DNA from: Lepidodermella squamata
Lineage: Eukaryota; Animalia; Gastrotricha
Reading direction: 5' to 3'
Assembly (NCBI GenBank): GCA_047495785.1
Contig: JBLDXI010000042.1
Location: 186,001 to 250,000 of the forward strand
DNA length: 64,000 nt
Part shown: one piece after another, positions 1 to 64,000 of the stretch
Layout: each line of letters starts with the position of its first letter
How positions within the stretch are numbered: the first letter of the stretch is position 1
The notes under the pieces: generated by a model
What the model was told of the DNA's origin: nothing
Database searches by the model: none
The model's input: only the letters and a program-made list of their open reading frames with translations
Position numbers and translations under genes: made by a program

Positions 1-1235
1 TGCGCCCATTGCTCAAAGAAGGGTTGATTCGATCTTTGGCAATAGTTGTGTAGCGTGGTTGTAGCTGCGACCAAGTCGGCCTGAAATTCGACTGACATAG
101 CATTCACGACCAGAACTCTCTGCCAGCGACCCTTCCACCATCCTATAACCTGTTCGTCCCACCAACGTGCTGCTTTATGGCTGTTGTTGTAAAAACGCAA
201 ATTCGGATTCGCCTCGACCTCAGCTTCCGAATAAGGAGTTAATAACCACGGCAATTGAGGGTAAGCCCTGTCTCCAAGGACCGCAATAGGGACTTCTTCC
301 CCGGAGACAATCGAGCCAAAATCAGGGAAAAGGTCACAGCCTTGGCGTTCCGCTCGGATGAACAAGGATGACCAGGTCAGCATTCGAGCGTCATGAACAG
401 AGCCAGCCGAGCCCGCGTAGACATCCAGAAAGCAACCGTCATGTCCAGCCAAAAGCTACATATCAATTATAGCTTATTAATTTTCAAATATAATAAGCTA
501 TAATTACCCTCCTCTTCCTCTTCAGTAAAATTCGTCTATATTTTTTTTTTCATTTTAAAAAATTTCTCACTGTCAATTAGTGACTATAAAAATGCATAAA
601 AATCTATGTAAAACGGAGACAAATTTCAACCTGAACTGCGATTGAATAATTTTGCTTCCGATCGAAATAATCGGCAGGACCGTTAATTGCGACATGTGAG
701 CCGTCGATTGCGCCGATACAGCCCGGAAAATTCGTACGATTTTGAAACCCTTCGATTGCCCTGGCAAGTTCGGCTGCATTTGAGGGCAATTTAACCAGTT
801 GATGAAATAGGTGAGCTATAATCTATAGCACAATGTAGCAGTCGACATCCCGAATAATTCACCGACGGTTCGCATTTCACCATGTGTGGCAAGGAACCAC
901 AAAGCTGCTCCGACCCGGTGCCAAACAGGAAACGCCGGCCGAAAAATTGTATCCTCCCGATACAAGTCATTGTATACAACCTCAACCAGATGATTATAGG
1001 CCCCTCGATTCATTCTAATGTTAGATATCATCTCCTCATCGGTGAAATTTAAAAAAATTTCATTAGCATAAGTTCGGCTCCTTGCTCGCGTCCAAAACCG
1101 TCGACTCACGATTGATGAAAATTCAAGTACTAGCCGGCGTCTCCTATTCAAACTGAGTCTAAACATTATTTTTCTCAAAAAACGCCTCATTTTTGCAAAG
1201 AAACAGCGCCAAATTTCATAGTGTGAAAAATACAT
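1..1235 (-). mobile_element. PIF/Harbinger transposase (HARBI1-like DDE nuclease), spliced, with a frameshift/stop near 790-816; runs off the window start
   Basis: Minus-strand translation gives IRMNRGAYNHLVE (N-terminal region), FPGCIGAIDGSHV, YFDRKQNYSIAVQ, then after an intron GSVHDARML, LGDRAYP and TLHNYC, all typical of DDE_Tnp_4. Confidence 0.85.
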
Positions 1236-1953
1236 AAAAACTTTATTTTTTCAAAGGCTCAGTTGCATAATCAAAATGTGTCTTAACGGAGCCTAAATTA
1301 AGAGTGTAGCAACCGATGGCGTTAACGAACGCCTCCGTACCCCTCCGTCGTGTAAAAACGACGACGGGCTCAGAGGTGCGTTTTTCAACATGCCCGAACT
1401 TTAATTGTTCTCGACTGTGATCAAGTTTTCGGGCATCCACGCAACAAAATACTAACAATCAACTAATTTTCCGGTTCATGCCGGAGGTCGAGTGGGGGGC
1501 AGCTAAGACAAATCACCCTCCGACTCGACGAGATTTAAGCCTCGACAAAACGTGACATGGTTGTAATTAATTTACGACTGCGCCATGCGACCCTCGTTAA
1601 TTTATGACTACGTGTCTTGAGGTCATTTTTTAGCAAAACAACACCGAAAGGCTTGTTTTAGTTTCTTCGATTTATTTAGTGATAAATCAACGGGTAAATC
1701 GAATTTAAAAAATCGATGAATTTGGTAAAAATTTAGGGGAATTTAGTGAGTTTTAGGTGATTTCCGACGATTATTTTGAATCCAAACTTGTCGATAACTT
1801 CAATTTCCATAATTTCTAATATTTCAAATTTAAGAAGGTTTTGAAAAGCTTCACAATTTCGATTGTGTCATCTGTTGTTAACAACTGTAATTAAATTCAG
1901 GCTGACCGTGGGCATGTTGAAAAACGCACTTCAGAGGGCATTTTCAAATAAGC

Positions 1954-3705
1954 GTGAGTGTCCAGTCTCTTATTATTCAACTTTTTCACTTTTTCATTTT
2001 GATTAAAACATCACTTTTCATGAGTTGTAACGCGTGCCAAAAACGCTGTGGAAACGCCATTTCATGCATTATATGTAACAGCTTATTCCACAATACGTGC
2101 ATGGGCCTATGTAATACCGATTTCACGACAATAACCAATGCAAATCGGAAGCTGTGTAAGTCGGAGACTTCTACTTATCAGCCAAAGATCGTCATCATCT
2201 GCTCTGAGAAATGCCGTAGACTATTGAACAGTTGGATAGGTCAACACGCAGCGGCGTCTACAATTTGTTCGAATAAGACCGACAAAGAATCATCGGTTGG
2301 CGAGGCTGTAGAGCAGCCCACAGAAGGAAATCCTGTCGCTGAGGCTGAGATTCATGCGTGTTCTAAAACGTCTTCAGGTGGGACCGACGAGGAAGCAGTA
2401 GGTGGTGATGCCGTCCATCAGCACGTGGGAGACAAACCTGTCGAGTCTACTATGGATTTTGTAGTCGTAAACGAAACTGCTGAGCTGCTTCTCTGCCCCT
2501 GTGGTAATGAAGTTTTCGCATTGTGTGTTTGTGGGTGTGCTACGCCGCTTTGTCATGATCACTTTACCAACAAAAACAATTGCTCTTCCATTGATGAAAT
2601 GCCGCAATACGCGCGTGCCCCCGTAAAAATAGTTTTTTCTCGTAAATTATTTAACGCAAAAAAACGTGAAATTCCTGATATTTCTGACTCGAAAATCTCT
2701 GCCTATACTCTGAAGTCTAACAAATCTGCGTCTGGCAGTTCAAAAAATACTACTGCTACTCGAGGCCAATCTATTCCAGTAATAATAACAGGCTCTACTC
2801 AAAAGTCTTTATTCGCTCCTAAACCCAAACCTATTCGCTCCAACTCAATTCCAGTTGTAATCAATTGGGTGGTAAATTCCCCCGATGTTTTTTTGAAAAA
2901 CACTGCCAACCGATCTTTTTCTAACAATGTTGTGTAATGAGAATCGGAGCAAGCGATGAAATCTCGACAGACTATACTATAAATAAGATACCTATTCGCG
3001 TTGTACAGTCTACTAAAGACCTAGGCGTTGTTGTTGATAAGGATCTAAGCTTCACGCAACATTGTGCTACACTTATGAACCGGTGCTCAAGTCTATGCTC
3101 TGCTATTTTGAAGAGTTTCAGATGCAATCGATTAAAGATAATGGCTTTTAAAACTTATGTTTTACCGATTCTGGACTACTGTTCCACTGTGTATAGCCCC
3201 TATTTTCTCACAACGATCGACAATTTGGAAAAAATACAAGAAAGATTTCTTAAAGCTGTGTTTCCAACCTTGAGCTACGATGATGCGTGCAAACACTCTG
3301 GTACACTACGATTAGAACATCGTAGAATTTTACGTGATTTGTTGTTTTGTTTCAAAGCTTACCACAATTTTGTTGATGTCTCTTTTTCATCCTTGTTCGA
3401 AAATTCTACTAACACTAGAAAGGCGAAACACTGCATAGTTCCTTCTAAATGTCGCTCCGATCCCCGAAGATTTTGTATTGGCAACAGAATTAACAAAGTA
3501 TGGAATAAGGTACCAGAATGCATAATTAACTCTCGTTCAATTACTGTTTTCAAAAATTATATTTTACAAAACTTGTTGCCTGAAATTGTAAAAACTTGTG
3601 TGTCGACGGTGAGACGCCTGTAAATATTTGAAAACTGTATATAAAAACAAATCACTGTGTACACGCGCAACGCGAAACTGCATTTTTAACTAAATAAATA
3701 AATAT
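1954..3705 (+). mobile_element. Internally deleted CR1/L2-clade LINE: PHD-finger ORF1 (1954/2020-2937) abutting the C-terminal part of ORF2 (2937-3623), with a (TAAA)n tail
   Basis: CxxC..CxxC...HxxC..CxxxC PHD-like motif; ORF2 tail motifs KDLGVVVDKDLSF, ILDYCSTVYSPY, LEKIQERF, WNKVP; taaataaataaata at about 3691-3704. Confidence 0.8.
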
Positions 3706-3818
3706 TATCGGTTAAAAGTTAAAGTTTTCGGTTCAAAATCTTTCTTTAGAATCTTTCCCTGTTACTGCTATTTTCAATTTTCCTTCGATTTTTTTTCTAT
3801 TTTAGGAAGGAGCGTGCG

Positions 3819-4100
3819 GCTCGTTAAAGTTTGATACCCATGGATGATTGCCGTTAGTTTGAGTCCTCCTTAATTTGAAAACCAGTGAAATTTCATATTT
3901 GTATGATATAACATGAGTAGGAATCTATATTTGAGTGAAGCACGAAATATAGATCGAGTAAAACGAATGAAACGAGTGAAATCGAGGCGGAACGAGCCGG
4001 CAGGCGAGTGGAGACGAGATTTCACGAGGTGAATGAGTTTTTAAATTAAGGAGGATTCAAACTAACGGCAATCATCCATGGGTATCAAACTTTAACGAGC
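3819..4100. mobile_element. Palindromic MITE with about 58-bp terminal inverted repeats
   Basis: gctcgttaaagtttgatacccatggatgattgccgttagtttga... at 3819 and its reverse complement ending at 4100. Confidence 0.75.
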
Positions 4101-5526
4101 TATAAGTTTTGGCTATAAGTTTTCGACATTTTTTCTAGGCTTTAAAACCTGAGAAATTCGCCTAATAATTCCAGCCTACAATAATGAATGTAGCATTTTA
4201 AATTAATACCTTACATAATTTTTAAATACGAATATTTATTTTATAGTCGGAAATAGTTTTATGTTTTATACAATATTTAAGAATTATTTCAAAATTAATA
4301 AAAATTCCGGAACAATTTTAAAATGAATTTATAGTGAATTTTATAAAAAAATGAGCAGATCGAATTGAGAAATTATTACGAAATTCATTAGAACCCAAAT
4401 CATATATCGAAATGTTTTGTGCACCCTGTCAACAATTGCCAATTTAACATTGAATTTTGTTTCATGATTTTTCTTTTCTATTTTAAGGTTGCAGAGCCCC
4501 AGACTTCAATGACTGGGATTAAGTTGAAGCCCAAGATGAATCGCTTCAGAAAGGCATGCAAGTCTTGTAATGTCGCGTAATTAAAGGCTTCAGCTTTCGA
4601 ACCCACGATGGCAGGATATGGTAAGAAAAAGGAATTTCGGAGAAAATTCTGCTAATTTCTTTTCATCTTAGTATGACTCGCCCATCATGGGTGACCTATC
4701 GTTTCGTTAATTAAAACTCGGCGATCAATCATTCGAGAAAATCTGGACCACTACCTTATAGCGCCAATTCGAATGCGCCAATTCGATATGAAACAGCCGA
4801 CGAAAAGACGGAAAGCAGCTCAAAATCAGAACATGTAGCCACTCTGAACATATTTACAATAATTGCTGTGGATTCCATTTTTTCTAACTCGCTTTTAATG
4901 CTCGAAAATGTGTAATAATAAACAAGTAAAAAATGGTGCCAACTGTGTGTGTGTTTTAAGAGGAAAGAAACATGTGTCCACGCGAAAAAAATGAAATAAG
5001 GACTCAACAACTAAATTTTAATGCACATTTTTGTTTTTCAATTTAAAAATCAAAGGCATCGAATCGCGCGATGAGCCTTTTATCTTTGGAATCCTTGAAA
5101 GACGGAGATTCTTCCCTTGAAAATTTCAAAAATTTCGGAGATATGCTTCTTTTTCCACCTTTTAAATCAATGCATTCAAATTAGTGTGCAAATTTATGGT
5201 TTAACGACAACAGGCAAGTGCGTGAGTGTCCGATCTGTTACATCATTGTCTATGTGCTGCGTTTAATACTAATTCAATGTCTGCAATTTTACCTATGATA
5301 AAAAATTCGGAATTTGGCTTATTTTTCTGGAAAATGATCCCGCCTCTTCTCATTCGAACTTCAGCGTCGAAAATGGATGGATCAATCTTGATTTCAGCGG
5401 CACTAAGGCTTCTGCTACCTCGACCACGTGATGAGTTGGCGGAGCTATTCGGTCGATGTATTATGGTGGATGCAGCCAGGTGGAACGATTCTTACAAAAT
5501 CGGGGTCCAAATTCGAATGGGAGACG

Positions 5527-8500
5527 CCCGGACTCAAAAATTTTGATCATGCAGGCTCTGTAAATCTGAATAAAATTGTGTATTTGCCTGATTTTCGCTG
5601 TAAATTGTTGTGATGTCGATTTATTCCAGCTCAGGATCCGGCTGTAAGCTGATTTTTCGCCTCTGTAATTCGAAATAAGGCTGGATACAGCGGTTTACAA
5701 CCGTGGAAATGCTGCTTTTTGCTGATGTAATTGGCAATAAGGCGTGTTATCCTGCTTTACAGACTGCCAAAAGCTGAAATCGGGGTCTGTAAAATGCTAT
5801 GAGGCAATTTATCCGTCTTTACACACCTAGACAAGCTGAGTTTTCGGACTGTAAAATGCTATAAGCACTTAACTCGGCTTTACAGACTGCCAAAAGCTGA
5901 TACAAAGGGACTGTAAAATGCTGTTAGACGAATGACACGGCTTTACAGACCTCGGCAGGCGGATAGTTTGGACAATAAAATGCTATAAGGCACGATACTT
6001 GGCTTTACAGACCGAGGCAAACTGTAATCAGGGTCTGTAAACTTATGTAAGTCAAGTTACCCGGTTTTACAGATGTCGGTAGGCGGAGTTTGCGGACTGT
6101 AAGATGCTATAGGGCAAGGTACACGGCTTTACAGACCTGGGCAATCTGAGTTCCCGGACTATAAAATGTTATAGGGCTTTACACGGCATCACAGATCTAG
6201 ACGAAGCTGAATTTCCTGACTCTGTAAGCGAAGGAAACTTCGAAAATGACCTAATATGTGAACCACGGCGACGTGAAATTACATACTGTAAAATGCTGTA
6301 AACAGAATTTATCGTATTTTTAAACAAATTTAACCCGGTAACCGGCGATTATTCGCGAATAATCACACAATATTTTGATGTGAGGCATTGAAATTAGCTG
6401 GCGAAGTGAACAAAGCAACCTCCGTGTAATTTATTTAATTTATTCAGGGAGCAATAAATTGGTGTAAATTCTTGAAAATTCGTGTGACCAATTTTCGATA
6501 AAAGTGAGACAAATCGAGGTGGAACATTAAATCACATAAATTTTTGAAAAACATAAATTTCATCGAAGAAACGTGACATCTGTGCCGTACTTTCTCTTAA
6601 GACATGTATTTTTGTCTTCAAAATTACGGCGATCTTAAAAGCGTTAATTTCTTTAAAACTAGGAGATTTTTTAGATTTTTTTTTCATTATGTTGAGATTC
6701 TATCTATTTGTGACATTTTCGGAATTTACAGGAATTTTTACATCAAGAAAAAAGATTAATTCTTCGCTGATCGAAATTCTCAATTTCAGATGATCTTGCT
6801 ATTAGCCATTAAAATTATATCGTCATATTCAAGGATCAATTGTAAATTTATTTATTTAAAAGTTTATTTAAAATGAATTTTGAATTTTCCTAATAAAAAG
6901 GTAATCAAGTGTTCACGATTTTAATTCAGTTAAAATTTAGAAGGTCATTTTAATACCATTATCACTTAAAGCTCATCGGAATGCATTTAAGAGATACAAT
7001 TAAATTTTCAGGGACTTGGCAATAATTTTGATTCGCCAATTTTCAAAGATGAGCATTTTCCAAATAGGAAATCTGAAATTCCAGGTGATTGAAAATAAAT
7101 TTCAATTGACCTGTTTTCAGATATTATTTACCGTTTTTCAATTTTTAAATCGAACCGCTGACCCGAATAATAAATGACATAGGCAGCGGCAAGAATTTTA
7201 GCTGCGAATAGCGATAGCCAACTTTCTCTGTTAAATAGGAGCGATTCGAGTTTTTTCAATCACCACGCCGCGAATTACGCAACAGCTGCTCGCACGTCAC
7301 GTTTTGCACACGTGAATTAAAATGCATAACACACACAAGCTAAACCACATATGCATTTTGACATATAAAAGTCAGTTTATCAGCTGAATTGCCCATGCAG
7401 ATTTCTTGGCTATTTTCTAGAGCGAATATTCAAGTTATTTTTAGCGAAATTCTGGACGATGTGAACTGTTACTCTATACCTGGCGTGAGTTTAAAATTTG
7501 TCGAAATTACTGTTTATTATTTGCATGCATTTCATAGAAATCGGCGATGTCGAGGGATGAAAACGATGACGTCAAGGTGATACGCATCGTCTTTCCCGCA
7601 TACCACATCGTTACAAGATAAGTTTTAATTCTCCTATTTTAATTCTGCAATTCGATCTCGTGAATTGGCTTGACATTCCCCGGAATTGTTGACATTTTCA
7701 ACACTCCTTAATTAATTCTTCAATGTGAATAATTTTAATTTTAATTTTTAGCCAAATTTCTGGTTGTTGTTCATTTCCCCCCAATTTTTCAACACATTGC
7801 CGTTCCGTATCAATTTCGAAATAAATTTTCTGATTTTGTTGTAATCAGGGACACGTTCTTCCGAAAAGCCTCTTTTAATTTTTGCCGAATTTTTTAAGCA
7901 ATTAATTGAAAGAAATTCGAATTTTTATTTGCTATTTCAAAATCATAGATTAATCTGAAATATCTTAATTGATGAATTTTTATTGATTTTGCGACAGTTC
8001 GAGGCTGGAAAAATCACTGACTGCCCAGACGTTTTACAAAACATTGAGAATTCAAAAACTTTGAGATTCAAAATTGTTTAAAATTTCATTGTAATTATTT
8101 CCTGAAATTCTATTATTTGTGGATTTATCCATTTTAGGAGTTGGCTTGCATCTCGGGTTCGACAGCGGATCAATCTTATCGTGGCTGGTTTTGTTCACAA
8201 GTATAGCAATACATTTCATTTTGATTCCAAGTTCTGCTTAGTTTTCCCCTATTATTTCAGGCTGGATAGACAGCGCACTAATGGCTCGGTGACTCGATGC
8301 GTGTCGCAAATCACCGCTTGGTGGAAACTTCGTGATAACGAGAGACCTTGTTTTGCTGTTCGTTCAGCGGCGACTTGAATTTTCTTTTCATAAACGGCTT
8401 TTTTACGGTTGAGATCCTCATGAGTTTTGCTTATTTTCACGGAAAACTGAGTATTTTTTGGAAATGGCTTAATTTGTGATGCACGTTTTTTGGCGAGAAA

Positions 8501-9151
8501 TATATGGCTGATTTTGCTTGAAAAATATCACTTCGCGGCATTGGTTTGACATTAGTTGCCCTGCGGATCTGAGCTTTTTAGCGTCGGAAATATGACCCGA
8601 TATAATCAAAGATTTATATTATTCGTCTGAAAAATTTGCTGAAGTCGCTGATTGCCAATAATCTTTTCTCCGATTTTTTCAAAATCTCTCTTGTTGTTGT
8701 TAAAATGGTTGTGAAAATCGATTTTGCTTGTAAAAATGAAGCAATTTGTGATCTTTTATAATTTACAGCGATTTGCAGACGCTGGTCGAGGCACTGTAAA
8801 TTCCTGTACCAGCCCTGAGAGTGAAGACTTCACATTTTCGGCATTTTTTGCTCTTTAGTAGTTTACCAAGCTTTCGAATTTCAAAGGCTGTGTAAACTGC
8901 TGTAGGGCAAAAATTGCATAACTTGTGAAGTTTTCACTTTCTGGGCTTTTACAGGAATTTACAGCGCCCTGGCGAGTGTCTGTAAATCAGTGCCAAGGTG
9001 ATATTGAATTCCCAGTGTAATTGAGTGGAAGGTACCAATAAAAGTGCGTTTGTAAAAGGGTGTAAGTCAACATAAGATTTCCAGTGAAATACAGCAGAAT
9101 ACATTGACAGCAATTTACAGCGATTTACAGCGATGAATTTTTGAGTCCGGG
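5527..9151. mobile_element. About 3.6 kb non-autonomous TIR transposon, CMC/EnSpm-like, with subterminal repeat arrays
   Basis: 16-bp TIR cccggactcaaaaatt (5527) / aatttttgagtccggg (9136-9151); many CTGTAAA/TTTACAG motifs near both ends; no long ORF inside. Confidence 0.65.
5630..6310. repeat. Degenerate tandem array of about 60-bp units (ctttacagac...ctgtaaaatgctat), the left subterminal repeat of the 5527-9151 element
   Basis: About 10 units, each with inverted TTTACAG/CTGTAAA motifs; stops in the frames checked. Confidence 0.75.
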
Positions 9152-9723
9152 TACAGCTTGCAGCCCACTGTGAGACACATTTGCATAAACTGTACGTTTG
9201 GCGTGTGTGGTTTGGGGAAAGTCGTGGCACTTGAGCATGGCTATGGTAAAGCAATTCGCTTCGAAAATGTCCACCAAGGTGTCAGTTGTCATTTTCAGCA
9301 TTTCAACCGTATCGGCACGACGTTCGCTCTTGAACCCTATGATTGATGATTTTGGAAAATGGCCGTTTTCAACTTTTACTCAATATCCATGGAAAGTTTT
9401 TCTCGGGCACCTAAATGGAGGCATTAACTAATACATTTCAAACTAATATCTGCTCACATAATCGTTATAATCGTTATAATCATAAAACGGAATATTTTCA
9501 TTTGTTTTATCGACTCGTTTCGATTCTTGAAAGTGGCGTTGAAAAATAATTATGAACTTTGTATCGTGAATCGGCCATTATAAATCCGGCCGAAAACATG
9601 CACATCTCATCGGGGATCCGACTAGGTCCAGCTCTGAGAGGGTAAATCGAGCATTTTGAGCCCAAAATTTGCAAATCAACGGGAGGGACCCTTACGTTTT
9701 TCAACTTGTTCAGCTTCTACTTG

Positions 9724-9865
9724 AGCTGAGGTGTTTTCTTGTTTTCTAGGACCCAGCCGAAGAAACCAAAGGGTCCCGCCTGTGGTTTTTTAACCCTTCC
9801 TCTGTTTGGAATCCCGGAGCTGTGGTGTCGCGACACCCCAGCCCCCCCCTGTACTTCGCACCCTA
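9724..9865. repeat. Dispersed repeat (probable DNA transposon end); second copy at about 15730-15877
   Basis: gagctgaggtgttttct...gaagaaaccaaa...ctgtgg...gtcgcgac...ctgtact.cgcaccct is shared by both loci. Confidence 0.65.
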
Positions 9866-10850
9866 AAATGAATTCGGTCATTCATGGACCCGAAAAATCG
9901 ACCTTGAATGCAAGTTATTTATTTGTAACATATTAAAATGTCACATTTATTTTCTAATAATATTAACATTCGTTCAATAAATTTCAACATCGGTCAAAAA
10001 TGTGCATGCGTCCAAAGAAAATCGGATCGATGGGTTACGTAATGGATATGATCAAATCGATAGCGCTTGTCGACTTTACTAATTGAACATTAAATCCTGT
10101 AACGCAATTCTATATCCATGAAAATACTTAAAAACACATGTTTCCCATGCTAAATTGCGTAGGTCTGCGTGCAAGAATTCGTTTCTTCGGGAAGCTACGT
10201 AAGAAAGGGAGTATAAGTTGTAATGCTTTTTTTACTCCCATTTGATGAGCGCTACATTTCGACACCAAAGGAGGAAGTAAAAAATTCGTCCCATTAGCTG
10301 GCTAGTTATTTATTTTTCAGTCTGAACAGCTAATATTACCTGCCAATTGGTAGAACTGAGAGCCGACCAGCTAATGCTTAGTCCAATCAAGCTTGCTGAG
10401 TTCAGTGGGATCTCGAACTAGGGGTATTTTCAGTCCTGAAATTCATGAAACTCCCAAATTCAAAGGCTTCACATGTTGTCAGTTTGGGGTTTGTACACTC
10501 TGGCCCTACAAACTAGCACGAACCTTCAACTTGGACCGGGTAATCCAACTTGGAGGGTGCTGAACCAAGTCAATTTGGGGGCGAAGAAACCGTCGAGCAA
10601 TGAAATATAAGTTGTGTCGAATGTGGTAAGTTGTAAGTTAGCTCAATTCACCGCTCTTCAGGAAGTTTGAAGATGTGCTCGCAGTGCTCACCCCGGGTGA
10701 GATGTACGTAGGTCCTGGCGAGCATAGAAAGGAGGCTTCGAGTCGATGAGGAAGTGTCTTCCCAATGTTTGATTTTCCAATGTTAACACTCGTCCTTTTA
10801 GTTTCTGTTTAGTGAACCTTGGACAGCTCTGGAATCGTACTTATGACATA

Positions 10851-11291
10851 CCGTATTTACTTGAATAAAGGCCGCGGCGATTATTTTCCTAATTTTTCAG
10901 AAAAGGTAAAAAACGCGGCGATTAATCGAGTGCGGTCTTTATTCGCGTGCGGCCTTTATTTTCCTCTCTTAGCCAAAAAACGATTTTTTTGAAATGTAAC
11001 TTGTCTATTTCATTATTGTCGCTCAATTTCGATTTTATCTTCTTCGTTTGGATCGGTTTCGGCGTCATTTTTCGCATTTTCTTCGGCGTCGACAAAAAAT
11101 ATTTGAAAATTGAAAAAAATAATTAAACATGTTCACCTCTCGCGATGATGCTGTGCCGCGCGTGTTAGAGCTGCGCTGATTAATCGCGTGCGGCCTTTAT
11201 TTCGATTGTTTTTTTTAAATAACACAATTTTGCGGTGATTATTCGCGTGCGGCCTTTATTCGGAATGCGGCCTTTATTCAAGTAAATACGG
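10851..11291. mobile_element. Tc1/mariner-pogo (Tigger-like) MITE with TA target-site duplication
   Basis: TA|ccgtatttacttgaataaaggccgc ... gcggcctttattcaagtaaatacgg|TA; internal cgcgtgcggcctttatt repeats. Confidence 0.85.
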
Positions 11292-11547
11292 TAGCTACTG
11301 AGGACGTAGCTTCATGAGCCAGTGATCCCTTAGTTAGCTTGACTGGGGCTTCTTTGATATTAGGCCGATTCGTTGAGAAATATCTTCACAGATTAAAAAT
11401 TGTTGGAGTTATCAGGCATTTTTTTATTCTGCGGAATCATGAATTAGTAGCAATGAAGTAACTCGTTATTCTACTACACACATTCGCAAATTTATCTGGT
11501 CAACTTATAAGCAGCAGATATACAGGTTTTCAAAAAAGCAGGTAGTG

Positions 11548-12639
11548 TCACTCAAATTTCAAATAACGAAGCAAGGCAGGCGGCAAACCGCCCTCCAATC
11601 CATTATCTATAGCATCGAGTCGTTCCTTATAACCAATTGGCAGGCTGTTGAGAATCACCATTCTGCACATTGCCTGTAGCTTCATCGGAAAAAGCTGACG
11701 TGCACGATGCATCACAATATGTCGCATTCTCTTGACGTGCCTGTTTTCGTCGGGTCGCGGCTTGAACTTCTCCGGGTTAAAAGATGATGTCATTCTTGCG
11801 AAGAGGAGAATTTCAAACAAGCGATGGTCTAGTTGATTCTTGCGATCCTTGATAATGTCATCATATGCCCATCTTGTCAATATGAGGTTAGTGAAAAAAT
11901 CAGTTTTAGCGCAGCATTTAAACATCATACCAGCCTTAACCAGGGTTTTGAAAAACTCAGCCATGTCACCGCCTGTGAAAACACAAAACACCATGCTTTC
12001 TTTAACAAATGATTCTGACGCGCGGTGAAACAAGTAAGCCAGACAAGACCCCCATATTCCAAATTCTTTAGGATGATGGGTTGTATCAAGATGCGCACCT
12101 GATTCGATGAGAAACTTTGCAATCTCATGATAATTATTGACGCAGGCAGCATTCAGTGGAGATAAATCTCCGCTTGGGATGTTCAAATTCGCCCCACGGG
12201 CTACCAGAAGTTCAACCAAAGGCTTCAGCCGATAGGCCACACACAATTTCAGAGCAGTCTCTTCGATTGAACTGACGTAATCAATTTCGGCACCGTGGTC
12301 TAGTAACACGCCAACTGTTATTGAACGATCCTCGACGCGGTCTCTATCTCGATGTCGTAGTGTAGTTTGCTGTGAAACATGGTTGAGTTCAAGCTCTGCG
12401 ACATCTGGGTCACAAGCTGCTGTTAAGCACGAATCGAAATAATCCTCAGTTTCCAAACTGACTCTCCGCGTTGATAACAGGTAACTGAGGCATTTGTGGC
12501 TTGATGTAGCGCTGACTACTCGAGCGATTTTATCGACGCCCAGCACTGGAACAGCGTTATCGAGGTCAGACGTGAAGTAGGCAAGGTCGTCATCTTCGCA
12601 GGCTTGGGCGAATTTCGCAGAGTTGAAATTGCTGCTCAT
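11548..12639 (-). CDS. Ankyrin repeat and SOCS-box protein (ASB-like), copy 1, intronless
   Basis: ANK motifs (LLDHGAEID, LLVARGANLN, SPLNAAC); C-terminal SOCS box PMKLQAMCRMVI...LPPALLRYL. Confidence 0.85.
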   Translation of the reverse strand: MSSNFNSAKFAQACEDDDLAYFTSDLDNAVPVLGVDKIARVVSATSSHKCLSYLLSTRRVSLETEDYFDSCLTAACDPDVAELELNHVSQQTTLRHRDRDRVEDRSITVGVLLDHGAEIDYVSSIEETALKLCVAYRLKPLVELLVARGANLNIPSGDLSPLNAACVNNYHEIAKFLIESGAHLDTTHHPKEFGIWGSCLAYLFHRASESFVKESMVFCVFTGGDMAEFFKTLVKAGMMFKCCAKTDFFTNLILTRWAYDDIIKDRKNQLDHRLFEILLFARMTSSFNPEKFKPRPDENRHVKRMRHIVMHRARQLFPMKLQAMCRMVILNSLPIGYKERLDAIDNGLEGGLPPALLRYLKFE

Positions 12640-14188
12640 TTTAAAACTGCGTAAAGGCTTAATGATAACAAGTTGTAAACGGGCACTTCCAGATGATAAG
12701 GAACACGCGATATGCTACATATTAGGAAATAGTGTTATCTGGATGGGTAGGAGAAATTTAATCTTCGTAAACAACTGCTGGGTCTAAACGACTCAATTAT
12801 TTCTGTCAAGAATGTCAATGTCTTCTTGACCTAATGCGGTTGAGAATCGCCATCCTGCCCATCGCTTTTGTAGTATGCAGTGCAGTGTAGAAGATGGACA
12901 TTTTGCCGAAAGGGGGATATAGGTATAAGGGTCCTCCATCGCTCAAGTTTCCGTAGGGGCAAGGGAAAAAATCATCAGGGTCCCCCTGTGGTTAGGCTTC
13001 GAGCCTTCGGACAGTCCCCCCGTCCCCCCGCCATCTTCGACACTGATGCAGTGAAACAGTGAAACAGTCGACTTCAAGCTGTTGAACAACTGGATCGCAA
13101 GCTGCTTATAGGCACGTATAACTCGAAGAGAAAAATGTAAACTTGTCCGATTCTGTGCGGCCCAGCACTCAACTAGGTAACTTGTTTTGGTTGCGGCCCG
13201 CAAGCCTTGTTATCAATCATTCTTGAATAGCTTTAAGGTACAAGCGATGCCAGGAAGTCCAACTGAGTCATCCATATTTTAATGCAATTTAAGCCCATTT
13301 TCGGGTTGAGAATGCCCAAAAAAGCGACAGATAAAGCTCGCGAATTGATTTTTCAAGTATAGGCCGCAAAATGTTTCGAAAGAGTGAAAAATCAACACCC
13401 CTTCCCCAAATGCAAATCGCGGCTACGCCACTGAGCTTAACGCTGTTAATATCATTAATAAAGCCACTCATTCCCTTATTCTTTCATTCACGGCAATCCG
13501 TTTTTTCAAATGCCCGTACTTTGTAAATAAATTCCAGGTAGTATTTTCCAGTTTCATTTTGCGATAAGCAGAAATGACAGTGTTAGCTCATAAAAATTGC
13601 TTAAAAAACTTGAACTTATTTGATAATTCTTAATACATACTCAGTAAATTACTCGTGAATGTCAACTTTTTGTTACATTTTCTGTGTTTCAAATTACATG
13701 GCAATAGAACTAGCGTCTGAACAGCAGCAATGTCTGTTGAGTTTCACTCACGTTTTAAACAGGCGGCACGCTGTGTTCTTACAATACAGTGGTAGCGGCC
13801 CGCCGGCTAGCATCTAAGTCATGCGGCCCGCTGGGATGGAAAATGAGTCAGAAAATGGCCTACTGCGGAAAAAAGTTGAGAAGCACTGGGATAGGGCATT
13901 GAGTGACATAAAACGTGGCTGCGTGCCGTTTGCAAATTCAGCTCGAATAAATTCAATATGCATAACTCGTCAGTTTCCTATTCTGTTGTTCTCTATCCCA
14001 TCGGATGTCTGAATTATGAATATGGGCTTCAGAGTTGAATTCATGGGAAATCCTCTCATTTTTGCGAAATCTATTGATATCGCCCCCTATACTTAGTCGG
14101 TGAGTTACAAATAGGAAAAATTTGAATTTCAAATTTCAAATGACGAGGAAATAAAGTGGAGCATCAGTCATATCGATCGCCAATTTAT

Positions 14189-15358
14189 TTAGCTAGCATA
14201 AAATTTCGAGTTCCAGCTGCATGCTAAATGATAAAACCATAAACCATACGTTATGATGTTAAGAAATGCTAGAACTATGACAAACACTAGAAATGCTATA
14301 AAATCCACAATATCCCGAACGCTAATTTGTTTCCTCAAACAAGCAAGATTGATCGGTCTATCAGCTGCTTCAGGGAATCGATTGATTATCGTGCACATCA
14401 CACCGCAGTAAAGCGTGCAAAGCATAGCAAAAATTGTCTGGCCGAGGATGTAATACGAAATCACTATATGCCGTGGTGTTCGTGGTAAAACAGCAGAAAT
14501 CTGACTTTGAAGCACGAATATCGACATCATGATAGTTGCGGCGAACGTCGGCCGATCCGGAGCATCAGGCGGAACCAGGAAGCTGCCCAGAACAAGGATA
14601 GTGAGAATAAAGCTCGGAGCTATGAGGCAGAGAACGAAATAATCGGGCTTCCTTTCGAGCTCAAACTTGAAAGTGACCCTTTGCAACTTGTAATTGGCAC
14701 TTTTGATAGTATCGTCTTGAAACTTCACGTCAGAGCTGACGTTCAACAATTTCCAGTTAGCGTTGTCTGGCATAAAATCTTGGGATAGCCCTAGAATGTA
14801 GGCGTCTTTAACTGCGATATTCTCGAGGATTGCGCTGAGCTTCAGCCTGATTTCACATGTTTGGCTATCGAACGGGAAATCGAACAGTTGTAAATTGCAT
14901 GACGAAACAATAACGCCGTAGAAGGCATGCGTGAAAAGGCCCGTTGACATGTTCACCTCCATTCGCCTCAGCGAGCCGTCGACGCTCGCTTCCATGCCGA
15001 TATTCGTCAGACTGTTTTCATGCATCAGATCAGGCACCCAGAACATTTCAGGTTCGATTCGGATATTTTCAAGGATTTTACGCCATTCCAGGTCGTGGTA
15101 GGCCTTTGCAACGCACGGCACAATCCAATTGACAATGACAATGCCTACAACTGTTAGCGTTTCGCCTACATCGTCGATTTCGCGAAATCGCTCGCCGTAG
15201 AAGGAAACGTTGATTTTCGTTGGGACACCATCGGCTTCTGACGGTGAATTGATGTGACGACCGACGTTGCACCGTGATAGGATGAAGTCTGTCGTGGAAG
15301 AGTTGTTGAAGCAGAATGCTATGTTACTCAAAAACAGCAGAGCGAATAAACTAATCAT
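14189..15358 (-). CDS. Divergent Cys-loop ligand-gated ion channel subunit (nAChR-like fold), intronless
   Basis: Signal peptide MISLFALLFLSNIAFC; FWVPDL; Cys-loop CNLQLFDFPFDSQTC; ELERKP followed by 4 hydrophobic helices. Confidence 0.88.
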   Translation of the reverse strand: MISLFALLFLSNIAFCFNNSSTTDFILSRCNVGRHINSPSEADGVPTKINVSFYGERFREIDDVGETLTVVGIVIVNWIVPCVAKAYHDLEWRKILENIRIEPEMFWVPDLMHENSLTNIGMEASVDGSLRRMEVNMSTGLFTHAFYGVIVSSCNLQLFDFPFDSQTCEIRLKLSAILENIAVKDAYILGLSQDFMPDNANWKLLNVSSDVKFQDDTIKSANYKLQRVTFKFELERKPDYFVLCLIAPSFILTILVLGSFLVPPDAPDRPTFAATIMMSIFVLQSQISAVLPRTPRHIVISYYILGQTIFAMLCTLYCGVMCTIINRFPEAADRPINLACLRKQISVRDIVDFIAFLVFVIVLAFLNIITYGLWFYHLACSWNSKFYAS

Positions 15359-16007
15359 TGGTTTCCAGCAAAAACTCCTAAAATAGCGTCTAATAGTTAC
15401 TCTAATACAATGGCGAATTCTTCCCACTTTAGCAATACGTGACAATAATGGCTTGAGGTAAACATTTTTTTCTCAATTAGTCAGGATTACTAATAAATAT
15501 TAGTCTTACAAATGTTTGCATTGGTTTTTACTAGTGAGTTCCGGCAATCCTGTTTCTGTTTACTCAGCAGTGTCCTTCTTGAAGATTTACTACCATTTTA
15601 CTTTTCGGGGGTTTGCCTTTTCCCTTTCCCTGAAAATCACGGAAAATCACGGAACTTTTGACATGTACATGGTCAGGATGATGACGCGATGAGGGCACAT
15701 CATGGCATAGTGTGCGAAGTAGGATCCGGGAGCTGAGGTGTTTTCTAGCACGTTTCTAGAACCTAGCTGAAGAAACCAAATCCCCCCCCCCCCCTGTGGA
15801 TTTTTTAGCCTTCCTCTGTTAGGAGTCCCGAAGCTGGGGTGTCGCGACCCTCCACCACCTCTGTACTGCGCACCCTGCATAGAAAGTAACAGTAAGCTCA
15901 GACGATCTTGGTAACACGTAACACGGCACACGACTTTCAGTACACATTTTAATTATGAAAAAGACTCGAGTCAACAAACGAGATTTATTCAATTAGTTCG
16001 CACACAC

Positions 16008-19000
16008 TCAACCTGTGGACCACGCTCGACTCGCTCCTCGCATCGTCAGCAAATCGGCCGCTGCGGTTCTGTTTTGATAAATTGCTCGGTCAAGAGGCGT
16101 TTCACCATAGATATTCCTGACATCCTTATTTGCACCTCTATCCAGCAACAGTCGCGCTACATCGGCCCACCCGGACGAAACCGCAAAGATCAATGCTGTG
16201 TTGCCGTCTTTATCCTTGGCGTCGATAGCTGCCTTGCGATCCAGTAACAGTCGAACCACTGCGACATGCCCTTTCGAAGCGCGGTCCGGCTATTGTTACC
16301 TTTAGCATCGGCGGAGGCGTTGCGATCCAGCAACAGCCGAGCTACCTCGAATGTCCCATACGAAGCAGCATATGACAAAGCCGTGTCGCCATTGGAATCG
16401 CTAGCCTCAATGGCGGCCTTGCGATCCAGGAAAAGACGAACCACCGCGACTTGACCGCTACTTGCTGCACGCATCATAGCCGTCGAACCGTAGTTATTCT
16501 TCGCCTCAATTGCAGCTTTACGGTCCAGCAATAGTCGAACTGCTTCGATTTGTCCAGCCATAGCCGCATGCATCAATGACGTCATACCTTCGTTATCCTT
16601 AGCCTCGATGGCAGCATTGCGGTCTAGCAACAGGCGAAGTACTTCGATATGCCGGGTCCCAGCAGAAAACATCAGCGCCGTAATACCAAACCCTTCCCTC
16701 GCATCGATAGCAGCGTTGCGATCTAGCAGCGGTCGAACTACTTCGATTTTCCCATTTATAGCAACATTCATCAACGCCGTTATGCCTGCGTTGTTCTTCA
16801 CCTCGATGTTAGCCTTGCGATCCAGTAATAAGCTGAGCACTTCGAGTCGCTCCATAATAGCCGCCCACATCAAAGCCGTTTGGCCATCGTCACTTCTAGC
16901 CTCGATCGAAGCGTTGCGATCAAGCAACAGTCGTACAGCTTCGACTTTTCCTGCCATAGCGGCCCTTATCAATGCCGTTTTACCTTCGTTATCCTTCGCC
17001 TCGATGTTAGCTTTGCGATCTAATAACAGTCGCAGTACTCCGATTTGCCCTTTAAAAGCCGCATAAATTAGCGCCGTCCAGTTATCCGTTCCCTTAGCCT
17101 CGATAGCAGCGTTGCGATCTAGTAACAGTCGAACCACTTCGACATTCCCACCTATAGAAGCAATCACCAACGCCGTCCAGCCATCGTTATTCTTAGCATC
17201 GATGGAAGCGTTCCGCTCCAGTAATAAGCGGAGAACATCGATTCGCCTCATATTAGCCGCAATAATCAACGCTGTGTTGCCGGCGTTATTTTTCGCCTCG
17301 ATTGCAGCGTTGCGATCCAGCAATAGTCGAACTGCTTCGATTCGCCCAGCCGAAGCCGCATACATCAACGCCGTCTTACCGTCGTTATCCTTGACCTCGA
17401 TGGCAGCACCGCGGGCTACCAGCAGTCGTAAGGTTTCAACTGGCGCGCTGATAGCCGCATACATCAACGCCGTCTTACCTCCATTATCCTTGGCTTCAAT
17501 GGCAGCATTGCGGTCTAGCAACAGTCGAACAACTTCGACATTCCCGATCCCAGCAGCAGACATCAACGCCGTCATGCCATTTTTTACCCTCGCCTCGATA
17601 GCGGCATTGCGATCTAGCAACAGGCGAATCACATCGGTCTTCTCTATCGCAGCCGCAATCACCAACGCTGTCCAGCCATCGTTATTCTCAGCCTCGATAG
17701 CAGCGTTGCGATCCAGTAATAAGCGGACGACTTCGGTTTGCCTATTACTAACAGCATACAGCAACGCCGTAAAACCATTCGCACCTTTAGCCTCGATCGA
17801 AGCGTTGTGATCAAGCAACATTCGTACGGCTTCGACTGATCCATATATAGCCGCCACCATCAACGCCGTCTTGCCATCGTTATCCTTGGCCTCGATGTCA
17901 GCGTTGCGATCCAGCATTAAGCGGAGTACTTCGATTTGCCCTTTAAAAGCAGCATACATCAACGCCGTCAAGCCGACGTTATTTTTAGCATTGATGGAAG
18001 CGTTTCGATCAAGCAACATTCGAGCCACTTCGTCATCCCCAAACATAGCCGCTTCCATCAAGGCAGTCCTTCCAAAGGCAGCGTCCTTCAGATTCACATC
18101 GGCACTGCGATTCACCAACAGCCGAGCAATCTCAAGTCGCAGGGCTGGTTTTCGGCTGGAACACAGCCAAACACCCAATAGCAGCGTGCTATTTCGTATA
18201 GCCGACCTATCGCAGGAGGACGCGTTTGGGTTGCGCCAGTTTGGGTCGAACTTGCCGCCAGTTGCATCGTCGATGTCGGCGACAAGTTGCCGCACTTGCT
18301 CAGCGTCGTCCGTCTCGGCTGTTACATTCCACAATTGGTCGTACACTTCGCGGATCTAAATGCCGACATGAAATAGAGATTACCAATTGCATTTAGAACA
18401 GAAAGGCATAGAGGTATAGAGAACTGATTGAACTAGAAAAACTGGTTTCACAAATGTGCGACAGGTACGAATTCAAGCGCGTAACAAATATTTTGGAGAA
18501 CCGCCCTCCCTTCTTACTACCGAATACTAACTGGTCTCTGCTGCTCTGACACGCAAGAACCAGGCTGGGACCACGTGAAGTTCGAGAGGCACAATATGGA
18601 AGCATTTCCTCGAATCGCAAAGTTTTGCTTGCAAGATATATTTCGCGTAGCTCCGATGCTCGACGGACCAGGGGATACGTTGCCGTTTCGGATCGTGCGA
18701 ACAGCACCGCAGCCTTGACGTCACACATTACATGGGACGAGAGTGAAGCAATATATTTACTAACCTGTTGGATTGCATCTTCCACTTAGCACTGGGCGAA
18801 ATGGAGGCACGCAAGAGGCAGTCGACACAGAGGCGGAGTAGGCATAGCCAGGGTTGCACTTAACACTCACCACGCCTCCTCTTTCCACCACTGTTCCAGT
18901 CCTCAGAACTGCGCCAGTATCTTCCGATGTTTCTGGGTCCACTCGGGTCACAAATCCCGCTGTCACATTCGGTACGGTACAAGACTGCGACGGAGTAGTT

Positions 19001-20209
19001 GTCTGGCTTCCAACATCTGTATTTTCCGAAATCCAATCAAGAACCTTGCAGACTCTGCTGTAGATAACTGGACTGTCTCCGCTGCATGACTCGTCGCCAA
19101 TCGAAATTAGGCCAAGCAGGTAAGTTCTCCTCGACATCGAACACATTAGCGGGCCCCCAGAATCAGCGAAGCAAACGTCGCTACCATCGGCGGCTAAACA
19201 CATTTTCGAATCGGTGATGTTGAGTGGATAAGAACGGCCTCGGGAATAATCCGTCGAGCAATTTCGGTAGGACTGAACTTGAAGATTGAGCTTCCTCGGG
19301 ACCTCAGATATTCTGACTGAAATACATACATGCCTCGTAAAATCGGATGCTCTGTTATCATTTAAGTCACTTTATCACTCTTTCGAGCGAAATTTCCCCA
19401 ATCCCACCCAAGTAAAGTGATGCATGATAATTTTAAATAATTTTACACCTGCATTCAAATCCACCTCGGACCTCGGAATTAGCTGGTTTATAAATCGGGC
19501 AAATAATTGAATGAAGCGTGACCTACTTTGTGACAAATGACGCCAGCCAACTGCGACTGCCGAATCGCATCCGTCGATCGAATTCGTTGTCAATGAGTTG
19601 GCTCGGCAGATAGTACTCGCATCAGGTAGGCAAATCGGCCTGATCTCCTGCGAGAATCTAGTGACTGGGCTCATCAACCGCAGGAGAGCGAAGTCAAAAT
19701 CGTAGAAATTCGGACTTCCACTGTATTGCGGATGGACTAAAGGTGGCAGAACCACGAGGGATTCGCGAGAGGCTGTCTCTGAACGAACGCTGATGTTATG
19801 ACGCCCCAACAACGCCTTGATCCTGTTCACAAAACCAATTTCAGCCATCTGTTCAGAGAAAATAACAGAATTACCTACATAATTGGGGTGCTTCCGGCAT
19901 TCAAAATGCAATCAGCAGCTGTTATCAGCCATTGCTTCGATATTAGAGTAGCGCCGCAATATGAGGCTGACGTTTCGCGGTTGTGATAAATTTCTAGCAT
20001 AACCTTGAACGAGCATCCGTTTTCGGCTATTAGAAACTTATTTGAATGACACAAACCAGCCATGGGTAGTCGTTCGGTCCCGTCGGGTGACTGCCAGGGC
20101 CGCTTGATTTAGGCATCGCAGTAGGGATTACAGTGCCACATCCGAGATCTTGAGCAATTACAACTCCGTAAATCAGCCAATGGTAAACAAAAGCTATAAG
20201 AAGAAGCAT
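16008..20209 (-). CDS. Gene A: secreted pseudo-protease-Sushi-Sushi-ankyrin protein (6 exons: about 20209-20057, 20003-19879, 19822-~19527, ~19316-~18764, 18713-18532, 18355-16008); frameshift near 16280 disrupts the last repeats and C-cap
   Basis: Signal peptide MLLLIAFVYHWLIYGVVIAQ; trypsin motifs YPWL, CGATLISKQWLITAADC, DFALLRL, PICLP, CFADSGGPLMC; CCP1 CTVPNV..KCNPGY..C; CCP2 CGAVRTIRNG..SC..F.IRG..ILC...WSQPGSC; about 21 ankyrin repeats; phase-compatible GT-AG introns. Confidence 0.8.
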
Positions 20210-21250
20210 TTCGAAATTTTCCTGCTGAAGTTGAGCTGAAGCCGCAACAAAAGGCTTGATAAATGCAAATTATCCTCCTCATTGTTAAGTTCTACGTGAA
20301 ACGTGTTCTCAAGTGTATTTGTTAGAAAAACTTGATGGCAATTTGTTTACAATGAAGAATAATTCTATGAAAACTATGGAAAACCTCAGGGTAGATTCAA
20401 ATCAAACAAATTTTAAACACGATAAGAGGAAAAAAGTTTTGCAAGTGAAATTAAGTGCCAAGGAAGCACTTCGCCAAGGAAGCAGTTAAAGGTGCGCACT
20501 CTTGCCTAATTTTATTGGATAACATTTATTGGATACAGTATATTTCCAATACAATGAACGCTGTTCGTGCCATCAAATTCGTTCACTATAACGAAAGTCC
20601 ACTACAGTGATAATTGAAAAGGGCAACGTTGAAAAGGGCAAGGGCAAGGGTTTAAATGGCTTCAACACTCATAATATTACTGCAAATGCATCTGCGACGA
20701 ATATATAATAAAAAGAAACCTGATTGTTAGGCGAAAAGTAATCAGTAATAGTCATTTGAACAGTTCTGATAGCCGCCAACAGCTCGGCGCCCGCTTTTTG
20801 AAGCTTCTCCAAGGGGCGAGACTGGAGCCATGACAACTGCTGGTCCATTTGAGCCGTGCGAAAGTTGCGCCAAAGACACTTACTCCAAACCAATCTATAC
20901 TGGTTGGAGTTTAAACCGAATACCCTGCTATTCTGAGAACCTTGTTACGGTCGCCTGTCGAATTCAGATAGAATGGCCCCGGTACTTTGTTTAACCGGTT
21001 TCACCATGTTACCACGGCTAGAATCCCCTTTAATTATTTCGAAATGCGAAAAAAATCGGCAAAATACACTTTTCATTTTGCAGCGGTCATTTATTCATTT
21101 ACAGCTCTAGAAGATCGGTGTGAGAATGAGAAAGGGAGAAAATAAAAATCTCTGTCTATCATCCATACGGCCATTTATAAGCGCGACGGTTCACAGAAAA
21201 TCCTGAGTTGAAACGTGAGAGAAACGAGTTCCTATATGCGATCACCCATA

Positions 21251-23788
21251 TCAAGCGCAGGGTGGGGATTTCAGGCGACTTGCTCCTCGCGACTCCAACA
21301 GATCGATCGCAGCTGTTTTCTTAAAATATATAGCCATTCCTAGGGCTGTACAGCCATCGCTAGTCTTGGAATCGATGGCGGCTTTGCGATCTAGCAACAG
21401 CCCAATTACTTCAACTTGCTCAGTCAAAACCGCTTGCATCAATGCCGTGTAGCCACCGTTATCCTTGGCCTCTATCGCAGCGCTGCGATCTAGCAACACT
21501 CGAACTGCTTCGGCTTGCCCAAACAAAGCCGCGTGCAACAAGGCCGTCATACCTTCGTTATCCTTGGCCTCGATGGCAGCATTGCGATCCAGCAAAAGGC
21601 GTATTTCTTCGATTCGCCCACGCTTAGCCGCATGCATCAGCGCCGTTAGGCCGCCATAATCCTTTGCCTCAATAGCACCCCTGCGATCTAGCAGCAGGCG
21701 AACCACTTCGACTTTCCTTTCCATGACAGCATGCATCAACGCCGTGTAGCCAGATTTATCCTTTGCCTCGATTGCAGCGTTGCGATCCAGTAACAGCCGT
21801 TCAACTTCGACTTGGCCATTCATAGCCGCATGTATTAGCGGCGTGTAGCCTTCGATATCAATGACTTCGATGGATGCGTTTCGGTCTAGCAGCAGTCGCA
21901 CTGTTTCTACTTGCCCATTCTTAGCTGCATAAATTAGCGCTGTGCAGCTATCATCGTCCTTGCTCTCGATGGCAGCGTTTCGATCAAGCAGCAGTCGAAC
22001 CACTTCGTCATCCCCAAACATAGCCGCTTCCATCAAGGCAGTCCTTCCATAAGCAGCCTCCCTGAGATTCACATCGGCACCACGATTCACCAACAGCCGA
22101 GCAATCTCCAGTCGCACGGCTGGCTGTCGATTAGCGCATAGCCAAACGCTGTGCAGAAGTGTGCTATTTTGTGCTGTCCAACTATTGCAGTTAGATACGT
22201 TTGGGTTACGCCAGTTTGGGTCGAACTTGCCGCCAGTTGCAGCGTCGATGTCCGCAACAAGTTGCCGCACTTGCGCAGCGTCGCCCGTCTCGGCTGTTAC
22301 ATTCCACAATTGCTCGTACACTTCACGGATCTAAGCGAAGATAAGTATCAAAAATAAAAAATTGAGATCCCTGATTTCTCAGCTGTGAGCAAGTAAAAAA
22401 TAATCAGTTTGAGGAGTGAATGCTCTCACCGCATTTTTTGCTAATCCGCCGTTTCTTTTTAAGGAGTTAACTCAGAAATTGAGGGAAGAGGATTTAATAA
22501 TCATCAATTTTTCATCCAAACCACTTTAACAATTTTATGCTTTTTCAAAATAAATATGCTTGTCACCGTGATTGGAAAGGCTCCTAATTGCAATGCTTAG
22601 CGACCAGAAAGGCCCAGAAATATTCCCAGAATTGTTAGTAAAACTGACATTATCACCACTTCCTGGCGGCCCCTGGGCACGTGTCCTCTGTGCCTATGCG
22701 TTGAAACCGCCCTTCTACTAAATACTTACCGGTCTTTGCTGCCCTGACACGCAAGAACCAGGCTGGGACCACGTGAAGTTCGAGAGGCACAAAATGGAAG
22801 CATTCCCTCGAATCGCAAAGTTTTGGCTGCATGATATATTTCGCGTAGCTCCAATGATCGACGGACCAGGGGATACGTTGCCGTTTTGGATCGTGCGAAC
22901 GGCACCGCAGCCTTGACGTCACGCATTACAGGAGATGAGAGTGAAGCAATGTATTTACTAACCTGTTGGATTGCATCTTCCACTTAGCACTGGGCGAAAT
23001 GGAGGCACGCAAGAGGCAGTCGACACAGAGGCGGAGTAGGCATAGCCAGGGTTGCACTTAACACTCACCACGCCTCCTCTTTCCACCACTGTTCCAGGCC
23101 TTAGAACTGCGCCGTTATATTGCGAAGTATCTGAGTCCACTCTTGTCACAAATCCCGCTGTCACATTCGGTATAATACAAGACTGCTCGGGAGTAGTTGT
23201 CTGGCTTCCAACATCAGTGTTCTCCGAAATCCAATCAAGAACCTTGCAGACTCTGCTGTAGATGCCCGGAGTGTAACCGTTGCATGACTCATCACCATTC
23301 GAAATTATACCAAGCAGGTAAGTCTGCCTTGATTTCGATCACATGAGAGGACCCCCATAATCTCCAAGCAAACGTCGCTGTTACCGGCAGCGAAACACAT
23401 CTTCGAATCGGTGATGTTTACTGGATCAGAACGGCCGCTGGAATATTCGAGCGAGCAATTTCGGTAAGATCGAACTTGAAGATCCAGCTTCCTCGGGATC
23501 TCAGAAAGTCTGGCTATATCGAGATAGCGATTACGCTATTTGAGTCGTGGCAAGTGATTCGAGCATTCTCTATTTCGAACACTGGCCCCTCTGTAAATTT
23601 AAACTAGCTATTGCCTACTTTGCCCGACTCTGCTATGAAAGAAAATTACATACTGTATGCAAAATGTCCCCAGCCAACCGCGACCGCCGAATCGCATCCG
23701 TCGATCGAATTCGCTGTGAACGAGTTGGCTCGGCACATGGTACTAGCGTCGGGTAAACAAATCGGCCTGATCTGCTGCGAGAATGTAG
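21251..23788 (-). pseudogene. Gene B 3' part: decayed protease exon + CCP1 + CCP2 (22911-22730) + intact ankyrin exon (22330-21251, about 8 repeats)
   Basis: Paralogous to gene A; the protease exon has a 1-bp frameshift, GDYGGP (Ser->Tyr) and ATG-TGA at about 23340; 5' exons deleted at 23785-23788. Confidence 0.8.
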
Positions 23789-24021
23789 GATCCTCGAGCC
23801 AGGGAACGGAGGAGATCATTATTCATTATTTCAGATATCTGAATTCATGCTTTCGGTAGATGGAATGGCATCGAACATCGCTCGCTTTTTAGTTGAAATA
23901 GCATTTTTTTTTATTTTGGCAAAAACAGCAAAAAACAAGTATTCCATCCTTAGCAGGCCTCCGGGATCCAAGATCGCACCCTGAGTGTATTATTAGCCAA
24001 TCAGAATAAAGCAATTCGAAG

Positions 24022-25020
24022 TTACTCAAATTTCAAATAACGAAGCAAGGCAGGCGGTAAAACGCCGTCCAATCCATTATCTATAGCACCGAGGCGTTCC
24101 TTATAACCTGTAGGCAGGCGGTTGAGAATCGCCATTCTGCACATCGCCTGTAGCTTCATCGGAAAATGCTGCGCTACATGAGGCATCACAAGTCGCCGGA
24201 ATCTAGTGCTTCCGGCAGCATCGCCTGTTCGCTCCCTTAATTTCTCCGGGTTAAAAGATGACGTCATTCTTGCGAAGAGAAGAATTTCAAACAAGCGATC
24301 GTCCAGTTGTCTCGGATTGTTGTTCCTTTCATAGGCCCATGTTTTCAATATGAGGCGAGTGAACACCGCATCTTTAGCGCAGCATTCGCACATCATACCA
24401 GCCTTTATCAGGGTTTTCAAAAACTCACCCGTCGATCCGCCTCTGAATAAAAAAGCGGGAACTCTCGAGCGGAGAATCGTGCCAACTATACATGACGGCC
24501 AAGATGAACAATTTTCCTGAAGGGTAGTCTCTAGATGCGCCCCGGATTCGACGAGGAACTTCGCAATGTCCCATAGGGAATAGGAGGAGGCAGTATTCAA
24601 TGGAGATGATTCTCCGCTTGGGAAATTCAAATTCGCCCCACGGGCTACCAGAAGCTCAACTGTTTTTAAACGATCTTCGACACGGTCGTCATTCCGGTGT
24701 TGTTTTGTAGTATGCATTGAAAATTGGTTGAGTTTAATCCTTCCAACCATCCAAGGATTGCAAGCTACTGTTAAGCACGTATAATGGAATGCAACAAATG
24801 TATTATCCGGTCGATAATGGAAACCCGTAGTTTTCAAGTTGACTTTTCGCGTTGATAACAGGTAACTGAGGCATTTGTGGCTTGCTGCAGCGCTGACTAC
24901 TAGAGCGATTTTATCGGCACCCTGTGCTGAAACAGCGTTGTCGAGGTCAGACGAGAAGTAGGCAAGGTCGTCGTCTTCGCAGGCCTGGGCAAATTTCGCA
25001 TGGTTGAAGTTGCTGCTCAT
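24022..25020 (-). CDS. Ankyrin repeat and SOCS-box protein, copy 2 (one ankyrin repeat deleted in frame)
   Basis: Starts MSSNFNHAKF like its paralogs; RLKTV|ELLVARG junction; SOCS box intact. Confidence 0.8.
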   Translation of the reverse strand: MSSNFNHAKFAQACEDDDLAYFSSDLDNAVSAQGADKIALVVSAAASHKCLSYLLSTRKVNLKTTGFHYRPDNTFVAFHYTCLTVACNPWMVGRIKLNQFSMHTTKQHRNDDRVEDRLKTVELLVARGANLNFPSGESSPLNTASSYSLWDIAKFLVESGAHLETTLQENCSSWPSCIVGTILRSRVPAFLFRGGSTGEFLKTLIKAGMMCECCAKDAVFTRLILKTWAYERNNNPRQLDDRLFEILLFARMTSSFNPEKLRERTGDAAGSTRFRRLVMPHVAQHFPMKLQAMCRMAILNRLPTGYKERLGAIDNGLDGVLPPALLRYLKFE

Positions 25021-25254
25021 TTCAAAAATGCGTAATAGCCTAATGATATCAAGATATAAACAGATACTACCAGCTGAGCACGGAATGTTAGGAATAATCA
25101 ATTAGGATGAATCGATATTTCATCCTATTCTCCCTGAGCTGTTATTTCATTAATTAATAAATATGTTATATATTATCATAATATTATTATTAGTATTATA
25201 TTTTTATTATTATTATTAATTATAATATATAATTATTTTATTAATTGATAAACG

Positions 25255-25669
25255 GAGTGTCTGCTCGTACATAGTATGTACGCGAAAATCGCTGCTCGTA
25301 CATATATTTCTCATTGTTTATGTCAAATCAGTCAACTTTTTTATTTTTCGATCGATTGGTCTAGTTTTTTGCAGGCAGATAGCTGACAGTCATATCTACC
25401 TTCCCTGAAAGTGTCAATCTTGTATTCCCGATAAAATAGTCGGAAAAAAAGCAAAAGCAAAACCACTTTTCGGGCCCTCCCATCGGGCAGATGATAGTTG
25501 AGAAAAAGATATTTGACCCACGAATAGGACTCATTACCCCGCATCTACCTGTAAATTTTCATGAAGTTATCAGAAAAAATGACTAGTCTATGCCTTCCAG
25601 AAAAACACCGAAAAACTATGTACGAGCAGCGATTTTCGCGTACATATATATGTACGAGCAGAAGGACTC
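25255..25669. mobile_element. MITE with GAG...CTC termini (possibly Sola-like)
   Basis: tctgctcgtacata..tatgtacgcgaaaatcgctgctcgtacata and its reverse complement at 25618-25669. Confidence 0.65.
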
Positions 25670-25850
25670 ATTAATAAATTAATTGATATTTCATGCCATC
25701 ATTCATCTTCCAAAATTGTAAGCAAATTTCTGGTCAAACCTTCAATTTCGGAATGTCGATGTCTGCCTGTTTTTCTTTCTCACTATTCCTAAATAATAAA
25801 GCTTCATATTGAATTGGTCTTTATTATTTGCATTGTTATTGGCATTGAAG

Positions 25851-26698
25851 CAGTTCCTCGGGATCTCAGATAGTCTAGCTATATCGACAGAGCGATAACG
25901 CTATTTGAGTCGTGGCAAGTGATTCGAGTCCCCTCTTTTTCATCTCTATTTCGAACACTAGTTTCTCTTTGGATTTAAAGTAGCTATTGCCTAATTTGCC
26001 TGGCCCTGCTATGACAGAGAATTACATCCTGTATGCAAAATGTCCCCAGCCAACCGCAACCGCCGAATCGCATCCGTCGATCGAATTCGCTGTGAACGAG
26101 TTGGCTCGGCACATGGCACTAGCGTCGGGTAAACAAATCGGCCTTATCTGCTGCGAGAATGTAGCAACTGGGGTCATCAATCGCAGGAGAGCGAAATCAA
26201 AGTCGTAGAAATTCTGACTTCCGCTGTATTGCGGATGAACCAAAGGCGGCAGGGACACAAGTGATTCGCGAGAGGCTGTCTCAGACTGAACACTGATGTT
26301 ATGCCGCCCTAGCAGCGCTTTCATCCTGCACAGAAAACTTATTAACACCATCTGATAGAGGAATCGCCGAACCACCTACAATATTGGGGTATCGCCTGCA
26401 TTCCAAACGCAATGAGCAGCTGTAATCAGCCATTGCTTCGAGATGAGAGAAGCTCCGCAGTAAGAGGCTGAGGCTTCGCGGCTGTTATAAATCTCAAGAA
26501 AGACCTTAGAAAAACGTGTTTTTCGGTGGCATGAAACATATTAATATCAAGTCAAACCAGCCACGGGTATTCATTTGCTTCAGCTGGGTGACTGCCCGGG
26601 CCTCTTGATTTCGCCGCTGTGGAAGAAATTACAGTACCGCATTCTTGAGCAATGACAACTCCGGAAATCAGCCCAAGGAAAGCGACAGCTTCAAGCAT
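25851..26698 (-). pseudogene. Gene B 5' part: signal peptide and protease exons 1-3, truncated at the start of exon 4
   Basis: MLEAVAFLGLISGVVIAQECGTV...EYPWL; CGASLISKQWLITAAHC; DFALLRL...PICLP; near-identical to 23486-23788 where the two overlap. Confidence 0.8.
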
Positions 26699-27224
26699 TT
26701 CGAAATGTTCGAGCAACTTTGAGCAAAAGCTTGAAAGTTGAAACTTTATGAATGCAATTCATCCCATTTCGTGCTTAACCTAATGTGAAGCTTGCATGCA
26801 AGTGTTTTCTTTCTATTAAGTTTTCTCTTGTGTTTAGTTCTTCGTTTGTAATCATAATAAGACTTGAAAGCGTGATGACTTCGTTGACAGTTTTTTTACT
26901 ATTGGGGAAAAGCTCAGCTAAGATTCAATACAGAGCAATTGAAGAGGCGATGCTGGAAGTGTTGGCTTGAAAGTCTACCAGTTTACAAAGTAGGATCCTC
27001 GAGCCGGGGGACGGAGGAGATCATTATTCATTATTTCAGATATTTGAATTCATGCTTTCGGTAGATGAAATGGCATCGAACATCGCTCGCTTTTTAGTTG
27101 AAATGACATTTTTTATTTTGGCAGAAACAGGAAAAGAAACAATTTTTCTATTCCTAGCAGACTCCGGGATCCAAGATCGCACCCTGAGTGTATTATTAGC
27201 CAATCAGAATAAAGCAGTTCAAAG

Positions 27225-28337
27225 TTAATCAAATTTCAAATATCGAAGCAAGGCAGGCGGTAAAACACCGTTTAATCCGTTATCTATAGCATCGAGACGT
27301 TCCTTACAACCAGTTGGCAGGCGGTTCAGAATCACCATTCTGCACATCGCCTGTAGGTTCATCGGAAAAAGCTGCGATACATGGGGCATCACAATATCCC
27401 GCAATCTAGGGCTTTCAACGCCATCGCTGGTTCGCGGATTGCAATTCTCCGGGTTGAATGACGATGTCATTCTTGCGAAGAGAAGAATTTCAAAAAAGCG
27501 GTCGTCCAGTTGGCTCGGATTCTTGATCCTTTCATAGGCCCATCTTGTCAATATGAGGCTAGTGAAAATCTCATCTTTAGCGCAGCACGCGCACATCATA
27601 CCAGCCTTTACCAGGGTTTCGAAAAACTCAGCCATGATACCGCTTGGGAAAGCAATGAACCGCATCCCGCCTAGATCAAACGATTCTGTGTTGCGGAGAA
27701 ACAAGTATACTATACATAACCACTGTTTGTCCTCGGGGGGATGAGTAGTCTCTAGATGCGCACCGGATTCGATGAGAAAATTTGCAATCTCGTAACAATC
27801 CATGAGGTAGGCAGATTTCAGTGGAGTTGATCTGCCGCTTGGGAGATTCACATTGGCCCCACGAGCTACCAGAAGTTCAACCAACGGCCTCAGCTTTGAG
27901 AACACACACAATTTCAAAGCTGTGCATTGACTTGTTTGATCGATGTAATCAATTTCGGCACCGTGGTCTAGTAATACGCTAACTGTTTTTAAACGGTCTT
28001 CGATACGTCGGCTATCTCGATGTTGTTGTGTTGTACGCAGTGAAACAGTGTCGACTTCAAGCCCTCGGGCATCATATAGATCGCAAGCTGCTGTTAAGCA
28101 CGTGTGATGCGATGTGAGAAGTTGAACATTTGGATAGAATCCTTTAGTTTCCAAGTTGACTGTTCGCGATGATAACAGGTAACTAAGACATTTGTGGCTT
28201 GATGTAGCGCTGACTACCCGAGCGATTTTATCGGCGCCTAGCACTGAAACAGCATTATCGAGGTCAGACGTGAAGAAGGCAAGGTCGTCGTCTTCGCAGG
28301 CCTGGGCAAATTTCGCAACGTTGAAATTGCTGCTCAT
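27225..28337 (-). CDS. Ankyrin repeat and SOCS-box protein, copy 3, intronless
   Basis: Same N-terminus, ANK motifs and SOCS box as 11548-12639. Confidence 0.85.
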   Translation of the reverse strand: MSSNFNVAKFAQACEDDDLAFFTSDLDNAVSVLGADKIARVVSATSSHKCLSYLLSSRTVNLETKGFYPNVQLLTSHHTCLTAACDLYDARGLEVDTVSLRTTQQHRDSRRIEDRLKTVSVLLDHGAEIDYIDQTSQCTALKLCVFSKLRPLVELLVARGANVNLPSGRSTPLKSAYLMDCYEIANFLIESGAHLETTHPPEDKQWLCIVYLFLRNTESFDLGGMRFIAFPSGIMAEFFETLVKAGMMCACCAKDEIFTSLILTRWAYERIKNPSQLDDRFFEILLFARMTSSFNPENCNPRTSDGVESPRLRDIVMPHVSQLFPMNLQAMCRMVILNRLPTGCKERLDAIDNGLNGVLPPALLRYLKFD

Positions 28338-28497
28338 TTCAAAAGTGCGTAATAGCCTAATGATATGAAGATATAAAAAGAGGAAAAACTCGGAAAATCG
28401 AAATAAATATTTACCCTACAAATTGCATATCGTCGAATGGAGAGATTTCCAACCGCGGATAATTTTTTCAAACATTTCAAAAAATTACCGGACGAGT

Positions 28498-28612
28498 CAA
28501 CCGTGGCAGAACAGTGGCAATTTTGCCCAAAAAACACCAAATATAGCGATTTTTGGCCAATTTTAGAAAAATTATCTCGAAATGTTCCGATTTTTGCCCA
28601 CTGGGCCACGCT
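28498..28612. repeat. Short MITE-like repeat; a related copy in reverse orientation lies at about 63920-64000
   Basis: caaccgtggcagaa..gcaattttg.ccaaaaa.cacc.aatatagc shared; internal inverted ends. Confidence 0.55.
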
Positions 28613-29687
28613 CAGTGGCAGACACAAAAAATATACCTTATTAAAACCGTTGAGAAAAGGGGTAGGGGTAAGTATATTTAATCGGCGTAAACTATCAAAC
28701 CTTATGAAGCCAGCCAGGTTCAGGGATTGAGTTTAAAATTCGCAATTTTCGTGCTTTTTCATCAAACGTTTTGCTCTTTGCCCGCTTCGCTCGCAAATAT
28801 CCAGTTTCCTTTTGTTTTACATTTCTCAAGCTGAAATTCCCCATTCTCTTCCGACCCAATTATCAATGATATGGAATCTGGAATCTGCCTGGAAGGAAGT
28901 TTGAAGGAGACCTACAATGCTGTCCTATTTAGAGAAAAACCAGCTACGAAAAATGCTCATTTTCGCATTATTAGGGGCGGATCACAGAAAAAATAGGCTA
29001 GCTTCGCTCGCATCCTAAACCTTACTGTTATATTTTTTTGTTTCCCTGATATAATGATAATGTAGAAGATCTTACTCCCCTAGAACAGCATCGAATACTT
29101 TAGGCTTAAAGCTTTAAAAAATAACATAATCTGTGGTTTTTTATTAGAGTATTAACTAGTTTTTGCGAACTTCGAACCAATGAAAAGCAGCTTGGCGAAA
29201 AAATTTGAGAAATTTTAAATTGGCGTACGCTTTTTTGCAATTTCTTTCAAGTGGCAGACACTTTCGCGACACGAAAAAAAATCGGAGGACTGCTCTGAGG
29301 GACCACAAAGTTTACCTGGTATCATTAGATAGAGGGCTGTTTCTAGTATTCATGAGCAGTAAATCAAAATTTGCGAAAGAGTTACGTGTAACTTTTTCAG
29401 TTTTTTAAATAAATTTAAATTATAATGGGCAGATAGGGCGTTAGGTGGCATACAAGTGCTCGCGTGCCGTTCTCTTTGCAAATTCAGCTCGAATAAATTC
29501 TCGGTCAAACCTTCAATTTCGGGATGTCAGCCTGTCATTCTTACTCACAATTTGTAAATTATTAAGCAAATCTAAAATGAAGCAGTCGATTGATTATGAA
29601 CATATCGCATGCCTGATTTTAAGTATTGTGTGTATTGATTTTAAAAAAGCCAGGTCGTAGTCAACAAGCAATATTTATTCAATTCAC

Positions 29688-30896
29688 CTACGAGCTTTTC
29701 GCTTTTTCGATCATTTCCTCTGAGATTTTCCACAGCCGCTCAGCCTTCACGTCATCACGCGCAATCGCGGCTAAACAGCCTTGAACCACCTGAGAATCAC
29801 TGAAGAAACAACCGCTGTACATTTCGTCGATCTCCGGCTCACACGCGCAGTAGATCGTTGTTTTGGCGCCGTTTTGAGGTGTCATGGCAAAGCATCGCTG
29901 AACTGGCTCGAAGAATGCCAGGAAAGTACTCGATTGATTACGTTGAGCAATCGTGGTACGGACGAAGCCCGGATGCAGCGAGAACACTGCAATGCCGCTG
30001 GGTTGGCTTGAATTACCAGGGGTCGATCCGTTCAGCTCGAAATGCAGCCTTCGAGCATGCAGGATATTCGCCAGTTTCGACTGGCTATCTACATAAACAT
30101 TTTTCATAAATAAAATATTTTGCAAGTAACAATAAAATAAAAATAAATTTAAAATTGATTAACTGAATGATTTATTATGAAATTTATATAAATTTATTTT
30201 TCGAAAATAAAGTGAATTTCATTGAAAAATTCTAGAAAATTGAAAAAATTCGAAATTTTTCAGATTTAAATACTTACAAGCTCTCATCCCGCCATACTTT
30301 CCCGGCTGTTCCGAGTTCAAATCGTCGATATCGAGCCCACCAGGCCAGGTAAACATGTGAGCTTGCGATGCCACATTCACGATCCGACCCGGTTTGGACT
30401 TCTTGATAAGAGGTAGCAGCAAATTTGTCAGTAAAAAATGGCCCAAATGATTCGTTCCAAAGGTCAGTTCAAATCCATCTTTTGTAAAATACCGCTGATC
30501 GTTGCCAGCATGAACGCCAGCGTTGTTAATCAAAACGTTGAGAATCGGTTCGGTTTCGAGAATTTTCTTCGCGCACTGGCGGACAGAATTCAGGGAAGAC
30601 AAATCCAACTCAATTGTTGTAACTACACAGGTCGATGCGTATTGGCTAGATTCTTTGGCCAGTGCTTCCTTGATGTTTTTCGCCGCTTCCTGAGCTGATT
30701 GAGTGTTTCGACAGGCCAAAATCACCTTACTAGCTCCTCGCCTTGCTAGCTCGAGAGCTGTTTCATACCCTATACCTGTATTTGATCCTGAAAAATAAAG
30801 AAAAATTGTCGGTGAAAATTGGGAAATTTCGAAAAATTTACCAGTAATCAGGCAGACCTTTCCTTTGATGTCCCACTTTGTAGCAGTGGCAGCCAT
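29688..30896 (-). CDS. Short-chain dehydrogenase/reductase, RDH11-14/WWOX-like (3 exons)
   Basis: ITG|SNTGIG, NNAG, TNHLGHFLLT; YSQSK catalytic motif formed across an intron; LHPGFV. Confidence 0.9.
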
Positions 30897-31687
30897 TTTT
30901 AAAACTGCTCTAAAAATCGGGAAAAGTGATACTGTCCGGCAAGACAAATAGCATAATGATAAGGAGGGCATTTTTTTCTCTAGTAGGCTGTGGGCTGCAT
31001 CATTTCAGATAAAAACTACGTCAGTACTACAGTACTATAGCATGAGCCTATAGCGTGTAGCTTATATAGGAAAATCTACTATAGTACTATAGTCCTATTG
31101 ACCGCATGCACACTCTCGCATACAACATGCATAGTATCTATTGTAAAACTCATTTAAATAAGCCGGGAAAAAGCTCTGCGCGGTTTTTAACAACTCTGAT
31201 TCTCAGAAATTCAGTTGCATGAGGATTTCTTTCAGATTAAGCCAAAAAGTTGTTTTACGTTAGGCTGTTTATTCTCTTTTTGAGAAAGTCACATTTAATA
31301 TTCTACCTATGAAAATGGAAAAATTCCGACAGAAAACAAGAGTCATTTTGCAAAAAGGCCAATATATGTTGTGACTACAATAGACTAAATGGGCTTCTGA
31401 ATTTCATGCAAGAAGTCAATAGAACCAAATCGTTCAGATGATTGTTAATCTAAAAGAATCTGAAAATTGTAATCAATAAAGTTGTTTTTCAGACGCATCG
31501 ATCTCATGGCGCGTGGCGAAACAATTCATTGACAACAACTTGTTTTTATTGGAAGAATCCACATTTCATTTGAAAAATTGAAAAATTGTTTAATAGAATT
31601 GTTTAAGAAATTTTCTGTGACATTGGCTATCTTTTCTAAATGTAATGCATCGCAAACATTGTTGGTCATGTTTTCTAGGTCATCATT

Positions 31688-33382
31688 ATGGATTGTTACG
31701 ACAGCAATTGGTCACTTGATGGCAAAACAATACTCATAACAGGGGCAACATCTGGCATAGGCCTAGAAACTACGCTGGAACTCGCCTGCAACACTACAGC
31801 AAACAAAGGTACGCCAAAGCGGATAATCCTCGCCTGCCGTAACTTGGAGGCGGCTCAAAAACTTGCCGAACAAGTTAAAGAGAAACAGCCACTGATCGCT
31901 GTTGATTGCTACGAACTTCAGTTATCTTCATTGGCTTCGGTGAAAAAAGCTGCCGAATCGATTATTCAAGGCGAAAATGCCCAACTTCACGTTTTGATTG
32001 CAAATGCTGGGACGTACGCCCCGGACGCAAAACTAATCACGGAGGAAGGTTTCGAGTCGACTTTTGCAACGAATCACCTTGGCCATAGCTTGCTGATTCG
32101 GCTCTTGCTGCCTTTGATGAAAACATCGATTGGGCAAGATGGCGGTCGGATAATTTTACTGTCATCTGAGGGTTATAAATTTGTTTGGTCCACGCCGAGG
32201 TTCCACGCGTATCTCGACGATTTCAACTACGAGAAAACACCCTATGAAGCTGGTCTAGCTTACGCCTTCACTAAAATGTGCAATCTGTTGTACGCAAAGG
32301 CCTTAGGGGAACGGTTGAGTCGAAATGGGGATACGGAGAAAATTACTGCGGTCTCGGTTCATCCGGGTTTGGTGAGCACGGATCTTTTCCGACATCGCTC
32401 GTGGCTGTTTCAGATGATTCTGAGGCCGATTGAATGGCTGCTCTTCATCACGCCGCATCAAGGTGCTCTAACAACGCTACACTGTGCTCGCGAGCCAGGA
32501 TTGTCCCAATTGAATGGGAAATACTTCAAGTAAGAATGCTTTACTCTCACTTCGACAACGCCGATTTTTTAAATTCAGGAATTTGCTTGATTTTAAGTTA
32601 TGTACGTGAAAATTTCGCAAAATTCATCAAAAGGCTCAACGAATTTTGTTTTATATTTTTTGGAAATTTCCGTACTTCAAAAATAACAGCACCTTTCCTC
32701 GAAAAACTCAAAAACTTAGTCATCGAGCTTTGCTAATGTGTAAAGCCTAAGTTTAGGGGGTACGAGAGTTACCCTACCCAGTCGAGAGGGCAAGACGAGA
32801 AAATTCTTCGCTGCAAATATTCGAGACCAAAAATACCTAATTGGTCTTCAGTTCACGTAGCCCCACTTCAAGTAAACCCGGAAAAACCGTGATCTGAAAA
32901 TTCCCTAACTTGCCTCCCTGGACCCTATAGCTCCATGATCCTACTTCGCCCATGTGTCCTACTTCGCAAGGTTTTGGCAATTCGCCCAAGCTTAACGTCA
33001 TCACGTCTAGGCTTTAAATGATAATATCAAGGTCGCCACAGCTAATGTGGCGAGTGACGGCCATGATGTCCTCATTCCAAAGCTGTCCGATGTGAAGCTT
33101 GAACCTTTCGAACGTAAACATGTCCTAGTGACGATATTTTTCCATGTCATTCTCCATTACGGCATCATTAAATCATTATATCATCTGATATCGATTTTAC
33201 CCCCCACCCCACCCCATGTTCCTTAACTAAGGAAAATGTATGGCTTCATCGTTTTATACAGAAACAGCGGAGTAGCCGAACCCTGGCAAATCGCAAAGGA
33301 CAACTCGTCAGCGGAACGACTTTGGACTTTAACCGAGCAACTTCTCCACGAAAAAGGCCTAATTCAGGCGAAAATTGATTGA
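31688..33382 (+). CDS. Short-chain dehydrogenase/reductase, RDH12/13-like (exons 31688-32529 and 33262-33382)
   Basis: TGATSGIG, ANAG, TNHLGH, YAFTK, VHPGLV; last exon AERLWTLTEQLL. Confidence 0.9.
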
Positions 33383-33633
33383 AACTAATTGACTGTGACT
33401 TGAAAATGCGCCACAACAGTACAATTTGATTACTCCATTGCCGATGAATTTAACGTTGAATAAAGAATTCACATGTGTTAGTCATATAGGAAGTGTGCAA
33501 TTACATATCAGTGACACGTGCATCGTGACTAATGTCAAACAAAAACGATGGCCACCCCTACTTCCGACTGAATGTAAAATCAATGAATGCTTTCATCATT
33601 TTTTAAAGACGACTCAGTTACTGTGCGTGAAAA

Positions 33634-34932
33634 ATGTTCAGGAGGAAAACCTCAGATCGAGATGGCAAAATGTTGATACGCGAGCAGTTGAGGCGAGGCT
33701 CATCAACAGGCCCAGTCAACCGGCACAGCCACCACCACCGCAACCGGGTCGCTGGTCGCAACTTCAAGAACCTCGCCTACAGCATGGAATCTCTATTCTG
33801 CAAAACTCAATCTTTCATTTCAAACACGGTAGCAACTGGCGGGAAAACTAACGACGCCTTATGGAACGTCCACGGCAAAACTTGTATAGTCACAGGCGGA
33901 ACTTCAGGGATTGGACTTCAAACCGCCTTGGGGCTGCTGAAACGCGGGGCGAGGGTCATTCTTGGCTGCAGAAACGGCCAGGCTGCTGAGGAGGCGATGA
34001 TCTACCTCAGGCGATACGCTGGGATCAAATCGCCGGAAATAGCCGCGAAGGTCCTATCCTGGTCCCATCTGGACCTAGCCAGTCTCTCATCAGTCCACCG
34101 ATTCGCCGAGGAAATTTTGTCCCACGAGCAACAGGTCCATGTTTTGGTCAACAACGCGGCTGTAATCACTACGAAACCCCGCCAGGTCCGTTTGGAGGGG
34201 AATTTAGAGCTGACCCTAGCTACAAACCACCTTGGGCCGTTTCTTTTAACGAATCTACTCCTCCCGTTGCTAAGGGCGAGTTCACCGAGTCGAATTATAG
34301 TCGTAACGTCCGAGAGCTACAAACAATGCCGGAAAATGTTCCATGGTCAAGGGTTGAATTTGCCGGACTTGGGCTATGACTACAACCCGAAATCGTTCGA
34401 CCCGTGGCACGCGTATTGCCAGACCAAACTAATGAATATTCTGTTCACTCGAACCCTGAATTGGCAGTTGAATGGCGGTGGGGCGAGTGGAGTTTCGGTT
34501 TTCGCCGTGAATCCTGGCCTTTGTTCCACGGATCTTTTCCGGAACCAGCCCAAGACCCTAGCGCATGCTTTCCTCGCGAAATTCGGCCGGACAGCTCGAG
34601 AGGGGGCTGAGTGTAGCATCTACTGCGCTGCTCAGCCTGGGTTACAGGAATTTTCTGGTCGATACTTCAGTAAATGTCGGATAAAGCAGCTGGAGAGTAT
34701 GGCGATGGACGATAGTCTAGCTGCGAAGTTGTGGTCCGCCTCTGAGCGGCTAACTGGCTTGCGGGCTATGATGAGTAATCGATCGTCGACGGGCACTGAA
34801 GGGTTCTACAGCTGCCAGGACTTCAGGCTGAAGCATACGTTCAGTGAGGTGCCTCAAAACAGCCCGAAGCAAGTCGACCACAAACGAGTCGATATTCAGC
34901 ATTCGTTGACAGATTTTGAAATGGCTTTATGA
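33634..34932 (+). CDS. Short-chain dehydrogenase/reductase, RDH12/13-like, intronless, with N- and C-terminal extensions
   Basis: TGGTSGIG, NNAA, TNHLGPF, YCQTK, VNPGL, KLWSASERL. Confidence 0.9.
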   Translation: MFRRKTSDRDGKMLIREQLRRGSSTGPVNRHSHHHRNRVAGRNFKNLAYSMESLFCKTQSFISNTVATGGKTNDALWNVHGKTCIVTGGTSGIGLQTALGLLKRGARVILGCRNGQAAEEAMIYLRRYAGIKSPEIAAKVLSWSHLDLASLSSVHRFAEEILSHEQQVHVLVNNAAVITTKPRQVRLEGNLELTLATNHLGPFLLTNLLLPLLRASSPSRIIVVTSESYKQCRKMFHGQGLNLPDLGYDYNPKSFDPWHAYCQTKLMNILFTRTLNWQLNGGGASGVSVFAVNPGLCSTDLFRNQPKTLAHAFLAKFGRTAREGAECSIYCAAQPGLQEFSGRYFSKCRIKQLESMAMDDSLAAKLWSASERLTGLRAMMSNRSSTGTEGFYSCQDFRLKHTFSEVPQNSPKQVDHKRVDIQHSLTDFEMAL

Positions 34933-36125
34933 TGATGTTCACTTTGACTGTTGTAAGTTAGAAGCTAGAAGTAATGCTACAAAGACGCAAACGTGTTGTT
35001 CTAGTATGCTTTGGGCCCTAGGAGCTTGGCTAATAAATTTTTCAATTTCTATACCACAATTCTCAATGGGTATACATTGAATAACTTTGACAAATCAATT
35101 TCGGATGTTGTTGATCGGCATCAGTTGGATTTTAGAGAAAAGAAAATGTTAACCTTGAAAACTATGCTGTTGAGATTCCATGAACTTATGCAGCATATTT
35201 CGATGAATTTTCTAGGGTCTAAGGGCTGGTTGCATTTCCTCTGCACTTTTCCTATCATCGGAGCTTGATCGAATGGTTTGAATGAGAAAAACCGTCAGAC
35301 CTCGAAGATAAGGATGTGAAAACTAAGGATGTGGACTGGCATTTTCTCCGAGCTTGCCGAGATCAAGGTCAAAATGTTCCTGATTGGTTTTTCGATCTCG
35401 ATTCAAAATGTTAGCGGATTATCTTGAAAAATTGCAACATTCTAGTCGACTACAGTTATTATAACCTTCCAACTTCCTCAGTTCAAAAGTTGCCCTCACC
35501 CGTTCTCGAAGAATAGGCCTTAGAGAATTTCTTTGCGGTTAAATACATTCAAAATATGCGAGAATTCCTATATCTATAATTAGTTTCGACTGCGATAGAT
35601 TTCATTAAAAAAAGCCAACTTTGCAAACTCGAGCCATTGTAAATTTAATTTCTAACGACGTTTTGGGTACAAACTATCTTCAGGCTGAACAATCTCAGAC
35701 ACGTTAAAATATCCGAATTAAATTAAAATAGAAAATCTTCAAATAGAAAAAGACCCTAAAATTGCTTTCATCTATTTGACTGATAGAAAAAACACTGCAA
35801 CAACATCAGCTGTTTTACTGATAGAACAGGTTCCTATCGCCCATTAACAAACAAAATTCTCAGTATGAAGCCTATCAAAACAATAGCGGTTTACATCATT
35901 TTCTTCCAATCTGTTGAATTGTGAAACTCTCTCAAATCTCAAAACAAAAATACCCTTCAAATACAAAAATATTCCGTTTATTTCGATTATATCATATTTA
36001 ACTCATAGGCAGCAATCTACAATGTCCTCCTATGCGAGTGATACAAATATCCAATCGACTTCTGGGTCAGATGCCATGCAACTCATGCCACTGAAATGTG
36101 TGTTCAAAGCAATATAAACATGAGG

Positions 36126-37187
36126 CTAAATTTGGGTGACGGATTTTTTAAACGCGAAAATATCCGGCTTGAAAAGGAAGCGCGGTACACAGCTGAGCAC
36201 GCTGCACACTAGAACAATCAGTGAAGCCGAGGCGAAAACGACGATGGCACTTCCTGAGGCGGGGCATTTCACAGATCTACAAGCTTTGTAAGCCGACACG
36301 ACGTCTAGCACTAGCACAATCGAAAAAATTAGACTCCCGATAGCAATAGCAGCCCAGAGGCGGAGAGATCTTGAATGTAAGATGCGAAGTCGCAAATCGG
36401 AGAAGATTGTAACGTTGTAGGGCACCTGGCAAGATTCGCATTGAATTTTACCCCATTCGCCCTTTGAGGCTGTCTCAAGGCGTTGACGGAGCAGTTCGTC
36501 GAGGCAAGATTGGTGAACCACGCCGAGACATCCGCAAATTTTACGGTAGAGAGGGTCCGCCGTATCGCCACTTCGGCACAATCGGCACATGCTCAGATCA
36601 CGAGTTTTACGGTCAGTGAACGAATCGACCCTAGGGTGGTATTTGAACATCTTCCGGCCGTAGATGCAAGCATAGCCGGCTAGACAGGCAGAGCCGAGGA
36701 AAATAATAGCTACAGCGATCGTGACCAAAATCACGAGAGGTAGAAACAGGCAATATCCGCCTTTTGTTACGTAATAACAAGAAATTGAGTAATTTATCGT
36801 GGCTAGCTGGATTATGCAAGAAATCAGGAATAGGAGAGTCGCGAGAAGGACCCCGCTGTTGAAGCGAAACCATGTATTAGCCAGCCAGTGGCTTTTCAAC
36901 CAAGATTGAAAGGTGAAAGTGAATGTGCAGTTGTAGTGCCGGCTGCATTTGTCGCAGATGATGTCTCCGTGGCTGTCCCGCGGCAGTTTTTCGAGATTAT
37001 CTCGTAGATACTGGTCGAAGCATCGCGAGTGGACGAAGCTATCGTTGACTTCGCATGAGCAGAGATTGCCGTGTAACGGTGCGGTACGTTTGATGGATTT
37101 TCCGAACAAATTACAGGCGTCGTACTCAAAAGGCCCACGATCGCAAAATCGACATTTTGGCGGACACGCTTTTTCAGGAGATGACAT
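36126..37187 (-). CDS. MARCH-like membrane E3 ligase with two tandem RINGv(C4HC3)-TM-TM modules
   Basis: CRFC..CSC..VHSRC..CDKC + 2 TM, then CRLC..CGC..VHQSC..CESC + 2 TM. Confidence 0.75.
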   Translation of the reverse strand: MSSPEKACPPKCRFCDRGPFEYDACNLFGKSIKRTAPLHGNLCSCEVNDSFVHSRCFDQYLRDNLEKLPRDSHGDIICDKCSRHYNCTFTFTFQSWLKSHWLANTWFRFNSGVLLATLLFLISCIIQLATINYSISCYYVTKGGYCLFLPLVILVTIAVAIIFLGSACLAGYACIYGRKMFKYHPRVDSFTDRKTRDLSMCRLCRSGDTADPLYRKICGCLGVVHQSCLDELLRQRLETASKGEWGKIQCESCQVPYNVTIFSDLRLRILHSRSLRLWAAIAIGSLIFSIVLVLDVVSAYKACRSVKCPASGSAIVVFASASLIVLVCSVLSCVPRFLFKPDIFAFKKSVTQI

Positions 37188-38822
37188 TTTAAAAAATTCT
37201 AAAAAATTCTGGAAAATTTAAACAAGTCAAAAATTATATTAAAAATTAATAGAAAATTAGGGGAAGCATGAATTATTTTTTACTAAATTTTTAAAAAAAT
37301 TGGAAATTCTTTCTTAATTGTGTGAAATTAAATAGCATTTTTCATGATTTTCAAATTATTTGAGGAATTTTACTATATTTCTGCAAGTGCGATTTTTCAG
37401 TGAAAATAAGTGCTGATATGGGGTGTGAACTCGCATTATATGAGAAAAATATCGAAAAATTGAGCGTTATTTACAGAAAAAGGCGCGAGAGTTTTTGACG
37501 CGTGTTTATTAGCCTTCATCATTATCACACCACCTAATAACGCCTGATAGCTCGGGGCCTGCTCACTCACTCACTCATTCGTATATTGGCATATATAGCA
37601 AAGTGATTCCGCTGCCTTATTAGTAACAGTTGCGTTTGGAAAAACAACATCACTCCTTATCTTCTTCACGTTTCCTGTGATGCGTAAATACAGTGAAGGA
37701 GGATGAAGAAAATATCAATAGGAAATGTATATTATTAAGACCGCGAAATTGTGCACTCGATCTTAACATTTTGATGTGCCTGCGCGCGCTCTCATTCCGT
37801 GACCACTGAGAGTGCATAGTAATGATATAATGCAATAAAATATTGCAATCGTGCAATTGCCGGTCAAGTGCAATGAAAAAATCTAATCAAATCGGGAGCA
37901 AATATATATAGACTCCAGGTCCCTTGTGTCTAGATGAGACGGCCAAGTTTGAGGCTAATTTTAGGAAAAAAAATGAAAAAAGGCTTCTATCGAATTGAGA
38001 AAAATGGGTCAGTATTAGGGGCTAAATACGTGAGCTCACGTGAGCAAACAGAGCGAAAAATGATTTTGTGGGCGCCTATAGAAAAAACAAGGCAAATATT
38101 GGCATAGTGGCCTTTGCTATGTCGAAAAGCTGACACATTTTATGATAGCGAGCAGTTTCAAAGCTTTACAACGAAGAGAAGTAAAGACTTGGATAGATGT
38201 ATGGCTTGTGAAATCTGCGTTTTCTTTTCGTTTCTTAGACTTGTGTACTCCATAATCAATTTTCGGACTTGGATGCGGTCGACAGCAGGATAATCTTTTT
38301 CGTCCTTTTTCGAAAATCACTTCCATTTTCTTTAAAGTAAAATGTTTAGTGAATTCCTAACCCTAACCCTAATCCTAAAGCTGACTAACATGGAGGATGT
38401 TCCCATGAAATGCTCCTCATGGAGTGAAAACTGTTCACACTTCCGCATCATAAATAGGCCCTAACTCTAAGCTCTTAACCCTAAATCTCACCAACTTACT
38501 CATCACCCTAATTGCTAATCCTACCTAACCAAAGGTATATAATCCTAATTCAAATCCGAATTGTATCCACTCGACGTAATGAATTCTTTAAAGAAACTGG
38601 AACACTGGACGCAGAAACTATGACTACAATGGTTTCATTATCCCTGAGCTTACCAGTGAATAAGCCAAGTCTAATATTTGATCAAGAATGTAATAAAACA
38701 AACCGGGGACCGAGGAAATTGGCAGAGCCATGATCCAGAGGTTTCTGACGGAAATGAAGAGTATACCCTCTACGTGTGTTGATCAATATCAAAAACCCAG
38801 TAACCGAGGACAGTTGCGAAAA

Positions 38823-40542
38823 ATGAAGTTGCTACCAAGCTTATTATTGCTAATTTTAGCCGTGAATGAGGCAATACTCCAAGATCCTGTAAACATATTG
38901 ACAGACCGTATATTGGCTGAGTATCAGCGCAAATGTCCAATATTGTCATCCCCAAAGCTTCACATAGAAAACTTCATTGCAAGCGGGAAGCCGCTCGATA
39001 TGCGGGTGAGTTTGTGGCTCATGCGTTTTCTGGGAATCGACGACCTTCAGCAGCAACTGTCCATTATGGGCTATCTAACTGTCTCGTGGGCGATCCCTGC
39101 GTGCAGCAAACTGCCGTCCTGCTCGAAGCTCAACATCTCGACGCCAGATGTTTGCAGAAGGCTGGATAATTCTAGCATTTGGCTTCCGATACCGATTAAC
39201 CAAGTCTGGCTACCGAATCTCATACATTTCAGCGGAATAGGATATCCTTTTCTGAGACCAAAGTAAATTTACATCTTATTTTCTTACAAAACAATCCAAT
39301 GGCGACCTTAGGGGGTAAGAAAGGTTAACAGCACACATTTCAGTAAAGCGGAAGTGGGAGGGTTCGGGGTCATGAGTCATCCTAACTATTGCTCAACTGT
39401 CCTGAATCTAATCATAAAGCATAACGGCATCCTTAGCCTCGGAAACGGGTTCAAACACTTGTCTCATGGCCTGAGCATCCTATCTTGTGGATTTTGCGAT
39501 TTAAATGCAATCTCTCGTATTTTTGGACTCGTGGCCGATATAGATTTTACAAATCATTGATTTTTGCGAATCCGGAGTAAAATCGTGTACAAGCGGTAAA
39601 AATCTATTAATAGGCTGAATGATCAACCAAAAATTGGGAAAAATCACTTAAATTTCGCTCAAGGATTAAACGGCAATTTTTAGGCAGTTCGATTTTAAGG
39701 AGACAAAATAAGGTTCTCAGTCCCAAATTTCCTTGAAGCTTGAAGCCGGCTTTCCCACGCATAGCCAGAACTTCCGAACAGACATCACTGCCTTTATTTT
39801 CAGGAAGACTGAATACGCTTACCTGCCTATGAACTGGCCAAGCCCAACTTTGATCATGAACATCGGCAATCGCTTTGACATATCTTGCGCCGGGTTCAAC
39901 TACGCGAAATTCCCATTCGATACTCAAACTTGCACGATGACCCTCGAAGCCCATGACGCGGATTGGCTGACTCAATACAAAATCTCCTACTACACCATTG
40001 AAAAATCCCGCGTCGGCTCCTTCCTTTCCAACACCGATATCTGGGAATTGGTCCCGGGATCGATGTCGAGCACCGCTTCAACTTTCGAACCATCGAATTT
40101 CACGAGGCTGGAATTCACAATGACATTCCATCGGAAATCGACCTACTACGTCGCGAGCTTCATGTTCCCTATGTTATCCCTCATAGTCCTGCCTATCATC
40201 TGCCTGCTAACTGAGCCTGAACGGACAGATCGATCAGCCTTCTGCGTTACAGTGGTTCTTGCTTACTCGTTTCTGCTGAATCTCATTACTGATATGGTGC
40301 CTAAAACATCCGCCCCTGTCTACATTGTCTACGTCGTGTCGTTCAAATTCACGGTTACGATCATCATTACGATCTACTGTCTAGTGGATGGGTTTATGAA
40401 GGACAAGGTTGTCACGTTTAGGTGTGGCGTGACTATTAAGGCGAGGCTACGTCGGATCACTGATGTTGCCCTTGGAGTGACGGTCATTTTTGCGATCGCT
40501 GCTACGGATATCTATATGCTGGGCGTCATCACTCGTCCATGA
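38823..40542 (+). CDS. Divergent Cys-loop ligand-gated ion channel subunit (exons 38823-39262 and 39804-40542)
   Basis: Signal peptide MKLLPSLLLLILAVNEA; VWLPNL; CAGFNYAKFPFDTQTC; FHRKSTYY followed by 4 TM; phase-2 GT-AG intron joins the two ORFs. Confidence 0.85.
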
Positions 40543-40994
40543 ATTAAAATAGGAATTCGGTGTTCAACCTTAATCGGCTGTTAATTTCATAATTTTGTTC
40601 TCTATTTTGAGTGTGATTTCGTAGTAAATTGGGAATTACTTCACGCAACTTCCTCTGATTTGGTACTTGGTACATGGTTTTGTCCATTATACCGTAACTC
40701 CTAGTACGATGGTAACTCTCTTGTTGAAGCAAGCTCATTCGAATGCATGTTCGGCTTTATATTAGTTCTAGCTGTCTCGAAGCTCTTACCAAAATAAACT
40801 TCATGTTTTTTCGACCAAATTGGCTACCAATCAAGATTGTTTGCTATGTGAAATAGGAGTAACACAAGTCGCAATTATCGATTATTCCGCAATTATCGCA
40901 ATCATCAAACCTCTGAAGTTTGTGGCCCAGCAAGTCGCCAGCATATGATTAGGCTACTAAAGTAAAATGTCTGCGTTTTACAAAGATTGACAAC

Positions 40995-43993
40995 GTGACT
41001 GCCGTTCAATCCATAAAGCCCCCTATAACACATCAACCAGCAAATTATGTCGTGGACTTTTGCGCTAGGAAACGTGATATACTCATTAGGGCCATCGCCC
41101 CGGTACTACTACCTCTGCTTGACCGTAAAAACATGACTATAATCCATTTGAGTAAATCGTCCCATGTCGCAGTGTATGACGAAGAAATGCGGCCAGTTTT
41201 CGATGAGCTCAAAGAAATCGATGCGAGAATTTTCATTTCAGACGCAGATCGAGCCTCAGGCAAGGCGTGTTGGCTCCATCGTTACGGAATGTTCGGCCCG
41301 AATTACGTATCGATGTTCTGGTACTGGTCCGACAGTTACCCTAGCGGTCTCGTACCCCCGGAACATAGTTATGGTTAATTCGATATTTTTCGGAGATTCA
41401 ACGCTGGTCGGCACAATCGGGGCTAAGCATACTGATGTAACAGAAATCACAGCTGCTGATTGGCAAATCCTCAAGATATTGGCCTATTGGGGTACTATCG
41501 CCTCGCAACTTATGATGTCACAATTTTTGCCGGCCTACTCCTTAACAAAACCGAGCAAATTCTCAAAGATCGAAACCAAAATTTGCTGGATTGGATTTCA
41601 GCTGGAGCTGGAAAAGGTCCAGAACTCGTGAATCTTCTCATCGAGAATATATACACAACCAACATGACTGGAATGAAGGGCTACTACAACTTTGATAACA
41701 GGACGAAATTGAATATGAACGGGTTTGTTCCTATAACTCCTATAACTCAGTTCGACTCGTACCACGATGCAAATGGCACAGTCATGCTTGGAAAACCTCG
41801 CATTCTTGCGGTCTATCATACGCATAATGGCGGTCAACTCGAGGTTTTGAATGGGTTGAAATGGAAAACTAAAGACGGCAATCCACCCCTGGACTCTAAA
41901 GCCTACGTTAAAATCGAGTTTCCACAGCTATCCGTACTTCACTATTCGGTATTAACAACGATTACCCCTGTCCTAATGATTTTCTTAGCAGTTTTCGGAG
42001 GGCTGCGCCTATTTGTTCTGAAATCAAAGAAGGTTCCGTCGTTTTTCAAACGATTTTCGGCTGATTCGGCGGTAGTCCCTTCTAACATCCCTTCCCGATC
42101 CTGCCCGATGTTTTGCTTCACTTCGGAAATTTGATTATGGTATCCAGCGTTTTGGCACTTCCGTACCCAGATGTGAATATCAGAATATTAGACTACTGCC
42201 AAGCTATGGCAATCCTTCTAATGAATGGATTTTTCACGTCTTTATTGGCGATTTTCTTCAAACTAGACCGATCTTCAAGGAGCATCAAAGTTTTGATGTA
42301 CTTGATGTAGTTTTGATGTAAGTTTTGATGTATCATGGCTCTTCTCGCGTTCCTCTGGATTTTTGCATCTTGCAGCTTTGTTGTAGGCGTTCATACTTTC
42401 CCCAAGTTTAACATACGACGATACTGTCGTATTTCAACCTTTTCGGTTCGAGTACAACTTAGCAGTGAATCAGAGCGTGATTTCGCTTGTTTTCTTCGCG
42501 CTTCTCATCCTAATTACCGGCATAGCCGCCCTACGAATGTCTGTTATCTGTTTACTTCGCAGCTAAAACCGACCACGAAATTCAGTGCACCCTGCAAAAA
42601 GACATCAATTTATTGGTTACCAACTGGCTGAATTCCAATAGCCTCAAGGTCAATTCGAAAAAATCTCAGCTGATGATCCTATCTCTGAGCAAATCCGATC
42701 GAAAAATCGAAATCACCATCGATGGCAATCGAATTGAGGAAACCGAATCAATGCGCCTCCTAGGCTTCACCTTCGACAACAAGCTGCTACATCACGAGCA
42801 CATCGACGCCGCCTGCCGTAAGGCGCGCAAGGGCCTTTTTGCTCTACTTGCTGCGAAAAACGGTCTGAATCGCACGTGCCTTAAAGCGATGGCCAACGGG
42901 CTTGTATTCGCTCATCTTCAATACTGCGACACTGTACTCGGAGAGGCGAGTAAAACGTCCCTCGAACGCCTTCAAAGGCTGCAAGACAGAGCGGTCCGCA
43001 TAATTATGAATGCGCCTTATACCGCAGCCGCAGATCCTCTTCGAAAGCAACTAGGCTGGCTAGACCTGAACGGTAAACGCAATGTTCACCTGGCTACGCT
43101 AATGTTCAGGTGTGTCATCGATGAAGCACCCGATGCCATAGCCTCACTATTCGTCAAAAACGAGCCCGGCCGACTTCGAAGTGCCCGGCTGACCTTCAAA
43201 GTTCCCAAATTCCGCATCGACTACGGCAAAGCCAGTCTCAGTCACCGCGAGCCAGTGTTCTTCAACACCCTGCCAATCCACTTCCATTGCTCACAACATC
43301 GGCCAGTTGAAATCAGCACCTACAACGGCAACCTTCCAACCTGCGAATGTTGAATCAAGGCCTGCGCCACCGCCAACGACTGCAGACAGCTTGTTTATAA
43401 ACATTTACTTTTTTGTTGATTATTTTTATACAAACGCATCTCAATTGTTGTTGACTTATAACGAAACGGAACAGACAAATGACAAATCTAACGGCTCTCT
43501 GCACACTCTTTTGATAATTGCACCTAATTTTCCAAGTCCGAGCTCTCAACAATGGGATCAATGCTCTTTAAATAAATAAATAAATAAATACAAAATTCGA
43601 ACGGTATTTGCGAATTCAAATAATCACAAATTTGTAGGAGTTTTTGGTCTTCAGAAGATCAATGGACTTAGGCAGGATGATAAAAATCTAGCTGCGGCGT
43701 ATTTTCTGCTTCTCATCGCAGCTGGGGCAACTGTTTTGCTTAGTATCATTATCGAGCAATATATACTCATCATAATCGCTTGCTTCACATTCATCTATTG
43801 CGGCGTGACAAGCTGCGTTATATTCTTTTCGAAGGTGAGAATTTGAGTTTAAAAAATTCGAAAATTTTGCTATACGTTTTTGTATCAGTTTTCTAGTAAC
43901 CAGCCTGGGAGACCGGTGAGTATCATTCGAGTTTCTGCGCGTGATTCGAAAAGGAATCAGTCAGCTTCATCTCGGTCGCAGGCTAATCGATGA
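40995..43993 (+). pseudogene. GABA-B-like class C GPCR remnant, frameshifted at about 42110 and interrupted by a LINE
   Basis: Venus-flytrap-like segments (IDARIFI, TGMKGYYNFD, LKWKTKDGNPPLDS), TM1-3 before the LINE, and TM6-7 ending VIFFSK after it. Confidence 0.6.
42320..43590 (+). mobile_element. Truncated CR1/L2-like LINE (RT C-terminus 42613-43353) with (TAAA)n tail
   Basis: NWLNSNSLKVNSKKSQLM, LLGFTFDNKL, HLQYCD, LQRLQDRAVR; taaataaataaataaataaa at about 43570-43590. Confidence 0.85.
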
Positions 43994-44619
43994 AACTGGA
44001 ATCTCAAATGAATTTTAGAAGCTTACAATTTTCCCATCGACCTTATTATATAAAATCCAACTATTGATACTTGGTTCGAACCTGGTTTATAGCATTTTTC
44101 TTGTACTATTTCATGATTTTTCCAGCTTGGATTGAAACCAAAGCTTCGATGATATGATACATGAGATATTCAAGAGATGAAAATGAGAGTGCAATTTTTT
44201 TCAGCTAATCTCGCTATCACCGTACCATCGGAAAGTACATCTTTGACAGCAGTTATCAGTCAATTATATTTGTCTCTCCCTCTCTCTCTACACTCTACAT
44301 CAAAGGAGAGTTGTTTTCCTACTCTTCGCAATAGCTTTGGAAAATATTCGCCACCGCCAAGGCAATGAAACGACTGATCATCCTTGCTATTTCCTATTTC
44401 ATAACCGGATGTCTTCAATCTTTGAGTGGGAATTTTCAACAAAGGTTCTTAATAAGGTAATACCCATGCATTGCATTAATATTATATTAGGAGAAAAGAC
44501 ACGAGCTAAAACCTAATATACAAAGAATACTTGAAAGAAAAATACAAAATGTAGCACGTAAACACACGGGCGAGAGGAAACTCTTGTTTGAAAGCTCAGT
44601 TTATTGTTCAATTTTCAAA

Positions 44620-47315
44620 ATGCGTCTCTACATAGCATTTGTAATCGCTTTCGTTGGGCTGGCATCAGGACTGGTTGTTGCTCGAGATGATATTGATACT
44701 GTGGGTAAGTAACAGTTTAAAACATTGCAGCTAGCTTTGAACCAATTTTGTAATGTGGGCTGTTAAGACTGCGGTACTGTTCCCACAATCCGAAACGGCA
44801 ACGTATCTCCTGGTCTATCGAGTTTCGGAGCCACTCGAACCATATCATGCGACGAAAACTTCGAAATTCAAGGAAATGCTGCCATATCGTGCCTATCGTA
44901 CTCAACCTGGTCCCAGCCTGGTTCTTGCGTCTTCAGAGAGTCACCATATGTAAGTTGCTGCCACATATTCACATTGATGTCTGCTTCTAAGGTCTAAGGT
45001 TTTCATTTGGTTTTCGGGCAAGGATAAAATTCCCCTTTAATCCTTTCACGGCGGGAAGGACGATTTCGGAATTTCGACTTTGAACATTTCCAGGAAATCG
45101 AATTTGGTTAAATTTGAGGAATATTTCTTTCCGATGCTGGCTACAAAGTTTTGAGACAAGGACACCGTTATCTTGCATGGTCAGGGCATGCTAGCAATAT
45201 GAAAGTAGTAAACCTGATATTGAAATTTCGATTTTTTTCAACTTGAAATTTAATAGGTTTCTGATCATTTTCCACCATGGTCTCATTGACCTCTGTTTAA
45301 ATTTTTTCGAGTTGGAAATTAAGAATGACGAAGCTATTAAAATTCAATCAAACCGGCCGAATTCGTCCTATCCGCTCAGTCTTATTCAGGCGGATTCACG
45401 TGTGATTTTCGTGCAGCAAAACTGTCGCGTGGAAAAACTGGAAATGCTGACTTAATCTGAAATCTGAAATCTGAATGCTGAGCCTCTGGAACTTTTTAAA
45501 CTGAATGTTTTTGGTGATATAGCGATATAATTAAGGGAAAATCTCAGGGACTAATTTAGAATCTAAAATTCTAAAGCTAAAGGCACCTGACACCTGACAT
45601 TGAAATTAAGGGTGCTCCACAAATCGCCTCAAATCAGCTGGGCGGATAGGACTAGTTATCGATCAGTTTTTGTACCGCCATACCAGATATTGTATAATAT
45701 TTCTATGTTTTTCATTCAGATTCGCGCAGCATACAGGAGGCTGTGGAATGCAACAGCCGAGGCGGAAGACGTGGACCTGGTGAGACAACTGATTGCGGAG
45801 ATCGACAATGCCACTGGCGGCAACTTCAACCCGAACTGGCGCAACCCAGAGCTGTTTCCCTGCAAATCTCTATTATGGGATATGAAGAATACTCCCCTGC
45901 TTCACAGTGTCATGTGTGCTAATAGTACGCAATCAGACCAGCAAGTGCAAATAGCGCAACTGTTGATCGGGGATCAAGGTGCTGATGTGAATTCCAAGGA
46001 GGGTTCATACGGTTGGACGGCGTTGATAATTGCGGCTAGCGATGGGCGCGTCGACCTAGTTAGATTATTGCTGGATCGCAACGCTTCAATCGAAGCTGGG
46101 GATGACAATGACGAGACGGCGTTGATGAATGCGGCTGAGTATGGGCACACCGAAGTTGTTCGACTGCTGTTGGATCGCAATGCTTCAATCGAAGCTGCGG
46201 ATATGTGCGGATATGGCCGGACGGCTTTGATGTTCTCGGTTCTAAATGAGCACACCGAAGTAGTTCGACTGCTGCTGGATCGCAACGCTACAATCGACAC
46301 TGATGATAACTATGGCAAGACGGCTTTGATGCATGCGGCCATTTGGGGGCGTGTCGAGGCAATTCGGCTGCTGTTGGATCGCAATGCTAACATCGAGGCG
46401 AAAGATGACTATAACATGACGGCGTTGATGCTTGCGGCTGAGTATGGGCACACCGAAGTAGTTCGACTGCTGCTTGATCGTAATGCTTCAATCGAAGCTG
46501 AGGATGACGCTGGCCAGACGGCTTTGATGAGTGCGGCCATTTGGGGGCGTGCGGCCATTTTGGGGCGTATCGAGGCAATTCGGCTGCTGTTGGATCGCAA
46601 TGCTAACATCGAGGCGAAAGATGACTATAACATGACGGCGTTGATGCGTGCGGCTGATTTTGCGCGTGTCGAGGCAGTTAGACTGCTGCTTGATCGCCAT
46701 GCTGACATTGAGCTCAAGAGTAGCACTGTCATGATTCGTGCGACTGGTTTTACGAGTAACATGATGTCTCGAACGATGCTTGATTTCTTCGATTTGATGA
46801 TAAGGAAACGGGAAGACAATTGCTCGACCGCGTTGATTGATGCGGTAAGAAGAGAGCAGGTCGAAGTAGTTCGACTGCTGCTGGATCGCAATGCCGACAT
46901 TGAGGCCAAGAGTAGCAGTGGCATGACGGCGTTGATGTGGGCGGCTGGTTATGGGAGTGGAATTAATGTTCCAGCGATGGCGGATCGCAACAATTCTATA
47001 GGGACACAGGAAAGCAATTGCTCGACCGCGTTGATTGATGCGGCAAGAAGAAAGCAGGTCGAAGTAGTTCGACTGCTGCTAGATCGCAATGCCGACATCA
47101 ATGCTAAGGATGAGGATGGCTGGACGGCGTTGCTGTGGGCGACTGAGGAAGAACAACTAGATGTAGTTGGACTGTTGCTGGATAGAGGTGCAAAAACGGA
47201 TGTCAGAAGTTCAAGTGGCGTGACCGCGCTCGATTTAGCGATTTGCAAAAACAAAGCCGCCGTGGCCAATCTGCTGAGGTCGCGAGGAGCAAGTCGAGCG
47301 ACGTCGTCCTGCTGA
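44620..47315 (+). CDS. Gene C: secreted Sushi/CCP-ankyrin protein (exons 44620-44704, 44768-44949, 45720-47315; about 620 aa, about 13 ANK)
   Basis: MRLYIAFVIAFVGLASGLVVA signal; D-CGTVPTIRNGNVSPG..SCDENFEIQGNAAISC...WSQPGSC; phase-1 then phase-0 GT-AG introns give one open frame into IRAAYRRLWNAT. Confidence 0.88.
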
Positions 47316-48824
47316 AAAAACCCACAGAGTTGGACGACGTTCAGCGGGAACTGAGATAGATTATCTGATTATCTGTATACTTGCAGTGAAAGTTGTCTAA
47401 ACCGGGCTCGGATCGCAAAATGGCCCATTTCAGACGAAGTCCGCACTATTTATACTATATGCATTAAATTCAATTGCCACACTTGTTACCTGAGCAGCCA
47501 TTAGCGATTTCTGAATATAACATTCACGATAGAAAACTGGTTAGCAATATTAACTCAAGCAATCGGGGGATTTTATATTATCCGAAAAAAATAAATATGT
47601 GGTAGAAAATAAATGTTCGTGAGCTGTAAATAACCTTAAACCTAACAGCAGCACAGTGAACAAATGAATCGCAGCAAGGAATCAATGAATCATGAATGAA
47701 TCATGAATGACTCGTAAGACTCGTAGACTGAAATCACGAGGAGTTATCAACCTTTTTTAGCCTCTTGTTTGGCCAATGCTATATACAGTGTGTCCGCGAA
47801 ATAACACGCAAAACTACTTTTAGACTTGTAAGGCTAGTCGCAGAAATTGCTCAAGGCGCGTGACTCTTTAGGCTAGTTTTCAAATGAAGCGAGTCTCACA
47901 CGTGCCACTATGAAAAAAAAAGATATGTTTTTTATGAATGCACACACAAGAAAATAAGAATTTAGATGATCAAATTATTTTTTCCAAACTATTATCGAGG
48001 GTGTTTAACAGAACTACTCTCAAAATGGAATATAAAAATAAATTCAAAGTTTCATTCCTTGATGCGTCCTGTAGTCAAATAATGTCCTGACGACATTCGA
48101 ATTAATTTTCATATCAAAAATAAGGAGAAACAACGGTAATGAGAAGCAGCCCGAGCGCCGAGATGAATGGAATTAAATTGAAATTAGAATTAAGCTTTTT
48201 TGTGAAAAGCTTACGGTGAGCCATGGTCACCTTCAACAAAAAGCAAAAAGCAACTACATATGCTACGGGGAATCCTTACCTCTCATCGAGCTGGTATGTT
48301 CTCCGTTTTCGTCTTCGGTGATCTCCTACGAGACTATAACGATTGATTTCAGATGACATCAAATTCTGTTAAATTAAATAAACTTTCACTTTCTAAAACA
48401 GTTCTGGTGACATTTAAGTATGTAAACGTACTAAGTATTCGATGCTGAACATTTTAAAATTAAAATTATCATTAAAATCGTACACAAAAAAATAATCTGC
48501 CAATAGAAGCTTAATTTACTGCCGAAAAAAGTCTTTGCTGCCAAAAAAGCATGGTCCTATTCAAAAGACCAACCCTTCGATTAACATTATGATGAATAAG
48601 CTTTAAAATGAGAAGAATCTAGCTAGACTGCTCAAATCTAAAGTTGAAGGAAAATTAATGATTTTTTATCTATATCGATGTTACTATTCACTTTGCTTGT
48701 TGTGATTTTGCGGCCTTCACTATCGCTTTGTTGGCTTTTTTGGTTTATACTGGTTCTGGACCGATCCATGTCGCTGTCACACTTTTCACTGAAATCAAAA
48801 CTGTGGCTAGTCTACCAAAAATAT

Positions 48825-50567
48825 ATATCGTTAGCAACGTTGAATAACTCGGATTTAGGCTTGTTTACATCAATTTCAAGGTGATAAGTGACAAGTAAAA
48901 AGTCTTTTGTTTTGCCTCTTCATTCACGTTAAGAAACCCGGCTTTTTACTTGTCGCCCGTGGTCTTGAAGGACTCAGCTAATATCATCGAACCTTTATTT
49001 TCTTTTCTCGTACCATTTTGACTTAAAGCGTCGGAAATACAAAAATTGCAAGAAAAGTAAATTATTCCATCGGAATGACTTATTTTGATTTATTTCATCG
49101 GAACACGCGACCATTTCACCTTAACATCATCTTAAACCGTCGGAACACCCTTCCATTCTAATGGCAGTAACACGAGTAGAATCTGACGTTGTAGACGAGG
49201 GGAACGAAACCGGGAAATTTTGGACCATTTCCCGTGCAACAATAGAAACAACTGTCAGCTAAATCTCGCTTCACTCACGAGGGCTGATCATTCCAGAAGC
49301 TAGGAGAAGTGCATACAATTTGACTTTATAGCATTGTTTCTATGTGTGAAACAGAAAAGCTTTGCCGCCATGTCTAGTGGAGCTCTTAAATCAAATTCAT
49401 TCGATGCGATGAAAACGGGTGCGGTGGATTTTCGGAATTTGAGAAAGTTGATGCTACCTCATCCTCCGATGACGGCTATGATAGATGGCGCGTGTTACAC
49501 GTGACGCTTTATCAATGAATTAGTACCAGCAACACCCTATTTTTGAGTTGCTGCGGCTAGAAATAGGGCCGAAATCGCTTTATTGCTATCGAACACATTT
49601 TTTTGCGCTGTTATCATGTTTTGCTTTCATACGAAGATTAATGCGCGGACAAGGTTTTGGATATTCCGACGGTTGTTAGACATCTTATTTACCTCTGCGC
49701 ACGGTGCAGGTTGCACGACCTACACTACTGCTCGTTCAGTTCGCATATTGTCAAGCACAGATTTAATTCCGACGGTGTTAAGACATTCTATTATTAGTGC
49801 GATATACTAACGCCTACAGGGTGGCCAAAAAGGCCGCAGAAAAGGCGAAACTGAGGAGTTCCATCGTGAAATGAATGCTTAAAATTGTCAATTTCTTGAA
49901 ACTCCTCATTAAATTGATGCGAATCAAATTCGCCTTTTGCGGATTTATTGGCCACCCTGTATATAGGGTCCCCGCGTGAAATTATAATGATCGCTCAGAA
50001 ATTTGAATGCTCTTAAAAACTTTCAGCTTCAATTTTTCACGCAGAAAGCCGTGAGCCGTGAGCCGTGAGCACGGTGCAAGAAATAAGAAACGAGAACAAA
50101 AAAAAAGAAGCTTCTCCATCTCGGGGAAAATTACACATTTACGACATAAAAATGTTGAAGATGCACCACTGCGTCCGGCTTGACATGACACGAGGCCGTG
50201 GTCACGGTCGAGGTCGGGAGCTTTGGCTTTGTGAAGAACCGTGGTTTCTCGCGGCCGTGGCGGGGGTCATCTTCCAGGGCGAGGCCGATAATTTATGAAT
50301 AAGTGCAATATAACGCTTGTCTCATTTCATCGAACATTTGAAATAATATAAGGTGTCTTAACCCATCGGAAACTGATATTAAGTAAAACGTTGAATTTTC
50401 CGATGGTTTTGTTGAAAATACGAAAAGTAAATATTCCGATGGTTCCGACGCTTTAAGTTAAAATGGTTCGAGAAAAGTAAATAAAGGTTCGCTGGTTTCA
50501 TTTTACTTCGTCTTGAAATGGATGTAAACAAGCCTAAATCCGAGTTATTCAACGTCGCTAACGATAT
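48825..50567. mobile_element. Foldback/TIR element with long inverted arms and a nested MITE
   Basis: atatcgttagcaacgttgaataactcggatttaggcttgtttacatc and its reverse complement at about 50520-50567; 48990-49038 is inverted at 50443-50490. Confidence 0.65.
49817..49959. mobile_element. Tc1/mariner-type MITE with TA target-site duplication
   Basis: TA|cagggtggccaa...aaaaggcgaa ... ttcgccttttgcgg...ttggccaccctg|TA. Confidence 0.8.
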
Positions 50568-51857
50568 TTTCTTAAAGCTTAGGACTTAAGCTATCAAAAA
50601 ATGAAAAGAGTTTGGTTCATATCGCCCATTTGACATGGATTACAGTGTCTGATCAGTGTCAAAAGCCATAAAATACATTCATTACCATCATTGCCATAGA
50701 AGTGGAATACGACGACGAAGAAGACGCAAAAAATAAGAGCAACCATTCACGTGGACAAGTGCGAGCTAAAAATAGGTCGGCAAATGAATTTAGTGCCGTT
50801 GCAATTTCTAATGGGAAAAGCGTAGCAGTTATAAAACAAAGAAAATAGAACAAAGAAAACAAAGAACCACTAAAATCATTCTCAGGATATCCAAGTGTTG
50901 TTGCAAATCCTTATCTATCATTTCTCTACCAAGAAAAAACATAAAAATAAGTATAAAATACCCAGGAACGGGATTTTCTGGTTTTTGGCTATTTTTATTG
51001 TCTTTTTAGCCGTCCGAAGGTGTACGGTAGTTCTGAATAATTTTTTTGAAGATCAGGTCGCATATTCTAGGAAAGTTTTTGCTCTCAAGCAATCGTTATG
51101 ACCTCTAATCATTATAAAAATTCCTATTAGTGCCGGCTAAACCAATTAAGGGAGGTTTCCAGGAATTTTAGTGGTACCTATTTTGTTCTCTGTCGGTGAC
51201 ACTCATTTTTGCAGGTCATCATTTGGCAGTGACCGCTCGATCAGGAAATGAATAATTTTTAATTTGTAACAAGCATAGCCTTTCTTCTGACATCTTATTT
51301 AGACCATAATGTCTGATATCTGATTAAGGAAATTCATTAGAAAATTTTGTTATAAACACGTTGGACAACGATTCTCTGTCGGTGACGACCCACTTTACCC
51401 CACCCAGTTTGTAATTGGCGATGGATTCATACTTAGAATCGCCTTAGAAATGAAGTATAGCAGGAGACTGTTCGATTAAAGTTATTTTTATTGAGGTGAT
51501 AAACTTTTCAAAGACATTGGAACGTTTCGAACATGAACTTTTTTTACGAATCTCTGTCGGTGACGCGTGGATCAGTCCTTCTCTCGTTTATTTTTAGCCT
51601 TGATAATTCGTCGGCTTTATTGATGAGTTTGATAATAAACTACCGTGGTGGTCTCAAATTGGCTTCTTCATTATTTGGAAATCCCACGGTCAAACAACCG
51701 ATGGTATTAACCATCAACGAAGTGGTGTTTTTTGCTCTTGAATTTGTATTTAAAATTCTTTTTAAAAAATTTGTAACCAATGCTATATTTTATGCATTAT
51801 TCGGAGGAGCTAAAATTTACATTTCAAATTTCTTATATAAATAGGTAAACAAATGCA

Positions 51858-52420
51858 TTTTTTTTATTTATGTATAATATTCAGCCCCCTTTCGGGTGGT
51901 GTCAAAAGGTAAGGCCTAGAACATTTATAGAATGTTTGAACGATTCAGGGTCTGTTGCCCACGGGAAGACGGATTTAGGTAGCTGGTTCCACTTTTGTAT
52001 TATCGCTGCCATGCGCAAGAACGGGTCGATGTCGCGGACCGAGCTCGGCGTGTTGAGTCTGATTTAATAGCTGTGTTCGCGTTCAGCGTTCCGCAGTCTG
52101 CCTGGTCTTCGTGCCACTCTAACAAACCTCGCCCTGATTTGCTGAGTACCACGTCGAGCTACAATTATTTTATATAGGTAGCACATCACGCCGACGAATC
52201 GGCGTTTAGCAAGAGGCTGAAGTGTCACCCCTGTTGCTCTGACAAATCGGTCTTGAACTTGGTCGAGCATTTTTCCGAGCAATATCCGTACTCCCGTATC
52301 CCCGCTACTTCTCACACTGGTCTCGCGTGTCATTCCAAGATATTTCTGCAAATTTCATAGAAAGCATCGTTCCACCTAATCGGAACCAGAGTTTGATAGT
52401 TCGACTCCAGCACTCATCAC
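51858..52420 (-). mobile_element. 5'-truncated CR1/L2-like LINE 3' end
   Basis: LDQVQDRFVR..LQPLAKRR..YLYKII, then (frameshifted) IQKWNQLPKSVF..SFKHSI; A-rich tail at about 51858-51870. Confidence 0.65.
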
Positions 52421-52912
52421 TTATTTTTTTTTTAATTTCTCAGTTGCTTCGATCTTCTGGAAGTTTTTCATAGTTACGAAATGCGGAAATGCCGATATGA
52501 CGAGACTGCCACACTTGCATAGACTTGAAAGTTTAGTGTTCCGACTTCACGCTTAGATCACGTGGGCACCTTTGACCTCCAAAACAGTAGTATAATGCTA
52601 CCCTACATCAAAGGAGCGGTTGTTTTCCTCCTCTTCGCAATAATCGCCACCGTCAAGACACTGAAACGACTGATCCTCCTTGCTATTTCATAACCGGATG
52701 TCCTCAATCTATGAGTGGGAATTTTCAACAAAGGATCTGAATAAGATATTACCCACGCATTGCATTCATATTACAATAGGAGAAAATACATGAGTTGAAA
52801 CCTAATATATGAAAAGTACTTGAACGAAAAAAACAACACGTAGCACGTAAATGCGCACACAGGCAAGAGGAAACTCTTGTTTGAAAGCTCAGTTTCTTGT
52901 TAAATTTTCAAA

Positions 52913-55900
52913 ATGCGTCTCTACTTAGCATTTGCATTCGCTTTCGTTGGGCTGGCATCTGGACTGGTTGCTGCCCAAGATGATACTATTGATAATGTGG
53001 GTAAGTAACAGTTTTAAACATTGCAGCTAGCTTTTAACCACTTTATGAATGCGGGCTGTTAAGACTGCGGTACTGTTCCCACAATCCGAAACGGCAACGT
53101 ATCTCCTGGTCTATCGAGCTTCGGAGCCACTCGAACCATATCATGCAACGAAAACTTCGAAATTCAAGGAAATGCTGCCATATTGTGCATATCGTACGCA
53201 ACCTGGTCGCAGCCTGGTTCTTGCGTTTTCAAGGAGTCACCAACTGTAAATTGCTGCCACATATTCATAATCCCATCGATATCTGCTTCTAATTGGGTGT
53301 TTTAGTTTGGTTTTCGGGCAAAGATAAAATTGCTCCTTAAGTTGTACGGTGAATGAGGGGTGCCGTACCACCAGTTCGGCAGGCCGAAGTGGAGAAGCCC
53401 CAAAACAACCACAGTGGTACCCTTTGGTCTGATTGCATAAGACGTACTATTGGACGCCGCGGCTTGCGGAAAATCAGAAAAAGCGTAATAGTTTTAATGA
53501 GGTCCAAAGTCCAGCTCAACCAATAAATCATCGCATTACATTTTTTGCAATCAATTATTAAAAAATTTTAAATATCGATATTCGTGGACATAAAATTAAG
53601 CCGCGTAGCAACCGAGCGGTCATGTAATGGGAGCTTCGAAGCTGCGGCGTCCTATAGTACGTCTCATGGCTGATTGCTGCCAGCTGGTTGTATAGTGCAA
53701 TGAGACGTAGCTAGGACGCCGCAGCTGGGTTGTTTACGAGAAAAAAGTGTTGTCAGAGATAATTAGGGTCAAAGGTCACTTTTTGAAAATAATGAGATAA
53801 ATCACCTCATTAAATTTTCGCGCTCTTTTAATCCTTATTTTATGTTGTCCAAAATAAGGTTAAAAGTGCCCTTGATTCGGGCGCGATCAATCGATAATTA
53901 ATTGCATTGGAACACATTGTAAAAAATGATATCAACACCTGCTTCGAGCCATTAATTTTCAAAATTATCTATTAATAATGCATGAAACTAAAATCAATAG
54001 ATGTAATGAAGAAGCTTGAATTTGAATTTACTTGAATTTACTTGAATGTGAAATGTGAATCTAACTTGAACTAGAGAATAATTGAAAAAATTGATCAAAA
54101 ATTACAAATAAAAAAAAATAAAAATCGATAGGATAACTGAGAAAAACTGAGAGCTGAAAAAATCTAAAAATTGAGATGCTGATCACATCCAGCCCATTTT
54201 TTCATTCCAGTTTGAACTGCCAGTAATTTATCAGACCGCAAATAGGCAATCAAGTTCCCGGTGAAAGTCCTCTAGCCGAAAACTTCGAAAATTTCGACTG
54301 AAAAACATTTCCTGCTCGATTGTTTAAGAGATGAAATTATCTTACGTCATTACGCAACGCAACAGCTGCAGCATAATCGCGACGTGAAAAAGAAAAACAA
54401 CTCAATGGAAAATATCTGCATACGGCTTGTTTGAGTTGCTTTTTGTCTTAAGAAAGTAGTTCGCAGAGCTCTACATCACATGGTTTGAGTTCTCTCGATC
54501 TTGGTTCCTACTTGGAACCTGATTCTAGCTTCGTAACCATCGACGCCTACGATTTTTAAACCTTTTGAATTTTCAACTTAATATTTTTTGAATTTCAGGG
54601 ATTAATAAAATAATTATTTTTATTAAACCCTGAAAATTTAACTTTTACAAAAGGCAAATTATTCAGAATATTCAAGCATGCATAACGCCAACACGTCACT
54701 TTGTATGGCGGGATTCAAGCTTCGGCGTCCTAGCTACGTCTCATGGTGGTAGTGCGTACTGCGTCGCGTGACATCCCAGTGTAATATCAGATGTGTAATG
54801 TCCATAGACATAATATCAGTATAGACTGACTACTCACGAGAAAAGGGGTGTAACGCCATGGGCGCCAGATGGTCTGCTGATTCATCAATTTCTTGGAGGC
54901 CAAAAATCGAAAAATTCAAATCTTCCTCCATCGAATCCTTGGCGATGAAAGTTCGCATCAGAAAGAACCAAATGTCATCTGATAGATCTCTTCAAGAGGA
55001 ACACGGCAGTATTTTTTTGAAAATTTTAATAATGAAAGAAATGGTCAAAAATTGGGAAAGAATTTTTCGCATTCGGAAATAAACCGTGAAAACTGATTCC
55101 AAGAAAGCTAAATTGAAGGACTTTTTCAGGAGAGTAGATTCTTCATTCCAAGACCTACCTTTTGATACTTGGAGCGAACTTGAATGATTTTTTCCTGATT
55201 ATCTGCGATTTTCGAAAACCTCCAACAATGATGTTTGTATTGATTTTTAAGAATGACCCTGCTTTGAACGTCTTCCAACTGCGCCATTTGTGTGCGTCAC
55301 ACGTGCTTTGCTCAAAGGTTCAGGATTGAATCATCCAACCAGTCGGTGGTTTTACTTTGTTTTTTCCCGACGGAATTATTGAAAATTCCTAGAAAATCAG
55401 GAAAAAATCATCCAAGTTCGCTCCAAGTATCAAAAGGTAGCTCTTGGAATGAAGAATCTACTCTCCTGAAAAAGTCCTTCAATTTAACTTTCTTCGAAGC
55501 AGTTGCTATGATTTTTTTCTGAATATGAAAACTGCTATCCTAATTTTTTAGCAGTTCCTTTATCATTAAAATTATAGAAAAAATATCACCGTGTTCCTCT
55601 TGATAAGACCTATTCGATGACACTTGGTTCTTTCTGATGCGACCTTTCATCGCCAAGAATTCGATGGAGGAAGATTTGAATTTTTCGATTTTTGGCCTCC
55701 AAGAAATTGATGAATCAGCAGACCATCTGGCGCCCATGGCGTTACACCCCTTTTCTCGTGAGTAGTCAGTCTATACTGATATTATGTCTATGGTAATGTC
55801 ATTTTCTATGTTTTTCATTTTCAGATTAGCGCAGCATACGAGAGGCTGTGGAATGCAACAGCCGAGGCGGAAGACGTGGCGCTGGTAAGACAACTGATTG

Positions 55901-57009
55901 CGGAGATCAACAATGCCACTGGCGGCAACTTCAACCCGAACTGGCGCAACCCAGAGATGTTCATCTGCAATTCTTGGGAAGAATATTCTTTATTACTGGA
56001 GATGACAAATGCTCCCCTGCTTCACAGTGTCATGTGTACTAATGGGACGCAATCAAACCAGCGAGTGCAAATAGCGCAACTGTTGATCGAGGATCAAGGA
56101 GCTGATGTGAATTCCAAGGAGGCTTTACACGGTTGGACGGCGTTGATGATTGCGGCTGGTAATGTCGACCTAGTTAGACTGTTGCTTGATCACAACGCTT
56201 CTATTGAGGCAAAGGATAACCGTGGCTCGACGGCATTGATGAGTGCAGCTGAGATTGGGCACACGGAAGTAGTTCGACTGTTGTTGGATCGCAATGCTAC
56301 CATCGAGGCGAAAGATAACAATAAAATGACGGCGTTTATGTATGCGGCTAGCAGAGGGCAGGTCGAAGTAGGTCGACTGCTGCTGGATCGCAATGCTGAC
56401 ATTGAGGCCAAGGATGACATCGGTGAGACGGCGTTGATGTTTGCTGCAATGTTTGGGCGTGTCGAAACGATTCGACTATTGCTGGATCGCAACGCTTCAA
56501 TCGAAGCTGAGAATAACAATGGGCAGACGGCTTTGATGCGAGTGGCTAGTTGGGCGCGTGTCGAGGCAGTTCGACTGCTGCTTGATCGCAATGCCGACAT
56601 CAATGCCAAGGATAAGAAAGGCTGGACGGCGTTGATGTATGCGGCTGATTTTACGCGTTCGAACATTATGGTTCGAGTGATGATTGATCGCGTTGAGACA
56701 CGGGAAAACAATGGCTCGACCTCGTTGATAGATGTGGCTAGAAGTGAGCAGGTCGAAGTAGTTCGACTGCTGCTGGATCGCAATGCTGACATCAATGCTA
56801 AGGATAAGAATGGCTGGACGGCGTTGCTGTGGGCGACTGAGGAAGGGCGACTAGACGTAGTTAGGCTGTTGCTGGATAGAGGTGCAAAAACGGATGTCAG
56901 AAATTCAAGTGGCGTGACAGCGCTCGATTTGGCAAGTTGCAGAAACGAAGCCGCCGTGGCCGATCTGCTGAAGTCGCGGGGAGCAAGTCGAGCTAGGTCA
57001 TCCTGCTGA
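52913..57009 (+). CDS. Gene D: secreted Sushi/CCP-ankyrin protein (exons 52913-53000, 53064-53245, 55825-57009; about 484 aa, about 9 ANK)
   Basis: MRLYLAFAFAFVGLASGLVAAQ signal; 182-nt CCP exon; phase-0 acceptor into ISAAYERLWNAT; upstream region duplicated with gene C (about 52590-52912 vs 44290-44619). Confidence 0.88.
53435..53669. mobile_element. MITE with CCATGAGACGTA-type TIR and 6-bp TSD (ctgatt), in gene D intron 2
   Basis: ctgatt|gcataagacgtactattggacgccgc ... gcggcgtcctatagtacgtctcatgg|ctgatt. Confidence 0.65.
53698..54746. mobile_element. Second, larger element of the same TIR family, in gene D intron 2
   Basis: caatgagacgtagctaggacgccg ... cggcgtcctagctacgtctcatgg. Confidence 0.65.
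54802..55793. mobile_element. About 1 kb foldback MITE, CCATAG...CTATGG termini, 6-bp TSD (taatgt), in gene D intron 2
   Basis: Near-perfect inverted arms of several hundred bp (the mirrored ORFs 54858+ and 55737- start identically); taatgt on both flanks. Confidence 0.85.
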
Positions 57010-59551
57010 CAAGACCCACAGAGTTGGACGGCGTCCAGTGGGAACTAAGATGGATAATCTGATTATCTGTATACTTTCCGAAATTTCTCTATGTTATCTT
57101 CTTTTATCTCGAAGGGATGACCACAGTTTTCAATAAAGCTGAATCCTTTAAGCATAATAATAAAAAACATCTCATAAGATTTGGGATTGTTTAGCTCCGA
57201 ATTAATGCTCATTTGAAAGTCCCAAGAAAATTGAAAGGCAGAAAATTACAAATAGGTATATCTGGGACATGTCCCGAGGTGAGAAGCGAGCGAATGGGGG
57301 AGTATGCAGTGAAAGTTGGATCACTGCATACGGATGCTCGGATCGTGTTTTGTAGGATTTATCTTAACCTTTTTTATTACTCTCTCATCTCATTTTAACC
57401 TCATCAACTAAATCACATTATAATCACCGGTTCGACGATGTAGCTTCAAGTGGATCGCTCGACCCTCGTCGGCCGGTTGAATGTGATCGAGGAAACTGGG
57501 CAACGAAGACGGCGAAAACCGCTTCCCGACGGCGAAAATATCCGCAGCTTGAAAGAAACAGAATCCGGTCGCCTGGGTCGGTAGTACTTTGCCAGGGTCC
57601 TGGAGATGCTCTCAGGACTCGTTCATCGAATGCGCTGTGGGCCTCGACTAAATCACAGCCAAGCATTAGACCAGCCTTGAACGGCCTTGGAACTGCTTCT
57701 GTTCTACCTTGCTGCGACTCGCCTTGGCCTCACGATTCTGCCGACTCACCTTCAAGGTTCAAGGTCGAGCGTCCCGCTCCGGACCTGCTCCCGTGCCGAC
57801 CATCTTGGGTTTTCGCGAACGCTGATCGAGCAGCTTATTGCCATTCCTTTGCCTGTTTCAGGCGACCCGTTTCCGTGTCTTGTCGAAAGCTTGATGATGG
57901 TCGTGTCCTCGAGGCATCGGTCGAGCTAGCCAATGCCGTAGTCATCAATCTGTGAAGCCTATGATGCCTTTCACCGACCCTGCTGCCGATGCTTATTTGA
58001 AGCAACAGTAAGCTGACATTATCTGAAACTCCAACAAAGAATGAGCTAGTTAAGTTTGCCCAAACAACGCGGAATATTCTATATTGTTTTACACCCGTTA
58101 TCACGCGTAAGATAGTCACTTGTCACGTTCATTTTTATTTTTTATTTCATTCCCCTCATTTGTCAGCCTGTCATTCTTCGCCAATTTCTCATCTGTGCAT
58201 TCTGCGCTTAAGAAATGTTTGTTATTTGTTGACTCAGTCGCTCTACCGCCATTGACGCATTGGCTATCAAATTCTATCATGAGTGCACTTTATCATCGCA
58301 TTTTAGCACCCCAGTCATCGGCTTTCTTCGTAGAATGTTCAATCGTAAAGGACCGTGCCTCGAGATGTTCGAGATGCAGGGAAACCCCCAAACTACAGGT
58401 CGGAAGACCCTTTGGTCAGATAAATTCGGGACCGAAAATACCCACACTTACCTCGAGGATACTACTTCTTTCATCGACGTGGCGATGAAGACACCAGAAA
58501 GCCATGTACAGTGTGGTGTGATACTAGTGCAGGGGCGAAGTTCATTCATCTTTTTAATGAGGAGCTTGGAAAAATTGAAGAATTTCATGAATTGCGACAT
58601 CGATCTTTTCAAAGGAAAGCAACTCTTGAATTTCTTCAATTTGTTCAAGCCCTGTATCAGACCACACCTAACTATCTTATCGAGTCTTATTGAGGAGTTC
58701 CACACTCCATTTCAAATTTTTAACAAGTGTAGAAGTTTTCTCTTTTAACTAAATACTCATGGCAAAACTTGCTCTTCTGATCGTTCTTTTGGTGAGATCC
58801 TTCGATTAGTTAATACTAGCTTTGTATATCTTAATTTTATTTAACAGGCCATTTTCGCTGCTGTTCTTGTAACAGCTGGAAGAAGCCTCGAGGGGACCGC
58901 CTGTCACATCCCCGGACTCGACGGTATACCCGGCGTTTTCAGAGCAAAAGGCGATGGTACATTCAGGTGCATCATATAGTGATGACAAGCTGAATTCGCA
59001 AAAGATGGAAGAAGTGCTGCGATGAGTAGAGAGCAGAACGCCTGTGAAATTTATATCTTATTTTATCCTAGAATTCTAGCTGTTTCATTTATTGCGAAAA
59101 AAATAAATAAAGGAGTTGTCAATATACATAATAAAGGTATATCGCTCTTGTTAATGTGGGTCTCGGCGGCAGGGTGTAAAACAACAGCGGAAGTAGGCTC
59201 GACCATCCCGAGACATTTCGGCTCTTCCGCCAAGTTACGTCAAGGTGAATCGATACTTCGTAGTTTTCGGCTTGGATCTTCACTCGCACATTGGCCACCG
59301 GTAATTTCCTTCCAACAAGCAAGCATTCAACCAGCGTTTAACGTTCGGCATCGCATCAGCTCGACTTCGATATGCGTTCATACTTTCCTTGGGTTCACCT
59401 TTTCGATACGAGTGAAACCTTGCCTTGAATCAAAACGCTTGTTATCTTCGCGGGATAGCTTTTATTTTGATATCGTTTGAAAAATCATAAACTAATGGGG
59501 TTCTATCGGCAGTTTTCCCTATCCATTCTGGAGCTGTTATCAAGTTATTCC

Positions 59552-61117
59552 TCATTCATTGATAATAGGCTCCATTAGGGGTTTTGCCTCTGGTTTATCA
59601 AAAGGCCATCGAAGATGTTGAATGTTAGTCGTCTCAAAATCGTCAAACTCCTCGAACAGGTCGCCATCCACAACATCCATAAATATCCGCCACCACTGCC
59701 ATCGATCGAATTGCTCAGGATTTGGGATGGCCAACAATAGAATCCTTAATGTCCTCCCGAACTCTTCCATTTCAGACGGAGGAATGCATTTAGGAATCAC
59801 GGCATTGCGCCGCTGCGCAAATTCCTTTTCCTCCAGAAATGCTAATTTTAGACTTCCATAACGCTCAATTATGAATTCAGCTATGAAGCTATATGCTATT
59901 TCGTTGCTAGGAAATTTTGCTCCAGTCTCAATGAACTTTGAGAGATAATCGATTTTGCTATTTTTCAACTCGTTATCCGAGGTCTCCGCAGCTTCAACCT
60001 TCGTGAAAGTAGCTTTATAGTGTCTGGCGAAGCTCAAAACTTCCATCACTACCACTACGCAATTTTTGAAAATGAAATAGCTGATATTTAGACCGTTGAC
60101 TCCACATACCGTGATGAAGCAGACTCGCATAACGAGGAAAGTGCCGTCCTGTAAAAGGCGCAATCCAAGCGCAACAATTTCCTGGACCCTCGTGAATTCT
60201 GGCGAGGGTTTCGCGTCGAAGTAAGACGGGTGCTGCTGGCGGATCCATCGCAAAAAGCCAGAGCTGGAACATTCGTCGAAAAACCGATGCAGCGCTAATA
60301 GGTAAGCGACTCGAATGCCTGTGGCGATTTCACGATATCGCACGATATCGAGATTCGACAGCGAATCAACAAAATCGAAAATATCCGCCAGGGTTCCGAC
60401 ATAGCCGAGAACCAGCTCGCGGGCTGTTTCATCGCCGATTTTGTCCTCGGAATTAGCGAGCCAGACATTAAAGACAACGATGAAGGTTGCGAACATTTCG
60501 AAGGCTCGCGACCACTCGAAAATGTATAGCTTAGCCCCGAATAACGAGATCTTTTCGAAATTCAACTCATCATAACTCGAACCGTTAGGATTTGCTTGGA
60601 AGGCTAGACATAGCAGGATAGAATCCTGCTGCCCGATGGCTGGTACGTAGTAAATCATAGCAGCTAGATAGGTTGAGATTGAAATGATCGAAAGCCGAGT
60701 GGCTGAGGTAGTCGCAACCGCGCTGTCCAGGTCGTCATTTGTATCGGCTTCTCTGTCGACGAACAACCTTTTCCCGATCCGGAAAATCATTTCGAAAAAG
60801 TATTGGCACACAGCGAGGCCAAACATTACATAAATCTGAGAGTCACTCAGGTACATGCTCGTTTGAATTGCGGGCTCGATAGCCGATTCATTCCGGCGGG
60901 AAATGTTGAAGAAAGTCAAACTACCGCCGACGAAGCAATCCGTCGTTGAAATAGAGGAATTAACGAGTAGATCCCTGAAGTAGATCGATTTTTTTAGGCT
61001 ATAGTCACGCAGTAAAAACAGCCTGAGACAACAGCCGAGTAGTCCGAGGATGAAACAGATCCTAATGATGATTCCATAGCTTATATCCCAAGCTTTACGC
61101 CCATTGCAGTTGTTCAT
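59552..61117 (-). CDS. TMEM26/CECR6(TMEM121)-like multipass membrane protein, intronless
   Basis: ELVLGYVGTLADIFDF and LLQDGTFLVMRV..FIFKNCVVV resemble TMEM26-family motifs; several TM segments. Confidence 0.65.
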   Translation of the reverse strand: MNNCNGRKAWDISYGIIIRICFILGLLGCCLRLFLLRDYSLKKSIYFRDLLVNSSISTTDCFVGGSLTFFNISRRNESAIEPAIQTSMYLSDSQIYVMFGLAVCQYFFEMIFRIGKRLFVDREADTNDDLDSAVATTSATRLSIISISTYLAAMIYYVPAIGQQDSILLCLAFQANPNGSSYDELNFEKISLFGAKLYIFEWSRAFEMFATFIVVFNVWLANSEDKIGDETARELVLGYVGTLADIFDFVDSLSNLDIVRYREIATGIRVAYLLALHRFFDECSSSGFLRWIRQQHPSYFDAKPSPEFTRVQEIVALGLRLLQDGTFLVMRVCFITVCGVNGLNISYFIFKNCVVVVMEVLSFARHYKATFTKVEAAETSDNELKNSKIDYLSKFIETGAKFPSNEIAYSFIAEFIIERYGSLKLAFLEEKEFAQRRNAVIPKCIPPSEMEEFGRTLRILLLAIPNPEQFDRWQWWRIFMDVVDGDLFEEFDDFETTNIQHLRWPFDKPEAKPLMEPIINE

Positions 61118-61661
61118 TGCGCTGCGAGGCTACAAACGCCAGAGCGAAATATCAACCATTGCTAGACCTATCGTTCTATCGAAATATTTGTGTGAATAAT
61201 TTAGGCGATTGCATTGCATAATTCATGAAATTACGATCGACTAATAAATTCCTTCTTTTCGACGTGGTTTATTTCTGCCACATGTCACTAGCAACACAGT
61301 TTGATCATCGATAGTTTATACAAGCCTTATTAGGCCGTGAATTCTCAAAGAGTATGGTGAATTATGGAATTGCCAAATTATTGAATTCCGAACCAAACAT
61401 CATTTAATTCTGTACCAAATTATTCAAACCAGTTCCAAGTCCCCCATTTAACCCTAACCCAACTCCAACCATTTAGAGTGATTAGGTACTCAATGAATGA
61501 AATTGGGTACGGCATCAAGATTTCCCCTTCACAAAACTTGAAATTACAAGCCGGCAGTGTCACATAAATTCACTGAATACTGAATAAATTCGGAATTAGG
61601 TGGCTCGAAAAAGGATCAATATATTGAATGAAACACATAATTATTTAAGATATGTTGTCTA

Positions 61662-62867
61662 TCAAGCAGGAAACACAATCGAGCGATTAACAAATCTGTA
61701 GTATTTTCGCTGAAGCCAGTTCAAAATCGGTTTTGTCCAGCCGGGCTTAATCATGAGCACGCAGTTTCCAATAACTATTTCCAAAATGATACAATACGGC
61801 GATACCTTTCCTAGGATTGGATCAACCAATTGCAGCCCGAAATTATACCAAAAATGCTCCATGATAGACCCGAACAGAGCTGGAATGTGAAAGGTTACAT
61901 AGATGAAGAAAATAGCCACAGATTGCTGAGCGAAAAACACCTCACGAGCCCGCCATTCCGCCAGTTTCTCCGCCAGAGATTTCTGCTGCAAGTTAGAAGA
62001 AGCATCGCTTGTCTTTTTAGGAGCCAATCCACTCGTCATCGAACCTACCAATTGCTTCTTAGCCCTTCTGATACAATCGTAGATTTTGTAGTAGTTCATA
62101 GCGAGGAATGAAGCTGGAATGTAAACGGCAGCTGCGTAGTACATCATGATGATGAAGCCCGAGTCCAAATTGCCGACCAAACGGAAGTGATACGGCGCGC
62201 AGACCCAAGCAACCCTGCCATCAGGGAACGACAGTAATTCCCGCCGCCATGTCGCATGAGGCCACAAACCGATGAAGACAGGGAGGATAATGCAAGCTAC
62301 AACCATCCCAGCGACCACCCCAAGCAGTTTCTTTGTATTAGCTCGGTAATTGGGGCTGTTTGATAGGATGCAAAGCCGGCGTTCGTAGGAAATCAACATC
62401 TTCGTGAATGTTCCGAACGCCCCGGTTGCGTAGAGCAGCCAATAGACGCCCTCACAGGTTCGGTCACCCAGGTCCCAGGATCCTGTATTAAGGGTCATCA
62501 ATAGCCCTACAGTCTGATCACATGCGAAGAGAATGTTTCGAACGCCATCAATTGTGACCAGCATTAGAAGCTCGCGCTTCACCCCGCGTTTGAAGTAAAT
62601 GTAACAGCTCATTGCAGTAGTGAAAATCACAATTATTGATGTAAAGAGGTTCAGCAGAACCCAAGGTAGACGGCTTTCGAAGGTTTCGAGGTAGAAGTTG
62701 TGGTACCAGCTGATGAACTGCGGCCGGGGTCCGTTGTAGCCAGCATCGGGCAAGTAAATGCTTATCCAACCATTTTCCAAAAATTCCACTGGCCTTGCAG
62801 TTTGATTCAATGCAGCGCGAATCTGCATGGATGTAAAGTTAAAAGTAGAGTTCTGAGTTGAATTCAT
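61662..62867 (-). CDS. Rhodopsin-like (class A) orphan GPCR, intronless
   Basis: N-terminal sequons, 7 hydrophobic helices, WDLGDRTC (ECL1/TM3), ISYERR (DRY-like), YIP..YYKIY (TM5), FHIP (TM6). Confidence 0.8.
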   Translation of the reverse strand: MNSTQNSTFNFTSMQIRAALNQTARPVEFLENGWISIYLPDAGYNGPRPQFISWYHNFYLETFESRLPWVLLNLFTSIIVIFTTAMSCYIYFKRGVKRELLMLVTIDGVRNILFACDQTVGLLMTLNTGSWDLGDRTCEGVYWLLYATGAFGTFTKMLISYERRLCILSNSPNYRANTKKLLGVVAGMVVACIILPVFIGLWPHATWRRELLSFPDGRVAWVCAPYHFRLVGNLDSGFIIMMYYAAAVYIPASFLAMNYYKIYDCIRRAKKQLVGSMTSGLAPKKTSDASSNLQQKSLAEKLAEWRAREVFFAQQSVAIFFIYVTFHIPALFGSIMEHFWYNFGLQLVDPILGKVSPYCIILEIVIGNCVLMIKPGWTKPILNWLQRKYYRFVNRSIVFPA

Positions 62868-64000
62868 TGCGGGAAATAAAAAAACCGGGAATTGAAATGA
62901 TCGTCAACTTTCGAGACCTAACAAGGCAGTAAAGCTTATCTGATGCTACGCAAGTGCGTCTAGAGCACTGATCTACTCGAGCTGCGAAAATCCAATTTTT
63001 TTATTAGCCATCTCACCCTAAGATCAGTTTAGCATTGATTTTACGAGAAAGTCTTAATCTTACAGAAATTGTCGTAGCAAAAAAGAGGGAACTTACTTTT
63101 GGCGTAACCAAATTTGACTGTAACGAAACCAAATTTTGGAATCTTCAACGGGCATAAAGCCCATTTTCGAAGCTTTTAGGAATGTCGGCATTTGAGTACC
63201 GAAGTAAACATGATAAGAGTGTGCAACCACATACACGAACAACTCACTTATTATACACGGTCATAACCGGATTTTACAGCTTTGAAAATCGCTTTGAAGT
63301 CGTCCTCGATCTGGAAAAATCCGTCGAAGAGAGTCAAGGATTCAGATTCACGGTGAAAACTTGAACTCCTCTGAAAAATTAACTAGTGGCTGGGGGGAAT
63401 CGGGGGATTTCTACTGTTTTATGACCTATTGTCGATCCTATTATTATTAGACAGAACCCATGGGCATCGATCGTGCGTAGGTCCAAATTTTACCATACGA
63501 TCTACGTACTTATATGGTAAAAGGTGCGATAAGGTCGAGCTCATACAATCTACCCCAGTGTTAAATTGAGATAAAGCCAGGGTCTACTTTTTTAAGACTG
63601 GGCAATGATGTCGTTTGCCAGGCGTGCCTTTCTTCTTGTGGCGAATTCAACGCCGCAATGTGGCAACGCCGTTCGCTAAGTGCTGTCGTTGCGTGAGGAT
63701 GTGTAGACATAGACAACACTGTAACAGATAGGACACCAACGATCTTTCCATAGTGAATTTATTCGAGCTGAATTTGCAAAGAGTGCGGCACGCGATTAAT
63801 TTCAAAGATAATAAAAAAAAAAGCCACAGGTACCACTTTCGAAAATTTCGGGTTTCTGCTCATCAATACTAGAAGCAGCCCTCTTTTCAATGATACCAGG
63901 TACACCTGGTAGTCCCTTATGGATAATTTTCTAAAATTCGCTAAAAAGTGCTATATTCGGTGTTTTTGGCCAAAATTGTCATTCTTCTGCCACGGTTGGC

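Follow-up and report, generated by a model that had tools for sequence, protein, structure and literature searches.

Sushi-ankyrin genes with predicted signal peptides from a probable large family, many with a trypsin-like domain, in the gastrotrich Lepidodermella squamata

The window analyzed here, a stretch of 64,000 nucleotides of the Lepidodermella squamata assembly (contig JBLDXI010000042.1, positions 186,001 to 250,000), contains four Sushi-ankyrin paralogs, A, B, C and D, as judged from ORFs and gene models (Table 1). Ankyrin ORFs are found at all four places listed in the initial annotation, but A reaches 16008 only through a frameshift. Two of the genes, C and D, are short (signal peptide-Sushi-ankyrin) and intact; the other two, A and B, have the long layout (signal peptide-trypsin-like domain-CCP-Sushi-ankyrin) and are damaged. 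All four join a Sushi exon of 182 nt in phase 0 to a single large ankyrin exon, an arrangement already proposed from the first reading of the DNA and borne out by Pfam Sushi matches, clean spliced ORFs and GT..AG introns. An upstream exon with a predicted signal peptide, as described there, is likewise present in every gene; for A and B it is the trypsin-like first exon that contains this peptide. Domains were assigned with Pfam Sushi (PF00084, cutoff 20.7 bits), Trypsin (PF00089, cutoff 20.6 bits) and ankyrin (PF00023/PF12796) models. The Sushi exons of A, C and D scored 34.2-38.1 bits, the Sushi exon of B was recovered by a family-specific Sushi profile (HMM), and the pattern of four Cys and a conserved Trp is visible in these modules of about 60 residues. 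The ankyrin exons of A-D had Pfam E values of 1e-53 to 1e-162, strict 33-residue periodicity, helix pairs in the predicted model and no plausible start codon of their own.

Table 1. Features of the four Sushi-ankyrin genes in the window (positions of the window; +, forward strand; -, reverse strand).
Gene	Feature	Position	Strand	Evidence
A	Exons 1-4 (20209-20057, 20003-19879, 19822-19527, 19316-18765)	18765-20209	-	Splice sites, Pfam Trypsin
A	Exon 5, Sushi/CCP, 182 nt	18532-18713	-	Pfam Sushi 35.5 bits, splice sites
A	Exon 6, N-cap and ~20 ankyrin repeats, frameshifted	16008-18355	-	Pfam, comparison with C36 copy
B	Long form, protease part broken	21251-26698	-	Comparison with C36, Pfam, family profile
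C	Exon 1, start codon and predicted signal peptide (MRLYIAFVIAFVGLASGLVVA, cleavage before RDD), ends in phase 1	44620-44704	+	Hydrophobic peak 2.48, RNA-like joint to 44768
C	Exon 2, one Sushi/CCP, 182 nt, four Cys and one Trp, ends in phase 0	44768-44949	+	Pfam Sushi 38.1 bits; X1 joints on both sides
C	Exon 3, N-cap (~93 aa, 2 conserved Cys), ~13 ankyrin repeats, C-cap ...SSC, stop	45720-47315	+	Pfam, X1 coverage
D	Exon 1, predicted signal peptide	52913-53000	+	Sequence reading, hydropathy
D	Exon 2, Sushi/CCP, 182 nt	53064-53245	+	Pfam Sushi 34.2 bits; GT..AG introns
D	Exon 3, N-cap, ~8 ankyrin repeats, C-cap, stop	55825-57009	+	Pfam, spliced ORF

The spliced ORFs of C and D run uninterrupted for 620 and 484 aa, respectively, with GT..AG introns of 63 and 770 nt in C and of 63 and 2579 nt in D. 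Some ankyrin repeats of gene C are degenerate, and an inverted duplicate lies inside the 2579-nt intron of gene D. Loss of the protease and of one CCP sets both genes apart from the long form. For gene C the splicing is supported by contigs of the public run X1, which we guessed to be RNA: they cover the gene C exons only, with intron depth of zero or nearly zero, and carry the joints 44703/44767 (44704/44768 when one is added to the cut) and 44949/45720, both at exact GT..AG sites and at the junctions that the initial annotation had predicted; the shorter side of the joints spans 24-30 letters, less than the 31 that the rule of the tool requires. In the DNA run X2 the introns of gene C are covered and both joints are absent. 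On this RNA-like evidence, the ankyrin exon of gene C is spliced to the Sushi/CCP and signal exons. X1 contains so little of gene A that the gene is not listed among its matches, and long-form expression is therefore unsupported in the window.

Gene A consists of six exons separated by GT..AG introns of 51-210 nt, the first four encoding the predicted signal peptide, the trypsin-like domain, a Thr-rich linker and the first CCP (exons 3 and 4: Pfam Trypsin 27.3 and 56 bits). In its trypsin-like domain His57 is replaced by Asp (TAADC), and Asp189 and DSGGP are retained. Compared with its intact counterpart A' (1224 aa) on the collinear contig C36, gene A has a 13-bp deletion at about 16278; the resulting frameshift ends the ORF at 16190 and leaves the final 2.5 repeats and the C-cap (to 16008) outside the reading frame. 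In gene B the exons for the predicted signal peptide and the protease begin at 26698 and retain TAAHC, and the protease part is interrupted at about 23789 by an insertion of about 2.4 kb, which holds an ankyrin and SOCS-box ORF (25101-24025) and a partial duplicate of protease exon 3; a 1-bp deletion lies near 23366, just ahead of the catalytic Ser. Further along, B still has open exons for its first CCP (23134-22961), its Sushi module (22911-22730) and its 8 ankyrin repeats (22330-21251). Its counterpart on C36, B', is intact with a full triad (TAAHC and GDSGGP). One family copy on C36 stops after 240 aa. The other neighbors in the window are ordinary genes (ASB-like, Cys-loop channels, SDRs).

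A genome-wide count of the N-cap exon, as the initial annotation had suggested, gave at least 142 matches in the 121-Mb genome, almost all without stops; the four paralogs first noted, in two of which the damage had gone unnoticed, are thus a small part of the family. Of 22 N-cap exons at 20 sampled loci, 16 are immediately preceded on their own strand by 1-5 Sushi exons, and trypsin-like exons lie upstream in 12 of the 20 loci, which makes the protease-linked layout the commoner form, a point absent from the initial annotation. No relative with the family N-cap or architecture was found outside this genome in 5.8 billion proteins, JGI metagenome contigs and the searchable literature, in agreement with the lineage-specific family suggested at the outset. 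In our reading, A to D probably belong to a single gene family that is very large and lineage-specific. The catalytic triad (His57/Asp102/Ser195) is incomplete in both long forms of the window, by TAADC in A and by the frameshift before Ser in B, and TAAHC and GDSGGP are kept in B' and several other family members. The canonical zymogen activation site (IVGG after Arg or Lys, giving an Ile/Val16 N-terminus) was absent from all 17 long-form N-termini, which instead carry K-S-[RST]-G-P-G-S-[HQ]-P ... [YF]PWLV, for instance KSRGPGSHP..YPWLV, or a variant of this sequence. Because this site is missing in every long form, catalytic competence is doubtful even where the triad is kept.

The features of the N-terminus and the N-cap are consistent with export of the products. 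By heuristic reading, the predicted signal peptides follow the pattern of Met, an optional basic residue, about 15-18 hydrophobic residues and a cleavage after V-x-A or I-A-Q; all 17 long-form first exons examined begin with Met and a hydrophobic stretch followed by ..IAQ and then D or E. In 19-residue Kyte-Doolittle segments (threshold 1.6), the N-terminal peaks are 2.0-2.5, and no membrane span was detected after the signal peptide, the maximum elsewhere being 1.26-1.62. Only the N-terminal segment is clearly above 1.6, which upholds the earlier reading that a transmembrane helix is lacking. The marginal value of 1.62 comes from within one ankyrin repeat of A rather than from a membrane span. 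At the C-termini the sequence is polar (..RGASRATSSC), with no hydrophobic GPI-type tail. The N-cap contains exactly two Cys, in fixed columns, in 21 of 24 members, and N-glycosylation sequons at N10 (20/24) and N57 (17/24), the sequon frequency being about twice the expectation from composition. Its predicted fold (pLDDT 89.9) has ankyrin proteins and DARPins as best structural matches (TM 0.6-0.66). The N-cap is a family-specific pair of degenerate ankyrin repeats with a conserved Cys pair and conserved sequons, features compatible with life in the secretory pathway.

The number of repeats differs among copies (about 21, 8, 13, 8 and 4 units). Within the repeat, entropy peaks at the equivalents of DARPin positions 2, 3, 5, 13 and 14, plus 10 and 16, and position 33 is fixed as Lys/Arg. 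The variable positions fall on the DARPin binding face, as the comparison drawn in the initial annotation had implied. The selection signals are mixed. Omega on the binding face was 0.19 for A/A', 1.05 for C/D (scaffold 0.33; few synonymous changes and uncertain repeat orthology), 1.06 for C/C1' (small counts and an uncertain repeat alignment) and 1.9 for D/D' (scaffold 0.33; about 18 non-synonymous versus 2 synonymous differences, again with an uncertain repeat alignment). Scaffold omega values of 0.2-0.7 indicate purifying selection. The genes of the window are complete germline copies.

We propose the following product, predicted from the gene models: a cleavable signal peptide, then in most members an S1 (trypsin-fold) protease or pseudo-protease with a Thr-rich linker, 1-5 CCP/Sushi modules, and finally about 4 to 21 near-consensus ankyrin repeats arrayed between a family-specific N-cap and a C-cap. 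Such proteins would enter the secretory pathway and then be released; the concave ankyrin face, the site of nearly all sequence variation, would bind an extracellular protein target, and the CCP modules would keep the parts spaced. Where a long form has its triad intact, its protease domain may cleave the bound target or an adjacent molecule, and the protease-dead or protease-less forms may be plain binders, decoys or regulators. Tentatively, and as a possibility that falls well short of probable, the family (at least 142 genes) could then be a previously undescribed extracellular system of recognition plus proteolysis, in which germline-diversified ankyrin arrays, with cap disulfides and glycans, would bind different outside targets (microbe, non-self cell, prey or host protein) and deliver a non-zymogen S1 protease to them, the protease-dead A and the protease-less C and D acting as opsonin-like binders or regulators.

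An alternative role, a germline-diversified immune or allorecognition repertoire with the ankyrin arrays as VLR-like variable receptors and the protease forms as a complement-like trigger, appears rather unlikely to us. High copy number, the variation of repeat number among copies, the concentration of variation on the binding face and the elevated face omega of C/D and D/D' over their scaffolds would fit such a repertoire, as would the collinear contigs that differ in copy number and gene integrity and the pairing of CCP with S1 protease, which is reminiscent of complement proteases. However, the low face omega of A/A' speaks against it, the C/D values come from few synonymous changes and possibly non-orthologous repeats, variability at such positions is general to ankyrin repeats, and the neighboring genes are non-immune.

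Outward-directed effectors (venom, digestive, prey- or host-directed), whose arrays would bind targets of another organism as in latrotoxins or bacterial ankyrin effectors, are in our view unlikely. Outside this family, it is chiefly toxins and effectors that are known to combine a secretory signal with ankyrin repeats, the trypsin-type proteases fused here have Asp189, very large tandem expansions are typical for venom and effector families, and the two public runs with the sequence bear different organism labels, possibly from a host-associate pair; but no toxin domain was found by Pfam, and recognition or regulatory proteins on the host side are the more typical setting of CCP modules. It is very improbable that the whole is a gene-model artefact or a decaying family, with separate cytosolic ankyrin genes or pseudogenes that merely adjoin Sushi exons. 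The damage in A and B, the truncated copy on C36, the degenerate repeats in C and the short sides of the RNA joints point in this direction. Against it, both joints of gene C lie at exact GT..AG sites with empty introns, and no plausible start codon is present in the ankyrin exons themselves. In addition, 16 of the 22 copies sampled agree in order, strand and phase, almost all of the 142 N-caps lack stops, omega on the scaffold stays under 1, and the N-cap Cys and sequons are conserved.

If this large family is indeed expressed and exported, it would be a natural use of the DARPin principle outside the cell, would show how the ankyrin fold adapts to the secretory pathway by means of cap cysteines and glycosylation sites, and would represent a new means of directing a protease to its target. 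It would further provide many natural extracellular ankyrin binders, and its active, dead and protease-less variants would form a tractable set for the coupling of recognition and cleavage. For annotation, the lesson is that in ORF-based views nothing but "cytosolic" ankyrin ORFs appears, and the small exons for the Sushi module and the signal peptide escape notice.

Ankyrin repeats are very common protein-binding modules, which in animals are almost only intracellular. The three ASB copies in the window share ankyrin repeats and the same physical cluster with the Sushi-ankyrin genes; unlike them, they are single-exon genes with a SOCS box and no signal peptide, one of them inside the broken B, and are ordinary cytosolic ubiquitin-ligase adaptors outside the family. 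The long arrays resemble those of alpha-latrotoxin in spider venom, which act outside the producing cell; latrotoxins, however, carry large wing and body domains at the N-terminus and lack Sushi or protease modules, whereas Pfam and the family profiles found no wing or body domains, but only Trypsin and Sushi, upstream of the arrays. With MASP, C1r/C1s, factor B, Limulus factor C and haptoglobin the family shares the S1 fold and CCP in a predicted secreted protein and, with haptoglobin, members that are protease-dead (A). It differs from these complement-type proteases in its reversed order, with the protease N-terminal right after the signal peptide, in the absence of CUB, EGF, vWA and lectin parts from the exons scanned, in an ankyrin array as the recognition part and in the absence of the R-IVGG site. 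Like the VLRs of jawless vertebrates, which are secreted as the family products are predicted to be, it has a solenoid scaffold with variable concave-face residues and a variable number of repeats, but the VLR scaffold consists of LRRs and arises by somatic assembly of cassettes into one locus, whereas here there are many complete germline ankyrin genes. Near-consensus 33-residue repeats, capping repeats, high entropy at the DARPin-randomized positions and the N-cap model itself liken the family to DARPins and consensus ankyrin arrays, from which it differs in that its genes are natural, its arrays stand behind a signal peptide and Sushi modules and reach about 21 repeats, its caps carry the conserved Cys pair and sequons, and its position 33, variable in DARPins, is fixed.

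The window DNA is eukaryotic with short GT..AG introns, and reading of the sequence bore out the four large ankyrin ORFs of the initial annotation at their positions. The 182-nt Sushi (CCP) exon placed by that annotation ahead of each ORF was found in all four genes (A and B on the minus strand, C and D on the plus strand); the exons of A, C and D scored 34-38 bits against Pfam Sushi (cutoff 20.7), and that of B was recovered by a custom Sushi profile. The large exons gave strong ankyrin matches in Pfam, and the upstream exons of gene A matched Trypsin. Genes C and D are short forms, with a predicted signal peptide, a single Sushi module and an ankyrin array; splice donors in both read GTAAGT or GTAAAT, and the acceptors GTTAAG, ATTCAG or TTTCAG. 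Genes A and B are long forms, in which exon 1 codes for the signal peptide and the beginning of a trypsin-fold domain, and this domain is followed by a Thr-rich linker, an initial CCP module, the 182-nt Sushi exon and, last, the ankyrin exon. In gene A, six exons are separated by introns of 51-210 nt, all of them GT..AG. The sole clearly hydrophobic segment of each protein is N-terminal and the C-termini are polar. The proposed set of four paralogs was correct in its layout, with the amendment that A and B are protease-bearing long forms, both damaged in the window.

The remaining genes of the window are ordinary (ASB-like, Cys-loop channels, short-chain dehydrogenases, RINGv, TMEM26-like and a 7TM receptor), and Rfam gave no match over the whole window. 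One ASB-like ORF (24025-25101), located within the broken gene B, shares 81% identity with another (27228-28337), of which it is a diverged duplicate. The 2579-nt intron of D holds two near-identical stretches in opposite orientation, at about 54825-55080 (plus) and 55770-55540 (minus), with the same 76-85-residue frame readable on either strand, an arrangement that resembles a foldback or MITE-like insertion.

Coordinates of short-form genes and other ORFs in the window
Feature	Position	Strand	Remarks
Gene C, exons	44620-44704 / 44768-44949 / 45720-47315	+	uninterrupted translation, 620 residues
Gene D, exons	52913-53000 / 53064-53245 / 55825-57009	+	uninterrupted translation, 484 residues
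ASB-like ORF	11551-12639	-	single exon; ankyrin repeats and C-terminal SOCS box, box score just below Pfam cutoff
ASB-like ORF	24025-25101	-	as preceding
ASB-like ORF	27228-28337	-	as preceding
Cys-loop neurotransmitter-gated channel ORF	14192-15445	-	ligand-binding and membrane domain matches
Cys-loop neurotransmitter-gated channel ORF	39733-40539	+	ligand-binding and membrane domain matches
Short-chain dehydrogenase/reductase ORF	30222-30971	-	consecutive with next two, between B and C
Short-chain dehydrogenase/reductase ORF	31688-32530	+	
Short-chain dehydrogenase/reductase ORF	33634-34929	+	
TMEM26-like ORF	59555-61117	-	single exon
Rhodopsin-type 7TM receptor ORF	61665-62867	-	single exon
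RING-variant ORF	36129-37187	-	single exon

Gene C is present in two public runs, and both were aligned to 44550-47400. The first, X1, is stored as contigs and its label as RNA is only probable; its depth covers all three gene C exons and falls to zero or nearly zero at 45030-45701. One X1 joint, 44703/44767, skips 63 nt (GT..AG, equal to 44704/44768 with the cut shifted by one), and another, 44949/45720, skips 770 nt (GT..AG), so that both junctions predicted for gene C were recovered, with shorter sides of 24-30 letters, just below the 31-letter rule, and the support for gene C splicing is good but not final. A third joint, 44947/45720, with two letters replaced, is the 44949/45720 junction from a close paralog or allele. 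The second run, X2, behaves as DNA, with the introns of gene C covered and the X1 joints absent. Its depth rises to about 17,000 at 45030-45125 in intron 2, against about 100-400 nearby, and this segment is a very high-copy repeat. Gene A had too few matching words in X1 to be listed there, and expression of the long form in the window is therefore at most putative.

The damage in A and B was characterized against contig C36 of the same assembly, of which the stretch 515-595 kb aligns collinearly with the window at a nucleotide identity of 87-96% (G000:C36:515001-595000, loci L001-L008, against window 11500-63200). The counterpart of A on this contig, A', is an intact ORF of 1224 residues. Relative to it, window gene A is missing 13 bp at about 16278; its reading frame consequently closes at 16190, following 30 residues out of frame, and the final 2.5 repeats plus the C-cap are lost. 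In addition, His57 is replaced by Asp, which would make A a pseudo-protease even if intact. The counterpart of B is intact and retains TAAHC and GDSGGP, and in window gene B 1 bp is deleted near 23366, immediately ahead of the catalytic Ser. Window gene B also has an insert of about 2.4 kb at about 23789 that contains a diverged copy of the adjacent ankyrin and SOCS-box gene and a second, partial copy of protease exon 3. The CCP, Sushi and ankyrin exons of B are still open. There are three C/D-type copies in the C36 block (one truncated at 240 aa, one with 4 repeats) against two in the window, and synonymous divergence between A and A' is 0.059; the block is a segmental duplication or else a very divergent haplotype left unpurged.

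With the family-specific start of the ankyrin array (N-cap) of gene C as query, we found 142 places in the 121-Mb, 151-contig assembly, nearly all stop-free, inside open frames of 200-950 codons, and clustered on contigs C4, C64, C42, C36, C73, C3, C34 and C43. In twenty further genome loci, containing 22 N-cap exons, one to five Sushi exons lie immediately upstream on the same strand at 16 of the 22, and 12 of these loci have trypsin-like exons as well. The 17 long-form first exons all start with Met, followed by a hydrophobic stretch and ..IAQ|D/E. TAAHC and GDSGGP are kept in many long-form relatives; in others the His is replaced by Gln, Asp or Arg and the Ser motif is missing. The R|IVGG activation site occurs in none of the long forms, and a conserved KSRGPGSHP...YPWLV stands in its place; the long forms have a family-wide, non-canonical protease N-terminus. 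This replacement was seen in all long-form relatives on other contigs (L010-L013, L016, L019-L021, L024, L026, L027), many of which keep His57, Asp189 and Ser195 despite it. The closest relatives of C and D (L010-L013, N-cap identity 70-75%) are long forms with dead proteases and similar signal-peptide exons, and it therefore appears that C and D derive from long forms by loss of the protease exons.

Several features accord with passage through the secretory pathway. The N-cap has exactly two cysteines in 21 of 24 aligned members, always in the same columns (48 and 66 in C), and carries N-x-S/T sequons at N10 (20/24), N57 (17/24) and N68 (13/24). Sequons in the whole proteins reach about twice the composition expectation, and D-R-N-A-S/T occurs in about 30% of repeats. 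The YRR of C, between Sushi and ankyrin, was considered as a furin-type cleavage site and rejected for lack of conservation among members. Folded with confidence from the 24-sequence alignment (pLDDT 89.9, pTM 0.83), the N-cap found its best PDB matches in ankyrin domains and DARPins (TM 0.60-0.66, rmsd 2-3 Å, with weak Foldseek E-values of at least 0.02), and these matches mark it as a specialised ankyrin cap rather than a separate domain. The ESM Atlas also gave an ankyrin-like N-cap, with no informative cluster. Prediction of D's ankyrin exon from its sequence alone gave a poor fold (pLDDT 62), from which only the helix pattern was taken.

Among 5.8 billion proteins, a word search with the gene C N-cap (length window 292-929 aa) had no match, and one with the gene A N-cap (length window 397-1262 aa) gave three generic ankyrin proteins matching only in a canonical repeat. 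A profile search of 1.84 billion representatives was filled by long generic ankyrin proteins because the profile contained one canonical repeat; one match reaching further into the N-cap (P0137) was found unrelated. N-cap patterns found no relative in JGI metagenome contigs, the single match being spurious, on a high-GC bacterial contig. The best 120 relatives of D's whole ankyrin exon among the 5.8 billion proteins were generic ankyrin proteins of at most about 50% identity, none with Sushi or Trypsin. Full-text literature searches did not turn up any family of secreted animal proteins with a Sushi-ankyrin or protease-CCP-ankyrin architecture.

Repeat number differs widely, with about 21 units in A', 13 in C, 8 each in B and D, and 4 in the copy of D on C36. 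In a set of 156 distinct ungapped repeats, entropy is above 2.6 bits at positions 3, 4, 6, 11, 14, 15 and 17 of our numbering (DARPin positions 2, 3, 5, 10, 13, 14 and 16), and T7, L9, A12-13, L23-25, D26, R27, A29 and A33 are nearly fixed. This profile is that of a fixed scaffold with a variable face, in line with the initial annotation, and ankyrin repeats in general behave in this way too. Nei-Gojobori estimates for pairs of genes gave omega of 0.24 for A/A' (face 0.19, scaffold 0.21), 0.52 for C/D (face 1.05, scaffold 0.33) and 0.72 for D/D' (face 1.9, resting on about 2 synonymous differences; scaffold 0.33). On these values the scaffold is under constraint, and the face is constrained in the A lineage and evolves at an about neutral, or perhaps faster, rate in the C/D lineage, where repeat misalignment could inflate the face values.

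The architecture of the family is well supported, as is its predicted entry into the secretory pathway. Most likely, the ankyrin face would bind a target; the long forms would add a tethered protease without classical zymogen regulation, and the dead and protease-less forms may act as binders or regulators. Candidate targets are microbes, non-self cells, prey, a host or endogenous matrix proteins. The family is unusual for its size and for the putative use of ankyrin repeats outside the cell; it combines known modules in a new way and does not amount to a new type of molecule. The analogy with VLRs, proposed in the initial annotation, is a hypothesis on which this evidence is neutral.
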